This document shows positions 1 to 64,000 of a stretch of DNA of 64,000 nt, in pieces. Positions within the stretch are counted from its first letter, which is position 1. Each line of letters starts with the position of its first letter. The position numbers and the translations under genes were made by a program. The notes under the pieces were generated by a model. It had not been told where the DNA came from, did not search any database, and was given only the letters and a program-made list of their open reading frames with translations. The stretch is taken from the IMG/VR virus record IMGVR_UViG_3300025073_000397. One strand, given 5' to 3'. This DNA is from a virus.

Positions 1-1167
1 TTTCAGTAAGGTATCCAAGTTTGTCTGGGCCATAGCCAGATCTCTCTCTTTGCGGCCCAGAGTGTCTTCTACATCTACCACCTCACGAGCCCCGGCCTGG
101 AGTCTGGTGGCCAACCCCCTGACTACATCTCGTGCCTGGATCGCCTTCCTGGCAGAGTCCACAATCTGGTCAAATCGGGCAAAGTCCCCAACAGACCCCA
201 CTCCGGATAATGATACCACTCGTCCACAAGCATCTACCAAGGATACTCTCAGGGCCAAGAGCGCCCCCCGTTCCTGCAGCCACCCTTTGGCTCCAGCTGG
301 TTCGCCCGGTAACCTGACATCGCCCAGACCAGCCAATACATCCACATCCAAAGCAGCCCTCTTGTACTTACTCCCCAAAGCGAGCAAACTGTCTCTATCA
401 CCCAAACTGTATGCAATACTTCGTGCTACAGACTCAGCTGGGACCGAGACGGATGCGATCGGCTCTAGCCTAGTCACTTCCTCACCAGCCCCGTCCAACC
501 TATCCTTCAATCCATGCACGACCAGCAGAGCTACTTCCAACTTCTTGGCATGGGCAGATTGTTTCTCTAAGGTTGCCACAGACTCTAATACACCGTCCAG
601 ACCATCAAATCGAGCCAACTCAGATTCACAGGCAACTGCATCGGTTTCCCTTACTTTGAGGGTCGACACTCTAGAACGTTTATCAGTTTCAGCTGCTTTC
701 AGAGCACGGTTGAGGTGCCCCACCCTATCGACATCCGAGACTGCTTCAGCCAGTACAGATCCTGGCTGGTCCAACAGGAATACGGTCCCGGTCATTTGGG
801 GGGCAACCTGTGGCCACACCTGACGTCCCCCAGCCTGGAACGGTGCCATCCCAAAAGACTGTATCTCTTCAGGGACTTCCTTACCTGAATAGATAGGGTT
901 TCCGCCGTCTATCTTGTACATAGGACGGACGGATGGTCCTTTCTCCCAATAGATGGAACGCCCATCCTCAAAGAACAGCTCCACTATGCACTTTTCTGCA
1001 CCGTGCCGCACAAAACTATGACCGGGAGCATTGGTGAAGACACTTCGGATTGCCCGAAGGGCCGCACTCTTCCCGCTGTTGTTGCTTCCGGTGATCGCCG
1101 TGAGACCGTCGATCTCCAATGTGGAGTCTTTGATGGACTGAAAATTACGGATGCGAACTTTGATCAT
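1..1167 (-). CDS. SMC/SbcC/Rad50-family ATPase, N-terminal part; the gene continues past the window start
   Basis: Minus-strand translation from ATG at 1167 reads MIKVRIRNFQSIKDSTLEIDGLTAITGSNNSGKSAALRAIRSVFTNAPGHSF..., the N-terminal Walker-A block (GxNxSGKS) of SbcC/RecF/Rad50-type ATPases. It has an ATGA start/stop overlap with the upstream recA-like gene. The plus-strand ORF 50..823 is S/T-rich antisense noise. I did not check every codon to position 1 for stops. Confidence 0.5.
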   Translation of the reverse strand, partial: MIKVRIRNFQSIKDSTLEIDGLTAITGSNNSGKSAALRAIRSVFTNAPGHSFVRHGAEKCIVELFFEDGRSIYWEKGPSVRPMYKIDGGNPIYSGKEVPEEIQSFGMAPFQAGGRQVWPQVAPQMTGTVFLLDQPGSVLAEAVSDVDRVGHLNRALKAAETDKRSRVSTLKVRETDAVACESELARFDGLDGVLESVATLEKQSAHAKKLEVALLVVHGLKDRLDGAGEEVTRLEPIASVSVPAESVARSIAYSLGDRDSLLALGSKYKRAALDVDVLAGLGDVRLPGEPAGAKGWLQERGALLALRVSLVDACGRVVSLSGVGSVGDFARFDQIVDSARKAIQARDVVRGLATRLQAGAREVVDVEDTLGRKERDLAMAQTNLDTLLK

Positions 1168-2474
1168 TCTTCTGCCCCATCCTCGGAAGGCTTCTCGTCT
1201 TTCTTTTTCCCTGTAAGCATGGCTTCAAGATCATTGTCGGGGGCTTCTTCTTGCTCTGCACCCTCTTCGTCCTCCTGCTCCCCCATGTACTTCTTGCTTA
1301 AGTCGCTAATGCTCTGTGTCAGCTTCTGTTTCAGGAGATCATAGCCACCAGCCTTCACCAGATGATCCTGAAATGCCTTCCGACCAACCCCCGTGACTTC
1401 TGTGCCATCATCAAGCGACGTGCTGAAAGTAGCCTTGACCTTTTTCACCAAACCGTGAGCCAGAGCCAGCTCAATCACAGAACGGATATCATCAATCCCC
1501 GTCCCCCACCTAAGGTAGAACTCCATCGAATTGCCCTGAGATGAAGAGACCTTACACTTATCCATGTGGATCTTGATCTTGCCCCCAATGACCATGTCCT
1601 CAACCTGTCTGGTCACCGGATTATGCACTTTCCCCCGTTCGCTCTGGACCCGAGTGAGCTTCATACGAGCACAGGAGTAGAATTTCCACACGTCACCACC
1701 CTGTGTAGTTTCCGAAGGCCCTGCACCGAAACCTTTCCTGGTGCCACCCCCACCCGCCTCGATCTTCTGTCGCAGCTGCGAGATGGCAATAATACTAGTC
1801 CCAGTGGTGGCCATGACTCGCTTGAACTTGGGCAGGAATTGTGACCACTTCGATGCAATCAGCCCCGGCCTTGTGTTCCCCAACTCTTCCAGGGACTGCT
1901 CGAAAATCGCCTTGGGGATGGCTGCCCCCACAGAGTCTATCACTATCAGGCTCACATTCTTGGCAGCACCAGCCATAAGAATTCTAAGCCCGTCCTCCAG
2001 GGTATTTGGCTGCATGAGTAGGAACTTGCTGGCGTCCCCCATGGGGACACCCAATGCCAACCCATAGTCAGGCACGATTTCATGTTCATAGTCAAGATAG
2101 ATAACCGTGCCCCCCTGGCGAATGATACTAGCGGATGCGGTCAAAGCTACGGTTGTCTTCCCTGAGGATTCCCTTCCGTACAGGTTGACGATCTTCCCTT
2201 TGGGAAGACCGGGGCAGGGGGACACCCCAAAAACATTAGGCTGGCCTCCTATGATGTAGTCGATGATGAACGACCCGGTAGGCCAGTGGGGGACAGGTTG
2301 TCTGAGTGTGCTGGTATCCAAAGAGACTACCCAGTCATCCGTGGAACCCTTTTTCTTGCCGTCCTCGCCCTTACCCATAGTCTTATCCACGATGGCCAAA
2401 ACCTCTGCCAAGGGTGACCCTGTTTCTACCTTCTTCTTACCGGCCATGACTTTGCCCCCTAAGCTTGTGACCAC
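1164..2474 (-). CDS. recA: RecA-family recombinase
   Basis: 436 aa. Walker A is LYGRESSGKTTVAL, Walker B is LIVIDSVGA, and there is a RecA L2-like region SQLRQKIEAGGGGTRKGFGAGPSETTQGGDVWKFYSCARMKL. The C-terminal tail is acidic (EQEDEEGAEQEE...). Confidence 0.88.
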   Translation of the reverse strand: MVTSLGGKVMAGKKKVETGSPLAEVLAIVDKTMGKGEDGKKKGSTDDWVVSLDTSTLRQPVPHWPTGSFIIDYIIGGQPNVFGVSPCPGLPKGKIVNLYGRESSGKTTVALTASASIIRQGGTVIYLDYEHEIVPDYGLALGVPMGDASKFLLMQPNTLEDGLRILMAGAAKNVSLIVIDSVGAAIPKAIFEQSLEELGNTRPGLIASKWSQFLPKFKRVMATTGTSIIAISQLRQKIEAGGGGTRKGFGAGPSETTQGGDVWKFYSCARMKLTRVQSERGKVHNPVTRQVEDMVIGGKIKIHMDKCKVSSSQGNSMEFYLRWGTGIDDIRSVIELALAHGLVKKVKATFSTSLDDGTEVTGVGRKAFQDHLVKAGGYDLLKQKLTQSISDLSKKYMGEQEDEEGAEQEEAPDNDLEAMLTGKKKDEKPSEDGAEE

Positions 2475-3103
2475 AGAAAGAATCGGTCATCCTCTCGATA
2501 GAGCATCCCCGACTTCCGAACCTCTCCAGCGTGCTTTCCCCGCTGATACGTATGCACCCTCAAGAATTGGTCTCTCTCTACTGGTGTCAATTCATCTATT
2601 GGGAGCACCCCATCCCAAAACTCCCAAAATCTTCCGCTCGCCACTGACACCCAATAAGCATCTGCTTCATTGTGATTGAAAGCAGTAGGGTGATCAGCCA
2701 GATCATGCCCCTTAGCTGCCTCCACCATATCGGGCTTCTTCATCTCCCACCAGTCGGGACGTTGAAGATGAAGTCTGGCATGTGCTTTCACCTGTTTAGG
2801 GGAGAAGAATATCGTGTCCATCTTCTCCCCTTTGAGTGCCTCGCACGAATAGAGAAACAACCCATACATGCCCTCAGAGTAGAGTTCCTTGAACACGGGG
2901 GACTCAATGCCCACCCTATCCGGCTTATGCTGCCGGATAATGCCACGAAGGGACTCTCTCATATGGACATAACGATCCACAAAAGTATCCTTTGCCACCG
3001 TCTGGAACCTTCCCCGGGCTTCGCATCGATTTGTAGACAGACGAGTATTGTGGACAGCCCACCCAAACTGGGTCAGGGATGGATCCAACCCTAATACGCG
3101 CAT
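2459..3103 (-). CDS. RuvC-like Holliday junction resolvase
   Basis: 214 aa. The N-terminus MRVLGLDPSLTQFGWAV is the RuvC motif I; NEADAYWV near the C-terminal third is the catalytic Asp/His region of RuvC/RNase-H-fold resolvases. It overlaps the recA start by 16 nt, so it is operon-packed. Confidence 0.75.
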   Translation of the reverse strand: MRVLGLDPSLTQFGWAVHNTRLSTNRCEARGRFQTVAKDTFVDRYVHMRESLRGIIRQHKPDRVGIESPVFKELYSEGMYGLFLYSCEALKGEKMDTIFFSPKQVKAHARLHLQRPDWWEMKKPDMVEAAKGHDLADHPTAFNHNEADAYWVSVASGRFWEFWDGVLPIDELTPVERDQFLRVHTYQRGKHAGEVRKSGMLYREDDRFFLWSQA

Positions 3104-3137
3104 CGAACGAAGCCCAGGGGGTTAGGGGTTGCCGACT

Positions 3138-3890
3138 CTAGAGATCCCCCAACAACTTATCGGCTTCCAAGTCAACAGCAGACGAGTCCACTGCTGATAC
3201 GGGGCCGACCGGGTTCCCCGAAAGCTTGCGCCGGATTTCATCTGCGGAAAGATCCTTGGCCATGTCTTCCCGGATGGACTCTGCCAACACCCGAATCTTG
3301 TCCTGGAGAGCCTTAAGGATTTCTGCGTGCTGCCCGGTTTCCGATGAGATCAGCTTCCGCAGGATGCTATCCTGACAGGTAGAGAATGCCATCTTCTGGA
3401 ACTGGTTGTCAGTACAAAGGACCCTTACGTCCTTCTCCCCCAGCGGAGTTTCACGATGCAGATTCAGCAGGAACTGATACTTTTCCTTACTCATGAAGAA
3501 GGGAAGCACCCTAATATATTCCTCAGTATCCTTCGCATCCAAGGCCTCCTTCAGGCGCATCTTGTCTACGTCTCCCTTGGAGTTCGTAGGCCACTGGATA
3601 ACTATCGTGGCTGCCATACGCTTAACGTCGGCATTGGCAATCTTCTTGATCTCGGCATTCTTCGCCAGAACATAGCCAACACCTTCAATATATACACGGT
3701 CACAACCCACAAACTTGGGCTTTGTGCTGAAATCCCACTCACCCGTCTCAAAACCGGGCCACCAAGCTAGACTCATGCGATCAGTCCGGCCCTCATTCCC
3801 CTTGTACTTCTCCTTCTTGGTGGAAAAGTCTGTGTCATTCTCACCAAAACTAAATTCGACATACCCACTCTCTTCTTTCTTGTCAGCCAT
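3138..3890 (-). CDS. hypothetical protein (recombination module)
   Basis: 250-aa ORF with no overlap, same strand and tight spacing, and no motif I recognise. Confidence 0.5.
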   Translation of the reverse strand: MADKKEESGYVEFSFGENDTDFSTKKEKYKGNEGRTDRMSLAWWPGFETGEWDFSTKPKFVGCDRVYIEGVGYVLAKNAEIKKIANADVKRMAATIVIQWPTNSKGDVDKMRLKEALDAKDTEEYIRVLPFFMSKEKYQFLLNLHRETPLGEKDVRVLCTDNQFQKMAFSTCQDSILRKLISSETGQHAEILKALQDKIRVLAESIREDMAKDLSADEIRRKLSGNPVGPVSAVDSSAVDLEADKLLGDL

Positions 3891-4008
3891 TGCAACATCT
3901 CCTTTGAAAGTTATTTGGCTCCGTCCTTGGATCTTCCGTCCTTTGACATTGCCACATCCACCCCACCAAAAGCAGGGTCACAAACACAATACTCTATTAG
4001 GACAAAAC

Positions 4009-4890
4009 CTAACCGAGAATTTTGTCCAAATCTTCATCCGAGATCAGAATTGGCTCCTTCACTACAAGGGGGTCCATACTGATCCTGTCTAATAGGGCGT
4101 CCATATCCTGTTCCGACCCAAACCCCACCAGAGCGGCAGGTACGCTTAAACACTCATTGGTGGGGCCAGTGACCCCCGAATCCCCCAAAGAACTACCACC
4201 ATCTAGGGCCTTCGGATCTATCCCAAGCATTCCTTTTGATGCATGCCCATTACTATCTGCCGGAACATCTCCCACTCTCTCGGGAAGGGGCACTTCTTGG
4301 GCCACTTCTTCAATGAGCTTGTCTATTGAATCATACTCAACAGTACTCACGGAAGATGGGGAGATAGCGTTCTTGGAGTCAGCCTTAGACCCCCATCGGG
4401 CACCCAGCCCTAATTCTTGCTGGCAGATAGTCAGCTGATCCCGAATACGACCCTGAATGTCCTTCAGATCGGTTCTCTTTGCTCTGACTACCGTCAACAA
4501 ACTGTCCAGATCGTTGATGGCTACCTCCAATTGGAACATCTCGTCAACTACGGGGCGAAGCTTCGATTTGGCGATTGCCTCCCTATCCGCCACATTCCGC
4601 CCTGCCTTTGTGTCAGGATCATGGACGAACAGATGATCCTTTTGAAGGGAGAACTTTGCCCTGACCGCAGTCAAATCCCGCTGTATCAGATGCCGTAGTC
4701 TGGACGACTCCAGAAAGATCTGCTCCGTGCGAGAGAGAAACTTCCTTACTTGCGCTATTTTACTATTCAGTCTCTTAGGGCCAAATGCAAGCGGGTCATC
4801 GTCCAACTCCACCTGCATACCGATCAACTCATTGTACGCTGCTTTCACCCATTCAGGATCAACTCTGTTGGGTGGTGTCCCCTGTGTCAT
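4009..4890 (-). CDS. hypothetical protein
   Basis: 293-aa ORF, co-oriented, with no motif I recognise. Confidence 0.5.
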   Translation of the reverse strand: MTQGTPPNRVDPEWVKAAYNELIGMQVELDDDPLAFGPKRLNSKIAQVRKFLSRTEQIFLESSRLRHLIQRDLTAVRAKFSLQKDHLFVHDPDTKAGRNVADREAIAKSKLRPVVDEMFQLEVAINDLDSLLTVVRAKRTDLKDIQGRIRDQLTICQQELGLGARWGSKADSKNAISPSSVSTVEYDSIDKLIEEVAQEVPLPERVGDVPADSNGHASKGMLGIDPKALDGGSSLGDSGVTGPTNECLSVPAALVGFGSEQDMDALLDRISMDPLVVKEPILISDEDLDKILG

Positions 4891-5269
4891 TGTCAGTATC
4901 CCCAGTCAACTCGCTCAACAGAATGGAGTAATTAGTCTTTATCCCGTTGATGGTCATGTCCGCTTGCTCAGGGCTAATCACCCCATTAGCTTTAGCATTC
5001 AGATGTGCCGCTACATCCACATGCAACCCCAACAGAACCGTTGCTAGACGAGCTTCTTTGATGGTCATAGCCTGCACAGGAATAGCCGCCTTTTCCAACA
5101 GATCATGCTCATCCTCCACACTCTCGAACTCTGTAGTCCATGCTACAAATGTGTCATCCCCTCGGGTTCGACCCTTCACGCATCGAGATGCCACGATCTT
5201 CGTGACCCGCATTTTCCCTTTGATCGCCTTGAGCATATCTCTCGTTGACTGCTTCATCCTGCGCACCAC
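4859..5269 (-). CDS. hypothetical small protein (doubtful)
   Basis: 136-aa ORF that overlaps the 3' end of the helicase gene by 116 nt and the next gene by 32 nt. Its start is uncertain. Confidence 0.25.
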   Translation of the reverse strand: MVRRMKQSTRDMLKAIKGKMRVTKIVASRCVKGRTRGDDTFVAWTTEFESVEDEHDLLEKAAIPVQAMTIKEARLATVLLGLHVDVAAHLNAKANGVISPEQADMTINGIKTNYSILLSELTGDTDNDTGDTTQQS

Positions 5270-7622
5270 CTACACCCAATACCCCATTCACAAGACGTTC
5301 TCTCAAAAGAGAATTCCGTCTATCCTCTTGATCGTTGGAAACTGCCAGTGCAACCGCTTTCAGACTCCCCACCAGGATCACCTTCTTCTTTGCCCTTGTG
5401 ATCCCCGTGTAGAACAAGTTCCGCTGGAGCTGATGCCGGAAAGATGGCACCACGGGCATAATCACATAGTCATGCTCTTGCCCCTGGACCTTATGAACTG
5501 TCGTTGCAAAGGCCAATCGCACATGAGTCGCCGCAACATGAAAGGGCATCCTTATGACCAGAAGATTAACCCCCTCTATCTCCATCTCCAACATCTTGGA
5601 CTTGAAGTCAATCCCTCGAATCTTGCCAATATCTCCATTGTAGACACCCAGCCTGTAGTCATTCTTGAAGATCATTACCCGATCCGCGACCCTAACCACA
5701 GCATTCCCTATTCTCACCTCCATCTGCCCATGCTGCTTCGGATTCAGCACCTCTCTGAGGACACGATTAAGATTGGTCACACCAACCACACCAGCATGCC
5801 TGGGAGAGAGCACTTGGAATCGCAACTCTCTCTCCGCACATCTACGAGCCAGCTCCACGATAACCTTAGCCGCCTTTTCATCCGTTGATGTCTCCAACAG
5901 GACGAAATCCGATTCATCCAGGGTAGCCCCACACTTGGGGACCCTTCCGTGATAAGTGTCATGGGCGGCAAAGATGATACCCGACGTGTCTTTCTGGCGA
6001 TAGACTTCCGTCAAAGCCACAGACGGAAACTTACCAGATGCCAACATATCCCGAAGAACATTCCCCGGGCCCACCGATGGAAGCTGTGCTGCGTCCCCTA
6101 CGAAAATGATCTTACTAGTGGGGGCCGTACAGTGCAGTATCCGATAGAGCAGCGAGAGATCCAACATACTACTCTCGTCTGCCACTACGAAAGCAGCAGG
6201 ATAGGGATGCTCTGGTGAATAACCCCACTCACTCTTATCCGCCCCAACTGAAATGTTAGAATCCCCAAGAATACCCTCATAAGAATACTCACGAGTTTCT
6301 TCGGACTCCCCTTGCGCCTCAAATGCCCGATGGATCGTAAACGCCTCTGACCCGGTCAGAGCAGACAGTCTCTTGGCCGCAATCCCTGTAGGGGCAATCA
6401 GTAGGTAGGGCATCCCGGTCAACTGAAGTATCCTGACCAGCACCTGCATGGAAAATGACTTGCCCGTCCCGGGTAGTCCAGTCAGAATACTAACTGGATG
6501 GATAAGAGCGTTCGTGATTCCGTCTACTTGCTGAGGAGATAAAGAAACTTTTCGAGCCAGTTCCCAACCATGGACAGCAGTTGTAGCAATCTGCTTAAGA
6601 GACTCAACCTTTGAGTCGGGCGGGACTACCCCACAGTCTACCAATCGCTGTGTGAAATCTTTAACCCCATCTTCAGACCATTGAGCCGTCTGCAGCCGTT
6701 CCAGGAGCATTCTAGCCGCTCCGGACTCCATCTCATGGAGCCACACCTCATAAACTGCCTTGGTCCCCGTGAGCGTCGTCCTGTCCACGTAAACTCGCCC
6801 AACTTTGTGGAGAGCCACCAGTGCTTCCACGAAGGTTCGGTCATCCACACTGGGGACCAACTGTCGGACTTGGGCAAGTAGCATTCCGGTTGTCCCAAAA
6901 CTATGCCCCCCCAACTTCTGCATCTTGGTCGCATGAAGAACGGCCCCTGAGACCCTTTGCAGAGATACCCCACTCAGCCCCAGGTTGGTTGCTATGCTAT
7001 CCGCCTGCTGGAAAGTGAACCCATCCAATTCTGTCAGACGCCAAGGATTCCGTGCAAGGATGCCATCGGCATCCCCCCCAAATTCCGTCCAGATTGAATT
7101 GATCTTGTCTTGGGGAATACCTACCTGAGCCAAAAAGGACAATGTCCTGAGATGTGCTACCGTGGCTACCCAACGAGTTGAGATGTGCTCTGCCAATAGG
7201 GGGGTCAAGTCGGGGGCTTTACTCAGCTCGATGGGGTCTTCAAGCACCCCGGGGAATTTGTCTCCGAAGAACGCCTTGACCCGCAAAAGGAGCAGCTCCC
7301 CCACCCCATTGGAAGAAAGCATTTTGATAGCGGTTTCAGCATCCCACACCGCCTCGAAGATTGGAGCTCTCTTAATCTCCAATTGTCGCCCAAACTTTGG
7401 GTGTGTGACCCACTCCGCATCAAACTTCAGCCACATTCCGGGACGAACATCCAATCCGGGAATGTTCCCCCTTACAGAAGTCTGGACGTCATCAAAAACC
7501 GCCCACTGGGAAGCTACCTCTTGCTTGGGCTGTTCTTTTTCGTCCAATTCCATCTTAAGGACATAGAACGCCTGGGGCACATTCTCATACAAGATGGAGT
7601 CGACACGTCCGGAGAAGATCAT
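5154..7622 (-). CDS. RecD2-like SF1 DNA helicase
   Basis: 822 aa. Walker A is LTGLPGTGKSF, Walker B is VVADESSMLD, motif III is FVGDAAQLPSVGPG, and motif V/VI is TTVHKVQGQEHDYVIM ... TRAKKKVILVG. The N-terminal ~350 aa is unassigned. Confidence 0.85.
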   Translation of the reverse strand: MIFSGRVDSILYENVPQAFYVLKMELDEKEQPKQEVASQWAVFDDVQTSVRGNIPGLDVRPGMWLKFDAEWVTHPKFGRQLEIKRAPIFEAVWDAETAIKMLSSNGVGELLLLRVKAFFGDKFPGVLEDPIELSKAPDLTPLLAEHISTRWVATVAHLRTLSFLAQVGIPQDKINSIWTEFGGDADGILARNPWRLTELDGFTFQQADSIATNLGLSGVSLQRVSGAVLHATKMQKLGGHSFGTTGMLLAQVRQLVPSVDDRTFVEALVALHKVGRVYVDRTTLTGTKAVYEVWLHEMESGAARMLLERLQTAQWSEDGVKDFTQRLVDCGVVPPDSKVESLKQIATTAVHGWELARKVSLSPQQVDGITNALIHPVSILTGLPGTGKSFSMQVLVRILQLTGMPYLLIAPTGIAAKRLSALTGSEAFTIHRAFEAQGESEETREYSYEGILGDSNISVGADKSEWGYSPEHPYPAAFVVADESSMLDLSLLYRILHCTAPTSKIIFVGDAAQLPSVGPGNVLRDMLASGKFPSVALTEVYRQKDTSGIIFAAHDTYHGRVPKCGATLDESDFVLLETSTDEKAAKVIVELARRCAERELRFQVLSPRHAGVVGVTNLNRVLREVLNPKQHGQMEVRIGNAVVRVADRVMIFKNDYRLGVYNGDIGKIRGIDFKSKMLEMEIEGVNLLVIRMPFHVAATHVRLAFATTVHKVQGQEHDYVIMPVVPSFRHQLQRNLFYTGITRAKKKVILVGSLKAVALAVSNDQEDRRNSLLRERLVNGVLGVGGAQDEAVNERYAQGDQRENAGHEDRGISMREGSNPRG

Positions 7623-7629
7623 GGGTGTC

Positions 7630-8157
7630 TCAGTTGGCTTTCAGTCGATTAGCAATGTCTTTGAGAGCGTTTAGGCTCATGCCCTCCACTAGCTGGGGCT
7701 GTCCCTTCAGGGTATCCTGCATCTTGAGCATATCAACAACAGTGGCCATAGCTAATCTACCTGTATGCCCCACCAACTTCTCGAACGGCAATCGGACAAC
7801 TTGCCCTGCATCAGACCGAACCTGAAGGCACCCACTCTCCTCTAGGGTACCTTTTGCCACTACGTTCAGAAGGAAGGCCAGGTCAATGTGATGACCGGCC
7901 GGACAACTCTTTCTGCCCATAGCCTGCCAACGACAACATCCACCACCCCACTTGGTGGGATCAATTGACTCGGGAAGATGATGCATTGAAACTTGAACAT
8001 TCTGCCCTATGAAGGGTTTAACCACTTCCCAGACATTCTGGACTCCCGTCCGATCTTCGACCAATATCGACTCCAAAACGAGTGCGCCGTCTCCTTCCCA
8101 CAACGGCGAGTTGAAAAACCCCTCTAAAAGAATTGCATTGAAACCAGAAGACCACAT
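7630..8157 (-). CDS. hypothetical protein
   Basis: 175-aa ORF between the helicase and the RNR gene, Cys/His-rich (GGGCCRW, CPAGHH). Confidence 0.45.
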   Translation of the reverse strand: MWSSGFNAILLEGFFNSPLWEGDGALVLESILVEDRTGVQNVWEVVKPFIGQNVQVSMHHLPESIDPTKWGGGCCRWQAMGRKSCPAGHHIDLAFLLNVVAKGTLEESGCLQVRSDAGQVVRLPFEKLVGHTGRLAMATVVDMLKMQDTLKGQPQLVEGMSLNALKDIANRLKAN

Positions 8158-8179
8158 TGAATCACCTCCAGAAACACCA

Positions 8180-11100
8180 TTACACTATCTTGGGTCCATC
8201 GGGCGAGACCGAGCAAGACAAGGTGCAGGTATCATTGGAACAGAACTTCTCGGTCTCCTCATGGACAGCCGAACAGAGATTCAACGGTTTGATCCGCTTG
8301 ACCAACTTCTCGTACTCTTCCTTAGTGATCTCAATGTAAGGTGCCTGCTCATACCCATGGTCTTTTAAGGGGACAAACGATACCCCCTTGAGTCGAGTCT
8401 CAAAAGCTTCCAGACACGTCTTGATATCCTTGACTTCGTGGGGCTGAAAGGAAACAGAGATGCTGACAGCGTTGTCACTCCACTCTCTCTGCAAATCAGC
8501 TGCATTCATCATCTGTTCCCAAATCGTCACGTCCTTCTTCGACTTGGAAAAGTTCTTCTCATGAATGGGGAATGAGACCACAGAAGTCTCCGGGGCGCAT
8601 TTATCAGCTTCAACGAGATATCCTGCCTTGCGGCAAGCCTTGACCAGCGGGGATATGTCAGCCACCCGAACGTTCCTGATGTAGTATTCAGCATGAGGAT
8701 AGTGAATTCCGGGGGTGGCACCAACAACCAAAGAAATTGACCCAGATGGCTTAACGCTTGTGGTCTTAATCGACCGTGGGATGCAAAGCCATTCTGAGTA
8801 AATCTTGTCCAGTTCTGCTACGTACCTGTACCCTTCATCGCACCATCGCAGGTATTCCCGCCTGCCCAACTTCGCCATGGCCTGGACAATACCGGACTGT
8901 GAGCACCCTATCCGCCGATTCCGCATTGCAACCGCATTAGCTCGAAGATCATGTGTGGGAACAAGAGTCACAGTCTTAGCATACAGATAGGCGAACTTCA
9001 GAGTACGTTTAAAATCCTCCAGGGTGTCATGATTAGCAGGGAAGGACTCGACTAGGCAGCAGCACTCATATGCAGTTAAGGTTTGCTCCATGCATTGTGG
9101 TGTGAAGATACCCCCACATTCCATGGCAACTGGGTCGAATGCCGTTACAATCCCAACAGTATGGTTCACATCCACACTCAAATTATAGGCGGGTTCCTCA
9201 TCATCCAAGAAACGCAACGCCTTAACTGTATGATTGTACTCCCCCACAAGAGCCTTTAAGTGCCGAAATCCCCGCACAGCAAAGGGGTTCTGTGTGTGCC
9301 CCTCTCCTTGGAATCTGAAAGCAACCCCTCTCCTTCTGCACTCGTTCTCCCACTCCCGCTTAAGTGGCTCCCTTCCCAATGATACCTGCAATTCCTTGTA
9401 GGTGGAGACCTGATTGTGTCGCACTTGCTGCTGCCGTGCCGCATAACTCCGTCGCAACCCCACTGTTCTCTTTTGGATGTGCTTAGCATTCTTGTTCATA
9501 CAGGAACGGGAGCAAAATTCCGTGCTCCTTCTCCCCCATGGGACTAGACGTTTTTGGCCACATATCTTGCATTCACAAACAACTTGCAGACACCCATCCA
9601 CCCAAGTTGTCTCTAACTCCGTAGTAGCCTCTATCTCCTGGTAGTATTTAGCCAACTCTCGTCTTCGCCACTCGCTCATAGCGCGAGCCGCCCTTACTCG
9701 TTGTGCCTCTGTATGGAATCCCAATTTCTTACGATACTCCGGGTCTTTACACCTCTCCTTAGACTTGGCCCCTATTTTTGCTCTGGTCTCATCAGACTGT
9801 CTTCGGCCCCACATGGGATTCCGTACCCCCACGTTATCCCGTTGCCCATGGAATCTCTCATGATCCTCAAAATACATGATCTCCAAATTGGACGGGGCAT
9901 TGTTCAAGGGATTGTAGTCCCGGTGATGGACCACGATTCCCCCCTTTACCCATCCGGCTACTTTACCTGCATCGTACATCCGTGCCCATTTGTCGGGTTC
10001 CATGAATTTAGCGACCAACCGATGCTCATAAACTTTGTCCGCAGTACAATCCAATGTGTTGCAGTTCACTCTCAGATACCTGTCCTTTCCCTGGACGATA
10101 CATTCTGGACGTTTGGTGAACCTGGGCAGGCTATCCCCAACTTTCATATCTTTGGCCTCACACTTAGTCCCATCCAACCTGACCATCTTGTGGTCGGGTG
10201 TCACCTTTAAAACAGCACCATCATCGAGTACAACCTCCATGAATTTAGCTCGCATCCTCGTCATACGAGGATGCCTGCCAATCTGCACCTCAACCCGCCC
10301 TTCCGCAGTGAGTGAGTAGACAAGGATATCATCCCCCTCATCTGCCAATTGCCGAATAGGCACTGCACCACGCCCATCTGCCACCGCTATAAGGGTACTT
10401 CCAGCGAAACAAGGGTTAGCACCCATCACTCTAGCATCCACATAATTAGGCTTATCCCGCATCCGAGCGTAGGCCCGAGCATTCTCCAACCAGAAGAATC
10501 CTGGCTCCCCATTCGTAGCCGCCAACTCCGCAGTTCTGCTATAATCCATTCCCACCTTAGCCAGGATGGAATTGTTCGAACACCACCTGTGACTATTCAA
10601 TTTGGCCTTATCTTGTTTGAGGCTCATGAACTCCTCATCATCGGGTTCCCCAAACATAGCCTCCGCTGTCCTACGCAAGCCCCCGGACACAACACACTTC
10701 CCGATCAAATTGTAGATGTCCACAATCGTGGCAGTCGTAATCTTGTACGGCTCCCCATCCGCTGGGGTCAATAGCCCCGTTAAATCTCCAATCAAGTTGA
10801 TCAGGGGGTCAGGCCCAGCGGACACACCCCCAAACGTCTTGAGAGGCGAGCCAGCTGGCCGTATCTGCGAGTAGTCTATGCTGGTGGGGTAAAAGCCCTT
10901 TCCCACAAAGGAATTCAAGACTACCCGTAGTAATTCAACCCACCCTTCCCGACTATCATCCACCACATAAGGCTTGTCGGTATACCGGGGGACCTGAATC
11001 TTGACTTTCCCCGCCCCCCTTACATCCCCCGATATCCCAACACCCAGCATCGAGAAATCCATTAGGAAACAGAAAGGCCCAGCAAAGTCTACATCTATGT

Positions 11101-11578
11101 CTTTCGTACTGGAAAGCCCACAGTTCATTAAGCAGGCGCTACCCTTCTTCTCCACAATGTCTGTCCCCATCCCCCAGAGACCCCTCCCTGGAGGCAGGAA
11201 CTTGAACTGCCACATACGAGTGTACATCTCTTGCGCTGAATTCTGGGCTTTGGCTTCGTCCCAAGGGAGCTTCAGATCCCAACAGTGCCTCTTTTGGATG
11301 TTGTAGACGCCCTCCACTACACGCCTGCAAGTCTCCCGGAACTCCTCTGTAGTACCATCTGGTTGAGTTCTGGCGTAGGTCCTCTTAAAAATGAAATACC
11401 CAAGACCCCCATACCCCCACTCTGGCTGTTTGCCTGCGAACTGGTCAAGGAACGACTGAGATATCTTGAAGACCCGGACCTTTCTGTCACTCGGAGAATA
11501 GAACTCTGACATGATTGGTTGTGCCCTTTCAGTGTAGGAGATTAGCTCAATGGATTCTGCATCGTCCCAATTGACCAC
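8180..11578 (-). CDS. nrdJ: class II (adenosylcobalamin-type) ribonucleotide reductase NrdJ, interrupted by an intein
   Basis: 1132 aa. Class II RNR blocks FLPPGRGLWGMGT, SACLMNCGL, GEPGFFWLENARAY, ...VMGANP|C. After the insert the extein resumes with CMEQTLTAYECCCLVESF, matching NPCxE...YExCNLGSI. The spliced size would be about 693 aa. Confidence 0.85.
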   Translation of the reverse strand: MVNWDDAESIELISYTERAQPIMSEFYSPSDRKVRVFKISQSFLDQFAGKQPEWGYGGLGYFIFKRTYARTQPDGTTEEFRETCRRVVEGVYNIQKRHCWDLKLPWDEAKAQNSAQEMYTRMWQFKFLPPGRGLWGMGTDIVEKKGSACLMNCGLSSTKDIDVDFAGPFCFLMDFSMLGVGISGDVRGAGKVKIQVPRYTDKPYVVDDSREGWVELLRVVLNSFVGKGFYPTSIDYSQIRPAGSPLKTFGGVSAGPDPLINLIGDLTGLLTPADGEPYKITTATIVDIYNLIGKCVVSGGLRRTAEAMFGEPDDEEFMSLKQDKAKLNSHRWCSNNSILAKVGMDYSRTAELAATNGEPGFFWLENARAYARMRDKPNYVDARVMGANPCFAGSTLIAVADGRGAVPIRQLADEGDDILVYSLTAEGRVEVQIGRHPRMTRMRAKFMEVVLDDGAVLKVTPDHKMVRLDGTKCEAKDMKVGDSLPRFTKRPECIVQGKDRYLRVNCNTLDCTADKVYEHRLVAKFMEPDKWARMYDAGKVAGWVKGGIVVHHRDYNPLNNAPSNLEIMYFEDHERFHGQRDNVGVRNPMWGRRQSDETRAKIGAKSKERCKDPEYRKKLGFHTEAQRVRAARAMSEWRRRELAKYYQEIEATTELETTWVDGCLQVVCECKICGQKRLVPWGRRSTEFCSRSCMNKNAKHIQKRTVGLRRSYAARQQQVRHNQVSTYKELQVSLGREPLKREWENECRRRGVAFRFQGEGHTQNPFAVRGFRHLKALVGEYNHTVKALRFLDDEEPAYNLSVDVNHTVGIVTAFDPVAMECGGIFTPQCMEQTLTAYECCCLVESFPANHDTLEDFKRTLKFAYLYAKTVTLVPTHDLRANAVAMRNRRIGCSQSGIVQAMAKLGRREYLRWCDEGYRYVAELDKIYSEWLCIPRSIKTTSVKPSGSISLVVGATPGIHYPHAEYYIRNVRVADISPLVKACRKAGYLVEADKCAPETSVVSFPIHEKNFSKSKKDVTIWEQMMNAADLQREWSDNAVSISVSFQPHEVKDIKTCLEAFETRLKGVSFVPLKDHGYEQAPYIEITKEEYEKLVKRIKPLNLCSAVHEETEKFCSNDTCTLSCSVSPDGPKIV
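9095..10411 (-). mobile_element. intein (~439 aa) with HNH homing-endonuclease domain, inserted at the RNR NP|C active site
   Basis: Block A is CFAGSTLIAVADG (compare Sce VMA CFAKGTNVLMADG). The HNH motif is VVHHRDYNPLNNAPSNLEIMYFEDHERFHG. Block F is AYNLSVDVNHTVGIV. Block G is GGIFTPQ followed by Cys+1, a C-terminal Gln instead of Asn, as in a minority of inteins. Boundaries were inferred by eye. Confidence 0.6.
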
Positions 11579-11900
11579 GCCAAATCAAACTGGCCGGAGT
11601 CAATGGCCTCATTATCTTCTTAGACAAACGCCCTTTTAAAGCAGCCACCTTCTCCCCTGCGGTAGGAAACCATGCCCAATCCGAGACTCGAATTCGAATA
11701 GTGCCGCCTCTAGTCGTGAGGTCATCCACTACAGCCAAGACATCTATGGCTTGGTGGCTATTCAACTCATGAGGTAAATCTGAGTCATAGTTGTGGTGGT
11801 TCCTAATCCAGGCACCCACCGCTGCCTTTGTCTTCTTCCACTTTTTTCTGTCGAAGATTAAAGTTTCTTCATGACTTCCAACTACCTTCTGTATCGGCAT
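11547..11900 (-). CDS. hypothetical protein
   Basis: 117-aa ORF that overlaps the nrdJ start by 32 nt, with ATGA-type packing against holA. Confidence 0.4.
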   Translation of the reverse strand: MPIQKVVGSHEETLIFDRKKWKKTKAAVGAWIRNHHNYDSDLPHELNSHQAIDVLAVVDDLTTRGGTIRIRVSDWAWFPTAGEKVAALKGRLSKKIMRPLTPASLIWRGQLGRCRIH

Positions 11901-12901
11901 CAGAATGCCCCCACTATCCCACAGGTAAGTGCAGCCCAGGGATCAATCCCCCCAGATAGCACCGCTTCTTCCGCTTTTGCCATTCCCGATAGCAACCTGT
12001 TCAGCCCCTTCTCCCCCCATGCTCTAGCAAAGGGAAGTATCGTGTTACTGTACCGCCAAGGATGCACTCCAACTACAGGTGCAGCGTCCCTCGCTTGTAT
12101 ACCCCTCTTCTCCAGGTTGGCCGCTTGCAGGCACAAGTAAAGATGGGATGCCAATATCCGTATCACCATCATGGCCTTATCTGCCCCACCTGTAGCCCTA
12201 ATCCTATCCAACACCTTGATCACCAATACCTTATTCCGCATCCCCAAGGCATCTGTCAGCTTAAAAACAGAAGTCTCCATGAGGACAGCCTTGGTCCGCG
12301 CTATGTCCTCACCAAGTATCTCTGTCTTTCCGTGTGCCTGGACAAACAAGGCTGCCTTGAACATCTCAAATGAAAGAACCCCAAAGTCTGACCCCAAGAG
12401 CGAAACCATGGCTCCAGCTGTCTTTTCGTTCAAGGTAAGACCGTACCTCGTGGCCTCCTTCACGCAGAACTGTGTCGCAACGGCATCCATCTTAAATGGG
12501 GGGGGCTCATCTACCTGAATGACTCGTTTCTTTTCTATCTCTGCTGCTAGCTTCGCAAACCCAGACTTGGCCGGAGCCGTCCCAGGACAACAAAAGACTA
12601 GAGCCAGCCCTGAATCGGGGCTCTTCAGATAATCCCGAACCAACTCGTCATCCAGGGACCCCTTGGGGACGTTCACCACAATCAACCGATTGGCTTCCCC
12701 CATCATTGACATGATCCCAGATAAGGTGGTAGGCAACTCGGACGGATCATCTTCGTACTCTACTTGCCAGTCGCCCCCTTCGAACAAAGCAACATAGTCT
12801 TGCACCACTCGACGGCGTAAGAAGTCGTGACTACCTGAAACCATCAGGATTGGAAAAGGTTTCTTAGCCATTAGCCCCCCAGGAGAGCGTTGATAACCCA
12901 C
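11900..12901 (-). CDS. DNA polymerase III delta (HolA)-like clamp-loader subunit
   Basis: 333 aa. General HolA-like architecture with a helical C-terminal half (AMMVIRILASHLYLCLQAANLEKRG). It is adjacent to and overlapping an SRC-motif AAA+ gene. The call rests on memory of the family only. Confidence 0.5.
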   Translation of the reverse strand: MGYQRSPGGLMAKKPFPILMVSGSHDFLRRRVVQDYVALFEGGDWQVEYEDDPSELPTTLSGIMSMMGEANRLIVVNVPKGSLDDELVRDYLKSPDSGLALVFCCPGTAPAKSGFAKLAAEIEKKRVIQVDEPPPFKMDAVATQFCVKEATRYGLTLNEKTAGAMVSLLGSDFGVLSFEMFKAALFVQAHGKTEILGEDIARTKAVLMETSVFKLTDALGMRNKVLVIKVLDRIRATGGADKAMMVIRILASHLYLCLQAANLEKRGIQARDAAPVVGVHPWRYSNTILPFARAWGEKGLNRLLSGMAKAEEAVLSGGIDPWAALTCGIVGAF

Positions 12902-13497
12902 AATTCAGTTGGGGGACTGTACTTAGCTGCTTTCCGTACTCTAGACCAAAGGACAGAGTATCGATCCCTCTCCTGTGATGCTGCCTCTACAATCAATTCC
13001 AAAAGATCAGCCAAATGTTCCTTATGCTCATGAATCAGAACGATCATCTCAGCCGTCCGGCCCTCTATAAGGTTGTCTAATACCATCCTCCCATCCCGAA
13101 CTACATCTGGGTCTCTTTCCACGTCCCCATTGATCCAATGGACAAGACATCGTGACCGGATAGTATCCATGACCGATCCTACATCCTTTGCCCATAAGAG
13201 TAGCATAACTGAATCTGTGGTCCCATCCTCCACGGACTTCAACAGCACGTCTTGGGATTTCTGTGCAGCCTTATCTAGAGGCCCAACCAGTATGCAACCA
13301 ACTCCTGCCCCTAAAGGCGGGTTTCGGAGGAGACCAACAACTTCTCTTGCATCATCCACTTTGAGACCATCTCTACCAAATTCCCCAATGATCCTACCGA
13401 TCCCTTCGGCAATAGCCTTGACCCCCGATTCTGCTGCAGGCCCGTGGAATAGCAAACTTGAAGGCACGAAAGACACCCCCCTGGCAATAACAACCAC
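12871..13497 (-). CDS. clamp-loader AAA+ subunit (delta-prime/HolB-like, short)
   Basis: 208 aa. LLFHGPAAESG is a degenerate P-loop in the delta-prime position; TIRSRC is the clamp-loader SRC motif. Confidence 0.55.
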   Translation of the reverse strand: MVVIARGVSFVPSSLLFHGPAAESGVKAIAEGIGRIIGEFGRDGLKVDDAREVVGLLRNPPLGAGVGCILVGPLDKAAQKSQDVLLKSVEDGTTDSVMLLLWAKDVGSVMDTIRSRCLVHWINGDVERDPDVVRDGRMVLDNLIEGRTAEMIVLIHEHKEHLADLLELIVEAASQERDRYSVLWSRVRKAAKYSPPTELWVINALLGG

Positions 13498-13688
13498 TAC
13501 TCTATTCCTGGAGTACTAGAAACCAATATGGAAGGGGCGATTGCAACTGGTGCACAAATAACGCACAAACCTTCCTTTCTGATTCTCCACCCGAAACACC
13601 AGCTTGGCTTGTTGGCCTTTGCAATTTGGAGTAGCCCTACAAGATATCCACACAATCTGCTCTTCACCGGGTTTCGGTTGGATCCCAC
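13497..13688 (-). CDS. small Cys-rich hypothetical protein
   Basis: 63-aa ORF that exactly fills the gap between two co-oriented genes, with starts and stops abutting. Confidence 0.3.
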   Translation of the reverse strand: MGSNRNPVKSRLCGYLVGLLQIAKANKPSWCFGWRIRKEGLCVICAPVAIAPSILVSSTPGIE

Positions 13689-14267
13689 TCATGATGGTAT
13701 ATATCCTTGTTCCTGGAAACTCAATAGTAACTTCCCGTGGTAATACACCACAAGCTCATCATACCGCCCAGCGGACAATAAATCCGCTAGGTAGGGAAGG
13801 CTCAACTGGTTCGTCTCATCTTGAAGGACAGGAACCACAGCTCTTTCCCACCGATCCCAAGAGACATAGAAAGGAAAGTAGCGATCATCCGCTTCTTGCA
13901 GAGCGGGTGTAGCAGTTCTCGCTACTTGAACTCGATCAGAGGGGGCTGCCACATTGGTAGTGGGGAAATTACAATGAGCCCTACCAGCAAGTAGGTAGAG
14001 AACCCCCACTGCTAATCTCTCGCCTAAAGCAGCAGCCGCTGAGAATTCATTGGGGTGAAGGGTAGATGGCCTAGTCACAGAAGTCCCATAACGAGTCCTA
14101 AAGACATCCGATGACCCTGGATTATTGTTCGCCCCAGTAACCGAATCCATCACTGAGACATCAGAAACCATCCCAGTACAAGCAATTCCTCTTGTCCTAG
14201 GGTTGATGATCTGTCCAGTCCTAGGGTCTGTAGGGACCATAGTGAAAGATTTCTTAGCCATCTCCAC
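13689..14267 (-). CDS. hypothetical protein
   Basis: 192-aa ORF, co-oriented, downstream of a 755-bp non-coding region. Confidence 0.5.
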   Translation of the reverse strand: MEMAKKSFTMVPTDPRTGQIINPRTRGIACTGMVSDVSVMDSVTGANNNPGSSDVFRTRYGTSVTRPSTLHPNEFSAAAALGERLAVGVLYLLAGRAHCNFPTTNVAAPSDRVQVARTATPALQEADDRYFPFYVSWDRWERAVVPVLQDETNQLSLPYLADLLSAGRYDELVVYYHGKLLLSFQEQGYIPS

Positions 14268-15022
14268 CCCCCTCCCACTTCAGGTCAGTCTATTGACTGG
14301 AAAATGGCTCTTTTGAGCAAACCTTTCCCAATCCCACCGAACGTGGGCCGTACTGGGTTCTCAGGATGGGTACAAATAAGAGTCGTTTCTTATCAATCAG
14401 CCTGTGTCAGGGACCATTCCGGTCAGGACGTCGGCAATCAAATTGAAATTTCAAGTAGGAGTAGGTTCGTGTGTATCATAATAATGAGTATGATAAGTAG
14501 GATAGTGATTTAGACGATCTAACTACCGTTAGATCTCTTACTACTCTACATTGAGTAGTCCCTTTGATCCAAGCGATAGGTCGTTCAGGGAAATCCCTTT
14601 ATGGAAATCCCGTGGGCTATCCAGAGCCAATCTGCAAGACTGGAGAATCGCTGATTCTCACCTCCTGCTATTTGGATTGGAACTCCCACACTCGCCATGC
14701 CTTCTCTACAAGAAGGTTCAGGCAGCATCGTCGCGTAGCCTTTTTACTGCAACTTACATCCTGAGAAGGCGCTACACCCAACTCCCCAACCCTTTCGGAT
14801 TTCCCGTCTCGTAACCCCTGATGTGTAAAAGGTCTACCACCAGAGTATCCATCCGGCGAATCCCCAAGAGACTTCCAAAGAGACCGTCGTGGTGTCACCG
14901 GAACTCAAGATGCCCTATTTGTCAAAGAGCGTGCTGATGAATTCATAAGGTTCATCCCTGTTCACACAGGGGATACTGGGACTCATACTCCAATGGGAAA
15001 GGCTGTCAAGAACTTTTGTTGA

Positions 15023-16231
15023 CTATCCACTGAAAAAACTAGAAGGTGCATAATGGGTAGAAGGAACAGGGAATCCATTGAAAGTAGACGCGTAACCAAG
15101 AGTGTAAGCGCCTGCGTTGATGATGTAGACTCGGTCTCCAATCTCCACAGAACTCATCTCCTTATCTCGGAACATGACGTCCACACTATCACAAGATGGG
15201 CCTGCTATTGTGTATATTTCTTGTTTGGCCGTATCTGGAGAGATGGTATCCTTTCTTGTGAGGATCTTGTAATTGAACCCACAAGAGGTTTCCATGAGTC
15301 CGTTAAAGACTCCAACATCCAGATACACCCAAGTCTTACCCTTGTAGATTCGTTTTGAGACTACTTCGGCAACCATGACCCCTGCATCCCCAACCAATCC
15401 TCTACCAGGCTCTATGATCAATTTGGGGCTATGGGGGAATTCCGTGGCTATGAAGTCTCGGATTGTCCTTCCGATCACATCCATAGATGGAATAGTCTTA
15501 AGGTGCTGAATTGGGAACCCACCCCCCATATTGATCCAACCTAAATGGATACCTGCTTCTGAACAGTCTTGATAGATGTCTCTAACCATGGACAAGGCAT
15601 GCGTCCAATTTTCAGTAGACAAAGATTGTGACCCCGGGTGGAAAGCTATTCCGAGAGGTTGCAACCCTGCTTGTTGGATCTGTTTGAGTAGTGAGCAAGC
15701 TTCATTGGGGGCACACCCAAACTTTTCAGACAGTGGCCAATCCGATGCCTTTCCACCCACGTCTACTCGCACGAAGATCTTAGCGTTCGGGGCGACGGCC
15801 TTGAATTTAGCTATCTCAGATGGGGAGTCCATTGAAAAGACTCGCACTCCTCTATCGTACATCTTCTGTAGGTGGGTTAGCTTCCTGAAAGGTGCACTAT
15901 GTATGATGGTTTCAGGCGGGGCACCCAAACCCAATAGCTTCTCTACTTCATACCAAGATGCCGTCTCGAACTTCCCTATTCCCTGGCTGAGAAGCCGGTG
16001 AATGACATGAGGGTCAGAGTTAGCTTTGATGGCATAGTGGATATCGGCATCCGGGAGAGCATGGTGGAGCTTCCACAGATTAGCCTCTACCAGAGATAGA
16101 TCCAGGTAGAGGAAGGGGGTCTCGAAGGCGTCAGTCTGGTGGATGATTTCGGGAGTGAGTTCCAAGGGATTGCCCTCGCTGGTGTCGTGTAGCCACACGA
16201 ATTGGGGAAGGTGCCATGCCATCGTCGGCAT
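15023..16231 (-). CDS. PLP-dependent decarboxylase, fold type III (ornithine/diaminopimelate/arginine decarboxylase family)
   Basis: 402 aa. The PLP-lysine motif is HYAIKAN, the Gly-rich loop is GGGFP, then EPGR, and the substrate-Cys motif is IAGPSCDSVD. Confidence 0.85.
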   Translation of the reverse strand: MPTMAWHLPQFVWLHDTSEGNPLELTPEIIHQTDAFETPFLYLDLSLVEANLWKLHHALPDADIHYAIKANSDPHVIHRLLSQGIGKFETASWYEVEKLLGLGAPPETIIHSAPFRKLTHLQKMYDRGVRVFSMDSPSEIAKFKAVAPNAKIFVRVDVGGKASDWPLSEKFGCAPNEACSLLKQIQQAGLQPLGIAFHPGSQSLSTENWTHALSMVRDIYQDCSEAGIHLGWINMGGGFPIQHLKTIPSMDVIGRTIRDFIATEFPHSPKLIIEPGRGLVGDAGVMVAEVVSKRIYKGKTWVYLDVGVFNGLMETSCGFNYKILTRKDTISPDTAKQEIYTIAGPSCDSVDVMFRDKEMSSVEIGDRVYIINAGAYTLGYASTFNGFPVPSTHYAPSSFFSG

Positions 16232-16409
16232 ACCGGAAAGGAAATAACTTCAGCACCCTTGGAAGGGTTCGTGGTCTATCTGGGCGGGTCACTGTGATGG
16301 TAGGCATCCCGTGTTCATCCCAACCCAAACTAGTGATTACTCCGTGCTTGTTCTTGAACTTTCCAAATAGTACATTGTCCCCCACTTTGGGGAGTCGCAA
16401 TCCAGGCAT
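16131..16409 (-). CDS. small hypothetical protein (KOW/Tudor-like GDxV...GxV pattern), overlaps the decarboxylase start
   Basis: 92 aa. It starts 6 nt after the upstream gene stop, and VGDNVLFGKFKNKHGVITSL looks like a genuine small beta-barrel motif. The last ~33 codons overlap the decarboxylase N-terminus in another frame. Confidence 0.35.
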   Translation of the reverse strand: MPGLRLPKVGDNVLFGKFKNKHGVITSLGWDEHGMPTITVTRPDRPRTLPRVLKLFPFRYADDGMAPSPIRVATRHQRGQSLGTHSRNHPPD

Positions 16410-16414
16410 TGATG

Positions 16415-18442
16415 CTACACCGCATATCCGAACGAATGCCTTTGTGCCAGGAGGCCCATTGTGTTGAGCATCTCCGGGCTATTCTCAATAGCGGACTTTA
16501 CCACCTTGAAGGCCTTTGTGAGTGCCCTACCCACTGCCATTTCATTAGCCGTATTGATCTCCAACCCCATCGCTGTGAGGATGTCCCTATTCTTGGGCAG
16601 CTTGCCGTTGGTCTCCACTAAGTCCAACCATTTCACTGCATACATGGAGTCTTTGTCCCGTAAGCGCCCGAACTGCTGTCCGAAAAACTTCCTGATCCCG
16701 ATGGCCAGGGTATCCCGGCCTAACAGTGCCTCAGAGATCAAGTCATACTGGTTCCGTTCGTCCAATCCTAGATAAGCACCTGCACCGGATGGTATCGTCT
16801 CGGGGCGATCCTGCTTGATATCCCCCAATACCCGATCCTTCCAGCTTTGAGCCTTATTGTGACTCCGTGCTCTGAATGTCGCAAAGGTAATGACCTTGGA
16901 CCGAGCGGATTCAGGGGTCTCCTGCCCTACTAGAATTCTTTGACGGAGTTTCTCTCCCACATCATAGAAGAGACATTTGATTTCTTTGAGCTGTTCGGCC
17001 CCGGACTCATCAACTGCCTCCCATTTTGTTCCAATCCCGCACATGGAGTTCTGGAGAAGATCTTCGGGTGTGGTCCTAGTGTCATGGGTCAGATGACGCC
17101 TCATGGCCCCCAAAGCGTCAAGATACAGCCTGGAGGGCTCGAACCATGATGAGTCGATGTCATACCCTTGTTTGTCTGCTATCGCCCGTGCAAGGGCAAA
17201 GCCCCGTCCAAACCGAAGGGGTTTGTTACTAGCAGGCCCCCGGGGGTTTCCGGGCTCATCTGAGGGGGCATTTCCACTCAAGGCTTGATTAGAAAGCTTC
17301 CCATGGGGTAGATTCAGTGCTCCTTCCAGTACCTGGAGTCGAGCCAAAGAATCCATGAGTGTGTTGAGTTGTGCCCGGATATGTCTGTACGCTATACGAG
17401 AGACCATAGATCCATGTGGTGATGCCACCTTCCCGAAAGTAACCAGGGTGGCACTCAATCGACTAGCCGCTACCATAATTCCACGGGACACGTCAATCCG
17501 GGCCCCCAGTTCTTCAACCATTTCACGCAATGCCGATGATGGTTTGGAGAACTCTCGTTTGACTGCATCTCCAATCTTAGAGAGGACTCGACTCATGAGC
17601 ATCTGGTTGGCCGGGGACGGATCCATGCCCAAATCCCCCAATACCTTGGAGTTCACCAACGGGCGTTTCGATGATGGACTGGTGGGGCTGGCCAGATCCC
17701 CCCCCGACATGGTGTGCGAAAAGAGCTTCTGGAAAAAGACGAATTCGGCCTGTGATAGGGAACTTCGTGCTATCCGATGTAGGATTGAACGGAACTGGCT
17801 CCCAGTAGACCCGGGGGAGGTCACGAGTTCGGCCATCGCTTTCAAGGGGGATGTCTCTACCTGCTCGTAGAATTCGCTTAGCCCGTGCTGCTTGTTTGTA
17901 GTCTTCAATTCGTCAGCGGGTGAAACCAGGATGCTTTCTTTTTCCTCTTGCAACTGTCGTGTTCGGTACTCAGCAATGACTTGACGTGCTTTGTTGGTCA
18001 TGACTGAGACTGCTGTGGACAGTATCTTGGATGGGGGTGCCCCCCGTAGGATCTCCGCTGCTCGCATTTGCCCCACACCCCAGAACCATGGGACATTTAC
18101 GGGTTCATCTGACTGCCCTATCCCCGCTAAGGCTCGTTGGAGAAGGTCATCTGCGTCAATATGAGGTATCCCGTGGAGGGCTCGCCTGAGAGTCAGCTTG
18201 CACGCCTTGTAGATTTCAGACGTAACCAGCCAGTCAGGGTGAAGATTAGGAATCTCCCCCTTGGCCTTGTCCAAACCCACAGACGGACGTCGATTCTTGC
18301 TCCAAGTCCCGAAATGGACTCTAGTAGCGCCCTCCAGGATCTGGACTCGGACGAGCGTATCCATCTGATCGGAAAAGAAATCAGCCCGCTTCAGGTAACG
18401 GGCCACGATGCTAGCAATCATTGCACGGTTTTCCACGGGCAA
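16415..18442 (-). CDS. hypothetical protein
   Basis: 675-aa ORF with no motif I recognise. Confidence 0.6.
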   Translation of the reverse strand: MPVENRAMIASIVARYLKRADFFSDQMDTLVRVQILEGATRVHFGTWSKNRRPSVGLDKAKGEIPNLHPDWLVTSEIYKACKLTLRRALHGIPHIDADDLLQRALAGIGQSDEPVNVPWFWGVGQMRAAEILRGAPPSKILSTAVSVMTNKARQVIAEYRTRQLQEEKESILVSPADELKTTNKQHGLSEFYEQVETSPLKAMAELVTSPGSTGSQFRSILHRIARSSLSQAEFVFFQKLFSHTMSGGDLASPTSPSSKRPLVNSKVLGDLGMDPSPANQMLMSRVLSKIGDAVKREFSKPSSALREMVEELGARIDVSRGIMVAASRLSATLVTFGKVASPHGSMVSRIAYRHIRAQLNTLMDSLARLQVLEGALNLPHGKLSNQALSGNAPSDEPGNPRGPASNKPLRFGRGFALARAIADKQGYDIDSSWFEPSRLYLDALGAMRRHLTHDTRTTPEDLLQNSMCGIGTKWEAVDESGAEQLKEIKCLFYDVGEKLRQRILVGQETPESARSKVITFATFRARSHNKAQSWKDRVLGDIKQDRPETIPSGAGAYLGLDERNQYDLISEALLGRDTLAIGIRKFFGQQFGRLRDKDSMYAVKWLDLVETNGKLPKNRDILTAMGLEINTANEMAVGRALTKAFKVVKSAIENSPEMLNTMGLLAQRHSFGYAV

Positions 18443-18750
18443 ACCCCCGTATTTTCCAGATGCACTACTTCACAACGATCTATTCAATACACGAATTTCA
18501 TTCTACTTTCAAACCCATGCCCAACGAACAATTTTGGGCGCTGGGTCAAACACCCCCGATTGATAGGAAAACTAGCGTAGCAGAATCCCGTATTTTCAAG
18601 GGGTTGCAGGAGGCACAAAAAAAGACTTTGACAGCCTTGAAAGATCGGGTATCTTCACTAACTGGTAAGGCAAATGACCTGCTCGGAATGAGCCATTGTC
18701 CATGCCTACCATAACTTAACCGTGGTGCAATAGCACCCAAGGAATCCGAC

Positions 18751-20139
18751 TTGATAACTGATCATGAGTTTCCTTGCTCTTCCTTGATGCACGAGTTCTT
18801 CCCGTTTCTCACTTACAGGACAGCTGCGGATATGGTCCCCAGAAGGGACACTCCGTTAGTCTTGTCCACTGATCGTGAGCACCCCTGTAGTTCTCTGATG
18901 GAGTATTTGTTCCCCTTTGCTTTCCCCACTATCGTCCATGTACATCATGGTAGGAAGTCCTCTCGGCAGATATCGACCCTGTCCCTTCACCCTATAGTCA
19001 GAAGCGTCCTGCTATGGCTGGGAGACGGGCAGGCAGATGTGCCAGTCTCAAAGCACGATGTACAAGCGATGGTCTACCTGAAGCTTGGGATTGATGTCCG
19101 GAATCCTTTCGTGAAACTACAGGAGGAAGATGGGCTGAACCGGCAGATCTGGTTTGCCGTCAGGAATCAAATCAAACGGTACAATTCCGTGAGGAACTGG
19201 ACCGGGCTGGAACAAGGGAAGTGGCTGATCACAGAAGAAGGAGTCACCGTAACGGAACCTTTCCCCATGGGGCCCGAGTTGTTTGCCCCGAGGATCAAGG
19301 TGATATCGGCCGAATTGGGGGAGACTGCAACCAACGAGCAGATACAGGACACCGTTTTGGCGAGTTTCGGATTTGATCCCACTGGTTTGAAAGCCCACGA
19401 ATTGCGCCGGATCATTGCACAGATTTTAACCCCCATCCAAAGCGATACCCGCCCCAAGCAGATGGAGGACGGGCGATTCTCACCGTGTATCACTGCCGAA
19501 TGGTTGGGGCAGCAACCCCCCAAGTTCCACGAGACGCTGAGAGAAGCTCTTATGTTTAAGATGCAGAAGTCCGTACAGGTGGGGTCGATAGATGATCATG
19601 TCCAGACTGCCTACACTCGCTGGATTCAGCGGGATGCCTTTCGGATCAAGATCGAATCTGGACACCCCCCTACTGTCAAGCAGTGCTGTAACTACCTGAA
19701 AAACTCAGCGTTCACCGACATACGCACATTCGGTCGGGATGCCCTGGGACGGCATCTGGGGGCATTGACTGCGAGGACACGGGAGAAGATGGAGAAGATA
19801 GATGCCATCCCCCTCACGGTACACGAGAGCCCTCACCTACAGAAGCCTGATACTCGTATCACCATAGTCGAAGGTGACGTAGAATTCGTGGACCAGGGGT
19901 CCATAGGAGACCCTGAGAGTCTTGTTCAGGCTAGAGAAGAAGTTCAGGAAATGCGAAAACTGATTGCTCGAAAAGTCAGAAAAAGAACCGAAGAACACGT
20001 CAAGCTATTCGACATGATCTTCCTCGAAGGCACCCCTATCGATCAGATGGTCATCATCCTGGGCGTCCCCAGAGAAATCGTGAAGTCCATGTTGGGGCGG
20101 ATACGGAAGATACTAGTGACTGCCAGGGCTAGAACTTAG
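18751..20139 (+). CDS. putative transcription regulator with sigma-70 region-4-like C-terminal HTH; the N-terminus carries a duplicated PCSSLM motif
   Basis: 462 aa. The C-terminus LFDMIFLEGTPIDQMVIILGVPREIVKSMLGRIRKIL resembles sigma region 4. Two N-terminal copies of D(H/R)E(F/H)PCSSLM..FPF differ at synonymous codon positions, so the repeat is under protein-level constraint. Confidence 0.5.
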   Translation: MITDHEFPCSSLMHEFFPFLTYRTAADMVPRRDTPLVLSTDREHPCSSLMEYLFPFAFPTIVHVHHGRKSSRQISTLSLHPIVRSVLLWLGDGQADVPVSKHDVQAMVYLKLGIDVRNPFVKLQEEDGLNRQIWFAVRNQIKRYNSVRNWTGLEQGKWLITEEGVTVTEPFPMGPELFAPRIKVISAELGETATNEQIQDTVLASFGFDPTGLKAHELRRIIAQILTPIQSDTRPKQMEDGRFSPCITAEWLGQQPPKFHETLREALMFKMQKSVQVGSIDDHVQTAYTRWIQRDAFRIKIESGHPPTVKQCCNYLKNSAFTDIRTFGRDALGRHLGALTARTREKMEKIDAIPLTVHESPHLQKPDTRITIVEGDVEFVDQGSIGDPESLVQAREEVQEMRKLIARKVRKRTEEHVKLFDMIFLEGTPIDQMVIILGVPREIVKSMLGRIRKILVTARART

Positions 20140-20503
20140 GATTCTCCCACTCATCCAGAAGAGTATCGTCAGGGAGCGCATCCAGATCGGATGGCTCCTT
20201 AGAATCGTCAAAGGGCACACCTGACTGTCTGAAATTATTTGGGGTGGCTTCTGGATCATCCTTGACCATTTCGGACAAATCGAAGATACCTCTGGGGGCT
20301 GGGAACCCAGCACTAACCAAACGACTCGCTATGGCCCGGAAGATACTCTCGATCTCCCCCATAGGGATACCTTCAGATCGCAAATCTGCCACAAAAGCCA
20401 TTGTGTTCATGGCCTTGGCTTTGCTCAGCAATTGAGTCGGGGTGTATCGAGCAAAGTAGGAATGCCATTCAACGATAGTTTTGGGGTTAGATGACAGTGA
20501 CAT
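20129..20503 (-). CDS. hypothetical protein
   Basis: 124-aa ORF with a 17-nt overlap against the helicase gene stop. Confidence 0.4.
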   Translation of the reverse strand: MSLSSNPKTIVEWHSYFARYTPTQLLSKAKAMNTMAFVADLRSEGIPMGEIESIFRAIASRLVSAGFPAPRGIFDLSEMVKDDPEATPNNFRQSGVPFDDSKEPSDLDALPDDTLLDEWENPKF

Positions 20504-23500
20504 TCGATATTCCTTGATCGTGTGGGGCCACAGAGGATCTTTCAGCGTATGGGCTGAGGATCAGTTCGGCTACATCCTTGCTGGTGCTCACGAAAGATGA
20601 GTGCATCTTACGCATCTCCAGCCAATCCTTACCAAGTTCTGCACCTTGGGCCTCTTTGATGATGGCGTCGAAAATTTCCCCCTCCATTGTTTGAAAGTGC
20701 TTCCTGATCTCATCAAGCGTTGCGTCCCGATCGTGAGTCTTGGTGGCCCCGCTTTCCGTACCATACACAGAATCGATGGTAATTTCATGCACGGGGCTCT
20801 TCTGGCCCTGTCTCCAGGCACGGGCTGTTCGCTGCTTCATGGATTCCCCGTTCCACGAGTCCCTATCAAGATGGATCACAGTGTTGAAACTTTGGAGGTT
20901 GTGCCCGAACTGATATGTCTGTCCATCCATGACGCATGTAGTGAATCGTGTGTCAGGCTTTACTATGATATTCAGCACAAAGGACTGCCACTCCATAGAC
21001 TCGTAGAAGCGGTTCCATTGCGTATGGGATGGTAAATCAGGAAACTTCTTGTATGGCTTGGGTATGAACGGTAAGTAGTGGATTGCTTTGCGCCCACTGT
21101 CGTTAACCCTTTGTTTAAGGACATCGCACTCTTTCCCCGTACAGAGTTTCTCAACATCCTTGTCAGTAATGGGTACGGTCCAAGAATCCAGCTCGGACCC
21201 GTTCTTGAATATCCGTATGGTCTTTTTGGTTGCTGCTATGTGATACCCCGGGAGTTCCTCAGAGAACTTCTGTGCTGCCGTTGGGACAAGATCAACATCA
21301 TCCGTGAAGTAGATTGCCCGGGCAGTAGGGTCTTGGGTCAACTTTGTCTGCATAGTGGAAACCCCCTGTTTGATCTTGGGGTTCCCGGCCTGTTTCGCTG
21401 CATTCCTAAGGGTGACCGGCTTGAAAGACTTGGACATCTGCTTCAAGACGGGTAGGAGCCCCTTGGGGGTTGGTTTCTCCTTTCCGTTTGGGAGAGTGAA
21501 TGTCCCCCTTTCCATCATTTCAGCCATGGTGTTCAACATCTGGTCAGGGCGATTCTGCAGTCCATTGAGAACCATCATTATCGGCTTCAAACCACCTTGG
21601 GTAATCTGACTGATCTGCTCCCGAGTCTCTGTGTTCAAGTAGGGGCTCAGCTTCATCTGGGGTTTCCCGGCCTCATCCAGTACTGGGTTCCCATCTTTAT
21701 CCAGGACCGGTTTTGATGCCCCCTTATCACGAGCCAGAACAACCATCCCCTCTAGGACATTGGCAAACTGTCTGGTGGCAGTCCTGTAGACAGTTTCTAC
21801 CTCGGGCTCCATATCAACTGTGACGGTCTCTTGGGTGAGCTTAGGGAGCTGGAATTCCTCCACATCTGTCTTGTCAGCAAAGAATAGATTGCGTTTTACC
21901 CAAGTGTCCAGTTCTTGTCTCAAGATTGGATCGTCCTTGATTCCTACGATCCTTGTCCCGATCTTCTCGCAGTATCGTTCTGCGAATCTCCTCATATCCT
22001 TGCGAGCTTCAGCACCTCTTGCAGGATCGAGCAGAGGGATGTTTTTGCTGATAGCGGCCAGGACATATGCTTGCATTGGCTCCTGTTCCATGGGAGATGC
22101 CGTGAGACATATCTTGTGGGGGTGGTCTAACTTCAGGGCATGTTCGGAAGCCCTGGTGTGGTAGTCAGCCATAGCCTGGGCTTCATCGAAGAAGATGGCG
22201 ATGTATTCCTTGGCCGACCATGGCTTTCCCTTCCATTTCCCCTTGTTGTTGGCGTTCTTCCACTCCTCATATGCCATGATATCCACACGATCCCGGAGGT
22301 TCTTGGCTGGAGACCGTTCGCTCGTGTGAAGGTTATTTTCGTCTTCCCCACCTGGAGTGTCGGAAAGCCAACTGAAGATTTCCTTGGGGATATTGCCTTT
22401 AAGGGATTTGGGGCAAACATAGAGGAACTTCCCATTGGTTTTGATGGTGTTACCTTTGGAATCTTCCTGCTCGTAATCGGGATCTGTAGCCCCATCCCGG
22501 ATGAACTTCTGCATAGTAGTCACGCAAATGAGGCTCTTCCCAATCCCAGTATCCAATGCGATTAAGCCATTGTTGTCGTTGGAATCCAACCACGCTAAAG
22601 CCTGTTTCTGTTTGATCAGAAGATCAGGGGTGCCCTTCTTGAATCCCCCGATATGTTCTTTAGTGTAATACCCTAGGTTTTCCTTAGCCGTAGCTTGCTC
22701 GGCTTTGGACAACTCATTGAAGTATGCCTGGATTTCTTTGGCGGCTCCAGCAGAGAGTGCCATAGAGCCTATAGTTTTCTGGACTGTGAGGAAATCCTTA
22801 GTGTCACACTGATAACTAGACTTGGATGACCCATCTTGGTAGAGCAACGACGGAATGGATCCAGTGATTGGCGGGGTATTCCCAGCCATCCGAAACATTC
22901 GGTTTCGGAGTTCAATCACCCACTTGTTCTGCTCCCCCCGACCTTTGGGAATCTGGATGAGCAGCTTCTTAAGGGGTATCCCATCCTCAACAACATCTAT
23001 GGCTGTCACATATGGTTCAGCATCCTCAACTGCCCTAGCCATGGGTCGTCCCACGGTTCGGGCAGTTTTGGGCTTGAACTCGTAGGCAGTGCCCTCTACC
23101 AGACGACCGTTGGCGTTCACAAGGTCATCCACGAAACAACCTTTGAACCGACCCTCTGAGACTACCTTTATTCCAAGGGATATCTTTTTCCCGGATTTGA
23201 GATCAGTGGTTTCTTTAGTAACCGTCTTGCATGTCAGTATCCGGGTGAGTTTCCCAGACCGGGCTTGGTCATCCGTGATGCTAATGGTCTCAACAGGGCT
23301 GCTCAGGGCGTCGACTTCCGCCTCAGATAGGCTCCTGACCTCGGCAACACTCTCAATAGTGGCCCGGGACACCTTCTTGTAAAGAGTCTGCTGTTTAGCA
23401 TCTCTCTCTTCAAGGGCATCAATGTACGGGCCTTCCCAAGATACATGTCCGTTTTCGTCTCGTTTCTTAACTACAGGCACCGCCCCAAGTGCTCGATCGA

Positions 23501-24203
23501 AAACTGTCTGTTCCCCTGTAGACGGATCTTTGCCGATAAGAACTAACCGCCCATGTATCTGTGCCTTTTCCTGAATCCACCCCTTCTGTCGTATGATCTC
23601 AGTATGTTCTGCATCGATTTGCTGCAGAGATTTCTTCTGAGTCATGATGACATCGAACATCTCGGGGTCTTCATCCTTTAGGACTTCAACCCCTTGTTCC
23701 TTTTCTGTCATTCGCTGGAAGATTGGGAAGTACATAGTCTGTGGAGTGCCAGGGCGCTGCCTCAGGTACACCTGCTTATCCCGAGCGATAGTTTCGATCA
23801 TAGATGCAAGAAGCTTTGCAGTACGTCTCCAAGTGATCTGGTCTGCCCGACCTGCTTCGATATCGTTTAGATAACGCCGGAGTGTTTTGAGTGCCTGAGT
23901 GACAGCGTTCTTCGCCAGGGGAGAGATTGGCAACTTATCTGTTCGGGACTTCAGACGAAACAATACCCGCATAGATTGCCAGAGTTGATTGAATAGGCCT
24001 TCAGGGGCTGGCATGCCCATAGAGACACGTCGCAGCATGATATAGAAGTCGAAAAAGGGCAGCGCCAAGGGACCAAAGGCCTGTCGGAGGGCTATCTGTA
24101 CATTCTTAGATAGGACGATCTCAGCCCCTCGGTACTTCTTACGTTCTTCAGTATCAAGCTTCTGAAGATACTGATCCGCAATTTTCCGAATCAAATCAGT
24201 CAT
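20487..24203 (-). CDS. large SF2 (DExH/SNF2-like) helicase with ~500-aa N-terminal extension
   Basis: 1238 aa. Walker A is ALDTGIGKSLICV, the DEAQ box is IFFDEAQAM, and motif VI is QRTARAWRQGQKS. Confidence 0.8.
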   Translation of the reverse strand: MTDLIRKIADQYLQKLDTEERKKYRGAEIVLSKNVQIALRQAFGPLALPFFDFYIMLRRVSMGMPAPEGLFNQLWQSMRVLFRLKSRTDKLPISPLAKNAVTQALKTLRRYLNDIEAGRADQITWRRTAKLLASMIETIARDKQVYLRQRPGTPQTMYFPIFQRMTEKEQGVEVLKDEDPEMFDVIMTQKKSLQQIDAEHTEIIRQKGWIQEKAQIHGRLVLIGKDPSTGEQTVFDRALGAVPVVKKRDENGHVSWEGPYIDALEERDAKQQTLYKKVSRATIESVAEVRSLSEAEVDALSSPVETISITDDQARSGKLTRILTCKTVTKETTDLKSGKKISLGIKVVSEGRFKGCFVDDLVNANGRLVEGTAYEFKPKTARTVGRPMARAVEDAEPYVTAIDVVEDGIPLKKLLIQIPKGRGEQNKWVIELRNRMFRMAGNTPPITGSIPSLLYQDGSSKSSYQCDTKDFLTVQKTIGSMALSAGAAKEIQAYFNELSKAEQATAKENLGYYTKEHIGGFKKGTPDLLIKQKQALAWLDSNDNNGLIALDTGIGKSLICVTTMQKFIRDGATDPDYEQEDSKGNTIKTNGKFLYVCPKSLKGNIPKEIFSWLSDTPGGEDENNLHTSERSPAKNLRDRVDIMAYEEWKNANNKGKWKGKPWSAKEYIAIFFDEAQAMADYHTRASEHALKLDHPHKICLTASPMEQEPMQAYVLAAISKNIPLLDPARGAEARKDMRRFAERYCEKIGTRIVGIKDDPILRQELDTWVKRNLFFADKTDVEEFQLPKLTQETVTVDMEPEVETVYRTATRQFANVLEGMVVLARDKGASKPVLDKDGNPVLDEAGKPQMKLSPYLNTETREQISQITQGGLKPIMMVLNGLQNRPDQMLNTMAEMMERGTFTLPNGKEKPTPKGLLPVLKQMSKSFKPVTLRNAAKQAGNPKIKQGVSTMQTKLTQDPTARAIYFTDDVDLVPTAAQKFSEELPGYHIAATKKTIRIFKNGSELDSWTVPITDKDVEKLCTGKECDVLKQRVNDSGRKAIHYLPFIPKPYKKFPDLPSHTQWNRFYESMEWQSFVLNIIVKPDTRFTTCVMDGQTYQFGHNLQSFNTVIHLDRDSWNGESMKQRTARAWRQGQKSPVHEITIDSVYGTESGATKTHDRDATLDEIRKHFQTMEGEIFDAIIKEAQGAELGKDWLEMRKMHSSFVSTSKDVAELILSPYAERSSVAPHDQGISNVTVI

Positions 24204-24871
24204 GGCGCAATCTCCAACTCAGACGGGATGGGGGGTGGGGTGGAGTCTCCAGTAGCCAGGAGCTGAATCAGCCAAATGAGACCGTACAAAAGCAAACTCG
24301 CACTTGCACCACTAGCAGCTCCCCATGTACCAGATGACTTTACCAATGCAGTGGATAGTTCGGTCACTGTAGTTTTCAGAGCTGAGAGATTGGTTTCCTT
24401 CAGGACAGCATCCATCGCTGTAACTGTTGTCTTCAACGTGGGCAAATCCGCTTCGGTGAGCACAGTATTCAGGGTTGTCACTGTTGTCTTCAATTCTGGC
24501 AGGTCCACATCCCCCACACGAGTTTTGATTTGTTCCAGGGCAGTAGATGCATCTAGTAACCCCAAATCACGCAATCTAGTATCCAGGGTCTCCATGTACT
24601 GTTCTCGGGCGTCACCAAAACGTTCGGTTACCTTCTCGATAGCAGATGATAACTCGCCCCTCAGGCTGTCTACCTTCTCGGAAAGGGCACCCAAATCGGC
24701 TCTGGTGGCGGATGAGGCCTCCAACTTATCCACTGAACTCCGGAGATTATCAACAGCGGCCGTGATCGAACCAAACCAACGACCTAGCTCGATAGGATCG
24801 ATTGGGAACTGTGCGTTAGACGGGCTCATGACCTTGGACCTCTCCCACAAAGGACATCCTAGCAAGGACAA
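24200..24871 (-). CDS. coiled-coil protein with three 19-aa tandem repeats and a C-terminal transmembrane anchor
   Basis: 223 aa. The repeats are DLPELKTTVTTLNTVLTEA / DLPTLKTTVTAMDAVLKET / NLSALKTTVTELSTALVKS. The C-terminus LLLYGLIWLIQLLATG is hydrophobic. Confidence 0.55.
   Translation of the reverse strand: MSLLGCPLWERSKVMSPSNAQFPIDPIELGRWFGSITAAVDNLRSSVDKLEASSATRADLGALSEKVDSLRGELSSAIEKVTERFGDAREQYMETLDTRLRDLGLLDASTALEQIKTRVGDVDLPELKTTVTTLNTVLTEADLPTLKTTVTAMDAVLKETNLSALKTTVTELSTALVKSSGTWGAASGASASLLLYGLIWLIQLLATGDSTPPPIPSELEIAP
24335..24505 (-). repeat. 3 x 57-nt in-frame tandem repeat inside the 223-aa gene
   Basis: It is seen in both the DNA (gtcactgt(a/t)gt(t/c)ttca... units) and the protein. 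Confidence 0.6.
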
Positions 24872-24898
24872 TAGAATTGAATCATTAGGGAGATTTAG

Positions 24899-25510
24899 CT
24901 ATTTCTCGACGCATTTCTCGGGACTACCAGCAAGAATGCCAATCAGATGGCATTTCTTGCAGCGCCCTAACTTCTTCAAGATGCACTCACCGGCTCTATG
25001 GGGGACGAAATCCAAATCTGGGGGTATGAGGACAAACCAACCCGCTAGGGGTTGTCCGGCCTTGAACAGCATCTTGTGCTCCACGTTCGGTGGGATGTAA
25101 ACCATATCCCCCTTACGTGTCAGTGTTCTGGTCCCACCGCCCATTTCACAATGCACTTCGCCACTCAACGAACTCAGCCCTAGGTATTCATGTGAGTCAG
25201 TATGTACATGGGGCTCAAGTAGGGCTTCCTGTTTCCCGGAGAAGGTCCACAACCCTTGGAGTATTTTCCCATCGCAATAAGTGGCAGACAGGGTAAGCTC
25301 ACCTACACGGAAGATCAGGTCATCCTCTGTATATGAGGACTCAATTCGTTCTCTGACCGATTTGGTTGTTTCTCGTAGGGTATGAAAGATACGTTCCCGA
25401 TTTTCTCGCAAAAGTGTCAGATCGTCATTGGAAGTCTGAGTCACTTTCATTTGCCCACCCCACGCCCCTTCTGAAAGAGGGCCACCATTTACGCACCCAA
25501 TGCTAGCCAC
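24899..25510 (-). CDS. cupin-fold metalloprotein
   Basis: 203 aa. Cupin motif 1 is PHVHTDSHEYLGLSSLSG; motif 2 is GDMVYIPPNVEHKM. There is a C-terminal CxxC. Confidence 0.55.
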   Translation of the reverse strand: MASIGCVNGGPLSEGAWGGQMKVTQTSNDDLTLLRENRERIFHTLRETTKSVRERIESSYTEDDLIFRVGELTLSATYCDGKILQGLWTFSGKQEALLEPHVHTDSHEYLGLSSLSGEVHCEMGGGTRTLTRKGDMVYIPPNVEHKMLFKAGQPLAGWFVLIPPDLDFVPHRAGECILKKLGRCKKCHLIGILAGSPEKCVEK

Positions 25511-26241
25511 TCTGCTACTGATTTCCCATGAGACGCCACTTTGGCAACCACAAGGTCAGGATACGATGCTAGAAGTATCCGACTGTAGTGGCACTTCGCT
25601 GTCCGGGAATGTTGTTTCAGGAACCCTGTGATCTGCTCGTGCAGATCAGCCTTCCTCTGGTGCAGGTCATAGGCTATACGTCCCACTTCTGATCGAAGTA
25701 GACTGCAAGAGGACAAACCCAATTCAGCCGTCTTGTGTTTGAATCCGTAGAGCCCGAATTCAGATGCCCCCGCTTCTTTCTCCATCTGCGAAGCGAATTT
25801 GGGGCCCAATTCTTTCATTGCTGCAATGAGTATCCTTGCAGGAAGAGACTCGGCTCTCTTTGCGTGGGCAGAGAGGAAGGGGGCTACTTGGGCGTCCTTT
25901 TGGTATGCAATCCTAGCCAAACCAACCGCTCTTTTCTGAATCCGTCTTGTGGCGGCTTCCGCAACTTTCTGGATCGCTTTGGTGTATCCGTAGAGGCCAG
26001 CCGGGGTGACGCCCGCTGTCTTATCTGTAGTCTCCCGATCTGTGATCCTAACTCTGGCGATCTTCTGCATTTCTTCCATGACCCTCTGCACAGACTCAGG
26101 AGGGTTCTCGTTCATTTCCTTGAATTCAGGACCAACCACGGCTGCAACTTCTTCTACTGTCATGGCTTCGCCCTTGGGGAACTTGGCAAACTTCTCCATC
26201 TCCACCAAGGCGGCAATTTCATCTGTAGACGCAAATTTCAT
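25489..26241 (-). CDS. hypothetical helical protein
   Basis: 250-aa ORF. Confidence 0.5.
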   Translation of the reverse strand: MKFASTDEIAALVEMEKFAKFPKGEAMTVEEVAAVVGPEFKEMNENPPESVQRVMEEMQKIARVRITDRETTDKTAGVTPAGLYGYTKAIQKVAEAATRRIQKRAVGLARIAYQKDAQVAPFLSAHAKRAESLPARILIAAMKELGPKFASQMEKEAGASEFGLYGFKHKTAELGLSSCSLLRSEVGRIAYDLHQRKADLHEQITGFLKQHSRTAKCHYSRILLASYPDLVVAKVASHGKSVAEWLALGA

Positions 26242-26247
26242 GGAATG

Positions 26248-26616
26248 TCATGCCCCCTGCCGTTGAAGATATCGTGTAGCAATCCGTTCCTGCATTGGGG
26301 CTTCCAGTCCGTAATCCCGACGAAGCGATAGGGGTTGGGACAGGGACGCTAAGTGAGAGTATTGCCTTTGCTGCTGATCGAGCAGGACACTCGTCGGGAT
26401 CTTGTCACGATAGAACTTCTTGAATCGCCCCAACAGATCCTGTTCGGCTGAACGTGCGTCATCATGGAATGTAGTGTGCGTTGCCACCCACCTTTGATGC
26501 CCCGTCCCAACGACAACATCAACAATGTTGATGGGTTTGACTGTATAGATGCAGTCCCCAAACGTGCTGTCTGCGTTTGGGTCTGACACAACCCAAATGA
26601 TGTCCAATTTAGCCAT
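26248..26616 (-). CDS. hypothetical protein
   Basis: 122-aa ORF tightly packed between neighbours. Confidence 0.45.
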   Translation of the reverse strand: MAKLDIIWVVSDPNADSTFGDCIYTVKPINIVDVVVGTGHQRWVATHTTFHDDARSAEQDLLGRFKKFYRDKIPTSVLLDQQQRQYSHLASLSQPLSLRRDYGLEAPMQERIATRYLQRQGA

Positions 26617-27634
26617 TTAGTAGCCCCTTCCCTATGTAGGCATCTGCAATCCGACTAGCTGCTTCCTTAGCGTCCCAAGGTTTCTTGTGTTTCTCTTTAC
26701 GAGAATGCCCTTTAGCCAGATCTCGCTCCCGATTCTTATGGGCGGCATCTGACTTCCCCGTCTCTATCATCTGCCGGAAGACTTCATCCCTGGGTTTCCC
26801 TTTCTCAACATGGACAGTTCGGGAATCGTCTTTCTTGGGGGGGGCTACAGGTTGAGGGCGCTTCTTGGCTTCTTTGGGTTGGCTCCAATAGTTGAAGTCG
26901 TCTAACATGCAGACATCTTTGGTATAGCCCCGAATTCGACCCCCAGCTATCACCTGTCGCCCATCTGGAGTGACTTCTCGTTCTACCATGAGAGCTGGTC
27001 TGCGAACGAGTAGGGAATCACAGATCTTCTCCATCCATTTGCTATAGAAGGTGACCTTATCCAGCACTCGGACAGTTTGCTCGGGATCCGGGCAATTGGG
27101 ATCCATTACTTTCACATCCAGATTATCCGTGACATCAAAGACGACTGATGCATGTGACCAGGGCCGACCTTCTGGATTCCAGGCTATTAAAACTGGATGC
27201 CCCTTGTCCGTCCATTGCTTGACCATTTTCAAAGTGGCCGGTACAACTAGCGTTCCCCGGCAACCGAAGTACTGGATCGTAGCTAACGCCTGTTCCCATG
27301 ATGCTCCAGCCATGGGAGCTGCACAGAGTACCTTATTGACCTCTTCCTCTGTAACATCCTTTCCGCATGCTTTTAGGGCCGAAGTCACCGACGCAGCGAC
27401 ACAACTGTATTGGGAAGACTGGCGAATGAACTTGACATCAGCAGCAGCCAACCGGGTTGCCAATTTAGGTCGAGTCTGCCACGCATCATTGACGATCTGC
27501 GGTACTTTTAGCGCCTTCAGCCGGATGATAGTTTCATCTAGCCCCGCCGCACCAAGAGCATGGAAAAGTGTTGCTAGAACTTCTGGGGGGTTGTATTTAT
27601 TCATAGGGGTGACTACCTTTTCAGTCAACAACAC
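26609..27634 (-). CDS. papain-like (C39-like) cysteine peptidase domain protein with basic C-terminal tail
   Basis: 341 aa. QSSQYSCVAASVTSALKACG follows the Q...C...G pattern of the C39 catalytic Cys; GHPVLIAWNPEG...SHASVVFDV...VKVMDPN is the His/Asp region. Confidence 0.45.
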   Translation of the reverse strand: MLLTEKVVTPMNKYNPPEVLATLFHALGAAGLDETIIRLKALKVPQIVNDAWQTRPKLATRLAAADVKFIRQSSQYSCVAASVTSALKACGKDVTEEEVNKVLCAAPMAGASWEQALATIQYFGCRGTLVVPATLKMVKQWTDKGHPVLIAWNPEGRPWSHASVVFDVTDNLDVKVMDPNCPDPEQTVRVLDKVTFYSKWMEKICDSLLVRRPALMVEREVTPDGRQVIAGGRIRGYTKDVCMLDDFNYWSQPKEAKKRPQPVAPPKKDDSRTVHVEKGKPRDEVFRQMIETGKSDAAHKNRERDLAKGHSRKEKHKKPWDAKEAASRIADAYIGKGLLNG

Positions 27635-27729
27635 TATCCAAGAGAGTTTTTCTGATAGAGAGATTAGGGAACAGAGTAGAGTAGCGAATGGGGATTACCC
27701 CCTTTAGCGTCTGTCCCTAAGGAGGTGGT

Positions 27730-28092
27730 ATGAGTAAAAGAGACAAGATAGTACCTCTGGCCAAGTTGGATACCAAGATGTTCCTGACTAAGCTGGCGGC
27801 TAGGACATGGCAAGATGAATCTGTTATCATTAGGGTGCTCAATGTCTTCACCGAAATGCTTGGGACGATGCGGCCCGGGGAGGGGCTCAGCACCCCTATG
27901 GGAACGTTCTATTGTGTGGAGTTAAAGGCACGAAGTCAATTTTGGGTTGGGTCAGGTAAGACATGGCAGATTCCTGCCCGAATACACGTCAAGCTTAAGC
28001 CTTCTCATCGGCTGAAGTGGCTTCCCGCAGACTCTCCCGCTCTGAAAGATCCTTCAAAAGCTCGACGGAAACGGACGGGGAAATCTTCGTAA
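27730..28092 (+). CDS. HU/IHF-family DNA-binding protein
   Basis: 120 aa. GTFYCVELKARSQFWVGSGKTWQIPARIHVKLKPSHRLK matches the HU arm (GFGTFxV..R.aR.GrNP.TG..i.i.a..vp.Fk.gk.LK). A strong SD (AAGGAGGT) lies 6 nt upstream. Confidence 0.7.
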   Translation: MSKRDKIVPLAKLDTKMFLTKLAARTWQDESVIIRVLNVFTEMLGTMRPGEGLSTPMGTFYCVELKARSQFWVGSGKTWQIPARIHVKLKPSHRLKWLPADSPALKDPSKARRKRTGKSS

Positions 28093-28456
28093 TCAATCGC
28101 TTTAGTATCTCTTCCATGTGCTGGGATAGTTCTAATGCCATGGCCTCTTTGTCAGTATCAGTCCCGGACATGTAAGCCTTGAGCAGGTTAGGCTGATCCT
28201 GCATCTTCAAGATGACATCCAGGTAGGTTTCTCTTCGGATAGCTTCTAGGAGCAGGGCATGCGCTATCTGCTCAAGGCCACAGGAGGGCAATGAGTGGGC
28301 AAGGGCATTATCACTCTCATTCTGAAACCTATGAGAACTGAAGACTCTGCCTTTGTTGTCCTGTAGAACGGATACCTCTAGGACAAACATCTTGTAATCC
28401 TTCTGCTCGCCTTTTACCCAAGTGTTGGGATCCATGCTGATAGTGGTTATGTCCAT
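27995..28456 (-). CDS. hypothetical protein (convergent, overlaps the HU gene 3' end by 98 nt)
   Basis: 153-aa ORF. The long convergent overlap makes one of the two ends doubtful. Confidence 0.3.
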   Translation of the reverse strand: MDITTISMDPNTWVKGEQKDYKMFVLEVSVLQDNKGRVFSSHRFQNESDNALAHSLPSCGLEQIAHALLLEAIRRETYLDVILKMQDQPNLLKAYMSGTDTDKEAMALELSQHMEEILKRLITKISPSVSVELLKDLSERESLREATSADEKA

Positions 28457-28542
28457 TGGAACGGTCTCCTATGCCAAAAGTCACCAAAGGAGACTATACC
28501 ATGAAAACTGGGATGGCTGATGTGGATGTTAGGAACGGGGAG

Positions 28543-31413
28543 TTATCCCTCTTCGTCCATGATGGCACCCAGCATCTTCTTGAATTCAGTTGGTGAGACG
28601 CCCTTCATGCGCTCTTTGGTCTCAGGCTTCGCCTTGGCAAGGAACTTCGCCATGAGTTGCGCATCAGACAACTTGTGCCCCTTGGGGGACTTATCCTTAG
28701 CAAAATCCTTGATGGCCTTCTCATCATCCTTATGGACTTTGGGCTTATCTCCCTTGGCAAGAGATTTCTTCTGGAGTTTCAGAAGCGTTCTTTCTATCTC
28801 TTTGTGCTCATTCTCTTCGTCTGCCGAGAAGTACTTTGCTTTCTGCCACTTCTTGACCTGATCAAGGGCATCATCGACAGTCTCCTTGTCTGGAGAGTCC
28901 CCTCTCTCCATTGCCTTCCCAATCTCCGAAAGGGCTCTTTCCCCCTTAGAACCGCTGCTCCCCCAGTTTTGAAGGAGACGCCCACCGTGTTCCTTTCTTG
29001 GAACCCACCCAGCCCCAGGCAGATGGGGCTGGACTTTCTTTTCGCTCCCTAGGCCGATAGCATCAAAGAAGTCCTCTTTCAGCATCTTGTGAGAAGTGAT
29101 AGCATCAGGATGATTCCTTTTTAGCCACTTGTCGAGGTTTGAAAGGTACCTTTGATAGCCTGCGTTCTCCAAATTCTTTTTCACCTTCCCGAGATCAAGG
29201 AAACTATCATTCTCCATCGTGGCATCTTTAATGACAACATCTTGCAGTTGCCGCTTATTTTCCTTGTCCCCCTTCAGTTCATCTCCCGCCTTACCGGTGT
29301 TGAGAACCCTTCGTTCCCAAGCACCCTTATCCAAAGGTTTCTCACCATCTCTACGCTTCTTCTCAACGTACTTCTGATAGGTGGGTGCCGCTGCCTCACG
29401 AAGCATCGGCACAAGATGCTTCCTCAATTCCGGGTTCTCGTGCGCCAATTTCATGAGACCGGCGACAAGGTTCATTTTGGATGTACCTCCAATGACAAGG
29501 AAATCTCGTATGACTTTCAAGAGTCTCTTATCAGCCACTTCGAAGAGAGTATTGAATTCCTTACCTGGAATCAATCCAGGTAAACGTACCATCCCAGCCA
29601 AACGGTGCAATTGCTTGACTGCAGCCAAGGGGTCCCCAATCAGATAGCGAGTGAAGCAATCCGCTACTTGTACTGTATGTGATCCCATCGTTTGTGTTAG
29701 GTGATAGATGGTATCCTGGAATGCTGTAGCCAATGCTTCGTAAATCTCGTTAAATGCTTCCCCAGAAGGTTCCACATGGAACCCCTTGACCCTGGTTGCC
29801 AACTTCTGGAGATCCGTTAAGGCAGCCTGCGGGTTGCCAAACAGATACCGTGCGAAACAATCCGCCACTTGGATTTCTACTCCGGCAGTCTTGCTTGTGG
29901 ACGCCTCTTTTTCCCCCCGGTTCCGTCTCATCTCTGCCTTAGCCTGTGACAATGGTTTGGGCCTGAACCCCTGGTCACGTTCGATAGCAGGAGCGCCAAA
30001 CTTCCTGAGACTGGATATCTCTCTCAATGAGATGTATCCCAGTTCTCCGTTGCCTGGGTGGATCTCAGCCCACCCGAACATGGTATCCTTGCCATCGAAC
30101 TCCGTAATGAACCATGTGCCACTACCAAAAGCATTGAAGAACTTGACCCACACCATGGGGTCTTTGTCGTTCTCTGTGGAGTAGAGAGGGGGTAGTTTAT
30201 GGAGATTCTCAGACGTGAGTAGTTTCTGCCATGTACCAGCGGCCTTACCCATGCCAACGAGAGTTTCAAAGCGATCAAAGAAGATTTCAGCCAGGTTCTG
30301 GTAGCCCACTACTTCTGCGGCCATAGCACGACGGAATGCCTTGGCATACCCTGTAATGGATTTTGCCATGCGGCTGGCAAGGGCTTCCATCTTGGATGGT
30401 TCTCCCCCAGCCTTAGTCACAATGTCTTCTATCCGCCTACGATCCTTAAGCTCGATCCCTTTCTTGCGGAGACCGTCTACCAATGCTTGTGATGGTAGTG
30501 CCGCTTTCTTGCTGGCAAATTTACCCGCAAGGTCAATCAAATCCTGACGTGCCTTCACGGCTCCAGGGAACTTCTTTGTCAGATGCTCGGTCGGCTGTCC
30601 TGTACTGACCCCCCTCAGGTAAGCCCGATAGTGTAGATCATCCTGTTGTGTGCCCTTATTTGCATCTAGGAGTTTCTTGGCGGCTCCCTGCCAATTGGGG
30701 GCTGCTGTCTTGTTCCCAGCATCCTTCCTGAAATTATCCTTATTCTCCCCGTGTTGTTTCCACCACTCTTTCTTCTGCTCGTCACTCATATTCTCGGTGG
30801 GGTCAGCGGGTTTACCCTCTTCAAACTTGGAGAGTTTCTCATCGTTGGAGAGTCCAGCCAAATGACGTTCTGCTATCCGACGCATCATGTCCAAGTTGCC
30901 CTGTTCGTATAAGAGGTTGTTCTGAAGCTGCTTCACAACATCGAAACCCCCGGGGATGGGTCGCTCATACCCATGGTCGATCTCATTCGGATAGATGGGT
31001 TTCCCATCTGGATTGCCAGAATAGGAGCCTTCCTTGGCCACCTTTTCTACTTTGCCATGGTACTTATCCCACTTTGCTTTATCCTCAGGAGACATGTTCT
31101 GCTTGGGATCGGCAGGCTTGCCTTCCTCAAATTTGGATAATTTGTCATCCCCAGAAGCATAGTGCCAACGGGACGACGAGTCATTCCAGTCACCCGTAGG
31201 CTGGTAGTCGGCTTGCATAACCCACGCCCCGTAACCAGTCTTATATCCACCAGTCGGACCAATCTGTGGTTCGATCAGTCGCTTCCAGAGCTTGTGTGTC
31301 CTTTCATCCGGGAGTTCAACTTCCCAATCCGTTCCTGCTCCGGTTACTTTAGCTGTGATACCCGCCTTGGCCAAAAGAACCTGTATCTGTCGTTTCTGAA
31401 CAGTAGTAGACAT
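28543..31413 (-). CDS. large hypothetical protein with two pairs of internal repeats
   Basis: 956 aa. Pair 1 is DDKLSKFEEGKPADPKQNMSPEDKAKWDKYHG and NDEKLSKFEEGKPADPTENMSDEQKKEWWKQHG. Pair 2 is VQVADCFARYLFGNPQAALTDLQKLA... and VQVADCFTRYLIGDPLAAVKQLHRLA.... Both pairs diverge at synonymous sites in the DNA. Confidence 0.7.
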   Translation of the reverse strand: MSTTVQKRQIQVLLAKAGITAKVTGAGTDWEVELPDERTHKLWKRLIEPQIGPTGGYKTGYGAWVMQADYQPTGDWNDSSSRWHYASGDDKLSKFEEGKPADPKQNMSPEDKAKWDKYHGKVEKVAKEGSYSGNPDGKPIYPNEIDHGYERPIPGGFDVVKQLQNNLLYEQGNLDMMRRIAERHLAGLSNDEKLSKFEEGKPADPTENMSDEQKKEWWKQHGENKDNFRKDAGNKTAAPNWQGAAKKLLDANKGTQQDDLHYRAYLRGVSTGQPTEHLTKKFPGAVKARQDLIDLAGKFASKKAALPSQALVDGLRKKGIELKDRRRIEDIVTKAGGEPSKMEALASRMAKSITGYAKAFRRAMAAEVVGYQNLAEIFFDRFETLVGMGKAAGTWQKLLTSENLHKLPPLYSTENDKDPMVWVKFFNAFGSGTWFITEFDGKDTMFGWAEIHPGNGELGYISLREISSLRKFGAPAIERDQGFRPKPLSQAKAEMRRNRGEKEASTSKTAGVEIQVADCFARYLFGNPQAALTDLQKLATRVKGFHVEPSGEAFNEIYEALATAFQDTIYHLTQTMGSHTVQVADCFTRYLIGDPLAAVKQLHRLAGMVRLPGLIPGKEFNTLFEVADKRLLKVIRDFLVIGGTSKMNLVAGLMKLAHENPELRKHLVPMLREAAAPTYQKYVEKKRRDGEKPLDKGAWERRVLNTGKAGDELKGDKENKRQLQDVVIKDATMENDSFLDLGKVKKNLENAGYQRYLSNLDKWLKRNHPDAITSHKMLKEDFFDAIGLGSEKKVQPHLPGAGWVPRKEHGGRLLQNWGSSGSKGERALSEIGKAMERGDSPDKETVDDALDQVKKWQKAKYFSADEENEHKEIERTLLKLQKKSLAKGDKPKVHKDDEKAIKDFAKDKSPKGHKLSDAQLMAKFLAKAKPETKERMKGVSPTEFKKMLGAIMDEEG

Positions 31414-31465
31414 TTGGGATTAAACCTCCAAAGCAACGTCTACTTGCCAGAGAGCTATAGGGATT

Positions 31466-31687
31466 TTAGCGGCGTTTGCAATAAACCGCCACATCTGCGC
31501 ACTTTCCTTTGGCAGATACGGAGGGGTACATGAGGACTTCAACCCGGACGACAGTGAATCTAAGGCTATTTTCAGAGGAAAGTACAACCAGGGTATCCCC
31601 GATCATTGGTCTGGCCCCAACTTCCCCTTCGAGGTAGTCCTTGCTTACATGCCCACAATCATCCTCGACCCACACCATGCAACGCAT
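31466..31687 (-). CDS. small hypothetical protein
   Basis: 73-aa ORF between two co-oriented genes, with a hairpin (GCGGCGTTT..AAACCGCC) downstream. Confidence 0.35.
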   Translation of the reverse strand: MRCMVWVEDDCGHVSKDYLEGEVGARPMIGDTLVVLSSENSLRFTVVRVEVLMYPSVSAKGKCADVAVYCKRR

Positions 31688-31704
31688 GTCTACGCCTCCA
31701 AATG

Positions 31705-32883
31705 TCAGAGAGTAAAGTGCTGATCCATCAGTTCCATCAGAAGATCTTGCGCCCCATTGTGATCAGGTTTCTTAGGGAGAGGCGAAGTCCCTGCCTTGTA
31801 GATTTCATCCAATCGAGCATCCATCTTTTCGGCCCACTCCACTACCTGCTCATAGGTGTAGATGCCCTTGTTGCGAATAGCCAGCAATTCATCTGCATCA
31901 ATCCCCGTCCTGTCTACATGAAGAATACCCGTTGTCAAGAGTTCTTCCCCCTGTTTCATGAGCCTGAAAAGGTGGGATGCGTGTTTCGAATCATATCCCC
32001 ATTTCCGCTCCAGTTCAGCACGAGCAGGATTCCGTTCTTTCAACCATGTCTGATAGGAGTTCCAATCAGCCAGTGCATTCCGATAGGTTCGTTCTTGATT
32101 CAAGTACTCTATGAAGTTGCTGCTGAACCCAAGTGTCTGCACAGCAGCATCAAACAGGATGTCCTTTTCATCCTTCACAGGAGCAGCCACATCCAGAGCC
32201 ACAGCAAACCCAGCCTTGAAGGCACCCCTGAGGGCTTCTTCCATTCTCTGGTGGACAGCCTCTCGGCTGGGGGCATCCAAAGTCTCCAGCGTATCGAGGG
32301 TCCAGTCCTCTATCAGTTTCCTGATCAGAGCCTTAGCAGCGTCCAACTGATCCTTGGGGATCAACCTCTTCGCAGGGAGTCCGAAATCTTCCCACTCAGG
32401 TTGCTTCTTCGGCGGATGTCTTAGCCATCTGGCATGGCCAGCTATGCGCTTTAATTGTGAGATGGCATATCCACTGTAAGAGAACTTCACCTTGGTACTC
32501 AAGAACAGGTGACGTTCGCTGATGATCCGTTCCATAGCCGGGGAACGGTGCAGGACCACCCGGTCGGGCATCCACATCTGCTCCAGGATATTCGGATTAG
32601 CATTCAATGCCAGAGCAAAGTACTTGGGCAGTGACATGAGAGTGTAATCCACTTCATTCCTGTTGGGGATCGCAAACCCTTTCTTGGTCAAGGCATCCAG
32701 CATGAACTGTGGCCCACGCTTTCCTTCAGCTTGCTCAAAGTGACTCAGGCCGAATACAGCCTGTCTTGGTGGGAATACGATTCCACGAACATCCACGTCT
32801 GATGTTGCTGTAGCCATCCCATAGGCATGACTCCCACTAACGCACATGTGGATCAGGTCGGGTTCTAGTAAGTTATGCTCCAT
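31705..32883 (-). CDS. Pol-beta-superfamily nucleotidyltransferase (RlaP/PF10127-like)
   Basis: 392 aa. The N-terminal signature is MCVSGSHAYGMATATSDVDVRGIV (GS-x9-DxD). Confidence 0.65.
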   Translation of the reverse strand: MEHNLLEPDLIHMCVSGSHAYGMATATSDVDVRGIVFPPRQAVFGLSHFEQAEGKRGPQFMLDALTKKGFAIPNRNEVDYTLMSLPKYFALALNANPNILEQMWMPDRVVLHRSPAMERIISERHLFLSTKVKFSYSGYAISQLKRIAGHARWLRHPPKKQPEWEDFGLPAKRLIPKDQLDAAKALIRKLIEDWTLDTLETLDAPSREAVHQRMEEALRGAFKAGFAVALDVAAPVKDEKDILFDAAVQTLGFSSNFIEYLNQERTYRNALADWNSYQTWLKERNPARAELERKWGYDSKHASHLFRLMKQGEELLTTGILHVDRTGIDADELLAIRNKGIYTYEQVVEWAEKMDARLDEIYKAGTSPLPKKPDHNGAQDLLMELMDQHFTL

Positions 32884-33049
32884 TAGCTATCTCCTACGGC
32901 ACTGGCAGTCATCAAAGTCAGAACAGGAGTGCCCCTTCTGCTGAAGCAGTGGGAAGAACTTGACACCATGGAAAGAGTGCCCTTTACAGAAAGCGGGCAC
33001 CTTTACGCATCCGTCAGGATGCACGGGCTTGTCCCGCCCCAGCACTTCA

Positions 33050-33084
33050 CACTTGTACTACCCGACTCTCTCAAAGCCTAACAG
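33050..33084 (-). promoter_or_regulatory. promoter motif instance A (TGTTAG-N14-GGGTAGTA on minus strand), ~170 nt upstream of the NTase gene
   Basis: Plus-strand TACTACCC at 33056-33063, a 14-nt spacer, then CTAACA at 33078-33083. Confidence 0.6.
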
Positions 33085-33102
33085 AAATGTTACTGTCAGT
33101 GC

Positions 33103-33354
33103 TTAGTCAACCCAACCATAAGTCCGCAACCATGCCAATCGAGCCTTCATCCGTTCTTCATGGCCACTACCCAAATCAGCCATGGTCTGAACATGATCGT
33201 CACTCAATCTGACATACCGAGTCCGACCCATCTTCTCGGTTGCTTCTGCAAGCTTTCCGTAGACGTAATCGAAACCCGGCCAACAGCCCTTACCACAAGG
33301 CCCGGCCTTTCTTGCCTGTTCAGTTGGCGAATCCTGGAGTATCACGTTTCGCAT
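33103..33354 (-). CDS. small hypothetical protein
   Basis: 83-aa ORF with its own copy of the promoter motif 19 nt upstream. Confidence 0.45.
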   Translation of the reverse strand: MRNVILQDSPTEQARKAGPCGKGCWPGFDYVYGKLAEATEKMGRTRYVRLSDDHVQTMADLGSGHEERMKARLAWLRTYGWVD

Positions 33355-33372
33355 CTATTGCCCCCCGCTACA

Positions 33373-33407
33373 CACTTGTACTACCCGGCTGACTGAATTT
33401 CTAACAG
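33373..33407 (-). promoter_or_regulatory. promoter motif instance B
   Basis: TACTACCC at 33379-33386, a 14-nt spacer, then CTAACA at 33401-33406. The flank (ACACTTGTACTACCCG) is identical to instance A over 16 nt. Confidence 0.6.
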
Positions 33408-33416
33408 AGATTGGAA

Positions 33417-33959
33417 TTACAAGTTGGGGAATGACTCTTGGATTCGCTGTAGTAGAGTCTGTGCCTTTCTTTCCCATTTGGAAGCTGCTTCTGTCCCTTG
33501 GAGTGGGCCAATGGCTGCCCAAGTCAAAGGAGCGGACTCTTGGACCAAGGCCACAAGCTCCTGGATCAGGAATTCTTTCGTAATAGTCCCGATCGATTCC
33601 GTTCGATCCAGAGCATCCCCACGGATTCTCTTTGCACAGTAGTGGGCGTAGTTAGCTAACCACCCGTTTGAATAGATGCAGGATGTTGTATGCCCTTCCT
33701 TTGCCCTAACCATCTGAACGTCCTGTAATGGGATATAGAAACGACCAAGAATGTCAAAGAACCGTTCTTCCTGATTCTTCCCTGGCACATACGGAATATC
33801 CTTTATCAAAATGTCCTCCATAGCCCCAAACCGCAGACAATCCCTCAAAAGCGTATAGAGGACTGATGTCAGCGGGTCGTTGGTGTAGGTGACTGTGCCT
33901 GATGCTCTGGTGATATGATCCTTGTCAAGCATCGGGGAACTCCGTTGGTTTTGAGCCAT
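33417..33959 (-). CDS. hypothetical protein
   Basis: 180-aa ORF. Confidence 0.5.
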   Translation of the reverse strand: MAQNQRSSPMLDKDHITRASGTVTYTNDPLTSVLYTLLRDCLRFGAMEDILIKDIPYVPGKNQEERFFDILGRFYIPLQDVQMVRAKEGHTTSCIYSNGWLANYAHYCAKRIRGDALDRTESIGTITKEFLIQELVALVQESAPLTWAAIGPLQGTEAASKWERKAQTLLQRIQESFPNL

Positions 33960-34314
33960 CCATTAACTTCTTCCACCTACGTTGCTTCAATTCATCTTTG
34001 CTCTTGAGGGTCAACCCGCCCCATCCCGATCTAGGGTGATTCCACACAATGACAGTTGCATGGTCAGAGAGCAGGAGCAGCCAACTATTGCCCGCTATAA
34101 CGGATAGGGCACCCAGTGTATCTACTTCATTGTCCCGCATATCGGATTTTCGGGTCAGGTAGAGATCAAACACCGTAGCAGCTTTAATAAAGTGCTGAAG
34201 GGTCAGGAGATTCATGCCCCCCCGCACCTCATCGGACTCCCCCTTTGCAGCATTCAGGCTATTCAACATCTCTCGCACCGAACAAGCAACAGCACAAGCA
34301 TCTTCAAAGTTCAT
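33925..34314 (-). CDS. hypothetical protein
   Basis: 129-aa ORF that abuts the GroEL gene stop. Confidence 0.4.
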   Translation of the reverse strand: MNFEDACAVACSVREMLNSLNAAKGESDEVRGGMNLLTLQHFIKAATVFDLYLTRKSDMRDNEVDTLGALSVIAGNSWLLLLSDHATVIVWNHPRSGWGGLTLKSKDELKQRRWKKLMDGSKPTEFPDA

Positions 34315-35939
34315 TATCTGACTCTAGTGATAGCAGCATCAGCAGCCAACAGAGTTGTCGCCGCTGACACTGCTGATCCTATCACATGCTTGACTACAAG
34401 GTAAGGATCAACTATCTCTGGTGCCCCCCCGAAATCTCTGGCAGTATGTCCAAAGAGATCCCACCCGACCCAAGAGTCTGCACACGACCTTAACTTATCT
34501 ATGGTACTCTGGGGTTCCACTCCAGCGTTAAGAAGTAATCGTAAGATGGGGACCTTCAACGCTTTTGCCAACACTTTACCACCTACCGTCTGCCCCTCTG
34601 GAGTTTCCTCTAATGCTTGGCTGAGTCGCAGATATGCAACGCCTCCTCCTGGTAGGACACCACCCCTCAAGGCCGCATCTAAGGCATGTATGGCGTCTTC
34701 CACTCTAGCACGTCTTTCTTTGATTTCAGTATCAGTGGTTCCACCCACTTTCACGAGGGCCAAGCCCCCCTGTAACATCGCCATACGTTCCTTCAGCCGA
34801 TCCGTGTCATAAGGGTGCAGGGATGCTTCTATCTCTTGTTGTAGCCTTTGTAGCCTCTCCATGATGAAGGGTTGCTTGTCAGGGTAACCCTCCAACACGA
34901 ATTTGTTGAGCCCCAAAGTAGCTTTTCTGACGGAACCGAACCATTCTGCCTTGAACTCTTTGTGATCATAACCAGCATGGGAGTCAACATAGAGGGCCCC
35001 GGAGAGAGCGGCAATGTCTTTCATGGACTCTTCTCTGTACGGTCTGTCCCCTACTCGGAAGAGTGGGGCACATCGTAATCGAGGCCCATTGTCCTTGGGG
35101 ATGTTTCGGTCATTCATACTCAGAGTGGCCAATGCCCCACCGGATATCTCTTTGGATACGATCAGGCAGGGGTTCTCAGGGAATTTGCTGGCTTCCTCCA
35201 GTATCCTAAGAACATCCTTCACGTCGGACAGCATCTTTGGAACTACTGCTACCAGTGCCCCATCTAGGACTCGTTCTGTTGGAGCCTCCAGAAAATAGGG
35301 GCTAGTACACCCCTTCAGAGAAATGCCGCTCTTCAACTCCAGGGTGATAGGTTCTGTGGATTCACCTCCGGTCACTTGGATATTCCCAAGCTTCCCGATC
35401 TGGATGCTAGCGGTAGCTAGAGCATCCGCTATGTCTCTGTCTCCATTGGAGGCGATCATAGCCACTCGTTGGATCAGACTCTTCGTCCCTATAGGTAGTG
35501 CCATGTCCTGAGCCTTACTCAGAACTACTGTGCAAGCATCCCTGATCTCTTGGACCAAACCCACAGGGTTTTGGCTTGAGACGATAGCTTTAGCACCTTC
35601 CTGGATGATACCGTTAGCAATAACGGCTGTAGTTGTTGTCCCGTCCCCAACATCTTTGTTGACCCGCAGGCAGGCATCGATGATGATAGCAGCCCCTAAT
35701 TGTAAGAGAGGATCGTTCAGGGAGAGTTCCCGGGCTATAGTTGCACCATCTTTCGTGAGGATTCGACCGGACACTCGTTCTAAGAGTACTGTGGATGCTT
35801 GGGGGCCGAGACTAGAGCCTATAGCCCTAGCAGCTATTCCTGCCCCTCTGGCCATACCCTTGAGTGCGTTCCACCCGAAAGCAATTCTAGTGCTTTTCTT
35901 GGCTCGGGCTGTCTTCGAACCACGTCCCCAAACGTTCAT
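34314..35939 (-). CDS. groEL: GroEL/Cpn60-family chaperonin
   Basis: 541 aa. IAFGWNALKGMARGAGIAARAIGSSLGPQASTVLLE...ITKDGATIAREL...DVGDGTTTTAVIA is collinear with the GroEL N-terminus ([35 protein letters not shown]...DGTTTATVLA). No GroES-like gene is adjacent. Confidence 0.9.
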   Translation of the reverse strand: MNVWGRGSKTARAKKSTRIAFGWNALKGMARGAGIAARAIGSSLGPQASTVLLERVSGRILTKDGATIARELSLNDPLLQLGAAIIIDACLRVNKDVGDGTTTTAVIANGIIQEGAKAIVSSQNPVGLVQEIRDACTVVLSKAQDMALPIGTKSLIQRVAMIASNGDRDIADALATASIQIGKLGNIQVTGGESTEPITLELKSGISLKGCTSPYFLEAPTERVLDGALVAVVPKMLSDVKDVLRILEEASKFPENPCLIVSKEISGGALATLSMNDRNIPKDNGPRLRCAPLFRVGDRPYREESMKDIAALSGALYVDSHAGYDHKEFKAEWFGSVRKATLGLNKFVLEGYPDKQPFIMERLQRLQQEIEASLHPYDTDRLKERMAMLQGGLALVKVGGTTDTEIKERRARVEDAIHALDAALRGGVLPGGGVAYLRLSQALEETPEGQTVGGKVLAKALKVPILRLLLNAGVEPQSTIDKLRSCADSWVGWDLFGHTARDFGGAPEIVDPYLVVKHVIGSAVSAATTLLAADAAITRVR

Positions 35940-36696
35940 TGAGTTCCTTGGTCAAACAGATAACCCAACTCTCTGTATTCTCTGCATCTTTAGCATTAAG
36001 TGCTTGGGCCATCTGGATAACTAATACAGTGAGATTGGCATCTTGCTTTTGTATGATCCCGAGAAAAAGGTCGACCAGACTTTTCCCAAAGTTCAAATTA
36101 GGGGCAATGGTAGCAATTATCTTTGTAGGATTCCGTGACAATATCCGTACTACTTCATTTGGTGCCCGAAGAACCTGAGTTGCATCTTTGGGGAGGGGTA
36201 AGTCAAACATAGCTTCAGCAGGAAGAGTCACAGTTGGGAGGGGAACCTCAGCTGCTTTCTCGAATTCCGCCTCTGCTACATCCTTTTGAGCCTGTTCCAA
36301 CTTCTTTAGCTCATTTGTCGTGAGACCCTTAGTGTTGATTTTGAGAGATTCTTTGATGCCATTGAAGGTAAACACCAAGAATCCTGTGTCGAACTCCCCC
36401 TCGTCGGGCAGATCAATAGGGGGGAGAAACCCACCCAGAGCGACCCAAGTATAGAGATTCTTAGGTCTGGGCCAAAAGCCCCAGGAATTGATATCCACAC
36501 CCAGCAGGAACCTTGACATGTCCAACCGGTCCCCGAACACTTCGATCAGACGCTTACCAATGCGATCTGGAGTGGTGGTTTCATCCATGTCCGACTCGGA
36601 GAGTATCCGAGTGAGAATGGATTCCACCTCTCGAACCTCATTGGGCACAGGACGGTCAATAACGCCATAAGCACTTGTAGTTATGTTCCAACGCAT
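35887..36696 (-). CDS. hypothetical protein
   Basis: 269-aa ORF that overlaps the groEL start by 53 nt. Confidence 0.5.
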   Translation of the reverse strand: MRWNITTSAYGVIDRPVPNEVREVESILTRILSESDMDETTTPDRIGKRLIEVFGDRLDMSRFLLGVDINSWGFWPRPKNLYTWVALGGFLPPIDLPDEGEFDTGFLVFTFNGIKESLKINTKGLTTNELKKLEQAQKDVAEAEFEKAAEVPLPTVTLPAEAMFDLPLPKDATQVLRAPNEVVRILSRNPTKIIATIAPNLNFGKSLVDLFLGIIQKQDANLTVLVIQMAQALNAKDAENTESWVICLTKELNERLGTWFEDSPSQEKH

Positions 36697-36923
36697 CTCT
36701 ATCTTTTAGACCTCTACCCTCTCAGACAGATCAGTACCTGAGACTATTTAAGCTCAAATTTTGGGGGCAGGAAAGTTCCCTACCCATCCTATTAACTCTA
36801 CTCCAATCTAGTGGCTAGAAACTCGACTATTCATCCTATGATCTTGTTTCTGGTAGATTGAGACCCCCACCACTCAGATTGAGTGCACAAGGGGACACTA
36901 ACTTGAAAAGGGAGTTCAGTGCA

Positions 36924-37250
36924 ATGACTAAGGTACTCGTATTTGCAACGATTTTAGGTATGCTGGCTTGCAGCAACGATTCCAAACCCACAGATGCTGC
37001 CGTTCTAGACGCAACTGTCGAGTCTCTATCGGGAGATGTGGTATCTCCGGACGTCGAAGCACAGGATGACGGAGCAGCTGCAGAAGTTGGGGTCACAGCC
37101 GATGCTACAGATGCTGCTATCCCCTTGGATGTAGTTCCTGGTGTTGAGACCCTAGATGCAATTATCCTCTTGGATGTAGTTCCTGGTGATGTTGCACCGG
37201 ATGTCCAGGTTGTGCCGGACGTAGCAGTCGACTCTGTGGCAGCCGAATAA
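36924..37250 (+). CDS. small secreted lipoprotein with V/P/D-rich repeats
   Basis: Start moved to the Met of MTKVLVFATILGMLAC, a lipobox with the LAC signal peptide, and GGAG lies 9 nt upstream. The repeats are DVVPGVETLDAIILLDVVPGDVAPDVQVVPDVAVD. Confidence 0.5.
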   Translation: MTKVLVFATILGMLACSNDSKPTDAAVLDATVESLSGDVVSPDVEAQDDGAAAEVGVTADATDAAIPLDVVPGVETLDAIILLDVVPGDVAPDVQVVPDVAVDSVAAE

Positions 37251-37260
37251 GGTTGGGCCT

Positions 37261-38163
37261 ATGGCTCCTCTCAGAAAACGATCCGACCTGACTCCCCCAC
37301 TAGGACATCCTGGTGGTCCTTGTCATGTAGTGGATCGAATCCAGAAGGAGGTTCGAAACCCACGAGTCCAGGAACATCTGGTGGGGGAAATCGAGAGGGG
37401 CAAGAGTCTGAGTAACCCTGAGGCCGCTGAGATATATGACCTGGAGAGTGAGATTGGGATTGGAGGCCCTTTCAAACAGATCATCCTTGGGCCACATTCT
37501 CTATATCGGATGGATCTAAGGGGAGTAACCCTGCCAGCCATTCGGGCCACACTCAAAAACTTCTCCAGAGAATACAACGATGCCAAGTCTCGTAGAAGCC
37601 CCCAATTTGAACGTTGGGAGCAGGAGTTTAATCAAGGGGGCGGTATCAACTGGACGGATCCAAGATTGGGGCTTACAATTGTCTTTGCCAATGGGGGCTA
37701 TGGGCGGGTCAAGATCATTACCACCTATTGGAAAGGGGAACCCGATCCAAAGGCACACCCTGGAGAGTGTCAAATCCAACTGCATGCCAGTAGAGTTGCC
37801 CAACGTTATCTGAAAGAACGGGCATCTATCTCTAGAATAGCAGGCAAGCATCTGGCTAAAGTGAACTCCCACCCGATGCCTTTACAATCAGTTAGGTGGG
37901 TGCAGCAAGAAGTCCTGACCCCACAGATGAAAAAGGCGATAGATGATTTTGCTCGTGCCTTCGTGACGAAAGGTCAATCTATTCGTCGTATTTTCTCTGA
38001 GGCTCTGGACAATGCTCGCAATCAGACAGAAGGTGGGCAGTACATTCGAGACGTGGATGCCTTTATAGCCGTCAAGCACTACCTCAAATCTGGGCCCTGG
38101 TCTGATGATAACCTTCTCGATCCCTTAGCGTCCGTCATAGCCTATGGGGATTACGTCTTTTGA
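37261..38163 (+). CDS. hypothetical protein
   Basis: 300-aa ORF. Confidence 0.5.
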   Translation: MAPLRKRSDLTPPLGHPGGPCHVVDRIQKEVRNPRVQEHLVGEIERGKSLSNPEAAEIYDLESEIGIGGPFKQIILGPHSLYRMDLRGVTLPAIRATLKNFSREYNDAKSRRSPQFERWEQEFNQGGGINWTDPRLGLTIVFANGGYGRVKIITTYWKGEPDPKAHPGECQIQLHASRVAQRYLKERASISRIAGKHLAKVNSHPMPLQSVRWVQQEVLTPQMKKAIDDFARAFVTKGQSIRRIFSEALDNARNQTEGGQYIRDVDAFIAVKHYLKSGPWSDDNLLDPLASVIAYGDYVF

Positions 38164-38852
38164 CGCCTGAGTGGCTCAAGGTTTCCTTTCAGGTACCTTT
38201 CCGTGTCCATCCTAGTCCCCAGTACATGATCAACTACTTGGCCACGTTGGAGAGCGACAGTGCGAATCTTGTCACCCCTCATCCCACTCCCAACCATAGC
38301 CTTCCTTTGACTATTACGATCCTGCTCTTTCTTGGCTCGATCTTGTTCCTGTATCCGTGCCGACAAGATAGCCTTAGCTAATCGTAAATTCTGCTGCTGG
38401 CTGCGTTCAGTTTCGCACCTTACCGCTAGTCCCGTAGGCTTGTGGGTCATCTGTATGGTGGAAGCCGTTTTGTTCCTGTTCTGTCCACCAGCGCCGTGGC
38501 CACAAGTGGCTTTGATCTCCAGATCTCGTTCATCCAGTTTTACAGTGGACTCATCTGGCATATCAAGAATGGCTACCGTTATTGTAGAAGTATGGACCCT
38601 TCCCCGTTTCTCAGTGGGTGGCACACGTTGCCATCTTATGCCACCTGCTTCATGCTGGAAAGCCTTTTTGGCCCCAACCCCACTTACTTGGAATACCAGT
38701 ATCCCAGGATGCTCTTCCACCACCTGTACTTCTAGACCATTGATAGTGCACCACTTCTGATAAATGCGGGACTGTTCTAATACCAATAGCCGTGCGTCCA
38801 TTCCCCCTTCAGCCGCTCTAACTTCCACCAGTATCGTTTCCATGGCTGTCAT
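38151..38852 (-). CDS. class I peptide chain release factor homolog lacking domain 1 (PrfH-like / RF1-like)
   Basis: Start moved to MTAMETIL (SD AAAGGAA 4-8 nt upstream). The GGQ motif is ATCGHGAGGQNRNKTASTIQMTHKPTGLAVRCETERSQ. The PxT-like tripeptide PPT sits 44 residues upstream of GGQ, the same spacing as RF1 PAT to GGQ, and RVPPTEKRGRVHTS resembles RF1 RVPATESQGRIHTS. No domain-1 equivalent is present. Confidence 0.75.
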   Translation of the reverse strand: MTAMETILVEVRAAEGGMDARLLVLEQSRIYQKWCTINGLEVQVVEEHPGILVFQVSGVGAKKAFQHEAGGIRWQRVPPTEKRGRVHTSTITVAILDMPDESTVKLDERDLEIKATCGHGAGGQNRNKTASTIQMTHKPTGLAVRCETERSQQQNLRLAKAILSARIQEQDRAKKEQDRNSQRKAMVGSGMRGDKIRTVALQRGQVVDHVLGTRMDTERYLKGNLEPLRRQKT

Positions 38853-38859
38853 GTTCCTT

Positions 38860-39156
38860 TCATTTGGGTGACTCCATCCGAGCCACCATGTCACTTTCCC
38901 AATCCTGCAAGCCGTAGTTAGCAAGGTTACGCAACTCACGGGTCTGGTGACGCCAGTGGTAAACCCGATCCCGACAACCAGTACAGCACATCCCAGAATC
39001 TATCTTGGGCTTTCCATGAATACGCTTGTGGCAGTGACACCCTAAAGGTGTAGATTTGGCATACCGATGCGGTTCCCGACCGGGGGGTGCAAAAGGAGTT
39101 TCACAGCGACGCCTGATGGCACAAAGAGTAAGGGACCGTCTGAGTCCACGATCCAT
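38860..39156 (-). CDS. small basic Zn-finger-like protein
   Basis: 98 aa. A strong SD (AAGGAGG) lies 8 nt upstream of the ATG. CHCHKRIHGKPKIDSGMCCTGC is Cys/His-rich. It sits immediately upstream of the RF-like gene, and promoter motif H lies upstream. Confidence 0.45.
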   Translation of the reverse strand: MDRGLRRSLTLCAIRRRCETPFAPPGREPHRYAKSTPLGCHCHKRIHGKPKIDSGMCCTGCRDRVYHWRHQTRELRNLANYGLQDWESDMVARMESPK

Positions 39157-39243
39157 GGTACAACCCTCCTTGAGCGGGCGCTACCCGCATGCTTGGGAAG
39201 ATTGCACTATGGAAAGTTCGGAACATCAGCAAAACCTCCGTTA

Positions 39244-39278
39244 CGTCCATACTACCCCAAATGCTATGCACCTAACAA
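39244..39278 (-). promoter_or_regulatory. promoter motif instance H, upstream of the Zn-finger + RF-like gene pair
   Basis: TACTACCC at 39250-39257, a 14-nt spacer, then CTAACA at 39272-39277. Confidence 0.6.
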
Positions 39279-39531
39279 GAAAATTCTGCGGTAGGGGTGT
39301 GCTTCCACCTACCTTTTCTTGCTGGGGATGCTCCACAGACCCCTGGAATCCTTGGCCAAAGTCTTTGCCTTACAGGCATTGAATAGCACAGCCTGTGTGG
39401 ATTTGTCATTGGGGTACCCGACCATAGCGCACAGGGACACTATCATTCTCCCGGAGATGCATTTGTGGTGGGTGACAATCCGATGAACAAGTTCTGTGGG
39501 TGTCTTGGTAGTCATGCCTGATCTCCTAAGT

Positions 39532-40191
39532 TTACCAACCAAAGGACAATCGCAGGATCCGCATGTTTGCGTTCCTACTTCTATACGTGATGAAGGCACT
39601 ATCCGGTATGTGATCGATGCCGCAATACTCCTGGATGCTCTGTGCAAAACGAGTACGAGCAGCAGCCAACGAGACAGACCTAGTTCCCCGCATAGCCTGA
39701 TTGATAACCAGTAGGAACTGCCCAAGACGCTCGTACTGTGATCTAGCAAAGGTCAACACGGGGGTCAGGATGGCATCTTGTTCAAGGTTACTGGGGCTGT
39801 AGAAGGCATCAAAGACCAGGACGCCTACGTTGTGCAGAGTGGGGTTATCCAAGTCCGACAGAAGGTGCAGGATGTCAGCATGTACCCATTGAGTGGTATC
39901 CCCAGCATAGGCTTGGGAGTTCCTACGGATGATGTCTGGATCCCTGTTGACCCCGATGTAACGTCCTGAGCCGGGGATAATGGCACCTTCTTTCAGTAGG
40001 AGTCCACAAGTGACATCAGGTGCGTCTCCACAGAGTTCTACCCAGTCATGCGTGAGGTGCCCATTATGCCACAGGCATGTGGGATGAGTTTCGTCCCGTA
40101 GGAGATCCAGAGTGCCAACTCGTATTTGATGTTTCTTTGGGTACTGGTCCGGGGGATAGAAGTGGATGTCGGTTGCTGGAGTGGGTTTCAT
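39532..40191 (-). CDS. hypothetical protein
   Basis: 219-aa ORF. An overlapping 146-aa ORF (39309..39749) in another frame was not called separately. Confidence 0.45.
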   Translation of the reverse strand: MKPTPATDIHFYPPDQYPKKHQIRVGTLDLLRDETHPTCLWHNGHLTHDWVELCGDAPDVTCGLLLKEGAIIPGSGRYIGVNRDPDIIRRNSQAYAGDTTQWVHADILHLLSDLDNPTLHNVGVLVFDAFYSPSNLEQDAILTPVLTFARSQYERLGQFLLVINQAMRGTRSVSLAAARTRFAQSIQEYCGIDHIPDSAFITYRSRNANMRILRLSFGW

Positions 40192-40243
40192 CCCATTGAC
40201 CTTTTCCAGGAGGGCTTTGGCTTACCTAGCAGGATGGAGGTCA

Positions 40244-40453
40244 CTACTTCTTCTTAGCGCCCAACGCAAAGCCAAGGGCGTCAATCTGCTTGATTTCAGC
40301 CGGGGACAGTACCACCATCCTCTGCCAAAGCCGGTAGCCGTCCTTACAGATGTAGGACTTCGGGACATGGCTATTCCCGAACTCATTCTTGTAAGCGGCC
40401 AGGTGGTCAATGAACTGGGGGAACCATTCTCTCTGCTCTGCTATAGTCTTCAT
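40244..40453 (-). CDS. stand-alone single helicase-associated (HA) domain protein
   Basis: 69 aa. WFPQFIDHLAAYKNEFGNSHVPKSYICKDGYRLWQRMVVLSPAEIKQIDALGF is one HA unit (PF03457-like). Its own promoter motif C lies 39 nt upstream. Confidence 0.55.
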   Translation of the reverse strand: MKTIAEQREWFPQFIDHLAAYKNEFGNSHVPKSYICKDGYRLWQRMVVLSPAEIKQIDALGFALGAKKK

Positions 40454-40491
40454 CTCTTCATCCTTTCCCGGATATCACCGGGGGTTGTTAC

Positions 40492-40526
40492 ACTAGGTAC
40501 TACCCGGATCTTTGAAAGTCTAACAC
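40492..40526 (-). promoter_or_regulatory. promoter motif instance C
   Basis: TACTACCC at 40498-40505, a 14-nt spacer, then CTAACA at 40520-40525. A CCCGG-ATATCA-CCGGG hairpin (40467-40482) lies between the motif and the start codon. Confidence 0.6.
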
Positions 40527-40559
40527 ACAAAGGTGAACGAATTGTCTTGAAGTTGGGGT

Positions 40560-41519
40560 TCATCGCGTTGCCTTCTTCGGTTGGGAGCGGGATTTGACTT
40601 GCCACACGAAGCCGAGTGCGTCTAGTTGGGAGACCATTTCAGGAATGATACGTAAGGCACCCTTGGAGGTTTTTTTGGCTGTACGGATGCAATTGACACG
40701 AACCCCCAATTTGTATCCGTCACTAGATGTATAAGAACGCCTGATCAGGCAATCGCCAAAGGCGTCTTTGTAGGCTGTAAGATGTTCCATAAAGGGTTGG
40801 AACCACTTTCCTTTGGTGGTGGCATCCCACACGAATCCAAGGGCTTCTAGTTGAGAAACCATCTCAGAAGTAATACGCAGGCCATTGCCCCTCTTCCTAC
40901 CATTTCGTATATCATTCACCCAGCGTCCCAGGGGGGTATCCATCCGGGCAAATGTGTAAGAAAGGCACTCGACAATCCCCATGCTCCCTTTTGTACACTT
41001 CCAGATGTTCTAAACATTCAGGGAACCACACTTTGTAACCCACAAACCAGACGAACCCGATAGCATCAAGTTGCTCAACCATCGCAGCGGAAACCTTTTT
41101 GCCTCCAACTCCATTTCGCCCTAGACGGACATAGTTCAGTTGCTTTCCGAGTTTGTACCCATCCCTACAGGTGTACGAGCGGGAAACCAAACAATCCCCA
41201 TACTCCCCCTGTATTCCCGCATATGGTCCAAAAATTCGGGGAACCACTTTCGGTAGCCTACTTCCCAGACAAAGCCCAACGTGTCAAGTTTAGAAATCAT
41301 CCAAGGCGTGATATGGAGACTCTTGAACTCTTTATGATTCTGCCGAATGTTATGCACCTGACCACCGAGTTTGTAGCCGTCTGGGCAGGCATACGACAGG
41401 GGCACTAACCCAGACCCATACTTCTCTTTGTACGTCGTCAGTCGCTCAACGAACTCGTCAAACCAGTGAACATCTGGGTCAGTAATGCCAAGGAAGACAG
41501 CATACTCGTGGAGATTCAT
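40560..41519 (-). pseudogene. HA-domain repeat gene (~5 units) disrupted by two homopolymer-associated frameshifts
   Basis: Track ORFs 41136..41657, 40912..41247 and 40560..40982 together tile one HA-repeat reading frame. It starts MNLHEYAV... at 41519, paralogous to the 608-aa gene start MNLYEYAV.... The frame switches occur at a G5 run (minus-strand cagggggag, ~41200) and a C6 run (tacccccctgg, ~40935). Confidence 0.5.
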
Positions 41520-43342
41520 GCTGCTGACCTCAAAGGACGCCCACCCTGTGCAGAGGCTTCCCAGACAAAACCCAAAGCATCCAATTGATGAATCCTTTCG
41601 GGAGTTAATTCCATTCCGCCGTACCCTTTTCGGGCCAGCCGAACACGGCCAACACACCTTCCCAAACGATAGCCATCTGGGCTGACATATTTCTGTACAA
41701 CCATGCAGTCTCCCTTACTCAGCTTATAAGCTTTTAGATGTTTAATGAATACAGGGAACCAGCGCCTTTTAGGCTTAGCGGCCCATACAAGTCCAATAGC
41801 ATCTAACTGTGAGAGCATCTCAGCAGTCACCTTCATCCCACCAGTCCCCCGAATACTGGCACAAACAACCGCGACTTGTTGCCCCAACTTATAGCCATCT
41901 GGTGAGACATACGAATGTGTAATTCGGCAACTACCATACTCTGTTTTGTACAGATTCAGGTGCTGTACAAAATCCGGAAACCAGCGTCCAGACCAATTAG
42001 CATCCCATATGAACCCCAACGCATCAATCTGATCAATCTGATCAGACGTCAAAGACCCGTGCCTATAGTACTGCCGAACAGTAGAGACATGCTTACCAAG
42101 AGCATACCCATCTGGGCTAATGTAAGCCGTGGGTGGAGAGCCCCCCCCCAGTTGATTCTGGTACAGACGGAGATGTTCGACAAAAGAAGGGAACCACTGT
42201 CTTGTTGGGGGTACATCCCATACGAAACCGACCTCCTCTAGTTGAGCTTCCATTTTGGGGGGGATGTACCACCCGTGTTTACTTTTGACTGTGGGATATC
42301 GATGCCCTATCCGGATGCTGCTCGTCAAATGGCCAAGTTTGTAACCATCTGGGCTGACATATCCGACTGGAATTCTACTGTCCCCATGTTCCTTCATGTA
42401 AGCAACCAGATGTTGGAGATATTCCGAAGAACTGCGGGTACGTCTTGTCCCCTTCCATATGAATTCCATGGCATTCAATTGAGAGACCATCTCACGGGTT
42501 AGCCTATTTTTTACCGGATTCGACTTCATACCACGTATGGTCCCCACCCGATGCCCCAAATGATAACCGTCTGAGCAAACGTACCCTGTGGGGATCTGGC
42601 AATCCCCTGTCTTCACCTTGTATTCAGATAGATGCAGGATGAATTTGTCAAACCAATTTCTGTCCCATACAAACCCAAGCGAATCCATCTGACGGATCAA
42701 TCCTTGGGGTATGGGGCCAATTTTCCTACTGGATCTCATCCTAGACGCTCGTGATCCCAATCTGTAGCCATCTGGACAGGTATAAGAGTCAGGCACATCA
42801 CAATGTCCGTACTCTCTCCTGTAGAGCCTGAGATACCTTATAAAGTCAGTCTGCCACGAACCGTTGTTCCACACAAAGCCAAGTGAACTGAGTGCGGACT
42901 CCATCGCGGGGGTTACACGCCTACTCCCCCTAGACGAATTCTTTGCGTACCGGATGCTAACTATCATTTCCCCTAGTTTATAGCCGTCGGGACAGACATA
43001 TTGCTTCACCACACGGCAATCTCCGAACTCTGCCCTATATTCGGACAACTTTGTACAAAACGCCGTAAACCAATCAAAACGCTGTACTTGCCACACAAAA
43101 CCAAGGGAGTCCAATTGCACGATCATATCTTGCGAAAGGCCAGTATCACCAGCTTGCATTAAATGCCTAACCCTCATGACCCGTGAACTAAGGCAATAAC
43201 CATCTGGGCAAACACACGGGAAGGGAGTCAGACAATCTCCGTGATCCTTCTTATACTCTTTCAGATGCTCAATGAAATTCTCAAACCATGGCACTCTTGG
43301 TTTTGTCCACCCCTGGGAAACGGCATATTCATAGAGGTTCAT
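41516..43342 (-). CDS. protein made of ~9 tandem helicase-associated (HA) domains
   Basis: 608 aa of repeated W(F/W).F..HL..Y+.E.GDC.VP..Y.CPDGY+LG..V..IR.......L....QLD.LGFVW units. It has an ATGA overlap with the upstream SF2 helicase gene. Confidence 0.7.
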   Translation of the reverse strand: MNLYEYAVSQGWTKPRVPWFENFIEHLKEYKKDHGDCLTPFPCVCPDGYCLSSRVMRVRHLMQAGDTGLSQDMIVQLDSLGFVWQVQRFDWFTAFCTKLSEYRAEFGDCRVVKQYVCPDGYKLGEMIVSIRYAKNSSRGSRRVTPAMESALSSLGFVWNNGSWQTDFIRYLRLYRREYGHCDVPDSYTCPDGYRLGSRASRMRSSRKIGPIPQGLIRQMDSLGFVWDRNWFDKFILHLSEYKVKTGDCQIPTGYVCSDGYHLGHRVGTIRGMKSNPVKNRLTREMVSQLNAMEFIWKGTRRTRSSSEYLQHLVAYMKEHGDSRIPVGYVSPDGYKLGHLTSSIRIGHRYPTVKSKHGWYIPPKMEAQLEEVGFVWDVPPTRQWFPSFVEHLRLYQNQLGGGSPPTAYISPDGYALGKHVSTVRQYYRHGSLTSDQIDQIDALGFIWDANWSGRWFPDFVQHLNLYKTEYGSCRITHSYVSPDGYKLGQQVAVVCASIRGTGGMKVTAEMLSQLDAIGLVWAAKPKRRWFPVFIKHLKAYKLSKGDCMVVQKYVSPDGYRLGRCVGRVRLARKGYGGMELTPERIHQLDALGFVWEASAQGGRPLRSAA

Positions 43343-45339
43343 GCTACATCCATCCCTTTCGTTAATCGGATGACTTGGTCATTGATATGCGTCCAGTTGA
43401 CCACTCCAGCGGGAAGGCCAAAGTAAGGGGATGCATCCCCTGACGTGGAAATCGGTGCCACGCCGTTGTTCTTATTGAGGTAGTCAAACATAGCCACTCG
43501 TATTTGCTCCAGAGTGAACTTTGGTGCCTTGAATCTTGCTCGGAGTCCCTTGGCAATCTCTTTAGCTGTAATGCCCCGGAACTGAGACATATGCCCGATG
43601 ACCGTCGCCGTTTGTTTCGTATTGGCTATTTCCTGTGCGAACTCAGCGATCACACCATCAAAGATCCCCTGCAACTCATCCCGGATGATACGGGAGTCCC
43701 CGCTGAAACCACCCATCTGCTTGATCCTGCCATTCAACTTGGTCTTGAATACAGTGAATGCCAGTGCCTTCCGTTTGATCATGTCATAGGCCAGGGCACG
43801 TTTGGCCCTAGCCAATACATCTCCTTCCAATCCCATCCTGACGGTGAAGAAGTCCACTACATCCTGTGTGGTGGGTTTGGCTATCCCATCCTCCTGCAAA
43901 GCATTGATAGCCATAACCATCTGCCCGGTAGCCTCACGGCATTGCTGGACATCCCCCCCGATGTAGTTGACCACATCTTCCCACGTTTCCTCGTAGGGTC
44001 GTTTCTTACCCGTAGGCTTCACTCCAAATCGACGGGGGAGATTCCCCAAGTACCCCTGCCCGATCTCTACATCAGCCATGAAACAAGCAGTCAGGAAGGC
44101 ATGGTCCTTATGCTGCTGTTCAAAGGCATCAAACACTTCTGATGATGCGCTGGGGACAAGGAACGTCAAGACAGTCGTGTTCTTGTGCTGCTCCGGGTAA
44201 CCTTCAATGTCACCCTTGAAACGCAAACCCCTACCCAACTTTTGTAAGATAAGCCCAAAGGAATGAGTCAGCCCAATATTGTAGACATGACTGCACAGTG
44301 GCCAATCTGTCCCCTCATTGAACCGGGCGCATGCTAGGATCACTTCCACTTTAGAGTCGGCATACACCTTCACCAACCGTTCGGTTCGTAACAGAGCTTT
44401 CAGCGCACAAGTTACTCGGACCCCACCCTTTACAGCATTATGGACATGGACACCACGCTTAGTGAATTCAGCCATCAACCGGTTTGCCCACCTCTCAGAT
44501 CTCTTGGGGGGAACAATGACAACCGCTTTGGGATGCCCATCCTTTTCCCATAGATCCACGATCTGTTTACTGGACTCAGGGGAAGCATAGGCCATTGCTC
44601 CACCCGCAAGCTGCTCTACAGAAGTCGCCTGCATGGAGATAGGGCAGGATCTGATCAGGACATTGCTAGGAGCGAACTCCCCGGATTCAATGTGATCTGC
44701 CAGAGTACGAGTGTACCTGGGGGCAAACTCTCCCATAAGGATATCATCATCCCTACGGAATGGAGTCGCAGTCATATGGACTACTGTACCACCACGCTCA
44801 AGCCATGCCTTGGTGAAGGCACCAACACAGTTACCTATGGCGGCATGGTGGGCTTCATCCAGTATCAGGATGCACTTGGACAGGTCTTCCGGGAGGAGTG
44901 TCTGATCTTCCTTGAACCACCGGGAAACTGCTTGCTGAGTTGTGACCAGAGTCCGTTGAACTGGATTGACTGCCCGGACATGTGCTCTGAATTGGGAACG
45001 ACGGCCCTTACTGACCTGGAACCACTGCTTTGCCCTTACCATTATATTGCACAGCACAGAAACCCGCCCAGGTACACTTTCCGGGGAGGGCAGTATGTCC
45101 AAGTCATCAGAGTAAATGAAAGCATCGGTAATTTGGCGCTGTGGCGCTACTACGACAGCCGACACAAATTGCCGTGTATTGAGTACCCTTTCCACTAAGT
45201 AAGTCCCCATCAGGGACTTACCAGACCCTGGTGGTCCACTCAGCACCACCTCTTTACAACCAGTGGTGAGGCACCGAAACAGGTAGTGGAAGCATTCCTG
45301 CTGGTAAGGTCTCAAGGTACGTGTTTGATGCAACGCCAT
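43339..45339 (-). CDS. SF2 helicase, ResIII/DEAD-like
   Basis: Walker A is VLSGPPGSGKSLMGTYL; the DEAH box is ILILDEAHHAA; the helicase-C region is around MTATPFRRDDD. The track start at 45357 is GTG, so the ATG at 45339 (MALHQTRT) was preferred. Confidence 0.8.
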   Translation of the reverse strand: MALHQTRTLRPYQQECFHYLFRCLTTGCKEVVLSGPPGSGKSLMGTYLVERVLNTRQFVSAVVVAPQRQITDAFIYSDDLDILPSPESVPGRVSVLCNIMVRAKQWFQVSKGRRSQFRAHVRAVNPVQRTLVTTQQAVSRWFKEDQTLLPEDLSKCILILDEAHHAAIGNCVGAFTKAWLERGGTVVHMTATPFRRDDDILMGEFAPRYTRTLADHIESGEFAPSNVLIRSCPISMQATSVEQLAGGAMAYASPESSKQIVDLWEKDGHPKAVVIVPPKRSERWANRLMAEFTKRGVHVHNAVKGGVRVTCALKALLRTERLVKVYADSKVEVILACARFNEGTDWPLCSHVYNIGLTHSFGLILQKLGRGLRFKGDIEGYPEQHKNTTVLTFLVPSASSEVFDAFEQQHKDHAFLTACFMADVEIGQGYLGNLPRRFGVKPTGKKRPYEETWEDVVNYIGGDVQQCREATGQMVMAINALQEDGIAKPTTQDVVDFFTVRMGLEGDVLARAKRALAYDMIKRKALAFTVFKTKLNGRIKQMGGFSGDSRIIRDELQGIFDGVIAEFAQEIANTKQTATVIGHMSQFRGITAKEIAKGLRARFKAPKFTLEQIRVAMFDYLNKNNGVAPISTSGDASPYFGLPAGVVNWTHINDQVIRLTKGMDVA

Positions 45340-45355
45340 GCTAACTCCTTTCAAC

Positions 45356-45390
45356 ACTTGGTACTACCCACCCAACACAAACCCTAACAA
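45356..45390 (-). promoter_or_regulatory. promoter motif instance D, upstream of helicase + HA-repeat operon
   Basis: TACTACCC at 45362-45369, a 14-nt spacer, then CTAACA at 45384-45389. Confidence 0.6.
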
Positions 45391-45415
45391 GTTTTCTGCA
45401 TCCCCCACGAAAAAA

Positions 45416-45450
45416 CTGTTTGACAACCCTGAATCGGAGTAATATCTTAG
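45416..45450 (+). promoter_or_regulatory. promoter motif instance G (variant), divergent from D, upstream of the 45549 gene
   Basis: TGTTTG at 45417-45422, a 14-nt spacer, then GAGTAATA at 45437-45444. Confidence 0.45.
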
Positions 45451-45548
45451 CGAATGGCGGTTCGGTGGTTTTGCTGCCCGACCTCCTGAAACTGGCTTTA
45501 AGCAATTAGGGTCTTAGCCAGTGACCCGTAACAATCTAGGAGGGTCAG

Positions 45549-46412
45549 ATGATGACCTACTGTAGCAATCTCGTAGTTGCGGTCAAGTTCAACGGCAAGA
45601 TTCTGAGGGAGATGAGAGCAGAGGATGGGTGCCCTGAGGTGATCCTTCCCTTTGGCTCAGAATACAGTCTCCTGATCAAGAATCTCAACTCTCAGAGGGC
45701 GGTGATTCGGGCCCATGTAGACGGACAGGATGCTCTTGACAGTAAGGAGGTGGTTATCAACCCCAACTCCGAAATGGAACTCAAGGGGTTCATGAAGGGC
45801 CATGCTGTCAGGAACGCCTTCAAGTTCATTGAAAAGACCACAGAGATATCTGAACATCGGGGGGATAGAGTCGACGATGGACTCATCCGGGTCGAGTTCG
45901 CTTTCGAGCTGCCCACCCCCAAGGTGGTCTATGAGGATGTGATCGTGAGGAAACGCCCCTGGTGGACTGGCCCGTGGTATCCCGAGGATGGGTACTCTTG
46001 GACATCCCACACATATTCTTGTAGCATTGGACACACTAAAGGTATCTCAGGATCAAACACGTTGTCCAACGATAGTGACGATGTCTACCTGGGTGACCCT
46101 TACGGGTCTCGCAAAGTCAGACAGGGGGAAGAGAAGTGCTCTGGGAGCATTCTGCGGTCTATGAGTGCAACCCCCAAGGATGGCATCACGGTAGCGGGTT
46201 CAGAAGTCAACCAGACTTTTGGAACAACCCATGTGGGAGCCCTCGGCAACTACAACACTATCATTCTCAGACTGAAAGGCGTTCGGGGTGATGTCCCTGT
46301 GACAAAGCCTCTGACTGTAGAGACCAAGATTGAGTGCCCCGCCTGCGGACGGTCTAACAAGTCCAATCTGAAGTATTGCCCCAACTGTGGGACGAATCTG
46401 CAGGCTGTTTAA
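45549..46412 (+). CDS. hypothetical protein with C-terminal Zn-ribbon
   Basis: 287 aa with a C-terminal CPACGRSNKSNLKYCPNCG. Confidence 0.55.
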   Translation: MMTYCSNLVVAVKFNGKILREMRAEDGCPEVILPFGSEYSLLIKNLNSQRAVIRAHVDGQDALDSKEVVINPNSEMELKGFMKGHAVRNAFKFIEKTTEISEHRGDRVDDGLIRVEFAFELPTPKVVYEDVIVRKRPWWTGPWYPEDGYSWTSHTYSCSIGHTKGISGSNTLSNDSDDVYLGDPYGSRKVRQGEEKCSGSILRSMSATPKDGITVAGSEVNQTFGTTHVGALGNYNTIILRLKGVRGDVPVTKPLTVETKIECPACGRSNKSNLKYCPNCGTNLQAV

Positions 46413-46906
46413 GCAGTACAGGTAGCTTCCACATAAGTCGTCGAGTGGATTGTTGCATCTTGGGTATCAACCAAGTTAGCTACAACTCTGCCTACTAACC
46501 TCAGAGTAAACGGGAACGTGCTGTTCTGTAACAGACGGATAGCACCACCCCGGTTGAAATTCTGAAGAATGTTGGTCACTGGAATCGTATCTGTAATATC
46601 GACCCATGCAACTGGAACTGCCCCAATCCCTACCTGCCATTTGCAATCGCAGCCTGCACCACCAGCCGACCCTACAGCATCCCAATCAAAGAACACATAA
46701 CAGGACTGGATAGTTCTCGACAAAGAGCCCGGGGCTGCAATGGTCACCCGATTCATCTCAGAGAAAGCTGCTGTATTGATTTGGGTAGCAATAGTGTCAA
46801 AGACAGTTGGGTCAGTGGTTAGTGTGGAACCACCCGCTGTAGCTTCATATGGATAGAACCTCAATTCACTGGAAGTCCGTCTTGCCCTTCTTTCCGTGAA
46901 ACCCAT
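46409..46906 (-). CDS. hypothetical protein
   Basis: 165-aa ORF, convergent with the previous gene (4-nt overlap). Confidence 0.5.
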   Translation of the reverse strand: MGFTERRARRTSSELRFYPYEATAGGSTLTTDPTVFDTIATQINTAAFSEMNRVTIAAPGSLSRTIQSCYVFFDWDAVGSAGGAGCDCKWQVGIGAVPVAWVDITDTIPVTNILQNFNRGGAIRLLQNSTFPFTLRLVGRVVANLVDTQDATIHSTTYVEATCTA

Positions 46907-46964
46907 GAAGAACCCCCCCCACTATCTCACTAGGGGGAAACCCCATAGAAAGGAAAACGGGGCA

Positions 46965-49205
46965 TTAGCCATTCCACCGCTTGTCCTGTTTCTCAAACTC
47001 CGCTTCAAAATCAAAAGGTGGCAGACCCAACTCCTTGCGAAGTCGCTGCAGTCCTCGTCTTGACAGGGCTACTCCAATGGATAGACCCATCCCATGCCAA
47101 GGGTTCTTCATGTGGTCAGCGGGGTCTAATCTATCAAGGATATCGTTACCAGAGTAAGGTGACTGTGGGTAGTAGTGCTGCAGTTGCCACGGGAGATCCT
47201 TGATGTCCATCCCCAAAAGGAAAGCGATAGCAGATGGGTCTTTGGGATGGAAACTTGCATAGTAGACCACAGGGCCACCCGTAAGGGGACAAATGTAGTG
47301 CCCGTTCTTGTTGTTGCCATTGAGCATAAAGTTGGGGAAATCCCAGTACTTTGGACCGTAGGCAGGGGATCGGGACAATGCCCAATGTCCCAGATTGTAC
47401 GTCTTGCCAGGTTTGTTTATGTCGTAGAACGAATCTTCATAGTCATCGTCATCTTTGCCATACCGCTTCCCGCATTCTATCATGTGGGCACAATGATGAC
47501 ACTCCAGGTTGGACACTTTGGGTTCTCCACAAACAGCACACCGATTTAGCATCTTTGGGGACGGGTCGTTGGCTAACATCTGGATCAGGCGATCCTTCTG
47601 CTCCTGTACTCTATCGTAGTACCATCCACTCGTAGGGTGGAAAAACTTATGGCTTCCCATGATCTCAGGAGCCGTTCGGTCGAATTCAGCATCGGCTAAC
47701 TTCTGGACGATATCACAGAAGTTCTTGCGTGCCACGAATACTCGGTCAGCCTCAATCTTTCCCTTAACCCCGAAATCTAGGGGATTCAGGGTCAACAGGG
47801 GATGACCCCCAACATTACGTTCTGTGACTCTAGCATTTACAGCCAAGTCAGCTAATGCCACATCAACAGGAGTATCCAGTTTAGGTAGGGCTGCCTTATG
47901 AGGCCACGCATCTACTTCTGCGGCAATCTCTGTTGCCTGTTCAGGAGTGAGTCCGCTGGGCAACAAGGATAGCAATTCTGGGGTACCTACAAGGTTCAGG
48001 ACGGAATCCGGTACCTGTAGGCCGTATCGCCCTATCATCCACTGATTGTGACCTACGGGGGTTGACCGCCACTGATCCCTAAGTGCATCCGTCTTGATGG
48101 ATTCCTTCGTATGCGGGGCCACGTCAAGTGGCTTGTACTGACCAGCAACCACAAGGGCATGGTTCTTGTCGATCAGCGCATCGGGCACCCTGAGCATCTC
48201 CACCGTGTAGGAGGTTTCCAGAAGGGGCGTAGCCTGAGCCTTGAAAAACTGCTCCTCAATCAGGTCAAACAGGAGGGATGCCCAGATCACTGTCTCTGGG
48301 AACAACTTGGAGAAGTCCTCGATAGGAACCGCTTGGGTATCATAGGGCACAAGCCCGTGCCGTGCTTTGGCAAAGGCTTCTCTCCGTACCGGGTCAATAG
48401 CCACATCCAGCAGTTCGTATGGGAAATGAGAATTCATGACCCTCTTATAGAAGTTCCTCTCGGGCCTACGACGCTTCTTCTCCTGTCCGGGGTAGTCGTT
48501 CTTCGGTTTGTCCGTGAGGACCGTCAACTGCTGGCCATTGCTGATGGCGACACAGAAGAAAGAGTGTATGGCTTCAGGTGCCCGAATGAGACAGATGGAT
48601 ATCCCCGGGAGTTTCTGCTGCTGCATGGCTCTCAATAGAGATGGCATGTTCCAGAATTCAAAGACCTTCCGGTTATAGAATGCCTTGGCACCTCTGGGTT
48701 CACCCCACAGGAATTGGTGCCTTTCCAGCGTCTTTAGCGCCTGAAGGGCATCTCTCCTGAGGAACGCCATCTCACCGGGTTTGGTCAGCCATGCTTCCAC
48801 GTCTTCCCGATCCAGGCTGTAGACGGAAACGGCTTCCCGTACACGCTGGATGAACTCTTTTACTACGTCATGGACTTCCGACCACTTCAAGAAAGCATAG
48901 AGAGCCTTGTAGCGGTCCATACGCTCTTGCCGTTCGGGTGAGAGTCCGGCAATCAACTCCAAGCCAGAGAAACGCTCTGACTCTAAGAAGATCTCCGTGA
49001 GTGCGTTGAGCAACATAAATGTGGTAACACCAGTGGGGTCCAAATCCCGCGACTCATTGAGTTCGTCTGTCATGGACTGTGTGTCCCAAGAGTACCAGTC
49101 GGGATTTTCTATATCGTTGGCTCGGATGGCGACCTTTGCCCATAGGAGCAGCCCTTCGTTGACTACTTCGTTGATGTTCATAGCAGAATGCACCTCACCT
49201 TCCAC
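46965..49205 (-). CDS. large hypothetical protein with Cys/His cluster
   Basis: 746 aa with CAVCGEPKVSNLECHHCAHMIEC. Promoter motif F lies immediately upstream. Confidence 0.6.
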   Translation of the reverse strand: MEGEVHSAMNINEVVNEGLLLWAKVAIRANDIENPDWYSWDTQSMTDELNESRDLDPTGVTTFMLLNALTEIFLESERFSGLELIAGLSPERQERMDRYKALYAFLKWSEVHDVVKEFIQRVREAVSVYSLDREDVEAWLTKPGEMAFLRRDALQALKTLERHQFLWGEPRGAKAFYNRKVFEFWNMPSLLRAMQQQKLPGISICLIRAPEAIHSFFCVAISNGQQLTVLTDKPKNDYPGQEKKRRRPERNFYKRVMNSHFPYELLDVAIDPVRREAFAKARHGLVPYDTQAVPIEDFSKLFPETVIWASLLFDLIEEQFFKAQATPLLETSYTVEMLRVPDALIDKNHALVVAGQYKPLDVAPHTKESIKTDALRDQWRSTPVGHNQWMIGRYGLQVPDSVLNLVGTPELLSLLPSGLTPEQATEIAAEVDAWPHKAALPKLDTPVDVALADLAVNARVTERNVGGHPLLTLNPLDFGVKGKIEADRVFVARKNFCDIVQKLADAEFDRTAPEIMGSHKFFHPTSGWYYDRVQEQKDRLIQMLANDPSPKMLNRCAVCGEPKVSNLECHHCAHMIECGKRYGKDDDDYEDSFYDINKPGKTYNLGHWALSRSPAYGPKYWDFPNFMLNGNNKNGHYICPLTGGPVVYYASFHPKDPSAIAFLLGMDIKDLPWQLQHYYPQSPYSGNDILDRLDPADHMKNPWHGMGLSIGVALSRRGLQRLRKELGLPPFDFEAEFEKQDKRWNG

Positions 49206-49240
49206 ACCCTGTACTACTCTGCCGTGCTACTTCCTAACAG
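49206..49240 (-). promoter_or_regulatory. promoter motif instance F (variant)
   Basis: TACTACTC at 49212-49219, a 14-nt spacer, then CTAACA at 49234-49239. Confidence 0.5.
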
Positions 49241-49928
49241 GTTTAGCGGGTTTTCCCGGGAAAGGCAACACATTGGCGGAATCATCTGAAAGATATGAGG
49301 ACGGGTCCAGCGATGTAACCCCTTTTGTGACCTGGCTGTCATCCACGGTCCCATGGGTGACCCGCACATTGGTGACTGGAGCGACTTTCCAGTCTTTATT
49401 GCGCCCATAGCACTCCAACATGTAGTTAAGTGCGGCTACGATTTCATCTGGCTTTTTGGTGTAACGGGAACAAGCACGGACCAACTCTTTGGTGGACAAG
49501 TCCTCTATGCAAATCTGAATGACCGTATCCTTTCCCAGACGACTGCTAGCAAACTTCTCTGCTACTGTTCGGAGTAGCGCATCTAAGGCATCATCCGAGA
49601 TACCACGGTAATCAAAATCAAAGCGTTTGACGGGCTCAGCATGACGGAGTAGGAATGTGGCGATATCCTGCATACTCTTTCCTTTCCGCCACATATCCCT
49701 GACGATAGGATAGTCGTCATCTGATTTTATTTTGGTATGGAGGCTCTCCAGAACGGAATGCAGGTCTAGGGATTTGGCTGTGCAGAGTTGGTCTAGCATA
49801 TCCAAGAGATCGCCATAAAACCTGCACCACCCGAAGTAATCCTGATTCAACCTCACCATGCAGACGACAGCAATGACTCCTACCCCTATCAAAACACCCG
49901 CAACAATTTCCAACCATGGGGACGGCAT
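49227..49928 (-). CDS. membrane-anchored hypothetical protein
   Basis: 233 aa with an N-terminal TM helix WLEIVAGVLIGVGVIAVVCMV. Confidence 0.5.
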   Translation of the reverse strand: MPSPWLEIVAGVLIGVGVIAVVCMVRLNQDYFGWCRFYGDLLDMLDQLCTAKSLDLHSVLESLHTKIKSDDDYPIVRDMWRKGKSMQDIATFLLRHAEPVKRFDFDYRGISDDALDALLRTVAEKFASSRLGKDTVIQICIEDLSTKELVRACSRYTKKPDEIVAALNYMLECYGRNKDWKVAPVTNVRVTHGTVDDSQVTKGVTSLDPSSYLSDDSANVLPFPGKPAKPVRK

Positions 49929-49932
49929 CTAT

Positions 49933-50364
49933 TCACACCTTCCGATTAGCCCGTCTTAAAGCGGCTTCCTTTCTCTTGACCTTCTTCAAGGCAAGTGCCT
50001 TGGCTTTGGTTTCCTCCGCTTCCCGCCTCTTACGACCTGCTTCTTGCAGAGCGGCTGCAAAAGTCGAGAGCTGAGATGGAATGGCTTTCTTCTGCTTTTT
50101 GGTGATAGCTCTGATCAATGACTCGTGTATCCAGGTCCGGGTGCCCCACTCATCCACGGTGACTTCCACATACCTACCAGCAGGTTTTTCACGTTTGGAG
50201 AGTTTGAAATCCCGCCGCATATGGGCAGCCCTTTCTTCAGTCAATATTTGCGTCTTAGGCTCTCCAGATGGTATCCTACATGTCTTCCACCGTCCCTGTA
50301 CCAATGCCTTGACCATGACCCAATTGATAGGTTCTTTGGGTGGAACTTTGATTAGCCTGCGCAT
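49933..50364 (-). CDS. basic hypothetical protein
   Basis: 143 aa with a Lys/Arg-rich C-terminus. Confidence 0.45.
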   Translation of the reverse strand: MRRLIKVPPKEPINWVMVKALVQGRWKTCRIPSGEPKTQILTEERAAHMRRDFKLSKREKPAGRYVEVTVDEWGTRTWIHESLIRAITKKQKKAIPSQLSTFAAALQEAGRKRREAEETKAKALALKKVKRKEAALRRANRKV

Positions 50365-50582
50365 TCAGAAATCCTCCTCCCGATCACCCGTATCACTGTA
50401 CCATTAGAGTGAACGAACAGCCGCCTCTCCCGTACCTCACTGGTATCTTCTGAACAGGTGTAGACGCAATTATCCAACAATCCCTGAACCACGTCTCCCT
50501 TTTGGATTGCCTGTACTTCTTTCCATGTGCCGTCAGCCATCATTACCTTGTGATTCCCGGTCATTGCCACAGGTACTTTCAT
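50352..50582 (-). CDS. small hypothetical protein (doubtful)
   Basis: 76-aa ORF that overlaps both neighbours. Confidence 0.25.
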   Translation of the reverse strand: MKVPVAMTGNHKVMMADGTWKEVQAIQKGDVVQGLLDNCVYTCSEDTSEVRERRLFVHSNGTVIRVIGRRISECAG

Positions 50583-52842
50583 ACAATCCCCCCATCAGTT
50601 TCGGATTACGATTGCCATGTAGGATCCTTCTGTCCAGAAGGTCATTGGTTTTCTGGAACAGCAATTGTGCTATCTTTGCGAGATCATCTGAATAGACGGA
50701 ATCCTCAAACAGATCCTGAACGTATTCCGTCCCTTCCCCCAAACCCACACCCACTGTATATACCCCGATCGCCCGAGCAATACGTACTTGTCTATTGATT
50801 ACGGGGACATGCTTTGAATCGGGTTTGCCGTCTGTCACCACATAGAGTAGCTTGTGTTTCTCCGGCCGTCTACTCAACTCATTCAAGGCCATCTGGATAC
50901 CATCTGCCATGGGTGTAGTGCCAACCGCCTTTGTGTTGACAAATCGCCAACGTATTGATTGAAAGGGTTCGTCCCATGTCTTGAAGATGTCATAATGTAC
51001 TGACCCAGACCGATGGCACCCTGATGGGTCAGCACCCATTAGGACGTCTGGGGGTACTCGCTTTTCCCCGTTTCGAAACCCAATACAAAGGGTTGCGCAC
51101 CCCACAGCGTCAAAGGGCTCTATGATCGTAGTCATCGCTTGTGCGGCGAACTCCTGTTTAGACAAGACCATTGGGGCTTCCGTCTTCTTCCTCTGTCTGC
51201 TCTTCTTGCTATCTGTAATCAACTTTTTGGCTGTAGCAACTAACCCACAGGCTTCCTTCATCGAACTGGATTCATCTAGAACAACCGCGATAGCCCCACT
51301 GGTATCCACCCTTTCAGAGGCTACACAGTATGCCCGGTCTGGCACCACCCCACCCCTCAGGCAAATAGCCGATTCTACCAGCATTCTCTCTGAGAGCATT
51401 CGGCCATGCCGGACTCCATGTGCGACCGATGTCAACTCCAATGCTTTGAACCGATTGCGAAAACGTGCACGCAAATAAGAAGCAGGCACTTGAACCATCT
51501 CCATCAACTCGGACGCCCTTTGATTGTCGTGCCCCTTACCAAATGTGGATGGTTCAACCAGAGCCATTGTGTCGAAGGTAGTCGTAAGGGGGCAATAAGG
51601 TGCTTCAGTCTTGTCGGCGGGCACCTTCTCCATGGGACAATTGGTATTGAGATCCTTAATTGCCCCATTGAATGCCCCTTCTGAGTTCAAGGTCTCCACA
51701 CCATTTGACATCCCGACAAGAACGCCTTTAGCCCAATCTCCGTCTGGGAGGGGGGTCTCGGGGATCCCCAAGTGGGTTTCATCATTGACTTCACTTCTCT
51801 CCTCTTGGATATCAACCTGTGTCTGCCACCCACACACCGTACAAGTGATAATCCCGATCTGTGAGAATTGCGGAGCTGATCGTAGGCGCAATTTATCCTG
51901 GGACGCCCCACAAGCGGGACAGGTGGAGACACTAGTGGGCTGGCTGGTCTTGTCCTCAAGCCCCCCCATATTCTCCAACATACTGATCAGATCCATGGCT
52001 ATACGAATGCACCCCAAGTCATCATCGGCACTCAGGGAAATGGCTTCTTCTAAAAGGGGGAGGATTGCCCCTGACTCCACCATCTCTACAGTAGTGGGGC
52101 TCCAGTCTTTATACCGTCCCAAAGTGAGACGTTGAAGCTCCGATTGGTACCCTAACCCCAAGTCCCTGAATGCCCGTACCAGGATGGTCGCATCAGATGG
52201 GGGCTTCTTGTTCGACAATGCTTCTCGATGGAGAATGAAGTCCTGAAGGTCAACCATCTTGGGGTATGTACCCGGGAACGCCTTGACTCCTAGTCGTTCA
52301 ATCCGAATGTCCTCGATGTCATTCGAGATATCCAATAGAACTGTGGCATACTTGGACCAATCCTTGACCTTGGCCCAACGTGGCAATACGAGGTTGGCCA
52401 CCTCTTCAGTTGTCAGAGGCCGTTGGCACGAGTAGAGACTATGCCAACTCTCATGGTATGCACCACCTACCAGTGCCATTGCCATTTTATGGGGTAGATC
52501 ATTGGGTGTCTCTGCTATCTGAATGTGGGGCCACAGCACTGTCTCTGTATTAGCCTTGGAAACCCATTCTCGCACATGATGGGGGGTCGGCATAGTGCCA
52601 GGATTGGCCTCAGCCCAAGAACATGCTTCTGCCAACATGAGTCGAAATGTCCACCGACCAATATTCTTGAACTCTGTGCCACAAGAGATGATGGGGATAC
52701 TGTTGGCCCCTAAGATACCTATCACAGATGCTTGGTGCGTCTCTCGGTATCTGCTACCCGGAAGAACAGGCATGGTTACTACGGTGGGGACCAACTTACT
52801 GGCATCTATTGACTCCATAGCCATTCCGATGTGCCTGCTCAT
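50533..52842 (-). CDS. vWA-domain protein (CobT-like) with central Zn-ribbon
   Basis: The C-terminal vWA MIDAS motif is AIAVVLDESSSM, with GTTPMADGIQMA and LLYVVTDGKPD. The track start at 52860 is TTG and lies inside promoter motif E, so ATG 52842 (MSRHIGMAMESID) was preferred. Confidence 0.7.
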   Translation of the reverse strand: MSRHIGMAMESIDASKLVPTVVTMPVLPGSRYRETHQASVIGILGANSIPIISCGTEFKNIGRWTFRLMLAEACSWAEANPGTMPTPHHVREWVSKANTETVLWPHIQIAETPNDLPHKMAMALVGGAYHESWHSLYSCQRPLTTEEVANLVLPRWAKVKDWSKYATVLLDISNDIEDIRIERLGVKAFPGTYPKMVDLQDFILHREALSNKKPPSDATILVRAFRDLGLGYQSELQRLTLGRYKDWSPTTVEMVESGAILPLLEEAISLSADDDLGCIRIAMDLISMLENMGGLEDKTSQPTSVSTCPACGASQDKLRLRSAPQFSQIGIITCTVCGWQTQVDIQEERSEVNDETHLGIPETPLPDGDWAKGVLVGMSNGVETLNSEGAFNGAIKDLNTNCPMEKVPADKTEAPYCPLTTTFDTMALVEPSTFGKGHDNQRASELMEMVQVPASYLRARFRNRFKALELTSVAHGVRHGRMLSERMLVESAICLRGGVVPDRAYCVASERVDTSGAIAVVLDESSSMKEACGLVATAKKLITDSKKSRQRKKTEAPMVLSKQEFAAQAMTTIIEPFDAVGCATLCIGFRNGEKRVPPDVLMGADPSGCHRSGSVHYDIFKTWDEPFQSIRWRFVNTKAVGTTPMADGIQMALNELSRRPEKHKLLYVVTDGKPDSKHVPVINRQVRIARAIGVYTVGVGLGEGTEYVQDLFEDSVYSDDLAKIAQLLFQKTNDLLDRRILHGNRNPKLMGGLYESTCGNDRESQGNDG

Positions 52843-52858
52843 GCACCACCCCCCCTGC

Positions 52859-52893
52859 AACTCATACTACCCGCCTGATTCCACTTCTAACAG
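52859..52893 (-). promoter_or_regulatory. promoter motif instance E
   Basis: TACTACCC at 52865-52872, a 14-nt spacer, then CTAACA at 52887-52892. Confidence 0.6.
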
Positions 52894-52901
52894 AAAAAAA
52901 T

Positions 52902-52936
52902 TGGTTAGGAAGTCTGCAAGTTGGGTAGTATGAGGT
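52902..52936 (+). promoter_or_regulatory. promoter motif instance E-prime, divergent from E
   Basis: TGGTTAG at 52902-52908, a 14-nt spacer, then GGGTAGTA at 52923-52930. The AAA+ gene starts 26 nt downstream of this site. Confidence 0.6.
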
Positions 52937-52961
52937 AAGAACGCTCTCCAAGGAGGTACGA

Positions 52962-54122
52962 GTGGGAGCCCAGGCAAAATGCGAAATTTGTGACTTTCAG
53001 AGCCACTACCTAGCAGAACACCTTAAACAGGTACACGCACTCTCAGTGGAAGACTACCTGACAAGGTACCCGGATAGTGGGGTGGTTTCAGATACCCTGA
53101 TGACTGAGTGGGAGTCCCAAGGCCAATTCCGGCGAGAACCCCCACCAATGCCCGAGGCATTGAGACTCGTCTTCGCTGGAGCATCTTTCCCAGTCAATGT
53201 AGACGTCCCCGAAGATGCTTGTTTACCTCTTCCGGATTACTACATGATCCCCACAGATGACGCTCTGGGGAGAGATGTGCATCATGCAGCGGTCGCCTTA
53301 GCTAACCATCGGTCTATGTACATTTGGGGTATGCCAGGATCGGGAAAGGATGCTTTTTTCCATGCATGGTCGGCCCTTACTCGCAGTCCTGCAAAACCTT
53401 TCCCAATCCAACCTGGATTGGATATCCAGAGCTGGTTCTATTCCAGGACGTTCTCAGCAACTAGCACAATGTGGGAGGAGGGGGAACTCCTAACAGCACT
53501 AAGAGATGGCTATAAGTCCCCCATCTCTGGACGAGTGATCCCCTACCTGATTCTTCTTTCGGATATGGATCGGGCAGATCCCCGGAGTCAGACGGAGGCA
53601 CTCCGGCTCATCATGGACTCAATATCCGGGCGAATAAAAGGACCCCGTGGGGAAACGTATAAGGTGCTTCCTGGCACTCGAATTGTCGCTACAGGGAATA
53701 CATCTGGATCGGGAGATCCTCGTGGCAGGATGATTTCCGCCAACTCCATTGATGCGGCAATGTTCGATAGGTTCGAACGGAAGTTTGAATTCCACTGGAT
53801 GGGTTGGAAGGACGAAGAAAAGATTGCCATCCAGAAATTCCCATTCCTGGCTGAACAGTATCCTGACTGTTTCAGGGAAGTGGGTGCATCAACTACTGCG
53901 CTCCGAGAAGCAATCAAGCTGAATACTCTATACGGAGAATTCTCCCATCGAGCCGTGTGTGCCTGGCTAGGACATGCACAGGACTTACTCCTATCAGGAG
54001 AACCCAAAAAGAATCTGTTGATCAAAGCAGCTAAAGCTTTTCTGGATGGGTTACCGGATGAAGCATCCAAGTTGACTGCTCAACGTCTCATTGACCCATC
54101 TCTCTCAGGGGGTGCCATATGA
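52962..54122 (+). CDS. AAA+ ATPase (MoxR/CobS-like)
   Basis: 386 aa. The P-loop YIWGMPGSGKD is a variant; the Walker B region is YLILLSDMDRADP; the sensor is VATGNTSGSGDPRGRM. Confidence 0.65.
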   Translation: MGAQAKCEICDFQSHYLAEHLKQVHALSVEDYLTRYPDSGVVSDTLMTEWESQGQFRREPPPMPEALRLVFAGASFPVNVDVPEDACLPLPDYYMIPTDDALGRDVHHAAVALANHRSMYIWGMPGSGKDAFFHAWSALTRSPAKPFPIQPGLDIQSWFYSRTFSATSTMWEEGELLTALRDGYKSPISGRVIPYLILLSDMDRADPRSQTEALRLIMDSISGRIKGPRGETYKVLPGTRIVATGNTSGSGDPRGRMISANSIDAAMFDRFERKFEFHWMGWKDEEKIAIQKFPFLAEQYPDCFREVGASTTALREAIKLNTLYGEFSHRAVCAWLGHAQDLLLSGEPKKNLLIKAAKAFLDGLPDEASKLTAQRLIDPSLSGGAI

Positions 54123-54943
54123 CCAAACCTTCTGCCAAGGATTTCCGGGAACCCCTCCTGCTAACTCTGGGGGAGATGTCCAACTGGACATCAGATGTCC
54201 CGGTCCACCATGAATCCGTCACTCCCCCGATCCTGACCAAAATGGGGATTGACGGTGTCGATCAATACGGACGACAAGATGCATCAGGTAAACCCTGGAT
54301 CGTGCTATGGATCAGTTGGGCTTTCCGCGCCCTGAAGGATTCTGGGGAAGCAATACAAATCGGTAGAGGGCAGTGGGGGCTGACTTCCGTGGGAGTCAAT
54401 GCTGCTATGGGCCTTGCCCGAAGCAAGGGGCAATTTGTACCGGACGCTGTCATCATCTCGCCTGTAGCACCCAAAGATATGTTCACCACTCTGATCAAAC
54501 CAGAGTACCACCCTGACCCCTACATAAGACAAGTAGCATTGAATCAGACACGATGTGTGGGACACTGGTCGGACAGGTCCTCCGTATGTGGGAAGTGTCG
54601 TTTAGAGGCGGACTGCAAACAAGTTATGTTCGCCAAGCTGACAGAGCTTGCCAAATGTTTGGATGCTGGTACGACCTTGCCCCCACAGGAGACTGATAAG
54701 AATCCATCCCCACTGAACCCGGCCCTGTCCTTCACCCATCAGGGACGCTGGACTCTAGTAACGTTCGCGGACGGGTCCACCAAGGTCTGTAAGGGGAAGG
54801 ACATGCTGAGGATTCCTATCACGGTCGAGTCTAAATGTGAGCACTGCAATCAAATCATCCCAATTGGGAGTAATGGCTACTGGACACCTCGTGCCGGAGT
54901 GTTCCACGAGGACTGCATCTGGGAGAGAGCAACACATGCATAG
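54119..54943 (+). CDS. Cys-rich hypothetical protein
   Basis: 274 aa with an ATGA overlap against the AAA+ gene. Confidence 0.5.
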   Translation: MTKPSAKDFREPLLLTLGEMSNWTSDVPVHHESVTPPILTKMGIDGVDQYGRQDASGKPWIVLWISWAFRALKDSGEAIQIGRGQWGLTSVGVNAAMGLARSKGQFVPDAVIISPVAPKDMFTTLIKPEYHPDPYIRQVALNQTRCVGHWSDRSSVCGKCRLEADCKQVMFAKLTELAKCLDAGTTLPPQETDKNPSPLNPALSFTHQGRWTLVTFADGSTKVCKGKDMLRIPITVESKCEHCNQIIPIGSNGYWTPRAGVFHEDCIWERATHA

Positions 54944-55202
54944 TGAAACGACACTTTCTTGTGACAAACGACAGTTGGTAGTTGTAAAGTGGGAAAGAGA
55001 CAACTCTTCCGGGCCGGTGGTGCAAATGACATTTGAGGTGCATTTCCCGTCTGGGGCATCTGTGTCTACTACACGAGTCCTCATCCCGCTTACTACTATT
55101 CAATTGGATACGGGGGAGGCCATAACCCCCACGAAGGATGAAAGAGATATGGCTATTGACGAAGCAATTTCACGACTCGATAGAGACGACGCCTGGGAAT
55201 GA
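54936..55202 (+). CDS. small hypothetical protein
   Basis: 88 aa from MHSETTL. It overlaps the upstream stop by 8 nt and the downstream start by ATGA. Confidence 0.3.
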   Translation: MHSETTLSCDKRQLVVVKWERDNSSGPVVQMTFEVHFPSGASVSTTRVLIPLTTIQLDTGEAITPTKDERDMAIDEAISRLDRDDAWE

Positions 55203-55762
55203 CAGATGGGGGCAAAGTAACCATGTCAACACCAATCATCATCGTAGATGTAGAGGCAGATGGGCCCTGCCCCGGATTGTATTCCATGGTATGTTTTGGG
55301 GCCGTGAAGGTGGATACTAGAGCTATCATGCCAGGGGAAACCCCGGAGACGTTCTATGGCCGAACTTCCCCTATTTCAAATGAGTGGGTGCCAGAAGCTC
55401 TGGCCGTCTCGGGATTCGCCAGAGAACAACATCTTGCTCTTCCAGACCCCATCTTTACGATGGGTGTCTTTGACAACTGGCTCAAGATGGTGTGTGGAGA
55501 CTCCAAACCCATCTTCGCCAGCGACAACAATGGGTTTGACTGGCAATTCATCAACTACTACTTCCATCGTTTCTTAGGGCGTAATCCCTTTGGGTTCTCC
55601 AGCATGAATCTCAATAGTCTCTATAAGGGAGTGCACAAGTCGCTCCATGCCAATTGGAAGCGAGAGATGAAAGGTCTCACCGTGAAGCATGACCACAATC
55701 CAGTACACGATGCCCACCGAATGGCTCAGGCTTTGATACAGATGGGGATCAAGGGGGTCTGA
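55199..55762 (+). CDS. DEDDh 3'-5' exonuclease (DnaQ/RNase T-like)
   Basis: Exo I is IIVDVEADG; Exo II is DNNGFDWQFIN; Exo III is HNPVHDAHRMAQ. The start may instead be the internal ATG at 55223. Confidence 0.7.
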   Translation: MTDGGKVTMSTPIIIVDVEADGPCPGLYSMVCFGAVKVDTRAIMPGETPETFYGRTSPISNEWVPEALAVSGFAREQHLALPDPIFTMGVFDNWLKMVCGDSKPIFASDNNGFDWQFINYYFHRFLGRNPFGFSSMNLNSLYKGVHKSLHANWKREMKGLTVKHDHNPVHDAHRMAQALIQMGIKGV

Positions 55763-55764
55763 CC

Positions 55765-56394
55765 ATGCCGTCTAACAAGATTCGCACCATCCGAGTCAAC
55801 GACTGCATTGCCTGGATGAAGATTCTCCATGATGGGCAACTTCGTAAGATGTCCAACACTCCTTACTATATCCACCCCTTGGGGGTACTGGAACTCATGG
55901 AGGAAAGTCCCTTCTTCTTCACGGATAGCGACAAGTGTGCCGCCTTGCTGCACGATGTCAAAGAAGATAGTCCGGGCTTCTCTTGGCCTGAATTGGTTCG
56001 CAGGTATGGGAGAAACGTTGCAGGAGCGGTGGCACTACTCTCCAAGTCCAAGTTGGGGGAAACGGATCCCGATGTCTACTTCACCATGCTCTCCCTAGCA
56101 CACCCACGGGTGATAGCGATCAAGCTGATGGATCGGATCCAGAATACCAGTGACTTCAACATAGCCAATGATCCTGATTGGTTGGAAAAATATGCTGCTG
56201 AAACAGTGGAACTCGTGTGCCCTCTGATCCAAGTCATGGTGTCTAGGGGAAAGTCAGTAGCGGGCGGATTCTATGAGTTGGGTGTCTGGATTGAGGAATT
56301 GATCCAGAGCAACATCCAGGGCATGCGAACTCGTGCCCTAGAGCTCAGACTGGCAGAGTGCAGAGCCGAATGCAAAACCGAGCCTGGAGTGTGA
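55765..56394 (+). CDS. RelA/SpoT-type HD-domain hydrolase (small alarmone hydrolase-like)
   Basis: 209 aa. YYIHPLGVLELM...AALLHDVKED...RVIAIKLMDRIQN is collinear with the SpoT HD hydrolase motifs (HPL.VA, AALLHDvvEDT, RVilIKLADRlHN). Confidence 0.75.
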   Translation: MPSNKIRTIRVNDCIAWMKILHDGQLRKMSNTPYYIHPLGVLELMEESPFFFTDSDKCAALLHDVKEDSPGFSWPELVRRYGRNVAGAVALLSKSKLGETDPDVYFTMLSLAHPRVIAIKLMDRIQNTSDFNIANDPDWLEKYAAETVELVCPLIQVMVSRGKSVAGGFYELGVWIEELIQSNIQGMRTRALELRLAECRAECKTEPGV

Positions 56395-56565
56395 CGTGTC
56401 AACTTTTACTCTAGTTTTATACCGCTGGAGGGCTCAAAAATAGAACACAACGGGATCACGTACAAAGTCACAACTGACCCGACGTTCAGTTTGAATGCGA
56501 ATATCGTTTCTGTGGATGCGTGCTCTCTCGAATGGATAGAGTAAAGAGAAACCAGGAGGTGTCAC

Positions 56566-56904
56566 ATGGGCACGAATTGGATTCCGTTTTTCTTTGACAG
56601 CAATCGGGCTTTCGGTGAGGTTCCCGATTTGACTGCCTGGGAGAAGCTCAAGGCTAGAGCCAAGAAAGGGTACGACTATGACTTCAAACACATCCTCATG
56701 GACGCCTGGAAATGCCCGGATGATAGCTATACCCATCCGAGTGATTGTGTTCGGGGTCGCCCGACACGCCCCCCGATGCCCAACTTCGGTTGGAGATCCG
56801 AACATATCGGTGGGGTACCCACCTTGGCGGTCTGGGCTAAAGAGAATGGGATGTACGACCAGATGTTTCCGGCTGACGAGTTTTCACAGGAAGGTGGCAA
56901 ATGA
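56566..56904 (+). CDS. hypothetical protein
   Basis: 112 aa with SD AGGAGGT 6 nt upstream. Confidence 0.45.
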   Translation: MGTNWIPFFFDSNRAFGEVPDLTAWEKLKARAKKGYDYDFKHILMDAWKCPDDSYTHPSDCVRGRPTRPPMPNFGWRSEHIGGVPTLAVWAKENGMYDQMFPADEFSQEGGK

Positions 56905-57254
56905 CCCCCAATGGAATGAGTAAGGCTCAACAGGAATTTGTAGCTGCCCAGGCACGGAAATTACTGATCAGGTGGTGCCAGCTGGCTATCTCCGATGAGT
57001 GGTATGCTGGGGATGATGACTCAGTACGTCGCACCCCGGGGCTAGCCATAGTTTCGTCATGGTCCCCGAACGTTGATGCGATGTCCGGGCTGATCACAAA
57101 GTCAGAACTTGAGCGGCTTAATGAGAACCCCTATCTGGCTTATGCCATCTCTAAAGGCTGGGTATCTTTGGTGGGGAAGTTAGATGGGAATTGCTTCACA
57201 GTCAAAGTCCTTGCTGCCGGGTACTCATCAGCAGCCAGGGCACTCAGGAAGTAA
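56901..57254 (+). CDS. hypothetical protein
   Basis: 117 aa with an ATGA overlap. Confidence 0.45.
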   Translation: MTPNGMSKAQQEFVAAQARKLLIRWCQLAISDEWYAGDDDSVRRTPGLAIVSSWSPNVDAMSGLITKSELERLNENPYLAYAISKGWVSLVGKLDGNCFTVKVLAAGYSSAARALRK

Positions 57255-57531
57255 TGGTGCCTAAGAATTGAAACCCCACTCCATCCGATCTGTCGTGTCC
57301 CGAAAGGTTGCAGTGATCACTTACTCGTGTGGTCATTCCATAGACTTCCGGGACAGCCCACCCAAACTAGGCGAGCCAAACATTTGCCTGAAATGTTTTC
57401 AGGAAGTCCAGGTGGTCTCCAGGCGTGATCTGAAACGTAAGATATTCCTGAGTCAGTCGGACTTCCTCAACACCTGACGCCCCCGTTTTCCCTTCTATGG
57501 AAAAGATGCCTTACGGGAGGTAGGCAACCCC

Positions 57532-59448
57532 ATGAGACTGGGAAAACAAGTCCCTTTCGATACTTCCAGCATAGCAAAACTACGTCAAGACTTCCTTCTC
57601 CTCATGAAGCAGGTCCACAAACCTACCGACTATGATGAGGCTGCCCACCTACAGAAAGCCTTCACCACCTGGAGACTGCACTTCGAGGGAATCGTTCTCA
57701 GGATCACTAAGCTGCTAGAACAATCCCTATGGAAAGCCTGGAAAGATGGACCCAAAAAGCGGGATATTGAAACCCTCACGAAGATGATCAACGGAGACAC
57801 TTGGGGCCTAGTCACACTGGACTTTCCGCTACGTCATCCCGATGCATACTGGAACAAGGAACTGTGCTTCAAAGACTTCATCAGGAAGCTACCAGCTTGG
57901 GAGTCTAGACTTCGTAGGGATAGCCGCCCTGCTTGGAAAGTCCTCAAAGATTTCATTTTCTGGTACCAGAAACTGGAGGAGACCGACGAGCCAGTTCGCC
58001 TGAACTTTCCTGATTCCTACACTGATAGCATAGAGGGGTTCAGCATCACCTTCAAGGCTATCAACGAACGAGACAAGAAGGAACTAAACAGTTTCCAGGT
58101 TGGACTCAGACGATACAAGCAGAGAGCCACCCAAATACTACCATGGTTGCTCCGCTACAAACTACCCATCATTCTAGAGGGGTTCAATGAAGGTGGACTA
58201 GACTTTGGTGGGCGATATGAGCGAGATCATGTTCTCATCAATACGATCCAGAATTCCGATCCGGACAAAGTAGCTTACACCTTGGCTCATGAGATGGGGC
58301 ACCATCTATGGAGAACTGGGCTGGACAGTAAGGCACATACGTACTGGAGAGACGCCATACTGGGAGATTCGGGGCCAGTAGACTTGAGCCGTCTCTTCAG
58401 AGGGATGAAGGATGGTGACACCGTTGCAGACTATATCCTTCGTCTGGACAAGCATTTGGACCCCTTGTGGTATCTCCAACTAATGGGGCTCATGTACAGT
58501 AGCCAATGGCATCAATGGGTAGAGGACCATGGTAAGGTAGATGTCAAGACGATGCTAGACTCCGGCACAGATGAAATTCACGTCCCCAAGCACCCTATTT
58601 CGGCCTATGCCGGGAAGAACCCGGAGGAAGCCTTTTGCGATGCCCTTGGACAGCTAGTAGGATACGGGCCCAGAACAGTACCGGAAATGGCACGAGAATG
58701 GTTGAAAGTGGTCGTGCCATCAATTCGAGTTGCGTCCCTACAGGAGAAACCCATGAGAACCTTGACAGCAGCACACAAAGCCTTGTTCGGTGGGGAGGTT
58801 GACCGACAGTTCGTCGCCATGGTGGTGGGTGATCCGGAGCTCTACAGAGCTACCCGAGACGTGGTCATAAAAGCGGCTGCTTGGGATAACCTACCAAAGG
58901 GGTGGACACAAGAGTCAGTAGAGAAGTTCTGGGATTCTCTGACCGGGGATGCAAAGCATAAGGTCACTAAGTGCATGAAGGAAATGGAAGGCAAAATCGA
59001 CAACACGGGCGCTTTTTGCGGGTCATTGGCCGACAAAATTGAGGGGTCTACTGATTGGCGGAAAAAGAGTAAGAAAGCAGGCCAAATGGATTGGAAAACC
59101 CAAGATGGAGCAATGGATAAGATCAAGGGTGAGGCTATGCGGGTGCTCATCCGCAACGGTGCAAAGACAATTCGCACGGGAATGAATAGCATCGGCTTTG
59201 CTCTAGATGGTGTTAGCTATAGCGTTATCTTCAATTGGCGGGGAGATAAGTTGCAGGGACAGGTACTTCGCTATGATCGGGCTGGCGGGGTCGCCATGAC
59301 CTCCGAAAGTGTCTTTGACTATGTAGACCCGCAACATGCAGTACATACCATTCTCCACGCCAAAGGCTGGAGAGGTCAGGCTGTTATGCCTATGAAACGC
59401 ATGGCTTCCTTATCAGCAGATGACTACAAGACTGAGTTGGGGATCTGA
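57532..59448 (+). CDS. large protein with zincin-like HExxH motif (putative metallopeptidase)
   Basis: 638 aa with AYTLAHEMGHHLW. Confidence 0.55.
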   Translation: MRLGKQVPFDTSSIAKLRQDFLLLMKQVHKPTDYDEAAHLQKAFTTWRLHFEGIVLRITKLLEQSLWKAWKDGPKKRDIETLTKMINGDTWGLVTLDFPLRHPDAYWNKELCFKDFIRKLPAWESRLRRDSRPAWKVLKDFIFWYQKLEETDEPVRLNFPDSYTDSIEGFSITFKAINERDKKELNSFQVGLRRYKQRATQILPWLLRYKLPIILEGFNEGGLDFGGRYERDHVLINTIQNSDPDKVAYTLAHEMGHHLWRTGLDSKAHTYWRDAILGDSGPVDLSRLFRGMKDGDTVADYILRLDKHLDPLWYLQLMGLMYSSQWHQWVEDHGKVDVKTMLDSGTDEIHVPKHPISAYAGKNPEEAFCDALGQLVGYGPRTVPEMAREWLKVVVPSIRVASLQEKPMRTLTAAHKALFGGEVDRQFVAMVVGDPELYRATRDVVIKAAAWDNLPKGWTQESVEKFWDSLTGDAKHKVTKCMKEMEGKIDNTGAFCGSLADKIEGSTDWRKKSKKAGQMDWKTQDGAMDKIKGEAMRVLIRNGAKTIRTGMNSIGFALDGVSYSVIFNWRGDKLQGQVLRYDRAGGVAMTSESVFDYVDPQHAVHTILHAKGWRGQAVMPMKRMASLSADDYKTELGI

Positions 59449-59519
59449 CTGCAACTTCGCATGGTCTGAGTCCAAATGGAGTATAGTCCCTCTGGTAGTT
59501 TATACAGGGGGCTGCATTC

Positions 59520-59831
59520 ATGGACCTATTGGGACTCAGGGAGTACTTGGACCGACAGAAGGCATGGTCTGAACCAACCTTTGGTACGGGACTCCGCACA
59601 GGTGGCCTTACAAAGCACATAGAGAAGGAACTAGCGGAGATCCGTAAGGCACCTACCGATGTATTGGAATGGATCGATGTGATAATCCTCGCTCTGGACG
59701 GTGCATGGCGTTGCTCTGCCTCCACACAGGATGTGGTTGATGCCCTAGCTAAGAAGCAGGATGTGAACCTTGCCCGCAAATGGCCTCCACCTGGACCGGA
59801 GGATGTACCCAATGAACACATTCGCACTTAA
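59520..59831 (+). CDS. MazG-like nucleotide pyrophosphohydrolase (small all-alpha NTP-PPase)
   Basis: 103 aa. KHIEKELAEIRKA...VLEWIDVIILALDGAWR...NLARKW matches the EExxE...ElaDv pattern of phage MazG-like proteins. Confidence 0.55.
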   Translation: MDLLGLREYLDRQKAWSEPTFGTGLRTGGLTKHIEKELAEIRKAPTDVLEWIDVIILALDGAWRCSASTQDVVDALAKKQDVNLARKWPPPGPEDVPNEHIRT

Positions 59832-59910
59832 AAGTAGTCAAAGCACCCTAAAAAAGAGTAGATGGGTGCGTTGAGTCTGTGCGTTCTTGAACTAACTAGG
59901 GGGACTAGAG

Positions 59911-60954
59911 ATGAGATGTAATTTCGTGTTGATGCTGTGTTGTATGGTTGGGTTCGGATCAATGGGGTGCATGGGACCTGCTAGAGTGGAACCTATTCAA
60001 GAGATTGGACCCAATGAGACCGCCTTCCTGATCCCCATGGAGGGGGCCAGTAAGGACGGTCAAGCAAAGTTTATGAGCGAAGAGTTCCTTCAGGCCAATA
60101 AGGTCGCTGGTAAACGAGTGATCCTTCCTGTACGGGAGCGGAGCACAGGTCGCATGTGGTGGGATTACGAGTATATCCCCACGGTCAAGGTCATTACAGT
60201 TGATCGGACTCCTATAACCAGGGAATGGACTGGAGACGCCAAAACAGGAACAGGAACCAAAAATGAAGGAATCGCCGTGGAATCCAAAGAGTCCATAGGA
60301 TTCACCTGCGGAGTGACGATCACAGCTGCCATCACAGAAGACGACGCCGCTGCCTACCTGTACTGGTATTCAACCAAGCCCCTAGCAGAGGTAATCGACC
60401 AGAACGTGCGGGGTTACATCCAGAGTTATCTGGCCAATGAATTCGGAAACAAAACATTGGATCAATGCCGTACTGACAAGACTGCAGTGATGAGTGCCTT
60501 GGCCGAGAAAACCAAGGAAGAGTTCAAAAAGCGGGGCGTCACCATCCTCAATGTTGGTGGGTCTGAAGGATTGACATACGAGAGTAAGGACGTTCAAGTG
60601 TCCATTGACTCTGCCTACTCGGCAAGTCGAAAATTGGAGCAGGCACGAGTAGATGCAGACAAGGCCAAGACTGAGGCTGAGGGGCGTGCTAATGCTGCTA
60701 TTGAGACAGCTCGTGGCAACGCTGAGAGTGCTGTCAAGTGGGCTGAGGGTCAGGCTAAAGCCCGACTGGTTGTAGCTGAAGCGGAAAAGAAAGCCAATGA
60801 GATGTTGAACGCATCCATCACCCCCAACATTCTGATGTGGCGGGGTATCGATAAGTGGGTTGGGGCGGTCCCCACAACACTCATGTACGGGGGTGGTGCG
60901 GATATGCCCGCCATTCCCGTTCTAGACGTTTCAGCCAAAGTACCCAATCTGTAG
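59911..60954 (+). CDS. SPFH/band-7 (stomatin/HflK-like) lipoprotein
   Basis: 347 aa. The lipobox is MLCCMVGFGSMGC. The C-terminal Ala/Glu coiled-coil KAKTEAEGRANAAIETARGNAESAVKWAEGQAKARLVVAEAEKKA is typical of SPFH proteins. Confidence 0.5.
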   Translation: MRCNFVLMLCCMVGFGSMGCMGPARVEPIQEIGPNETAFLIPMEGASKDGQAKFMSEEFLQANKVAGKRVILPVRERSTGRMWWDYEYIPTVKVITVDRTPITREWTGDAKTGTGTKNEGIAVESKESIGFTCGVTITAAITEDDAAAYLYWYSTKPLAEVIDQNVRGYIQSYLANEFGNKTLDQCRTDKTAVMSALAEKTKEEFKKRGVTILNVGGSEGLTYESKDVQVSIDSAYSASRKLEQARVDADKAKTEAEGRANAAIETARGNAESAVKWAEGQAKARLVVAEAEKKANEMLNASITPNILMWRGIDKWVGAVPTTLMYGGGADMPAIPVLDVSAKVPNL

Positions 60955-60960
60955 GAACAA

Positions 60961-60998
60961 TCCCAATCCCCGCCACGTTTTAGGTGACGGGGATTGGG
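60961..60998 (+). terminator. strong stem-loop immediately after the SPFH gene
   Basis: CCAATCCCCGCCAC-gttttag-GTGACGGGGATTGG gives a 13-14-bp stem with one mismatch. There is no U-tract, so it could be a terminator or a processing element. Confidence 0.4.
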
Positions 60999-61019
60999 GA
61001 CAAAAGAGGAGTACACACC

Positions 61020-61310
61020 ATGTTGAAGAAATCCCTAATCCTGTCGGGCATTCTGCTCTTTATCTACATAGTTGTTCTCAGGGCCATAACTCTGTTCTAC
61101 CCGCCGCTAGCAGCACCATCCGCCGCCATGCAACTCTCTGATAGTGCCGTTTCGTATGGCACATCTCGGTGGATAGTAGAAGGCGGGCTTGAATCCATTG
61201 TGACCATTTCCTTCCTGCTCTTGCTTTTCTGCATCTGGTGGAGACCCCTATGTGGCCTCATCAAGGGGAAACCCCAGGAAGGGTCTGACAACACCAAAAC
61301 AAACGGGTAA
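61020..61310 (+). CDS. small 2-TM membrane protein (possible NfeD-like partner of the SPFH gene)
   Basis: Start moved to MLKKSLILSGILLFIYIVVL, with SD AGAGGAG 10 nt upstream. There are two hydrophobic helices. Confidence 0.4.
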   Translation: MLKKSLILSGILLFIYIVVLRAITLFYPPLAAPSAAMQLSDSAVSYGTSRWIVEGGLESIVTISFLLLLFCIWWRPLCGLIKGKPQEGSDNTKTNG

Positions 61311-61320
61311 GCGTGCTTTC

Positions 61321-61689
61321 ATGACTCTAGATGATGAAACCAAGAGCAAAATCATAGCCGATGCTCTCAAACGGAGGGAGTTGGGTGGAGCCCAGCCCAT
61401 AATGCCTTGGAACAAACCTTTCAAGGAACTTCGGGAAGAGATCGAGTCCGACCCCATCCGCAAGTTCATGACCATCCTTTACCAGACCGACGTCCCCTGT
61501 CCTAACTGTAAGGCCAACCTCTACGTCATGCGAATGACTCTCTCCCCCTTGGGTGGTGGGGTGTATTGCGACTGTGGCTACCGGGACGGCTTGACTTCCT
61601 TTCTAGGCAAACAATTGTTCCCGGTCCAACAAATGGAGATGCCCAACAAACCAATTTACTGGACCAGGGACGAATCGTCTGATGACTGA
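61321..61689 (+). CDS. Zn-ribbon hypothetical protein
   Basis: Start at MTLDDETKSK; CPNCKANLYV...CDCG. Confidence 0.4.
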   Translation: MTLDDETKSKIIADALKRRELGGAQPIMPWNKPFKELREEIESDPIRKFMTILYQTDVPCPNCKANLYVMRMTLSPLGGGVYCDCGYRDGLTSFLGKQLFPVQQMEMPNKPIYWTRDESSDD

Positions 61690-61896
61690 AACCGCAAAGA
61701 TCATCCCATATTGTCGGTGTGCCACTTGTGACAGAGCCACAAAGTGTGCCAGTAGTCTCCAGATCAAGACCCAAGGAGGGCGCATTTGTGGGCTGTGGCG
61801 GAATATAGAGGGTAAGATGAGGTGGGGAGAGCGATTAGGCCTAAACTCTCTACCTCAGGGATAAGACATTCAAAACCACAAACGGAGGAAGCAACC

Positions 61897-62088
61897 ATGT
61901 CAGCTCTTTTCATCCTAATCACGTTAGCGATCGCAGCTCTTTGGATCTACATCTACTTTGGCCTAATAGGAAAGTACAATATCGTTCCACACGTTGAACG
62001 AGTCGGAGTCTTCGTCTTCATTCTAGAGTTGGTGCTAGCCCTGGTCACAATTATGGGACCAAGTATCTTCTACGGATTGTTGATCTGA
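61897..62088 (+). CDS. small 2-TM membrane protein
   Basis: 64 aa from MSALFILITLAIAALWIYIYF, with SD GGAGG 8 nt upstream. Confidence 0.4.
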   Translation: MSALFILITLAIAALWIYIYFGLIGKYNIVPHVERVGVFVFILELVLALVTIMGPSIFYGLLI

Positions 62089-62093
62089 AGCCA

Positions 62094-62483
62094 TTGATGG
62101 CAACTGGCCCCCAGATCATTAAAATCAAATCCGGCTCTGTCCGAAGGAATCCCACAGCCGGTAACACAACCTTCTGCATTACAGGCGCCATCTCCACGTA
62201 TGTCAACGATAAGGGACAGTTCGTGCAGGAACGTCCCGTTGAAATTTGCCATACACTTCAGCCGGAACCAGACTTCCTGTACGAATATGAACCGACCTTG
62301 ATTCATTGCGACCATTGTAAAGCAGAGTTCCCACCTGAGACTTTGAGAGCCGACGCCTACCCGAATGAAGATGATGAGGTTTGGTCCAATGATATCTGCC
62401 CCAAATGTGGGACGTGGGATTGCTGTGAGTATGCGTATGAGAAACCAACCGAGGACATGCTACCAAGAGAGCCAAAGCCATGA
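62094..62483 (+). CDS. Cys-rich hypothetical protein
   Basis: 129 aa with CDHCKAEF...CPKCGTWDCC. Confidence 0.45.
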   Translation: MMATGPQIIKIKSGSVRRNPTAGNTTFCITGAISTYVNDKGQFVQERPVEICHTLQPEPDFLYEYEPTLIHCDHCKAEFPPETLRADAYPNEDDEVWSNDICPKCGTWDCCEYAYEKPTEDMLPREPKP

Positions 62484-62695
62484 CAGAACGCATTCTCCAC
62501 GAGTTTAAAGCCGGATATATACGAGACGGGGTAATCCTTGGTAACCCAACCGGAACCTGTGAGAAGTGCAGCAGAGTGGATGTTCCCGTCATTTGCATCG
62601 ACCCGGCTGAGATGGAATATGGCTACTACTGGTGGTGCCAGAATTGTCTCAATGAAATGTTCGGCATCCTGTTAGACAAACCCAAACCAGAGTAG
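62480..62695 (+). CDS. small Zn-binding hypothetical protein
   Basis: 71 aa with an ATGA overlap. Confidence 0.4.
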   Translation: MTERILHEFKAGYIRDGVILGNPTGTCEKCSRVDVPVICIDPAEMEYGYYWWCQNCLNEMFGILLDKPKPE

Positions 62696-62729
62696 TATGG
62701 TTTGGTGGCAACTGGAGGTTTCGAACCAC

Positions 62730-62972
62730 ATGAGCAATTTTGCTATGAACGATTATTCCTTGGAAGCCACCTTTGACCGGGCCGTAGATCGGCACTGCAA
62801 TGCCAACCTAGGCACTCAATGGTACGACCTAACCGAGTCACAAAGGAACTGGATCAAACGGGAGATGAAGGCACTCATCATAGATGGCATCTGCAACAAC
62901 ATCCCCAAACGAGCTTTTACAAACCTTGTCAAACGGTGTGGGGAAATCTCAGTAGGAGTACAGAACCCATGA
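62730..62972 (+). CDS. small hypothetical protein
   Basis: 80 aa from MSNFAMNDY; the start is uncertain. Confidence 0.35.
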   Translation: MSNFAMNDYSLEATFDRAVDRHCNANLGTQWYDLTESQRNWIKREMKALIIDGICNNIPKRAFTNLVKRCGEISVGVQNP

Positions 62973-63136
62973 ACGCTTGGTGCATCGTATCACCTAAAGG
63001 GAAACTGTATCCCTGGACTTGTTGCCAGACACAGAAAGGAGCATGGCTACTCTGGGAACAGGTGAAGGGAGGCTCAGAGAAGGCCCAGAAACGGGGCTAT
63101 GAAGCGACCAAGGTGGCAATCAGGGTTTGTGCCTGA
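62969..63136 (+). CDS. small hypothetical protein
   Basis: 55 aa from MNAWCIV, with an ATGA overlap against the previous stop. Confidence 0.3.
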   Translation: MNAWCIVSPKGKLYPWTCCQTQKGAWLLWEQVKGGSEKAQKRGYEATKVAIRVCA

Positions 63137-63171
63137 AACGCCATAAAGACATCCATGTGGGGATACACCAA

Positions 63172-63393
63172 ATGTTGAACCGTACAGGTGTTTACACCTT
63201 AGATGGGAAAAGAATGAGCTATGCCGAGAAACGGTGTGGTGCAAGGGCAAAGGCAGAAGACAAGGGCGGCAATCGGATATTGCTCGATAATGCATCCTTC
63301 CTGATAGCTTCCCACCAAGATAAAGTACACTTTGATCCCATAGAAGCCTACTCTGTACTCTATAACGCCCAAAGGGGCTCCATCAACGCATGA
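63172..63393 (+). CDS. small hypothetical protein
   Basis: 73 aa from MLNRTGVYTL. Confidence 0.35.
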   Translation: MLNRTGVYTLDGKRMSYAEKRCGARAKAEDKGGNRILLDNASFLIASHQDKVHFDPIEAYSVLYNAQRGSINA

Positions 63394-63493
63394 GAGAATC
63401 CCCACCTGTTCCAGCCGTCCTATTCCAAAGTTCTGGGGTATAGTTAAAAATGTGGTGGACGGCACCACCCCAATGGTAAGGAGATACCCACAG

Positions 63494-63904
63494 ATGACTA
63501 GAACTTCTCTACAGACAAGAATCCCCAAGGCAGTACTGTTGGACAAGTTGAGAGCCAATCGGATTGAACACGTTCAGATTGTCAAGGAAGCCAGAGAGGG
63601 CTACCTCCAGGCAGCCAAGAAAGCCTTGCGGAAGAAACTAAAGGAACTTGCTGACGGTCGGGTCACGTCACTTTCCTTTGGGCTGACTCTCCCGTCCGAC
63701 CGCACGGCCGACTTTGATGCCATCATTGGGATGCTTGAAATGTCCTCAGACACAGAGGTCACCCTAGATATCGAGGACTTCCACAAGTTCGTGGAAAACA
63801 AGTGGGATTGGACACACAGCTTCCTCTTATCCAATTCCGTGTATTCAGCCACAGCTCACCACTGTCTATCATCAGACACTGACCTGGGTGCTAACGATTT
63901 TTGA
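63494..63904 (+). CDS. hypothetical protein
   Basis: 136 aa from MTRTSLQTRI, with SD AAGGAG 8 nt upstream. Confidence 0.45.
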   Translation: MTRTSLQTRIPKAVLLDKLRANRIEHVQIVKEAREGYLQAAKKALRKKLKELADGRVTSLSFGLTLPSDRTADFDAIIGMLEMSSDTEVTLDIEDFHKFVENKWDWTHSFLLSNSVYSATAHHCLSSDTDLGANDF

Positions 63905-64000
63905 TGGGTGCATTGTCATGGATTCTTGCCCTTTCTGCCGTGCCCCACGAAACCGACACACTGGAGTCAGGAATGTTGCCATCTATACGTGCGGCACTTG
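63904..64000 (+). CDS. hypothetical protein, 5' part (continues beyond window)
   Basis: TGATG overlap with the previous stop; MGALSWILALSAVPHETDTLESGMLPSIRAAL..., open to the window end. Confidence 0.3.
   Translation, partial: MGALSWILALSAVPHETDTLESGMLPSIRAAL

Follow-up and report, generated by a model that had tools for sequence, protein, structure and literature searches.

The position directly N-terminal to the thiyl-radical Cys is the most frequent one for contiguous inteins in class I/II ribonucleotide reductases (RNRs) (PMC2677866). The contiguous RIR1/NrdA/NrdJ inteins (e.g. the NrdA split inteins; Dassa et al. 2009, PMC2677866) are similar to the intein reported here in enzyme family, in the N-P|C site and in their Cys1/Cys+1 class-1 chemistry. 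Those described have a LAGLIDADG nuclease, a free-standing nuclease or none, and His-Asn or Ala-Asn ends, whereas the intein of the window (the whole stretch of DNA analyzed, 64 kb in length) combines an in-frame HNH nuclease and its zinc ribbon with Gln at G:7, Asn at F:4 and the lack of a His at G:6. The Mth RIR1 mini-intein has a native Pro at position -1. The RNR intein of Chilo iridescent virus (CIV) is of the LAGLIDADG type and ends in ..LTGQ|C. Its splicing was demonstrated experimentally and was more efficient with Gln than with Asn (PMC4031507, PMC549080), and the literature thus agrees with an earlier note on this DNA, which had mentioned a C-terminal Gln intein in an iridovirus RNR.

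In reviews, a Gln at the intein terminus is described as atypical and as often giving slow splicing (PMC4031507, PMC8229266). In the PolII inteins of Pyrococcus abyssi, P. horikoshii and Methanoculleus marisnigri, the Gln cyclises to aminoglutarimide, and the block F His is placed to activate it (PMC8175363, PMC8229266). These inteins differ from that of the window: their hosts are archaeal DNA polymerases II, they are mini-inteins without a nuclease, they keep the penultimate His, and their splicing is slow and occurs only at high temperature. The cyanobacterial DnaE inteins (Ssp/Npu), which gave the best PDB sequence match for the N-terminal lobe of the window's intein (E=1e-3) and were among its best fold matches, are naturally split, lack a nuclease domain, end in Asn and reside in another host protein. 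Their ends, ..AAN or ..ASN, have no penultimate His, like that of P0078 (..FAAN), a close relative of the window's intein. In-frame HNH inteins of phages and cyanobacteria (Dalgaard et al. 1997, cited in bioRxiv 10.1101/2025.01.02.630785) are deemed a rare, non-canonical architecture in the literature. As in the window, their HNH nuclease is nested in frame inside the Hint domain. The HNH inteins surveyed in actinobacteriophages interrupt DNA polymerase, capsid, terminase and thymidylate synthase rather than RNR.

The interrupted RNR gene

The minus-strand ORF at 8180..11578 encodes 1132 aa when counted from the GTG at 11578. Comparison with the N-termini of homologues makes the ATG at 11510..11512 (M23) the more likely biological start. 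The parts of the gene are as follows.

8180..11578, minus strand: precursor gene, RTPR-type class II RNR with one intein (ORF list, TIGR02505, PDB 1L1L, homologue N-termini)
10412..11578, minus strand: N-extein, 389 aa, ending in ...ARVMGANP, with RNR_Alpha and RNR-II insertion domains (Pfam, 1L1L alignment)
9095..10411, minus strand: intein, 439 aa, 50.5 kDa, pI 9.3; an HNH endonuclease and DNA-binding modules interrupt its Hint splicing domain
9092..9094, minus strand: Cys+1 (TGC), residue Cys829 (gap-free alignment gTNPCGEisl / gANPCMEqtl)
8180..9094, minus strand: C-extein, 304 aa plus stop, CMEQTLTAYECCCLVESFP... (1L1L and homologue alignments)

RTPR-type enzymes are monomeric, adenosylcobalamin (B12)-dependent class II RNRs. 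The precursor matched TIGR02505 at 1.9e-88, and the exteins in spliced form scored 320.4 bits (E=2e-95), below the curated equivalog cut-off of 340.05; the spliced enzyme is therefore termed RTPR-like, with NTP and NDP both as possible substrates. The RNR_Alpha and RNR-II_ins_dom Pfam matches of the exteins exceeded their cut-offs. The N-extein contains ..LMNCGLS.., with the equivalent of the L. leichmannii active-site Cys C119, and the C-extein contains the Glu at the C408+2 equivalent, the second active-site Cys (C419 equivalent) and a C-terminal C-x4-C pair (FCSNDTC). Since ANPCME, LMNCG, YECCCL and FCSNDTC align with positions of 1L1L or homologues, the RNR catalytic Cys, Asn and Glu and the C-terminal Cys pair are all kept. 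The predicted masses are 128 kDa for the precursor, 78.0 kDa for the spliced RNR and 50.5 kDa for the intein, in agreement with earlier estimates of ~77 and ~48 kDa for the two products. The G+C content of the intein (0.508) is close to that of the exteins (0.519 and 0.498).

The insert comprises residues 390-828 and is in frame; its first residue is encoded at 10411, and its last codon, CAA (Gln, 9095..9097), is followed by TGC and then by ATG GAG. With the insert removed, the exteins aligned to L. leichmannii RTPR (PDB 1L1L) with E=4e-90 and without a gap across TNPCGE/ANPCME, which places the intein between the Pro and the thiyl-radical Cys (N-P|C-x-E), the equivalent of L. leichmannii C408. 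The earlier note had located an HNH intein exactly at N-P|C-x-E of a class II RNR, with a terminal Gln and the thiyl-radical Cys as the +1 residue, and had proposed an extein alignment as a check of NPC-x-E restoration. The codons and the 1L1L alignment, together with the profile and Foldseek matches given below, bore out this placement, and the sequence features that it had listed (...ARVMGANP, block A, the HNH motif, block F and GGIFTPQ|C) were all reproduced.

The NPCxE motif was uninterrupted in 117 of the 120 nearest homologues. A close RTPR relative, P0056, carries a LAGLIDADG intein at the identical site, with the end VHN|CGE. P0098/P0116 carry a second Gln-ended intein (..LTYQ|C) at a different site, and the CIV end resembles this intein rather than that of the window. 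Met at +2 was absent from 113 members of the intein family and from 117 intein-free RTPR relatives, and in these alignments it is the sole unique feature of the window's intein locus. Other C-terminal junctions were also considered, for example before the upstream Cys in ..AME|CGGIFTPQCME. This one was rejected because the residue preceding the Cys is not Asn, Gln or Asp, and because a cut there leaves 8 surplus residues in the catalytic loop; only Q|C gives the gapless alignment with 1L1L.

Anatomy of the intein

The motifs of the intein are listed below, all on the minus strand.

10373..10411, minus strand: block A CFAGSTLIAVADG, with Cys1 (Cys390) as the predicted nucleophile for the N-S acyl shift (family alignments)
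10190..10201, minus strand: block B T-P-D-H (T71, H74), putative assistants of step 1 (conservation among relatives)
9848..9934, minus strand: HNH nuclease motif VVHHRDYNPLNNAPSNLEIMYFEDHERFH (H162, H163, N171, N175, H184, H188) (PF13392 HNH_3, conservation)
9767..9820, minus strand: NUMOD3-like DNA-binding motif (NPMWGRRQSDETRAKIGA) (weak PF07460 match, E=0.079)
9500..9577, minus strand: four-Cys zinc-ribbon-like element (C281, C284, C300, C304), within the endonuclease/DNA-binding region
9146..9190, minus strand: block F AYNLSVDVNHTVGIV, with Asn410 in place of Asp at F:4 and H417 as the conserved His (family conservation)
9095..9115, minus strand: block G GGIFTPQ, with penultimate Pro438 and terminal Gln439 (CAA 9095..9097)

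The start conforms to the family signature C-x-x-G-x-T-L-I-A-V-A-D-G-R-G-A-V, in which C1, A11, D12, G13 and R14 are 99-100% conserved. In block B, T71 was conserved in 97% and H74 in 100% of 113 relatives, and both were invariant in alignment A1. Conservation of the six HNH positions is 98-99% across the family; the window retains all of them, and relatives carry a precomputed PF13392 match. PF07460 was precomputed on relative P0002, and the N-P-M-W-G core of the NUMOD3-like motif was conserved in the alignment. The four Cys of the zinc-ribbon-like element, 95-99% conserved in the family, are likewise retained, and the structural model has a beta-hairpin region at ~276-299. Within block F, N410 and H417 are each 99% conserved, and F:4 is Asn in 112 of the 113 members. 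The canonical class-1 Asp at F:4 is thus replaced by Asn410, whereas the block F His is present, and Pro438-Gln439 stands in place of the canonical penultimate His and terminal Asn of block G. F:4 is a less conserved position in inteins, occupied by Asp, then Cys, then Trp (PMC4031507). One Val of block F that is 100% conserved is replaced by Ala in the window (V408A).

The 439-aa segment was compared with Hint and HNH profiles, the check proposed in the earlier note. TIGR01445 intein_Nterm scored 33-34.5 bits, above its cut-off of 24.5, and two further matches were slightly under their cut-offs: PF14890 Intein_splicing (E=1e-7, 32.0 bits; gathering cut-off 35.8) and PF13392 HNH_3 (E=6e-5, 23.0 bits; cut-off 24.8). 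No intein C-terminal model was among the curated profile matches of the window's intein, consistent with its atypical block G. The AF2 model of the intein had a pLDDT of 77 overall and of 83-92 in both Hint lobes. Foldseek searches with this model against the PDB returned only inteins or Hint domains among the top 50 matches, the top ones being the PI-PfuI, DnaE, DnaB, RecA and NrdJ-1 inteins with a probability of 1.00. Among the 113 relatives, 77 positions reach a conservation of 80% or more, and the window kept 66 of these, including every catalytic, HNH and zinc-binding position. As judged from sequence comparison and the predicted fold, the insert was confirmed as a genuine class-1 intein, on profile, alignment and fold evidence far beyond chance.

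Gln and Asn ends in the HNH-intein family

The family was defined by profile A1, which has the window's intein among its seeds, so that the intein's own score against this profile is circular. A word-indexed intein search gave 9 matches, which strongly underestimates the family, and its size was therefore taken from an exhaustive profile search, which gave 1,840 cluster representatives at E<=1e-30. The hallmarks of the family are the signature start, the HNH motif, the zinc ribbon, a Y-N-H-x-V ... V-Y-N-x-x-V-D-x-x-H end and a long F-G loop, and the window's intein fits them. Its whole-intein identity was 57% with P0138, 53% with P0139 and 52% with P0078. Members were found in phage-like contigs, in bacteria of at least six phyla and in Asgard and Woesearchaeota archaea. 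Our literature search, which had most subscription journals outside its range, found no paper on a Gln-rich HNH RNR-intein family.

The terminal residue was Gln in 63 and Asn in 50 of the 113 parsed metagenomic representatives. In GTDB genomes of bacteria and archaea, where loci were found with the N-terminal alignment A3 and junction parsing required Cys-x-Glu after the junction, there were 35 Gln and 34 Asn ends. A penultimate His was found in none of the parsed family members. Penultimate Pro is rare inside the family (3/113), and Pro-Gln recurs in at least three further members of other lineages (P0149/L023, P0211 and L028). The earlier note had singled out HNH, Gln and penultimate Pro as an unusual combination. 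This did not hold up against the family counts, the family-wide lack of a penultimate His, the recurrence of Pro-Gln and a site that is the commonest one in RNRs (PMC2677866). By these alignments, a Gln end without a penultimate His is ordinary for this HNH-intein family, though unusual in comparison with textbook inteins.

The family tree contained at least 30 switches between Asn and Gln, and in intein pairs of ~80% identity Asn versus Gln was the sole difference at the terminus. The near 1:1 ratio and the frequent switching suggest that this scaffold accepts Asn and Gln almost equally. A flip between Asn and Gln requires two nucleotide changes, via Lys or His codons. The Asn-ended relatives P0078 (..FAAN) and P0001 (..YLAN) prompted the idea that the Gln is a recent degenerative change from an Asn end; it was rejected, because the two closest relatives are Gln-ended (P0138, FAFQ; P0139, FTFQ) and so is about half of the family. 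In the sub-clade of the window a Cys is conserved 7 residues ahead of the terminus: (AME)CGGIFTPQ in the window, CDGIFAFQ in P0138, CHGVFTFQ in P0139, CDGVFTMQ in P0155, CKGLFSLN in P0140 and CDGIFSPN in P0275.

Proposed splicing and homing

The reading that we favor, to which we give a probability of roughly 80%, is a genuine class-1 intein with an in-frame HNH homing endonuclease, most probably splicing-competent, in the RTPR-type class II RNR of an uncultured groundwater genome that is probably a large phage. We infer splicing, its rate and the nuclease activity from these features. Our literature search found no splicing or cleavage experiments on this intein or its family. Other Gln-terminated inteins splice, the CIV RNR intein efficiently and the Pab and Mma PolII inteins slowly, and inteins without a penultimate His are functional (PMC4031507).

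Folding of the 128-kDa precursor would join the two Hint lobes (intein residues 1-110 and 392-439). Cys1 would then attack the carbonyl of Pro389 in an N-S acyl shift, with Thr71 and His74 of block B assisting, and the N-extein would be passed by trans-thioesterification to Cys+1, which is later to become the thiyl-radical Cys of the RNR. In the next step His417 of block F is the most likely helper, given that the family lacks a penultimate His and carries Asn rather than Asp at F:4. An S-N shift would finally make the Pro-Cys peptide bond and close the active-site loop G-A-N-P-C-M-E. The RNR would be inactive until spliced, because its catalytic loop is split by the intein. Intein-free RTPR alleles would be the expected target of the HNH nuclease and its NUMOD-like and zinc-ribbon modules, with a cut at the conserved sequence coding for NPC(S/G)E and subsequent copying of the element into the cut allele by repair (homing).

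Counting against the favored reading are the rare penultimate Pro, the unique Met at +2, V408A, the slightly sub-threshold HNH_3 and Intein_splicing matches, the near-clonality of the sampled population, and a second RNR that may lie beyond the 64 kb and would relax selection. In a rival reading, the intein splices slowly or conditionally. Together, the Gln end, the Pro residues at G:6 and -1 and the Met at +2 could slow step 3 or make it dependent on conditions, for example on redox state via Cys1, Cys+1 and the loop Cys432, so that RNR maturation would be gated post-translationally. In the Pab and Mma PolII inteins, step 3 is slowed by the native Gln, and disulfide bonds linking catalytic Cys act as a switch (PMC4031507, PMC8175363); the Cys near the terminus is conserved in the sub-clade, and Met at +2 is found in this locus alone. 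However, splicing of the CIV RNR intein is improved by Gln relative to Asn (PMC4031507), and Gln alone need therefore not mean slow splicing; the near-equivalence of the two residues suggested by their ratio and frequent switches points the same way. We regard slow or conditional splicing as unlikely.

A decayed relic, in which the change from Asn to Gln and the His-less end would mark lost splicing, is very improbable. The RNR gene would then be a translated pseudogene, with dNTPs supplied by another RNR or by the host. Surveys suggest that some intein-interrupted phage RNR genes may be degenerating (PMC3653736), and the rare Pro at G:6, the unique Met at +2, the Ala at 408 and the room for a second RNR beyond the window would suit such a history. 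Yet the 3.4-kb ORF is intact, all catalytic residues of the intein, nuclease and RNR are kept, the intein matches its exteins in G+C, and Gln without a penultimate His is the family norm, cellular genomes and the closest relatives included.

On the favored reading of a splicing-competent homing intein, the locus is one more such element at the best-known RNR intein hot-spot, and each of its deviations from the textbook has a functional precedent. It is an experimental candidate, in which a 128-kDa precursor would yield products of 78 and 50.5 kDa from an unusual Pro-Gln|Cys-Met junction. The family picture outweighs the locus: these HNH-inteins are abundant, about half of them would use Gln for the bond-breaking cyclisation, and Asn and Gln interchange between close relatives, which makes the family a natural system for studying how the Hint active site promotes glutarimide formation. 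More tentatively, and with rather low probability, the intein of the window may stand for a large class-1 subclass of distinct mechanism, with an HNH nuclease, no His at G:6, Asn at F:4, a long F-G loop and functionally interchangeable Gln and Asn at the cyclising position; within the window's sub-clade, the conserved loop Cys could act with Cys1 and Cys+1 to place RNR maturation under redox control. The textbook picture of C-terminal Gln as rare and sub-optimal would then fail for a major natural family, which could serve as a new scaffold for the study or engineering of glutarimide-forming splicing.

The gene in independent assemblies

The precursor gene was 100% identical in DNA across three independent assemblies (ENA, Logan and JGI) from different samples, which excludes an assembly chimera, and protein P0010 was identical to that of the window. 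The sampled population was nearly clonal (99.97% identity). No nucleotide match of the genome was found in 50,697 phage records, no tRNAs were found in the window, and the scanned ORFs included no recognized structural phage gene. On the basis of its ORFan-rich content and phage-like replication genes, the host genome is probably that of a large, uncultured groundwater phage.

An HNH intein at the catalytic site of a class II ribonucleotide reductase

The insert lies within an RTPR-type class II ribonucleotide reductase (RNR) gene (a slash in the motifs below marks a splice junction):
8180..11578, minus strand: RNR precursor, 1132 aa (ORF listing)
9095..10411, minus strand: intein, precursor residues 390-828, 439 aa

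Direct DNA reading and translation reproduced all the sequence strings quoted in the earlier note. The N-extein ended in ARVMGANP; the intein began with TGT (Cys; 10409..10411), its start reading CFAGSTLIAVADG, and ended in GGIFTPQ with CAA as the last codon (9095..9097), followed by TGC ATG GAG (Cys-Met-Glu). The intein and its exteins were alike in G+C content (0.508 against 0.519 and 0.498). With the GTG at 11578 that gene callers chose as the RNR start, the gene and the upstream ORF (11547..11900) share 32 nt. Because the N-termini of homologues lie about 8-10 residues ahead of DRKVRVF, an ATG at 11510..11512 (MSEFYSPSDRKVRVF) fits them better.

The insert scored above the cut-off of TIGR01445 (intein N-terminal region) and matched PF14890 (Intein_splicing; E=1e-7, intein residues 9-417), HNH_3 (residues 153-179, E=6e-5) and, weakly, NUMOD3; its N-terminal lobe showed sequence likeness to the Ssp and Npu DnaE inteins. 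An AlphaFold2 model, made from an 11-sequence alignment of the intein with 8 extein residues per side, had a mean pLDDT of 77, and 83-92 in both Hint lobes. With this model, the top 50 Foldseek matches in the PDB were all inteins or Hint domains, including PI-PfuI, DnaE, DnaB, RecA, NrdJ-1, PolII and Hedgehog. The profiles and the structural match bear out the intein proposed from the first reading; the insert is a bona fide intein with a probable HNH endonuclease.

The N-extein carried the RNR_Alpha and B12-RNR insertion domains (Pfam). The best NCBIfam model was TIGR02505, adenosylcobalamin-dependent ribonucleoside-triphosphate reductase (1.9e-88 on the precursor), against which the spliced sequence scored 320 bits, slightly below the 340-bit equivalog cut-off. 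The spliced RNR matched Lactobacillus leichmannii RTPR (PDB 1L1L) at E=4e-90, and the alignment crossed the junction without a gap (vdgdvegTNPCGEislangepCnlfevfp in 1L1L, vdarvmgANPCMEqtltayecCclvesfp here), indicating that the intein sits between Pro and the thiyl-radical Cys, the +1 residue of the C-extein. This confirmed the catalytic NP/C(x)E site named in the earlier note. The Asn, Glu, second active-site Cys and C-terminal Cys pair of the catalytic set were kept. NPCxE was uninterrupted in 117 of the 120 nearest homologues (x = S 88, G 12, V 9, A 6, L 1, C 1).

The window intein retained 66 of the 77 alignment positions that were at least 80% conserved among 113 relatives, including Cys1, Thr71/His74, Asn410, His417, six HNH positions and four zinc-ribbon Cys. 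Most changes were conservative; V408A in block F was an exception, as were a few positions in the zinc-ribbon region. Most likely, the intein would act by standard class-1 splicing, with Gln cyclising to a glutarimide, which would rebuild the catalytic loop (N-P-C-M-E), and its homing would be driven by the HNH nuclease.

Gln and Asn interchange at the terminus throughout the family

A C-terminal Gln (or Asp) is able to cyclise, and functional inteins lacking the penultimate (G:6) His exist (Mills, Johnson and Perler, PMC4031507). Splicing with the native Gln is slow in the Pab and Mma PolII inteins; in the CIV RNR intein, Gln supports more efficient splicing than Asn does (PMC4031507). Among bacterial proteins, RNR ranks second in intein richness (PMC4760082), and for its contiguous inteins the position just ahead of the thiyl Cys is described as the commonest (Dassa et al., PMC2677866). 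In-frame HNH inteins, known since 1997, are considered rare (bioRxiv 10.1101/2025.01.02.630785).

An exhaustive search of 1.84 billion cluster representatives with a profile from the intein alignment gave 30,919 matches at E<=1e-3 and 1,840 at E<=1e-30. Nearly all of the best 150 were full-length, lay in long RNR proteins and started at N-P/C. Among 113 parsed family junctions, 63 were Gln/Cys and 50 Asn/Cys; penultimate His occurred in none, and Asn at block position F:4 in 112. Penultimate Pro accompanied Gln in two relatives (P0149, P0211) and Asn in one (P0275). The earlier note had called an HNH intein nuclease with a Gln end and a penultimate Pro an unusual combination, which is true only against the textbook consensus, because it is typical of the large family to which the intein belongs.

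In GTDB species-representative genomes, the family occupied 73 loci. The 69 parsable termini comprised 35 Gln (CAG 21, CAA 14) and 34 Asn (AAT 28, AAC 6), with Pro-Gln ends in Ca. Electronema halotolerans (closed genome; INTPQ/CGE) and at locus L028. Bacterial hosts included Saprospiraceae/Lewinellaceae, Candidatus Electronema, Acidobacteriota, Chloroflexota, Eremiobacterota and the isolates Deinococcus aquatilis and D. frigens; archaeal hosts included Promethearchaeota, Hodarchaeota, Heimdallarchaeota and Woesearchaeota.

A neighbour-joining tree of 114 inteins required at least 30 terminal-residue changes, against a mean of 37.6 for shuffled labels, a rough count because the representatives were drawn at 50% identity and deep branches were poorly resolved. 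Independently of the tree, intein pairs 78-82% identical differed in Gln versus Asn, e.g. loci L048 (..INNRQ, CAA) and L053 (..VCNRN, AAT). The Gln of the window intein is most simply explained as inherited rather than as a recent lesion, since its closest relatives, P0138 (57%) and P0139 (53%), also end in Gln (FAFQ/CGE and FTFQ/CGE). What deserves specialist attention is this exchange of Gln and Asn across the family. A search of the literature, itself incomplete in coverage, found no description of this Gln-rich HNH intein family.

Outside RNR, the family was observed in a NifU/IscU-like protein, P0007 (GSPA/CLTGDTLIAVADGR...VIVKN/CGD), and a match to NCBIfam NF052663 ('intein-containing RtcB family', E=5e-19) points to RtcB-like proteins as further hosts.

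Features of this copy

Only two features were specific to this copy: Met (ATG, 9089..9091) at position +2 (N-P-C-M-E), and Pro at G:6, which is rare but recurs. Met at +2 was found in none of 117 intein-free RTPR relatives (S/G/V/A/L/C) and at none of 113 intein-family junctions (G/S/V/N). It could reflect co-adaptation of intein and extein or a change protecting the homing site, or it could be neutral. The E. coli class I RNR has Leu at the matching position.

Seven residues ahead of the terminus lies Cys432 (9116..9118, ..AMECGGIFTPQ). A Cys here was conserved in the sub-clade of the window intein (C-[DHKGS]-G-[IVL]-F) and absent in other sub-clades; judged from sequence, it could form a redox-sensitive disulfide with Cys1 and Cys+1.

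The extein search recovered the identical protein (P0010/P0130) on ENA, Logan and JGI sample contigs, including the Rifle aquifer 'ANAN16' assembly. The RNR gene was 100% identical across three loci, with flanks 99.8-99.99% identical. The only amino-acid polymorphism among population variants of the 1132-aa protein was a Tyr-to-His change in P0132, just upstream of the HNH motif at intein residue ~145 (..WARMYDAG.. to ..WARMHDAG..; window ~9977..9979).

Other inteins in the same RNR clade

The RTPR clade of the window is an extreme intein hot-spot. The nearest intein-free RTPR, P0011, was 71% identical, and the nearest 120 homologues held at least six distinct intein sites, including KR/C, NNC/F, RR/C, NP/C, EL/C and ELC/C (inteins in P0056, P0069, P0077, P0088, P0098, P0110, P0111, P0116, P0126 and P0129). 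At the identical NP/C site, P0056 carried a LAGLIDADG intein (VHN/CGE) and P0078 a homologous HNH intein (FAAN/CSE). Some profile matches reached lengths of 1,500-3,000 aa and contained 3-12 intein-like stretches.

P0098 and P0116 carried a second, unrelated intein family at a different site (..ESFEL/C or ..ELC/C, before NLVETYP), likewise ending in Gln (..VLTYQ/C), so there were at least two separate origins of Gln-terminated inteins in these RNRs. This ..LTYQ/C end resembles that of the CIV RIR1 intein. P0126 had a canonical intein (..VVHN/C) at the same site.

Four members of the HNH-intein family (P0200, P0220, P0251, P0262) were inserted one residue downstream, at N-P-C/C-F-A-G..., with Ser as the +1 nucleophile and ends of ..VRN/SEQ or ..LYQ/SEQ. 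This insertion point is the 'NrdJ' point reported as new for split inteins (Dassa et al. 2009, PMC2677866), which indicates that the family slid one codon between Cys+1 and Ser+1.

Genome context

No nucleotide match to the window was found among 50,697 phage records, no tRNA in the window, and no virion gene in its 64 kb among the ORFs scanned; of the large ones, about half had no Pfam or PHROG match. Many cultured phages had an RTPR-type RNR (1,206 records), the best match to the window RNR being only 43% identical. The host genome is most likely that of a large uncultured phage. The window also encoded RecD2-like, SNF2-like and DEAD-box helicases, DNA polymerase III delta and delta' homologues, a UvsX/RecA-like recombinase, a nucleotidyltransferase and the following:
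34314..35939, minus strand: phage-type GroEL chaperonin (phrog_5725, 2e-90)
15023..16231, minus strand: Orn/DAP/Arg decarboxylase
28543..31413, minus strand: DUF2958 protein, 956 aa
41516..43342, minus strand: 608-aa protein with seven 'helicase-associated' (HA, PF03457) repeats (E=2e-76)
43339..45357, minus strand: ResIII/DEAD helicase

The HA-repeat protein lies directly downstream of the ResIII/DEAD helicase, an unusual pairing in an apparent phage replication module.

Follow-up and report, generated by a model that had tools for sequence, protein, structure and literature searches.

The window, by which we mean the whole 64-kb stretch of DNA analysed here, carries at the head of a minus-strand replisome operon a long non-coding island. 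Comparative analysis shows that this island is homologous, at three colinear anchors, to the corresponding islands of two related phage lineages, which align with each other over ~700 nt and evolve under purifying selection. The island probably works as a functional element at the level of RNA; more specifically, we see an even chance that it is a conserved, folded, cis-acting untranslated leader of ~700 nt that gates transcription into the replisome operon. A sequence-only reading of the same DNA had suggested either a replication origin or a structured RNA, and of these the RNA option gained support from the comparative evidence while the origin option became weaker: the window has no iterons, the AT-richness of the patch is not conserved, and the GC skew keeps its sign across the island.

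The non-coding island and its genomic setting

According to the gene map, no ORF-free stretch of the window is longer than the island (14262–15022, minus strand), the runner-up gap measuring 360 nt, and the ORF listing contains no ORF of more than 87 aa on either strand of 14268–15022; the earlier description of a lone long ORF-free stretch thus holds. The same reading had placed its bounds at the start of a 192-aa gene and at the decarboxylase. The decarboxylase side was kept, but the probable start codon of the downstream gene is an ATG at 14261–14259 (minus strand), preceded by GGGAGGGGGGTGGAG and backed by the N-termini of homologues, which shortens the gene to 190 aa and therefore sets the island bounds at 14262–15022. 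This 190-aa gene is the first of the replisome operon on the minus strand, where it is accompanied by a 63-aa gene and genes for the clamp loader, a class II RNR and a helicase. Pfam searches identified the upstream neighbour as a PLP Orn/DAP/Arg decarboxylase and the downstream neighbours as clamp-loader subunits, an intein-bearing class II RNR and a RecD-like helicase, in agreement with the helicase/RNR/clamp-loader setting proposed before. The features to which we refer below are, in 5′ to 3′ order of the minus strand:

14262–15022, minus strand: the whole non-coding island, proposed untranslated leader or non-coding RNA of the replisome operon (ORF-free; colinear with L001/L009; fold z-score)
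14982–15009, minus strand: candidate sigma-70-type promoter with −35 TTGACA (15009–15004), a 16-nt spacer and −10 TATGAG (14987–14982), read from the sequence
14956–14971, minus strand: predicted hairpin CCCUGU-GUGA-ACAGGG with a GNRA tetraloop (pair probability 0.90)
14917–14933, minus strand: boxA-like element CAC-GCUCUUUGACA-AAU (10/11 to GYTCTTTAANA; top tile match)
14768–14899, minus strand: predicted closed multi-helix domain with a GAAA tetraloop hairpin at 14789–14800 (helices at pair probability 0.75–0.99)
14757–14766, minus strand: 5′ strand of the predicted long-range helix UCUCAGGAUG, pairing with 14359–14368 (probability 0.99)
14678–14738, minus strand: conserved internal-loop module GACGAUGCUGCCUGAACC-hairpin-GGCAUGGCGAGUGUGGGAGUUC (covariance model R2; covarying pairs)
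14634–14668, minus strand: predicted long hairpin GCAGGA..GAGAAUC-AGC-GAUUCUC..UCUUGC (pair probability 0.99–1.00)
14540–14559, minus strand: hairpin HP1, ACUACUC-AAUGUA-GAGUAGU (read directly; 3′ arm and flank align with L001/L009)
14516–14535, minus strand: hairpin HP2, GAUCUAAC-GGUA-GUUAGAUC, with conserved flanks UAAGA...GUCUAAAU (pair probability 1.00)
14436–14522, minus strand: G-depleted, weakly structured tract, Rho-loading-like or alternatively a DNA unwinding element (from composition)
14359–14368, minus strand: 3′ strand of the long-range helix, within a CCUGAGAAC motif (fold prediction)
14259–14276, minus strand: Shine-Dalgarno sequence GGGAGGGG with the probable ATG (14261–14259), read from the sequence

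The island is outside every described RNA family. With each family's gathering threshold as the minimum covariance-model score for membership, Rfam 15 gave no match in the whole window, and at E-values up to 10 the window's island and those of L001 and L010 returned chance matches only (at most 22 bits); the families not matched include riboswitches, group I/II introns, GOLLD, ROOL, OLE, HEARO, 6S, tmRNA and RNase P. An Rfam/Infernal scan, which had been put forward as a check, hence brought up no family that explains the structure, and a tRNA—judged unlikely before—was absent from the island in a tRNA/tmRNA scan, as was a tmRNA. No match came from 50,697 phage records searched by BLAST with the island and the DNA around it, from scans of IMG/VR for close relatives with both flanking proteins, or from an exact-protein lookup of the 192-aa ORF, and we found nothing relevant in the literature on structured RNAs or origins of huge phages.

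Conservation and folding among related huge phages

Homologues of the ~190-aa first downstream gene form five clusters only among 5.8 billion proteins. From the contigs of these homologues, together with loci reached via the clamp loader, we assembled a set of relatives, all of them phage contigs from metagenomes, the longest of 618 kb. Nine related huge-phage lineages harbor an ORF-free region of 330–950 nt at the equivalent place, directly upstream of the 190-aa gene, a ~60-aa gene, the clamp loader and RNR:

L001: ORF-free region of 822 nt
L009: ORF-free region of 950 nt
L010: ORF-free region of 730 nt
L025: ORF-free region of 663 nt
L018: ORF-free region of 594 nt
L029: ORF-free region of 476 nt
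L019: ORF-free region of 427 nt
L008: ORF-free region of 398 nt
L022: ORF-free region of 326 nt

The region is small or absent in three relatives. Since the gene upstream of the island varies by lineage, the island appears to travel with the replisome block. A further locus, the 1.8-kb JGI contig L005, matches the window letter for letter; its sample is also that of a 536-kb relative.

At the level of plain alignment (blastn and tblastx), the window's island matched none of the relatives' islands; only L001 with L009 and L022 with L025 aligned. L010, L018, L025 and other relatives share with the window a common architecture, their sequence likeness being undetectable. The L001 and L009 islands align over ~700 nt at 73–77% identity, as compared with 66–75% for the flanking genes, and their substitutions show no 3-nt periodicity and are accompanied by several 1-nt indels. 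Conservation persists 3′ of the hairpin, at 73%. Their 5′ domain, 180 nt long, adopts a closed multi-helix fold of 51 pairs, nine of which vary between the two lineages; all nine still pair, five of them via double changes, as opposed to zero or one in controls in which the fold was slid along the alignment. The consensus fold of the two islands reaches a z-score of −4.2 against column shuffles. Covariation is drawn here from two sequences, and from three for the internal-loop module and HP2. These comparisons show that the L001/L009 island is non-coding and under purifying selection, as judged from its pattern of substitution. L022 and L025, the other alignable pair, have a conserved 150-nt block in common, with hairpins kept partly via G·U pairs; the L022 hairpin is preserved through one such pair.

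Tying the window to this alignment required more sensitive searches. Neither nhmmer with the whole L001/L009 alignment nor a covariance model of the L001/L009 5′ domain (R3) found anything in the window, the latter in terms of significant matches. The internal-loop module was recovered by model R2, which covers 61–76 nt and was built from L001 and L009 only, with the window left out: run against the whole window with filters off, it gave a sole match at 14678–14738 (minus strand; 25.3 bits, E ~1.5e-5; next best 1.1), an E-value to be discounted about ten-fold because the module region was picked after viewing the three-way alignment. Another module model (R1) found no further relative, and a pattern scan of IMG/VR returned only L009's own contig. 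The same scan of GTDB genomes gave 11 matches, with an estimated ~6 by chance, and as these reach just 10–17 bits with the module model, they are not members.

Independent of the choice of module, we cut the L001/L009 alignment into 21 overlapping tiles of 80 columns and searched each against the whole window. For four of the 21, the best match fell within the island, in colinear order and each time on the sense strand, compared with 0–2 tiles (mean 0.32) for 25 dinucleotide-shuffled islands. Three colinear anchors link the window with L001/L009—the boxA-like CGCUCUUUGACAA, the internal-loop module, and HP2 with its flanks—and in direct alignments they appear as TCTyTGACAAwT, the module itself, and UAAGAGAUCU-AC...G--AGAUCG---AAU for HP2 and flanks. 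On this sequence evidence, the window's island is shown to be homologous to the L001/L009 islands at the three anchors.

Within the module, covarying pairs occur alongside a conserved G·U, which forms on the gene strand only. Its internal loop is receptor-like, reading CCUGAAC...GCAUGG in the window, CCUAAC...GUACGG in L001 and CCUAAC...GUAAGG in L009. The consensus of the 11-nt GAAA tetraloop receptor is CCUAAG...UAUGG, to which the loop is similar, but not identical, in the three lineages; GAAA and GUGA tetraloops do occur in the predicted folds.

The two perfect hairpins had been noticed earlier as GATCTAAC-tacc-GTTAGATC (14516–14535) and ACTACTC-tacatt-GAGTAGT (14540–14559), and both can be read directly at these positions. 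The promoter −10 box that the arms of the second were said to resemble, GAGTAGTA, was not supported: that word has 42 matches against 30.7 expected, in contexts that do not align. HP2 is conserved in L001/L009, where its stem pairs 4 and 6 covary, and it is among the top tile matches. In L010, L025, L022 and L008, the G-poor tract comes after a comparable 8-bp hairpin, which has a (G)GUA loop and a stem of entirely different sequence. Perfect hairpins with a stem of at least 8 bp and a loop of 3–5 nt number ~9 in 64 kb, or ~1 per 7 kb, so that ~0.1 would be expected in 755 nt; two adjacent hairpins in this space are unusual, not extraordinary. CTACT words were considered as a motif and dropped, being merely about two-fold enriched in intergenic DNA, and a clustering of GATC was examined and likewise dropped.

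The whole island folds with a z-score of about −3.6 to −4.4. As the value is similar on both strands, folding energy assigns no strand. Some 450 nt rich in stable helices follow the candidate promoter, and the long hairpin at 14634–14668 adjoins the most structured 150-nt segment of the window (14500–14649, z −4.6). The long-range helix joining 14757–14766 to 14359–14368 corresponds to inverted repeat I1; like the closed domain at 14768–14899, it is predicted from a single sequence. In the window as in L025 and L008, the motif CCTGAGAAC occurs 85–130 nt ahead of the gene start; it is not enriched across the window, and the idea that it marks promoters in general was dropped.

A candidate checkpoint ahead of the replication genes

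The candidate sigma-70-type promoter sits directly after the decarboxylase stop and points into the island, with a predicted transcription start near 14975 (minus strand). L001 (TTGACA-18-TATATT) and L009 (TTGACA-18-TATAGT) carry at the same edge promoter-like sites that each match 11/12, with a diverged spacer, and L010 has TTGACT-18-CATTAT at its 5′ edge. The 11-mer TTGACAGCCTT followed by N10-GTAT recurs in the window only at intergenic position 18628 (plus strand). The window's −10 hexamer, TATGAG, is weak, without the final T, and the site did not pass the promoter scan. That scan found no credible or comparable promoter in the window downstream of the hairpins and the G-poor tract.

Close to the start of the predicted transcript comes the boxA-like anchor. 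The boxA consensus GYTCTTTAANA is gamma-proteobacterial (PMC5725501), and the E. coli rrn boxA with its flanks reads CAC-UGCUCUUUA-ACAAUUUA, that of lambda CGCUCUUA (PMC2724277). The window's GCTCTTTGACA (14920–14930) agrees with this consensus at 10/11 positions—a gamma-proteobacterial yardstick (PMC5725501) and perhaps not that of the host—and has CAC before and ACAA after it, as in rrn (PMC2724277). It is the sole site in the window within one mismatch of GCTCTTTAACAA. L001 and L009 match the gamma-proteobacterial GYTCTTTAANA at 9/11; position 8 is G (A8>G) in the element of all three lineages, with L001 and L009 deviating more widely. TCTyTGACAAwT is conserved in L001 and L009 and, among all loci, confined to these islands. 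From the element to the start codon extend ~650 nt without an ORF. The predicted fold leaves the window's element partly paired. We found no lambda-type boxB (5-bp stem, GNRNA loop) after 14917–14933, HP2 with its GGUA loop lying ~400 nt away, and identified no N-like gene. Long untranslated RNAs are prime substrates of Rho, and boxA-mediated Nus antitermination shields the transcripts of rRNA genes and CRISPR arrays, with a consensus that drifts between phyla (PMC7665894). The boxA reading thus offers a coherent model, which we treat as a lead suggested by sequence.

Downstream of the hairpins, the gene strand of 14436–14522 contains ~5% G and 25–28% C and is 65–70% AT, as compared with ~50%; seen on the plus strand, it includes the most C-depleted 60-mer of the window (2 C in 60). 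Its mean pairing in the predicted RNA, 0.42, is lower than that of any other part (0.63 for the leader as a whole), and the tract has the composition expected of a rut site (~70–80 nt or more, C>G, poorly structured). Equivalent tracts, 70–130 nt long and with at most 10% G on the gene strand, occupy the corresponding place in nine lineages, directly after the hairpin in the shared layout. They are AT-rich (65–70%) in the window and L010 and C-rich at ~50% AT in L022, L025 and L029, so the conserved property is the depletion of G on one strand, not AT-richness. Two other sense-strand G-poor tracts of the window, at 18450–18535 and 45331–45421, lie upstream of promoters and not inside leaders.

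Arranged in order, these parts suggest a transcription-elongation checkpoint. A host-type sigma-70 promoter after the decarboxylase stop would start the leader transcript, which would then comprise the boxA-like element (14917–14933), the folded domains with the module (14678–14738), the hairpins (14516–14559) and an 85-nt G-poor tract, followed by another ~170 folded nt and then the ribosome-binding site. An unstructured tract with C>G in a long untranslated RNA would be a natural loading site for Rho, and the boxA-like element, possibly with the conserved hairpin acting via some factor, would render RNA polymerase resistant to termination; we propose that entry into the replication genes is gated by this contest between Rho loading and antitermination. 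We only infer that the island is transcribed, from which strand, and that Rho and Nus factors play a part, and we consider the specific Rho/boxA mechanism less likely than not, and less likely than the leader as such. Several observations speak against the leader: the weak −10 of the window, a folding energy that assigns no strand, covariation drawn from two or three sequences, an L001/L009 5′ domain that is undetectable in the window, relatives that share the architecture but no detectable sequence, the deviations and partial pairing of the boxA-like element, the G-poor tracts found elsewhere in the window upstream of promoters, and HP2, which as a perfect DNA palindrome could be an operator.

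Known systems resemble the proposed leader in part. As in rrn leaders, lambda nut and the leaders of boxA-bearing CRISPR arrays, a boxA-like site occurs early in a long untranslated RNA on which Rho could otherwise act; unlike them, the window's leader would be far longer and more structured, and position 8 is G. In lambda, the nutR-tR1 checkpoint immediately precedes O and P, the replication genes. The putative checkpoint in the window has the same placement relative to replication genes, but differs from lambda nut in having neither a boxB nor an identified N-like protein. With Rho-dependent attenuators (rut) the island shares an 85–110-nt, weakly paired tract with C>G in an untranslated leader, placed after structured RNA; in contrast to these, the window's tract is recognised by composition only and is richer in A/U than in C.

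In size (0.5–0.9 kb), number of helices, GNRA loops and receptor-like internal loops, the islands recall GOLLD, ROOL, OLE and HEARO, and GOLLD and ROOL, too, occur in phage genomes. They differ from all four in giving no covariance-model match at E-values up to 10, in being fixed as the leader of one operon, and in being known from just a few contigs, all metagenomic. To our knowledge, bacteria and phages have few large structured non-coding RNAs, and every new class of them that we are aware of has revealed new biology; we also know of nothing on the timing of replication genes in huge phages of several hundred kb. Tentatively, the islands might represent an undescribed class of large (0.5–0.9 kb) RNA of a huge-phage clade, serving either as a Nus/Rho timing gate or as primer or activator of a transcription-dependent origin. 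If the leader model is true, a conserved ~700-nt leader would turn the host's antitermination logic, boxA versus Rho, to use where the replisome operon begins, and offer a concrete and testable handle on early-to-middle gene control in uncultivated huge phages.

Origin, stand-alone RNA and other readings

A replication origin, with duplex opening at the hairpins and the strand-asymmetric, AT-rich patch, strikes us as unlikely, if the best placed of the alternatives. The island is the largest non-coding region and heads the replisome genes, and the patch is 65–70% AT in the window and in L010. In relatives the patch has repeats, a perfect 24-nt tandem repeat in L029 and an 18-nt repeated word in L010. 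For the window, the sequence-only reading had described an AT-rich repeat patch, of which the AT-richness stands and the iterated words proved not to be significant: TRF and a repeat finder detected no tandem or direct repeats in the patch and no iterons or tandem repeats in the island, the criterion being at least three direct repeats. By eye, only one 9-mer of the window patch comes within two mismatches of a DnaA box. Nor is AT-richness itself conserved, L022, L025 and L029 being at ~50% AT, whereas the depletion of G on the gene strand is.

At the island there is a sharp GC-skew step of ~0.15, also in GC3: at 1–13688, all 12 genes range from −0.16 to −0.26 (GC3 skew −0.07 to −0.35), and to the right of the island the skew has a magnitude of ~0.05, its sign mostly following gene orientation, so that genes oriented like those 12 show about −0.05. 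The same step, with gene orientation unchanged, is present in L001, L009, L010, L008, L022 and L025. However, the skew keeps its sign, plus-strand genes to the right show ~+0.05 rather than the ~+0.2 predicted for a bidirectional origin, and the cumulative minimum of the window falls near 53–55 kb; the step therefore fits a distinct, perhaps heavily transcribed, operon better. Selection on ~700 nt, with compensatory changes and G·U pairs, also exceeds what an origin needs.

At such an origin, transcription from the edge promoter might activate or prime initiation, by analogy with the primary origin of T7, oriF/oriG of T4, and ColE1. Common to the island and these origins, including that of ColE1 RNA II, are a sigma-70-type promoter ~0.5 kb upstream of an AT-rich patch, folded RNA in between, and adjacent replication functions. 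Unlike ColE1 RNA II, the window's sense RNA is G-depleted at the patch, with no G-rich, hybrid-forming segment, a composition unfavourable for a persistent R-loop, and it differs from all three systems in that the skew does not change sign and the island is known from sequence only.

Instead of leading into the operon, the RNA might stand alone, as a trans-acting structured non-coding RNA of ~450–500 nt that runs from the promoter to HP1/HP2 as its 3′ end or terminator. Its role may then be unrelated to the operon, for instance in binding a host or phage protein or in counter-defence, and the operon's own promoter may lie in the G-poor patch. The conserved order of promoter, ~450-nt folded part and two stable hairpins would suit such an RNA, as would the features resembling tertiary motifs (GNRA loops, receptor-like internal loop) and, in L001, a promoter-like site (9/12) that overlaps the hairpin. 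Yet no U run follows the hairpins and no terminator was called there, nor does the window show a credible promoter past them, and conservation between L001 and L009 goes on 3′ of the hairpin. We consider this reading improbable, more so than an origin.

Slightly less probable again is a regulatory hub acting purely at the DNA level, made up of promoters, HP2 as operator for a dimeric repressor, and protein-binding tracts, the RNA fold being functionless. In its favour, the half-sites of HP2, which form a perfect 8+8 palindrome, vary in concert among relatives; two further promoters in the window likewise have G-poor tracts upstream of them, and the fold is as good on one strand as on the other. 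This reading leaves unexplained 700 nt of conservation at a level like that of coding sequence, compensatory changes across many separate helices, and helices kept by G·U, which on the other strand, and in DNA, would be A·C.

The reading of the island as a decayed, recoded or intron-containing protein gene is close to refuted: each frame has 9–18 stops of more than one type, reassigning any one stop codon leaves all frames closed in the window and five relatives (six lineages), which rules out stop-codon recoding, tblastx between islands shows no similarity, L001/L009 substitutions lack codon periodicity, and intron families are unmatched in Rfam for the window's island and those of L001 and L010—so that the recoded gene or intron signature allowed for by the sequence-only reading did not turn up in the island, even with inteins and homing endonucleases active in its gene block.

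GC-skew step at the island

GC skew takes a sharp step exactly at the island, the ORF-free region (14262–15022, minus strand) read as a candidate structured untranslated leader of the replisome genes; the step includes third codon positions (1–13688 versus 15023–36696), and gene orientation is unchanged across it. The coding-strand excess of G over C is about 0.2 in the replisome block versus about 0.05 elsewhere in the window, and a skew step at the island's counterpart is conserved in six related phage contigs or loci (L001, L008, L009, L010, L022, and L025). One of these, the 536-kb phage contig L010 (IMGVR_UViG_3300009031_000221), carries a distant version of the island locus and comes from the same metagenome sample as the contig L005 (JGI 3300009031, 1777 nt), which holds an identical copy of the island.

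Candidate promoters and G-poor tracts

Elements shared between the island and other intergenic sites of the window are as follows.
14999–15009, minus strand: 11-mer TTGACAGCCTT, intergenic
18628–18638, plus strand: identical copy of TTGACAGCCTT, intergenic
18450–18535, plus strand: sense-strand G-poor 60-mers
45331–45421, plus strand: sense-strand G-poor 60-mers
18628 and 45420: TTGACA of the sigma-70-like promoters near these two G-poor stretches

Both copies of the 11-mer are directed toward their downstream genes and followed at equal distance by GTAT; judged by sequence, the two sites probably represent one promoter family. Beyond the island's own tract (14436–14522, minus strand), the two G-poor stretches are the only ones of their kind in the window, and since both are intergenic and lie just upstream of sigma-70-like promoters, G-poor tracts may characterize the heads of this phage's operons more generally.

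A complement to the Shine-Dalgarno region GUGGGAGGGG (14269–14278, minus strand) lies 733 nt upstream of it, within the spacer of the candidate promoter at the island's 5′ edge: CCUUUCCCAU (14993–15002, minus strand), with a predicted pair probability of 0.91. Such pairing could occlude the ribosome-binding site solely in transcripts that read through from the operon upstream.

Recurrence of island motifs

The related locus L029, whose clamp loader has just 33% identity with that of the window, shares a 12-mer with the island hairpin HP2 and has a repetitive G-poor tract.
14513–14524, minus strand: GGTAGTTAGATC, loop and 3′ arm of HP2
L029 2846–2857: identical 12-mer
L029 2874–2949: perfect 24-nt tandem duplication, TACTTCTCGAACTCCTACTCCTAC twice, within the G-poor tract

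The L029 12-mer lies at the 5′ edge of this tract and lacks the hairpin context; about eight ACTCCT units also fall within the tract (2874–2949). A second exact match in the window to the boxA-like pattern GYTCTTTRANA, GTTCTTTGACA (33752–33762, minus strand), falls within a gene, in the sense orientation; chance alone would give about 0.6 matches of this kind.

Neighbouring genes

8180–11578, minus strand: class II (B12-dependent) ribonucleotide reductase with an intein bearing an HNH endonuclease
L006 2760–8054 and L008 4043–10483: counterparts in relatives, with at least two inteins with LAGLIDADG domains
15023–16231, minus strand: phage-encoded PLP-dependent ornithine/DAP/arginine decarboxylase, directly upstream of the island

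The L006 helicase harbors one further intein. The decarboxylase is not found at the corresponding position in L001 or L009, and in L010 this position is occupied by an unrelated 402-aa ORF.

Follow-up and report, generated by a model that had tools for sequence, protein, structure and literature searches.

Nine sites of the form TGTTAG-N14-G(G/A)GTAGTA in the analysed DNA are very probably promoters of a non-housekeeping class. This reading was based on the motif statistics and the bimodal scores, the orientation of the sites (9/9), their short leaders with Shine-Dalgarno sequences, and the back-to-back arrangement of sites E and E'. Furthermore, it was in agreement with the architecture kept in relatives and with the resemblance to experimentally defined SigB-family promoters. 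The whole chain, in which a dedicated element-specific promoter class is read by the element's own divergent sigma factor, was held with a confidence just above even. We infer that the sites fire, and likewise the start positions and the factor that reads them.

The window, that is, the whole stretch of DNA that was analysed, was 64 kb long and part of a probably much larger genome. The motif was matched nine times in it at two mismatches or fewer, compared with 0.18 matches expected, and the chance control for the TGTTAG-N14-GGGTAGTA count, consisting of 100 dinucleotide shuffles, gave a maximum of 2 matches. In the 64 kb, GGGTAGTA occurred eight times, and 7/8 copies had a [TG]GTTAG box exactly 14 nt before them; nine of the 12 copies of G[AG]GTAGTA were paired with the upstream box. 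The scores of a weight-matrix scan were bimodal, with 25-28 bits for the nine sites and 15.5 and 13.0 bits for the runners-up. The spacer was exactly 14 nt in 9/9 sites and its columns held about 0.1-0.6 bits, compared with 1.5 bits in the boxes, in agreement with the invariant length and unconserved sequence described in the initial annotation. The -10 box was GGGTAG in 7/9 sites and GAGTAG in 2/9, and a conserved GTG was found 3-5 nt past it, which was suggestive only as to the start. Differences among strain variants were confined to the spacer and homopolymer bases, and the boxes were unchanged. In addition, controls with the loosened pattern GTTAN-N14-NNGTANTA gave 2 matches in 1.4 Mb of bacterial DNA and none in 767 kb from other relatives.

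The source was an uncultivated groundwater phage-like genome, and the signal preceded at least nine genes. All nine strong sites were co-oriented with the downstream ORF, as had been claimed. Seven of them fell in the approximately 7% of the window outside ORFs, and sites F and I overlapped the 3' end of an upstream co-directional gene. Eight sites had their -10 box, measured at its 3' end, 22-44 nt ahead of a start codon with a Shine-Dalgarno sequence; in site A the gap was 172 nt.

Site A (33056-33083, minus strand; TGTTAG-N14-GGGTAGTA) was followed, 172 nt downstream, by the RlaP-type nucleotidyltransferase gene 31705-32883, which had an RlaP domain match. No unusual fold was found in its leader, and site A could be the head of a long minus-strand array reaching about 20.1 kb. 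The exact motif was present on the same strand at site B (33379-33406), 24 nt before the ATG of an 83-aa gene (33103-33354), and at site C (40498-40525), 44 nt before a 69-aa stand-alone HA-domain gene (40244-40453). Site H (39250-39277, minus strand) also carried the exact motif, followed by GGAGG and an ATG at 39226, 23 nt downstream; it headed small ORFs and a PrfH-like release-factor gene (38151-38939, RF-1 and PCRF domains), and a hairpin with a T-rich tail lay directly upstream of it. The exact motif of site D (45362-45389, minus strand) was followed by AAGGAG and an ATG at 45339, 22 nt downstream, and headed the ResIII helicase gene (666 aa) and an HA-repeat gene. Site F (49212-49239, minus strand; TGTTAG-N14-GAGTAGTA) lay 30 nt before the ATG at 49181 of a 738-aa gene. 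Sites E and E' stood back to back in a divergent intergenic region: the exact motif of E (52865-52892, minus strand) was 22 nt before the ATG at 52842 of the CobT-like vWA gene, and E' (52903-52930, plus strand; GGTTAG-N14-GGGTAGTA) was 31 nt before the CobS/MoxR-like AAA+ gene 52962-54122. The new site I, outside the region 33050-52936, was located at 62670-62697 on the plus strand (TGTTAG-N14-GAGTAGTA), 32 nt before an 80-aa gene (62730-62972). The absence of the motif from 1-18 kb held true for strong sites. A weak candidate, GGTTAG-N14-GAGTATTG at 3987-4014 (minus strand), was found there in the intergenic gap ahead of the gene 3138-3890; it scored 13.0 bits, where about 1.5 matches above 12 bits are expected by chance, and its membership of the class is uncertain.

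Sites A, B, C, D, E, F, H, and E' of the initial annotation were recovered as quoted, and its ninth, site G, was not a member. Read as the motif (45417-45444, plus strand), site G had three mismatches; it was better read as the sigma70-type promoter TTGACA-N17-TATCTT (45420-45448, plus strand), with an A-tract upstream, about 100 nt before the 287-aa Zn-ribbon gene, and this was the best sigma70-type match in 33-53 kb. Of the two divergent pairs proposed, E/E' therefore consisted of two motif sites, and D/G was a mixed pair of a motif and a sigma70-type promoter. A further sigma70-type promoter, TTGACA-N16-TATCTT (18628-18655, plus strand), with an A-tract upstream and hexamers identical to those of site G, preceded the sigma-like gene. 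At the equivalent place before its closest homologue, in locus L218, TTGACA-N16-TAAGAT was found. These canonical sites before the sigma-like gene in both loci indicate that the host reads TTGACA/TAnnnT and that the motif is of a different class. Sigma70-type sites were not enriched (18 found, 18.6 expected), and both box features (TTGACA-like and TAnnnT) were present only in site G and the site at 18628. The nine motif sites were rejected as housekeeping sigma70 promoters, because TGTTAG matches TTGACA at 1/6 positions, and because TAGTAY ends in T (-7) in 4/9 sites only, with GTAGAC or GTAGTG in relatives.

Related metagenomic contigs were collected via the neighbouring CobS-like ATPase. The relatives kept the architecture with lineage-specific boxes, such as CGTTAC-N14-GAGTAGTA, GGGCTCAG...GTAGT, TTTTAG-N14-GGGTAG, and others, and the spacer was 14 nt, with 15 nt at one site. 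In the loci L134 and L136, YGTTAC-N14-(G/C)AGTAGTA occurred 8 and 9 times in about 20 kb, compared with 0.00-0.01 expected, and 17/17 of these sites were co-oriented with independently called genes. Moreover, predicted promoters of the AAA+ and vWA genes lay at orthologous positions in both loci, that of site E included, and alignment of the region upstream of E' with its orthologues there showed that the A-tract, both boxes, and the Shine-Dalgarno sequence were kept. NNTYAN-N16-GTAG was present at five copies or more in 17 further loci of about 10 lineages, with a -35 spelling that differed per lineage; the -35 cores across lineages were GTTAG, GTTAC, CTCAG, CTCAA, CTTGG, and TTTAG. The comparison with related phages that had been proposed was in agreement with a common architecture, and the signal is conserved and evolving in relatives. 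The initial reading as a bipartite promoter-like signal, with a fixed spacer and boxes unlike those of sigma70, was supported.

The candidate cognate factor, P0001, is the 450-aa product of the gene 18787-20139 (plus strand), whose ORF is open from 18751. It had been described as a sigma-region-4-like protein at 18751-20139; the sigma-family relationship was retained, and the model predicts more than region 4. In the predicted layout, an N-terminal Mrr_N-like winged helix is followed by a sigma2-like domain (about residues 231-345) and a sigma4-like domain (about 376-450), with pLDDT values of 94-98 in both domains of the AlphaFold model. The model lacks region 3, and about 30 residues separate sigma2 from sigma4. 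The 163 remote homologues showed conservation spanning residues 230-448, and the family profile matched the SigW sigma4 domain (E = 9e-4). Among the homologues, 12/54 matched Sigma70_r4_2 and 2/54 matched Sigma70_r2; the region 4 helix-turn-helix of the sigma70 family was present in P0001. Taken with the model, these matches indicate that the gene probably does encode a sigma-family fold. Against the preferred reading, P0001 itself was above no Pfam sigma threshold, and its Foldseek matches were weak (E-values of 0.03-1).

The sigma70-type promoter of the sigma-like gene suggests a cascade from an early sigma factor to middle promoters. The host polymerase with its housekeeping sigma would transcribe 18787-20139 from the promoter at 18628-18655, and the two-domain sigma2-sigma4 product with the winged helix would bind the host core polymerase. 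The polymerase would then be directed to (T/G)GTTAG-N14-G(G/A)GTAGTA, sigma4 reading the GTTAG box and sigma2 the GGGTAG box, and transcription would begin close to the conserved GTG, a few bases further on. In this way, middle or delayed-early genes might be switched on, among them those of the RlaP-type nucleotidyltransferase, the helicase with HA proteins, the CobS/CobT-like pair, the PrfH-like factor, and small ORFs.

Several results count against this cascade. About half of the AAA+ relatives had no motif of this type, and none was found in L220, a 14-kb contig with a 31%-identical P0001 homologue. An unrelated divergent sigma was encoded in other lineages (L148:396-1478), which leaves room for a different cognate factor or for one encoded beyond the window.

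Another element-encoded apparatus might read the sites, either an RNA polymerase whose gene lies beyond the window or a DNA-binding activator working with the host polymerase, in a MotA-like appropriation. In its favour, the motif architecture is family-wide, and the AAA+ loci yielded no P0001 homologue; homologues came only from L218 and L220, two loci that were fetched separately. A candidate activator is a conserved 274-aa protein (54119-54943) that combines a winged helix with a Zn ribbon; it keeps its synteny with the AAA+ gene in nearly every relative, is encoded inside a motif-driven operon, and has an N-terminal winged helix in common with the sigma-like protein. Such an apparatus is nevertheless unlikely, because a pair of boxes set apart by a spacer of fixed length and unconserved sequence is the hallmark of recognition by sigma2/sigma4. 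For the polymerase variant, no DFDGD/DxDGD-type motif was present in any window ORF, and the large ORFs of the window yielded no polymerase domain. MotA-type appropriation needs the sigma70 TAnnnT, whereas T at -7 was present in 4/9 sites only and was lost in relatives.

Alternatively, a host sigma of the SigB/SigF type, a hijacked stress sigma, might read the sites, with the encoded sigma-like protein doing something else. HA domains, which are typical of actinobacteria, were present in window genes. The motif is also close to the SigB/SigF-type promoter GTTTAA-N14-GGGTAT, and S. coelicolor SigB-family promoters include GCTTGG-N13-GGGTAG and GTGATG-N14-GGGTAG (PMC9847131, PMC8346170). However, the -35 box changes between lineages, whereas cross-recognition of the SigB consensus extends from Bacillus to Streptomyces (PMC8346170). 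A sigma-fold gene behind an early-type promoter is carried by the element itself, and no relative was found among 185,579 species genomes; a host factor is decidedly improbable. It is least probable, and very much so, that the sites are not promoters and serve as repressor or regulator binding sites or as another cis element (partition, replication, processing) in 5' regions. Regulator operators likewise cluster upstream of genes, but the boxes here are asymmetric, being neither inverted nor direct repeats, and their polarity follows the downstream gene in 9/9 sites and in the 17/17 of L134 and L136. Moreover, the sites stand at a constant, short distance from the start codon, an upstream A-tract is present, divergent gaps hold mirror-image pairs, and known sigma-dependent promoters have an equal geometry.

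Compared with sigma70 promoters (TTGACA-N17-TATAAT), the layout of two boxes, a spacer, and a short leader was common to both, but the motif boxes differed, T at -7 was not conserved, and the true sigma70-type sites were separate, at 18628 and 45420. The motif did not fit promoters of a T7-like single-subunit or phiKZ-like multisubunit phage polymerase, which show a single unbroken conserved block at the start site, with a polymerase gene in the genome; the spacer was unconserved, and neither a DxDGD-type catalytic motif nor a polymerase domain was found among the ORFs of the window. Among ECF (group 4) factors, B. subtilis SigW reads TGAAAC-N16-CGTA; the motif had no AAC in its -35 box and GGGTAG rather than CGTC at -10, P0001 was 450 aa long with a 230-aa N-terminal extension, and no anti-sigma gene was recognised. 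Phage sigma cascades are known for SPO1 gp28 and gp33/34 (Bacillus phage), T4 gp55, and phiEco32 gp36, in which an early phage product replaces the host sigma and redirects the core polymerase to phage promoters unlike those of sigma70. The SPO1 late -35 box, CGTTAGA, shares GTTAG with the motif. However, P0001 had no sequence relationship to these factors, its PHROG match (E = 5.7e-5) covering 60 residues only, and it had a different domain architecture, the motif differed in its -10 box and spacing, and the lineage is uncultivated.

The closest comparison was with the SigB/SigF-type promoters (group 3, general stress) of Firmicutes and Actinobacteria. Their spacer ranges from 12 to 15 nt, with N14 optimal (PMC9847131), and in the -10 box GGGTAT the GGG and the A at position 5 are nearly invariant (PMC8346170, PMC9847131). 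The motif had the identical N14 (9/9 sites) and a -10 box, GGGTAG or GAGTAG, that also starts GGGTA in its main form. The -35 box has the form G/T-N-T-T-A-N and may resemble GTTTAA, which TGTTAG matched at 3/6 positions in register; the relatives had GCTTAG, TTTTAG, CGTTAC, and GCTCAG, and the S. coelicolor SigB-family -35 is itself loose, GNNT (PMC8346170). The element differed in a -10 box that extends to GGGTAGTA(Y) with G instead of T at position 6, and in a -35 box, TGTTAG, that varies by lineage. Its candidate sigma, compared with SigB-type factors, lacks region 3 and carries a winged helix at its N terminus, and its gene belongs to the mobile element and not to the cell. The initial annotation was right in calling the boxes non-sigma70, but its sigma70-like geometry, with 17 nt to the TAGTA core, was less apt than the N14-GGGTA comparison. 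The geometry and the -10 box match those of SigB-type promoters and not of housekeeping ones.

The motif TGTTAG-N14-GGGTAGTA was scanned for in the 64-kb window with up to two mismatches, and 9 matches were obtained versus 0.18 expected, the maximum in any shuffled sequence being 2. When three mismatches were allowed, only scattered extra matches appeared, near the chance level. The octamer GGGTAGTA occurred eight times in the window, seven times with [TG]GTTAG exactly 14 nt upstream, and 9 of the 12 occurrences of G[AG]GTAGTA were paired with an upstream box. Furthermore, the scores of a two-box weight matrix were bimodal, with nine sites at 25-28 bits and the next matches at 15.5 and 13.0 bits. 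The motif is a real feature. The initial annotation had listed nine copies, eight of which (A, B, C, D, E, F and H on the minus strand and E' on the plus strand) are among the nine strong sites, whereas the ninth, site G, is the 15.5-bit match only. The list was also incomplete, as a strong site at 62670-62697(+), here called I, had been missed. Sites A and B (33040-33083 and 33363-33406, minus strand) are identical over 16 nt from the -10 box onward (GGGTAGTACAAGTGTG), which suggests a local duplication of the promoter plus start region. A degenerate copy, GGTTAG-N14-GAGTATTG, with a score near chance, was seen at 3987-4014(-) in the intergenic gap upstream of the gene at 3138-3890, inside a block otherwise without the motif.

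All nine strong sites point to a gene on the same strand, in agreement with the earlier statement that the motif always lies upstream of genes in the matching orientation. At eight of the nine, a start codon with a purine-rich Shine-Dalgarno sequence lies 22-44 nt past the -10 box, and genes called independently on near-identical contigs in ENA have the same starts downstream of D, F, E and E'. The leader of site A is 172 nt long and folds no better than its shuffles; Rfam gave no match anywhere in the window, this leader included. Seven of the strong sites lie wholly within the ~7% of the window uncovered by ORFs, and F and I overlap the 3' end of the co-directional gene before them. A divergent gap of 101 nt holds E and E' side by side as mirror images. 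In addition, most -35 boxes have an A/T tract ahead of them, and a GTG recurs 3-5 nt past the -10 box. The genes under motif promoters include an RlaP-type nucleotidyltransferase (31705-32883(-)) and a PrfH-like release factor (38151-38939(-), PCRF plus RF-1), whose functions are of the RNA-repair or ribosome-rescue type.

The window proteins were found identical on groundwater metagenome contigs (PRJNA292723). Every box was kept in ten strain-level contigs, and the E/E' gap changed across strains only by two spacer SNPs and homopolymer lengths. In the contigs L123-L132, the region equivalent to window 52843-52905 has a homopolymer of T7 or T6 separating the two -35 boxes and one of G7 or G5 in the ribosome-binding region of the CobT-like vWA gene downstream of E; the called vWA start shifts between contigs because of this length variation. 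Relatives were found on one contig of IMG/VR and on many from metagenomes, up to ~440 kb in length. Among cultivated phages none was close: megablast of the 20-kb region gave no match in phage records, tblastn with the AAA+ protein returned only a remote cyanophage MoxR, and RecA showed 48% identity to that of a 485-kb uncultured phage, itself without this AAA+ protein. The helicase had no relative in IMG/VR, and an exact-pattern scan of that database for the motif gave only single chance matches per contig, which were uninformative. A GTDB scan of 185,579 bacterial species genomes revealed no close relatives, no prophage copies and no host clue, and the AAA+ proteins of GTDB cellular genomes reached at most 29% identity. 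No virion genes were seen within the window. Since close cultivated phages and bacterial relatives were not found and IMG/VR and metagenomic relatives exist, the source was called a phage-like element of an uncultivated family. The 'moraphage' of the literature was considered and is a different, Bacteroidota-infecting lineage.

Related loci were fetched via homologues of the CobS/MoxR-like AAA+ gene adjoining E' (52962-54122(+)). In L134 and L136, two relatives at 57-58% protein identity, YGTTAC-N14-(G/C)AGTAGTA was present in 8 and 9 copies, respectively, in ~20 kb, versus 0.00-0.01 expected. These copies are all co-oriented with called genes, and some precede the orthologous AAA+ and vWA genes. 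When the three AAA+ upstream regions were aligned, only the A-tract, GTTA(G/C)GA, G(G/A)GTAGTATGAG and the Shine-Dalgarno sequence were conserved. The comparison with promoters of related phages, which had been proposed as a check, turned out positive, with the same architecture in L134, L136 and further loci. When 80 further loci were searched without bias for 5-mer/gap/5-mer pairs, the motif geometry was seen to recur with other box spellings. The -35 and -10 boxes were GTTACTTT and GGGTAGAC in L146-148 and L217, GGGCTCAGAA and (C/A)GTAGT in L155, L177, L178 and L198, GGGCTCAAC and CCGTAGTA in L201 and L216, CGGCTTGG and GGTAGT in L199, GCTCAG and GCGTAG in L149, TTTTAG (N14) and GGGTAG in L211, GGCTTAG (N14) and GAGTAC in L212 and L167, and GCTTAC and GCGTAGAT in L196. 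Moreover, when 5-mers were counted exactly 16 nt upstream of GTA[GC], a box of the [G/C/T]T[T/C][A/G]N class reached at least 5 copies in 17 relatives' loci, and an unrelated 5-mer reached 5 copies in only two. About half of the relatives, mainly low-GC, gave no signal of the motif type. Because the geometry recurs with other spellings and the window's own spelling occurs 0 times in 767 kb of relatives' loci, the motif is, on these alignments and counts, inherited as an architecture, with boxes that drift from lineage to lineage. In L139, L174, L187 and L216, short tandem or periodic repeats (e.g., CCCTC or TGGCC every 18-19 nt) are dense and dominate the k-mer pair counts.

Site G, shifted two bases along, reads TTGACA-N17-TATCTT, and no sigma70-type match in 33-53 kb was better. 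With 15.5 bits compared with 25-28 for the strong sites, it does not stand as a motif copy and reads as a sigma70-type promoter. Matches of this type were not enriched in the region of the motif sites (18 found versus 18.6 expected). The promoter at 45420-45448(+) precedes the 287-aa Zn-ribbon gene, and its twin, TTGACA-N16-TATCTT at 18628-18655(+), immediately precedes the sigma-like gene (18787-20139(+)). Both have an A-tract upstream, identical hexamers (TTGACA/TATCTT), spacers of 17 and 16 nt, respectively, and leaders of ~100-130 nt, and they may represent a small 'early' class. On the syntenic contig of the closest sigma-like homologue (L218), TTGACA-N16-TAAGAT was found at the equivalent place. 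Given these canonical promoters in the genome and in L218, the host probably relies on ordinary promoters, and another specificity factor would be needed for the motif. TGTTAG agrees with TTGACA at 1 of 6 positions, and TAGTAY ends in T at just 4 of 9 sites, a base that relatives have lost; judged by their spelling, the motif boxes are not of the housekeeping kind. Because the T at -7 was not conserved, a T4 MotA-like arrangement of an activator box and a sigma70 -10 box was rejected. Strong promoters of both classes went undetected for the long minus-strand gene arrays at 1164-18442(-) and 20129-32883(-), whose genes include RecA, RecD2, RNR, ornithine decarboxylase and an SNF2 helicase, and a weak TTGAAA-N17-TATTGA near 18480-18515(-) was the sole candidate. 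The class II (B12-dependent) ribonucleotide reductase at 8180-11578(-) is split by an intein with an HNH endonuclease.

The 450-aa product of the sigma-like gene had no close relative among 5.8 billion proteins; 163 remote homologues were obtained, conserved over residues ~230-448. A profile of 54 homologues matched the SigW sigma4 domain (E = 9e-4); its matches to other sigmas were weaker. Among these 54, Pfam assigned Sigma70_r4_2 to 12, Sigma70_r4 to 7 and Sigma70_r2 to 2, and the window protein alone fell under every Pfam cut-off. AlphaFold with the 54-sequence alignment gave pLDDT values of 94-98 at residues 231-345 and 376-450; the single-sequence model, with pLDDT 36, was unusable. The Foldseek list for the model consisted almost entirely of sigma factors, yet with E = 0.03-1. 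The linker, at ~30 residues, is too short to hold region 3, which makes the predicted architecture ECF-like. An Mrr_N-related winged-helix module spans residues ~67-215 and is also present in the product of the 274-aa gene (54119-54943). The polymerase catalytic motif was absent from every window ORF.

From these features we infer a cascade as an economical model, with the sigma-motif pairing, start sites and timing as its predicted parts. The host holoenzyme would transcribe the sigma-like gene from its sigma70-type promoter, and the new sigma would then steer the core polymerase to nine or more motif promoters, which would drive nucleic-acid-metabolism and small genes as a middle class. Among the homologues, the contigs of P0122 and P0123 were too short for a motif test. 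The contig of P0125 (L220, 14 kb), which encodes a 31%-identical homologue, was long enough and had no such motif, which counts against the pairing. Also counted against it was an unrelated, very divergent ECF-like sigma of 361 aa at L148:396-1478(+), present as well in L147, L217 and L190, ~7 kb from the AAA+ gene; it belongs to the GTTACTTT/GGGTAGAC lineage and weakly matches Sigma70_r2 (E = 0.002) and Sigma70_ECF (E = 0.005).

The real specificity factor or a co-factor could be the 274-aa winged helix plus Zn ribbon protein, which is conserved in all relatives. Its gene (54119-54943(+)) directly follows the CobS-like AAA+ gene and is syntenic in essentially all 80 relatives. Its N-terminal winged helix is Mrr_N-like and shares homology with the sigma-like protein's N-terminus. 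In the central part a Cys cluster, C-x8-10-C-x2-C-x5-6-C, follows YHxDPYIR, and a CxxC...HxxC Zn ribbon lies at the C-terminus; the protein may be a regulator. Reading of the motif by a host SigB-type sigma is likewise possible, but it fits poorly with the lineage-specific drift of the -35 box. A non-promoter role fits worst, given the strict polarity and geometry of the sites.

Timing of gene expression through phage-encoded sigmas and their private promoters is a classic strategy, and to our knowledge such systems are known almost solely from cultivated phages. Here, a promoter class was readable straight from metagenomic DNA, with constant geometry and lineage-specific boxes in about ten lineages of an uncultivated family. 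The motif therefore offers a way to annotate transcription units in uncultivated large phage genomes. The sigma-promoter pairing is testable, and if true, it would supply naturally diverged sigma/-35 pairs with which to study the evolution of specificity or to build orthogonal expression parts. Within the limited literature searched, the consensus, the family-wide conservation with drifting boxes and the winged helix-minimal sigma fusion appear to be undescribed. A more far-reaching reading is conceivable, although we lean somewhat against it: a globally distributed, uncultivated large phage-like family would have a co-evolving sigma/promoter system of fixed SigB-like geometry (-35, N14, G-N-GTAG), with the -35 box re-spelled per lineage and read by a new sigma architecture (Mrr_N-like winged helix plus minimal sigma2-sigma4), giving a natural series of orthogonal sigma-promoter pairs.

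The SigB/SigF-type promoter is GTTTAA-N14-GGGTAT, with N14 being optimal (PMC9847131), and mapped S. coelicolor SigB-family promoters include GCTTGG-N13-GGGTAG and GTGATG-N14-GGGTAG (PMC8346170). Compared with the SigB/SigF type, the motif has the same spacer and the same first five -10 bases, and its -35 box agrees at TTA. By this likeness of boxes and spacing, the SigB/SigF type is the nearest described class, and SigB-like promoter geometry would reach beyond cellular stress regulons.
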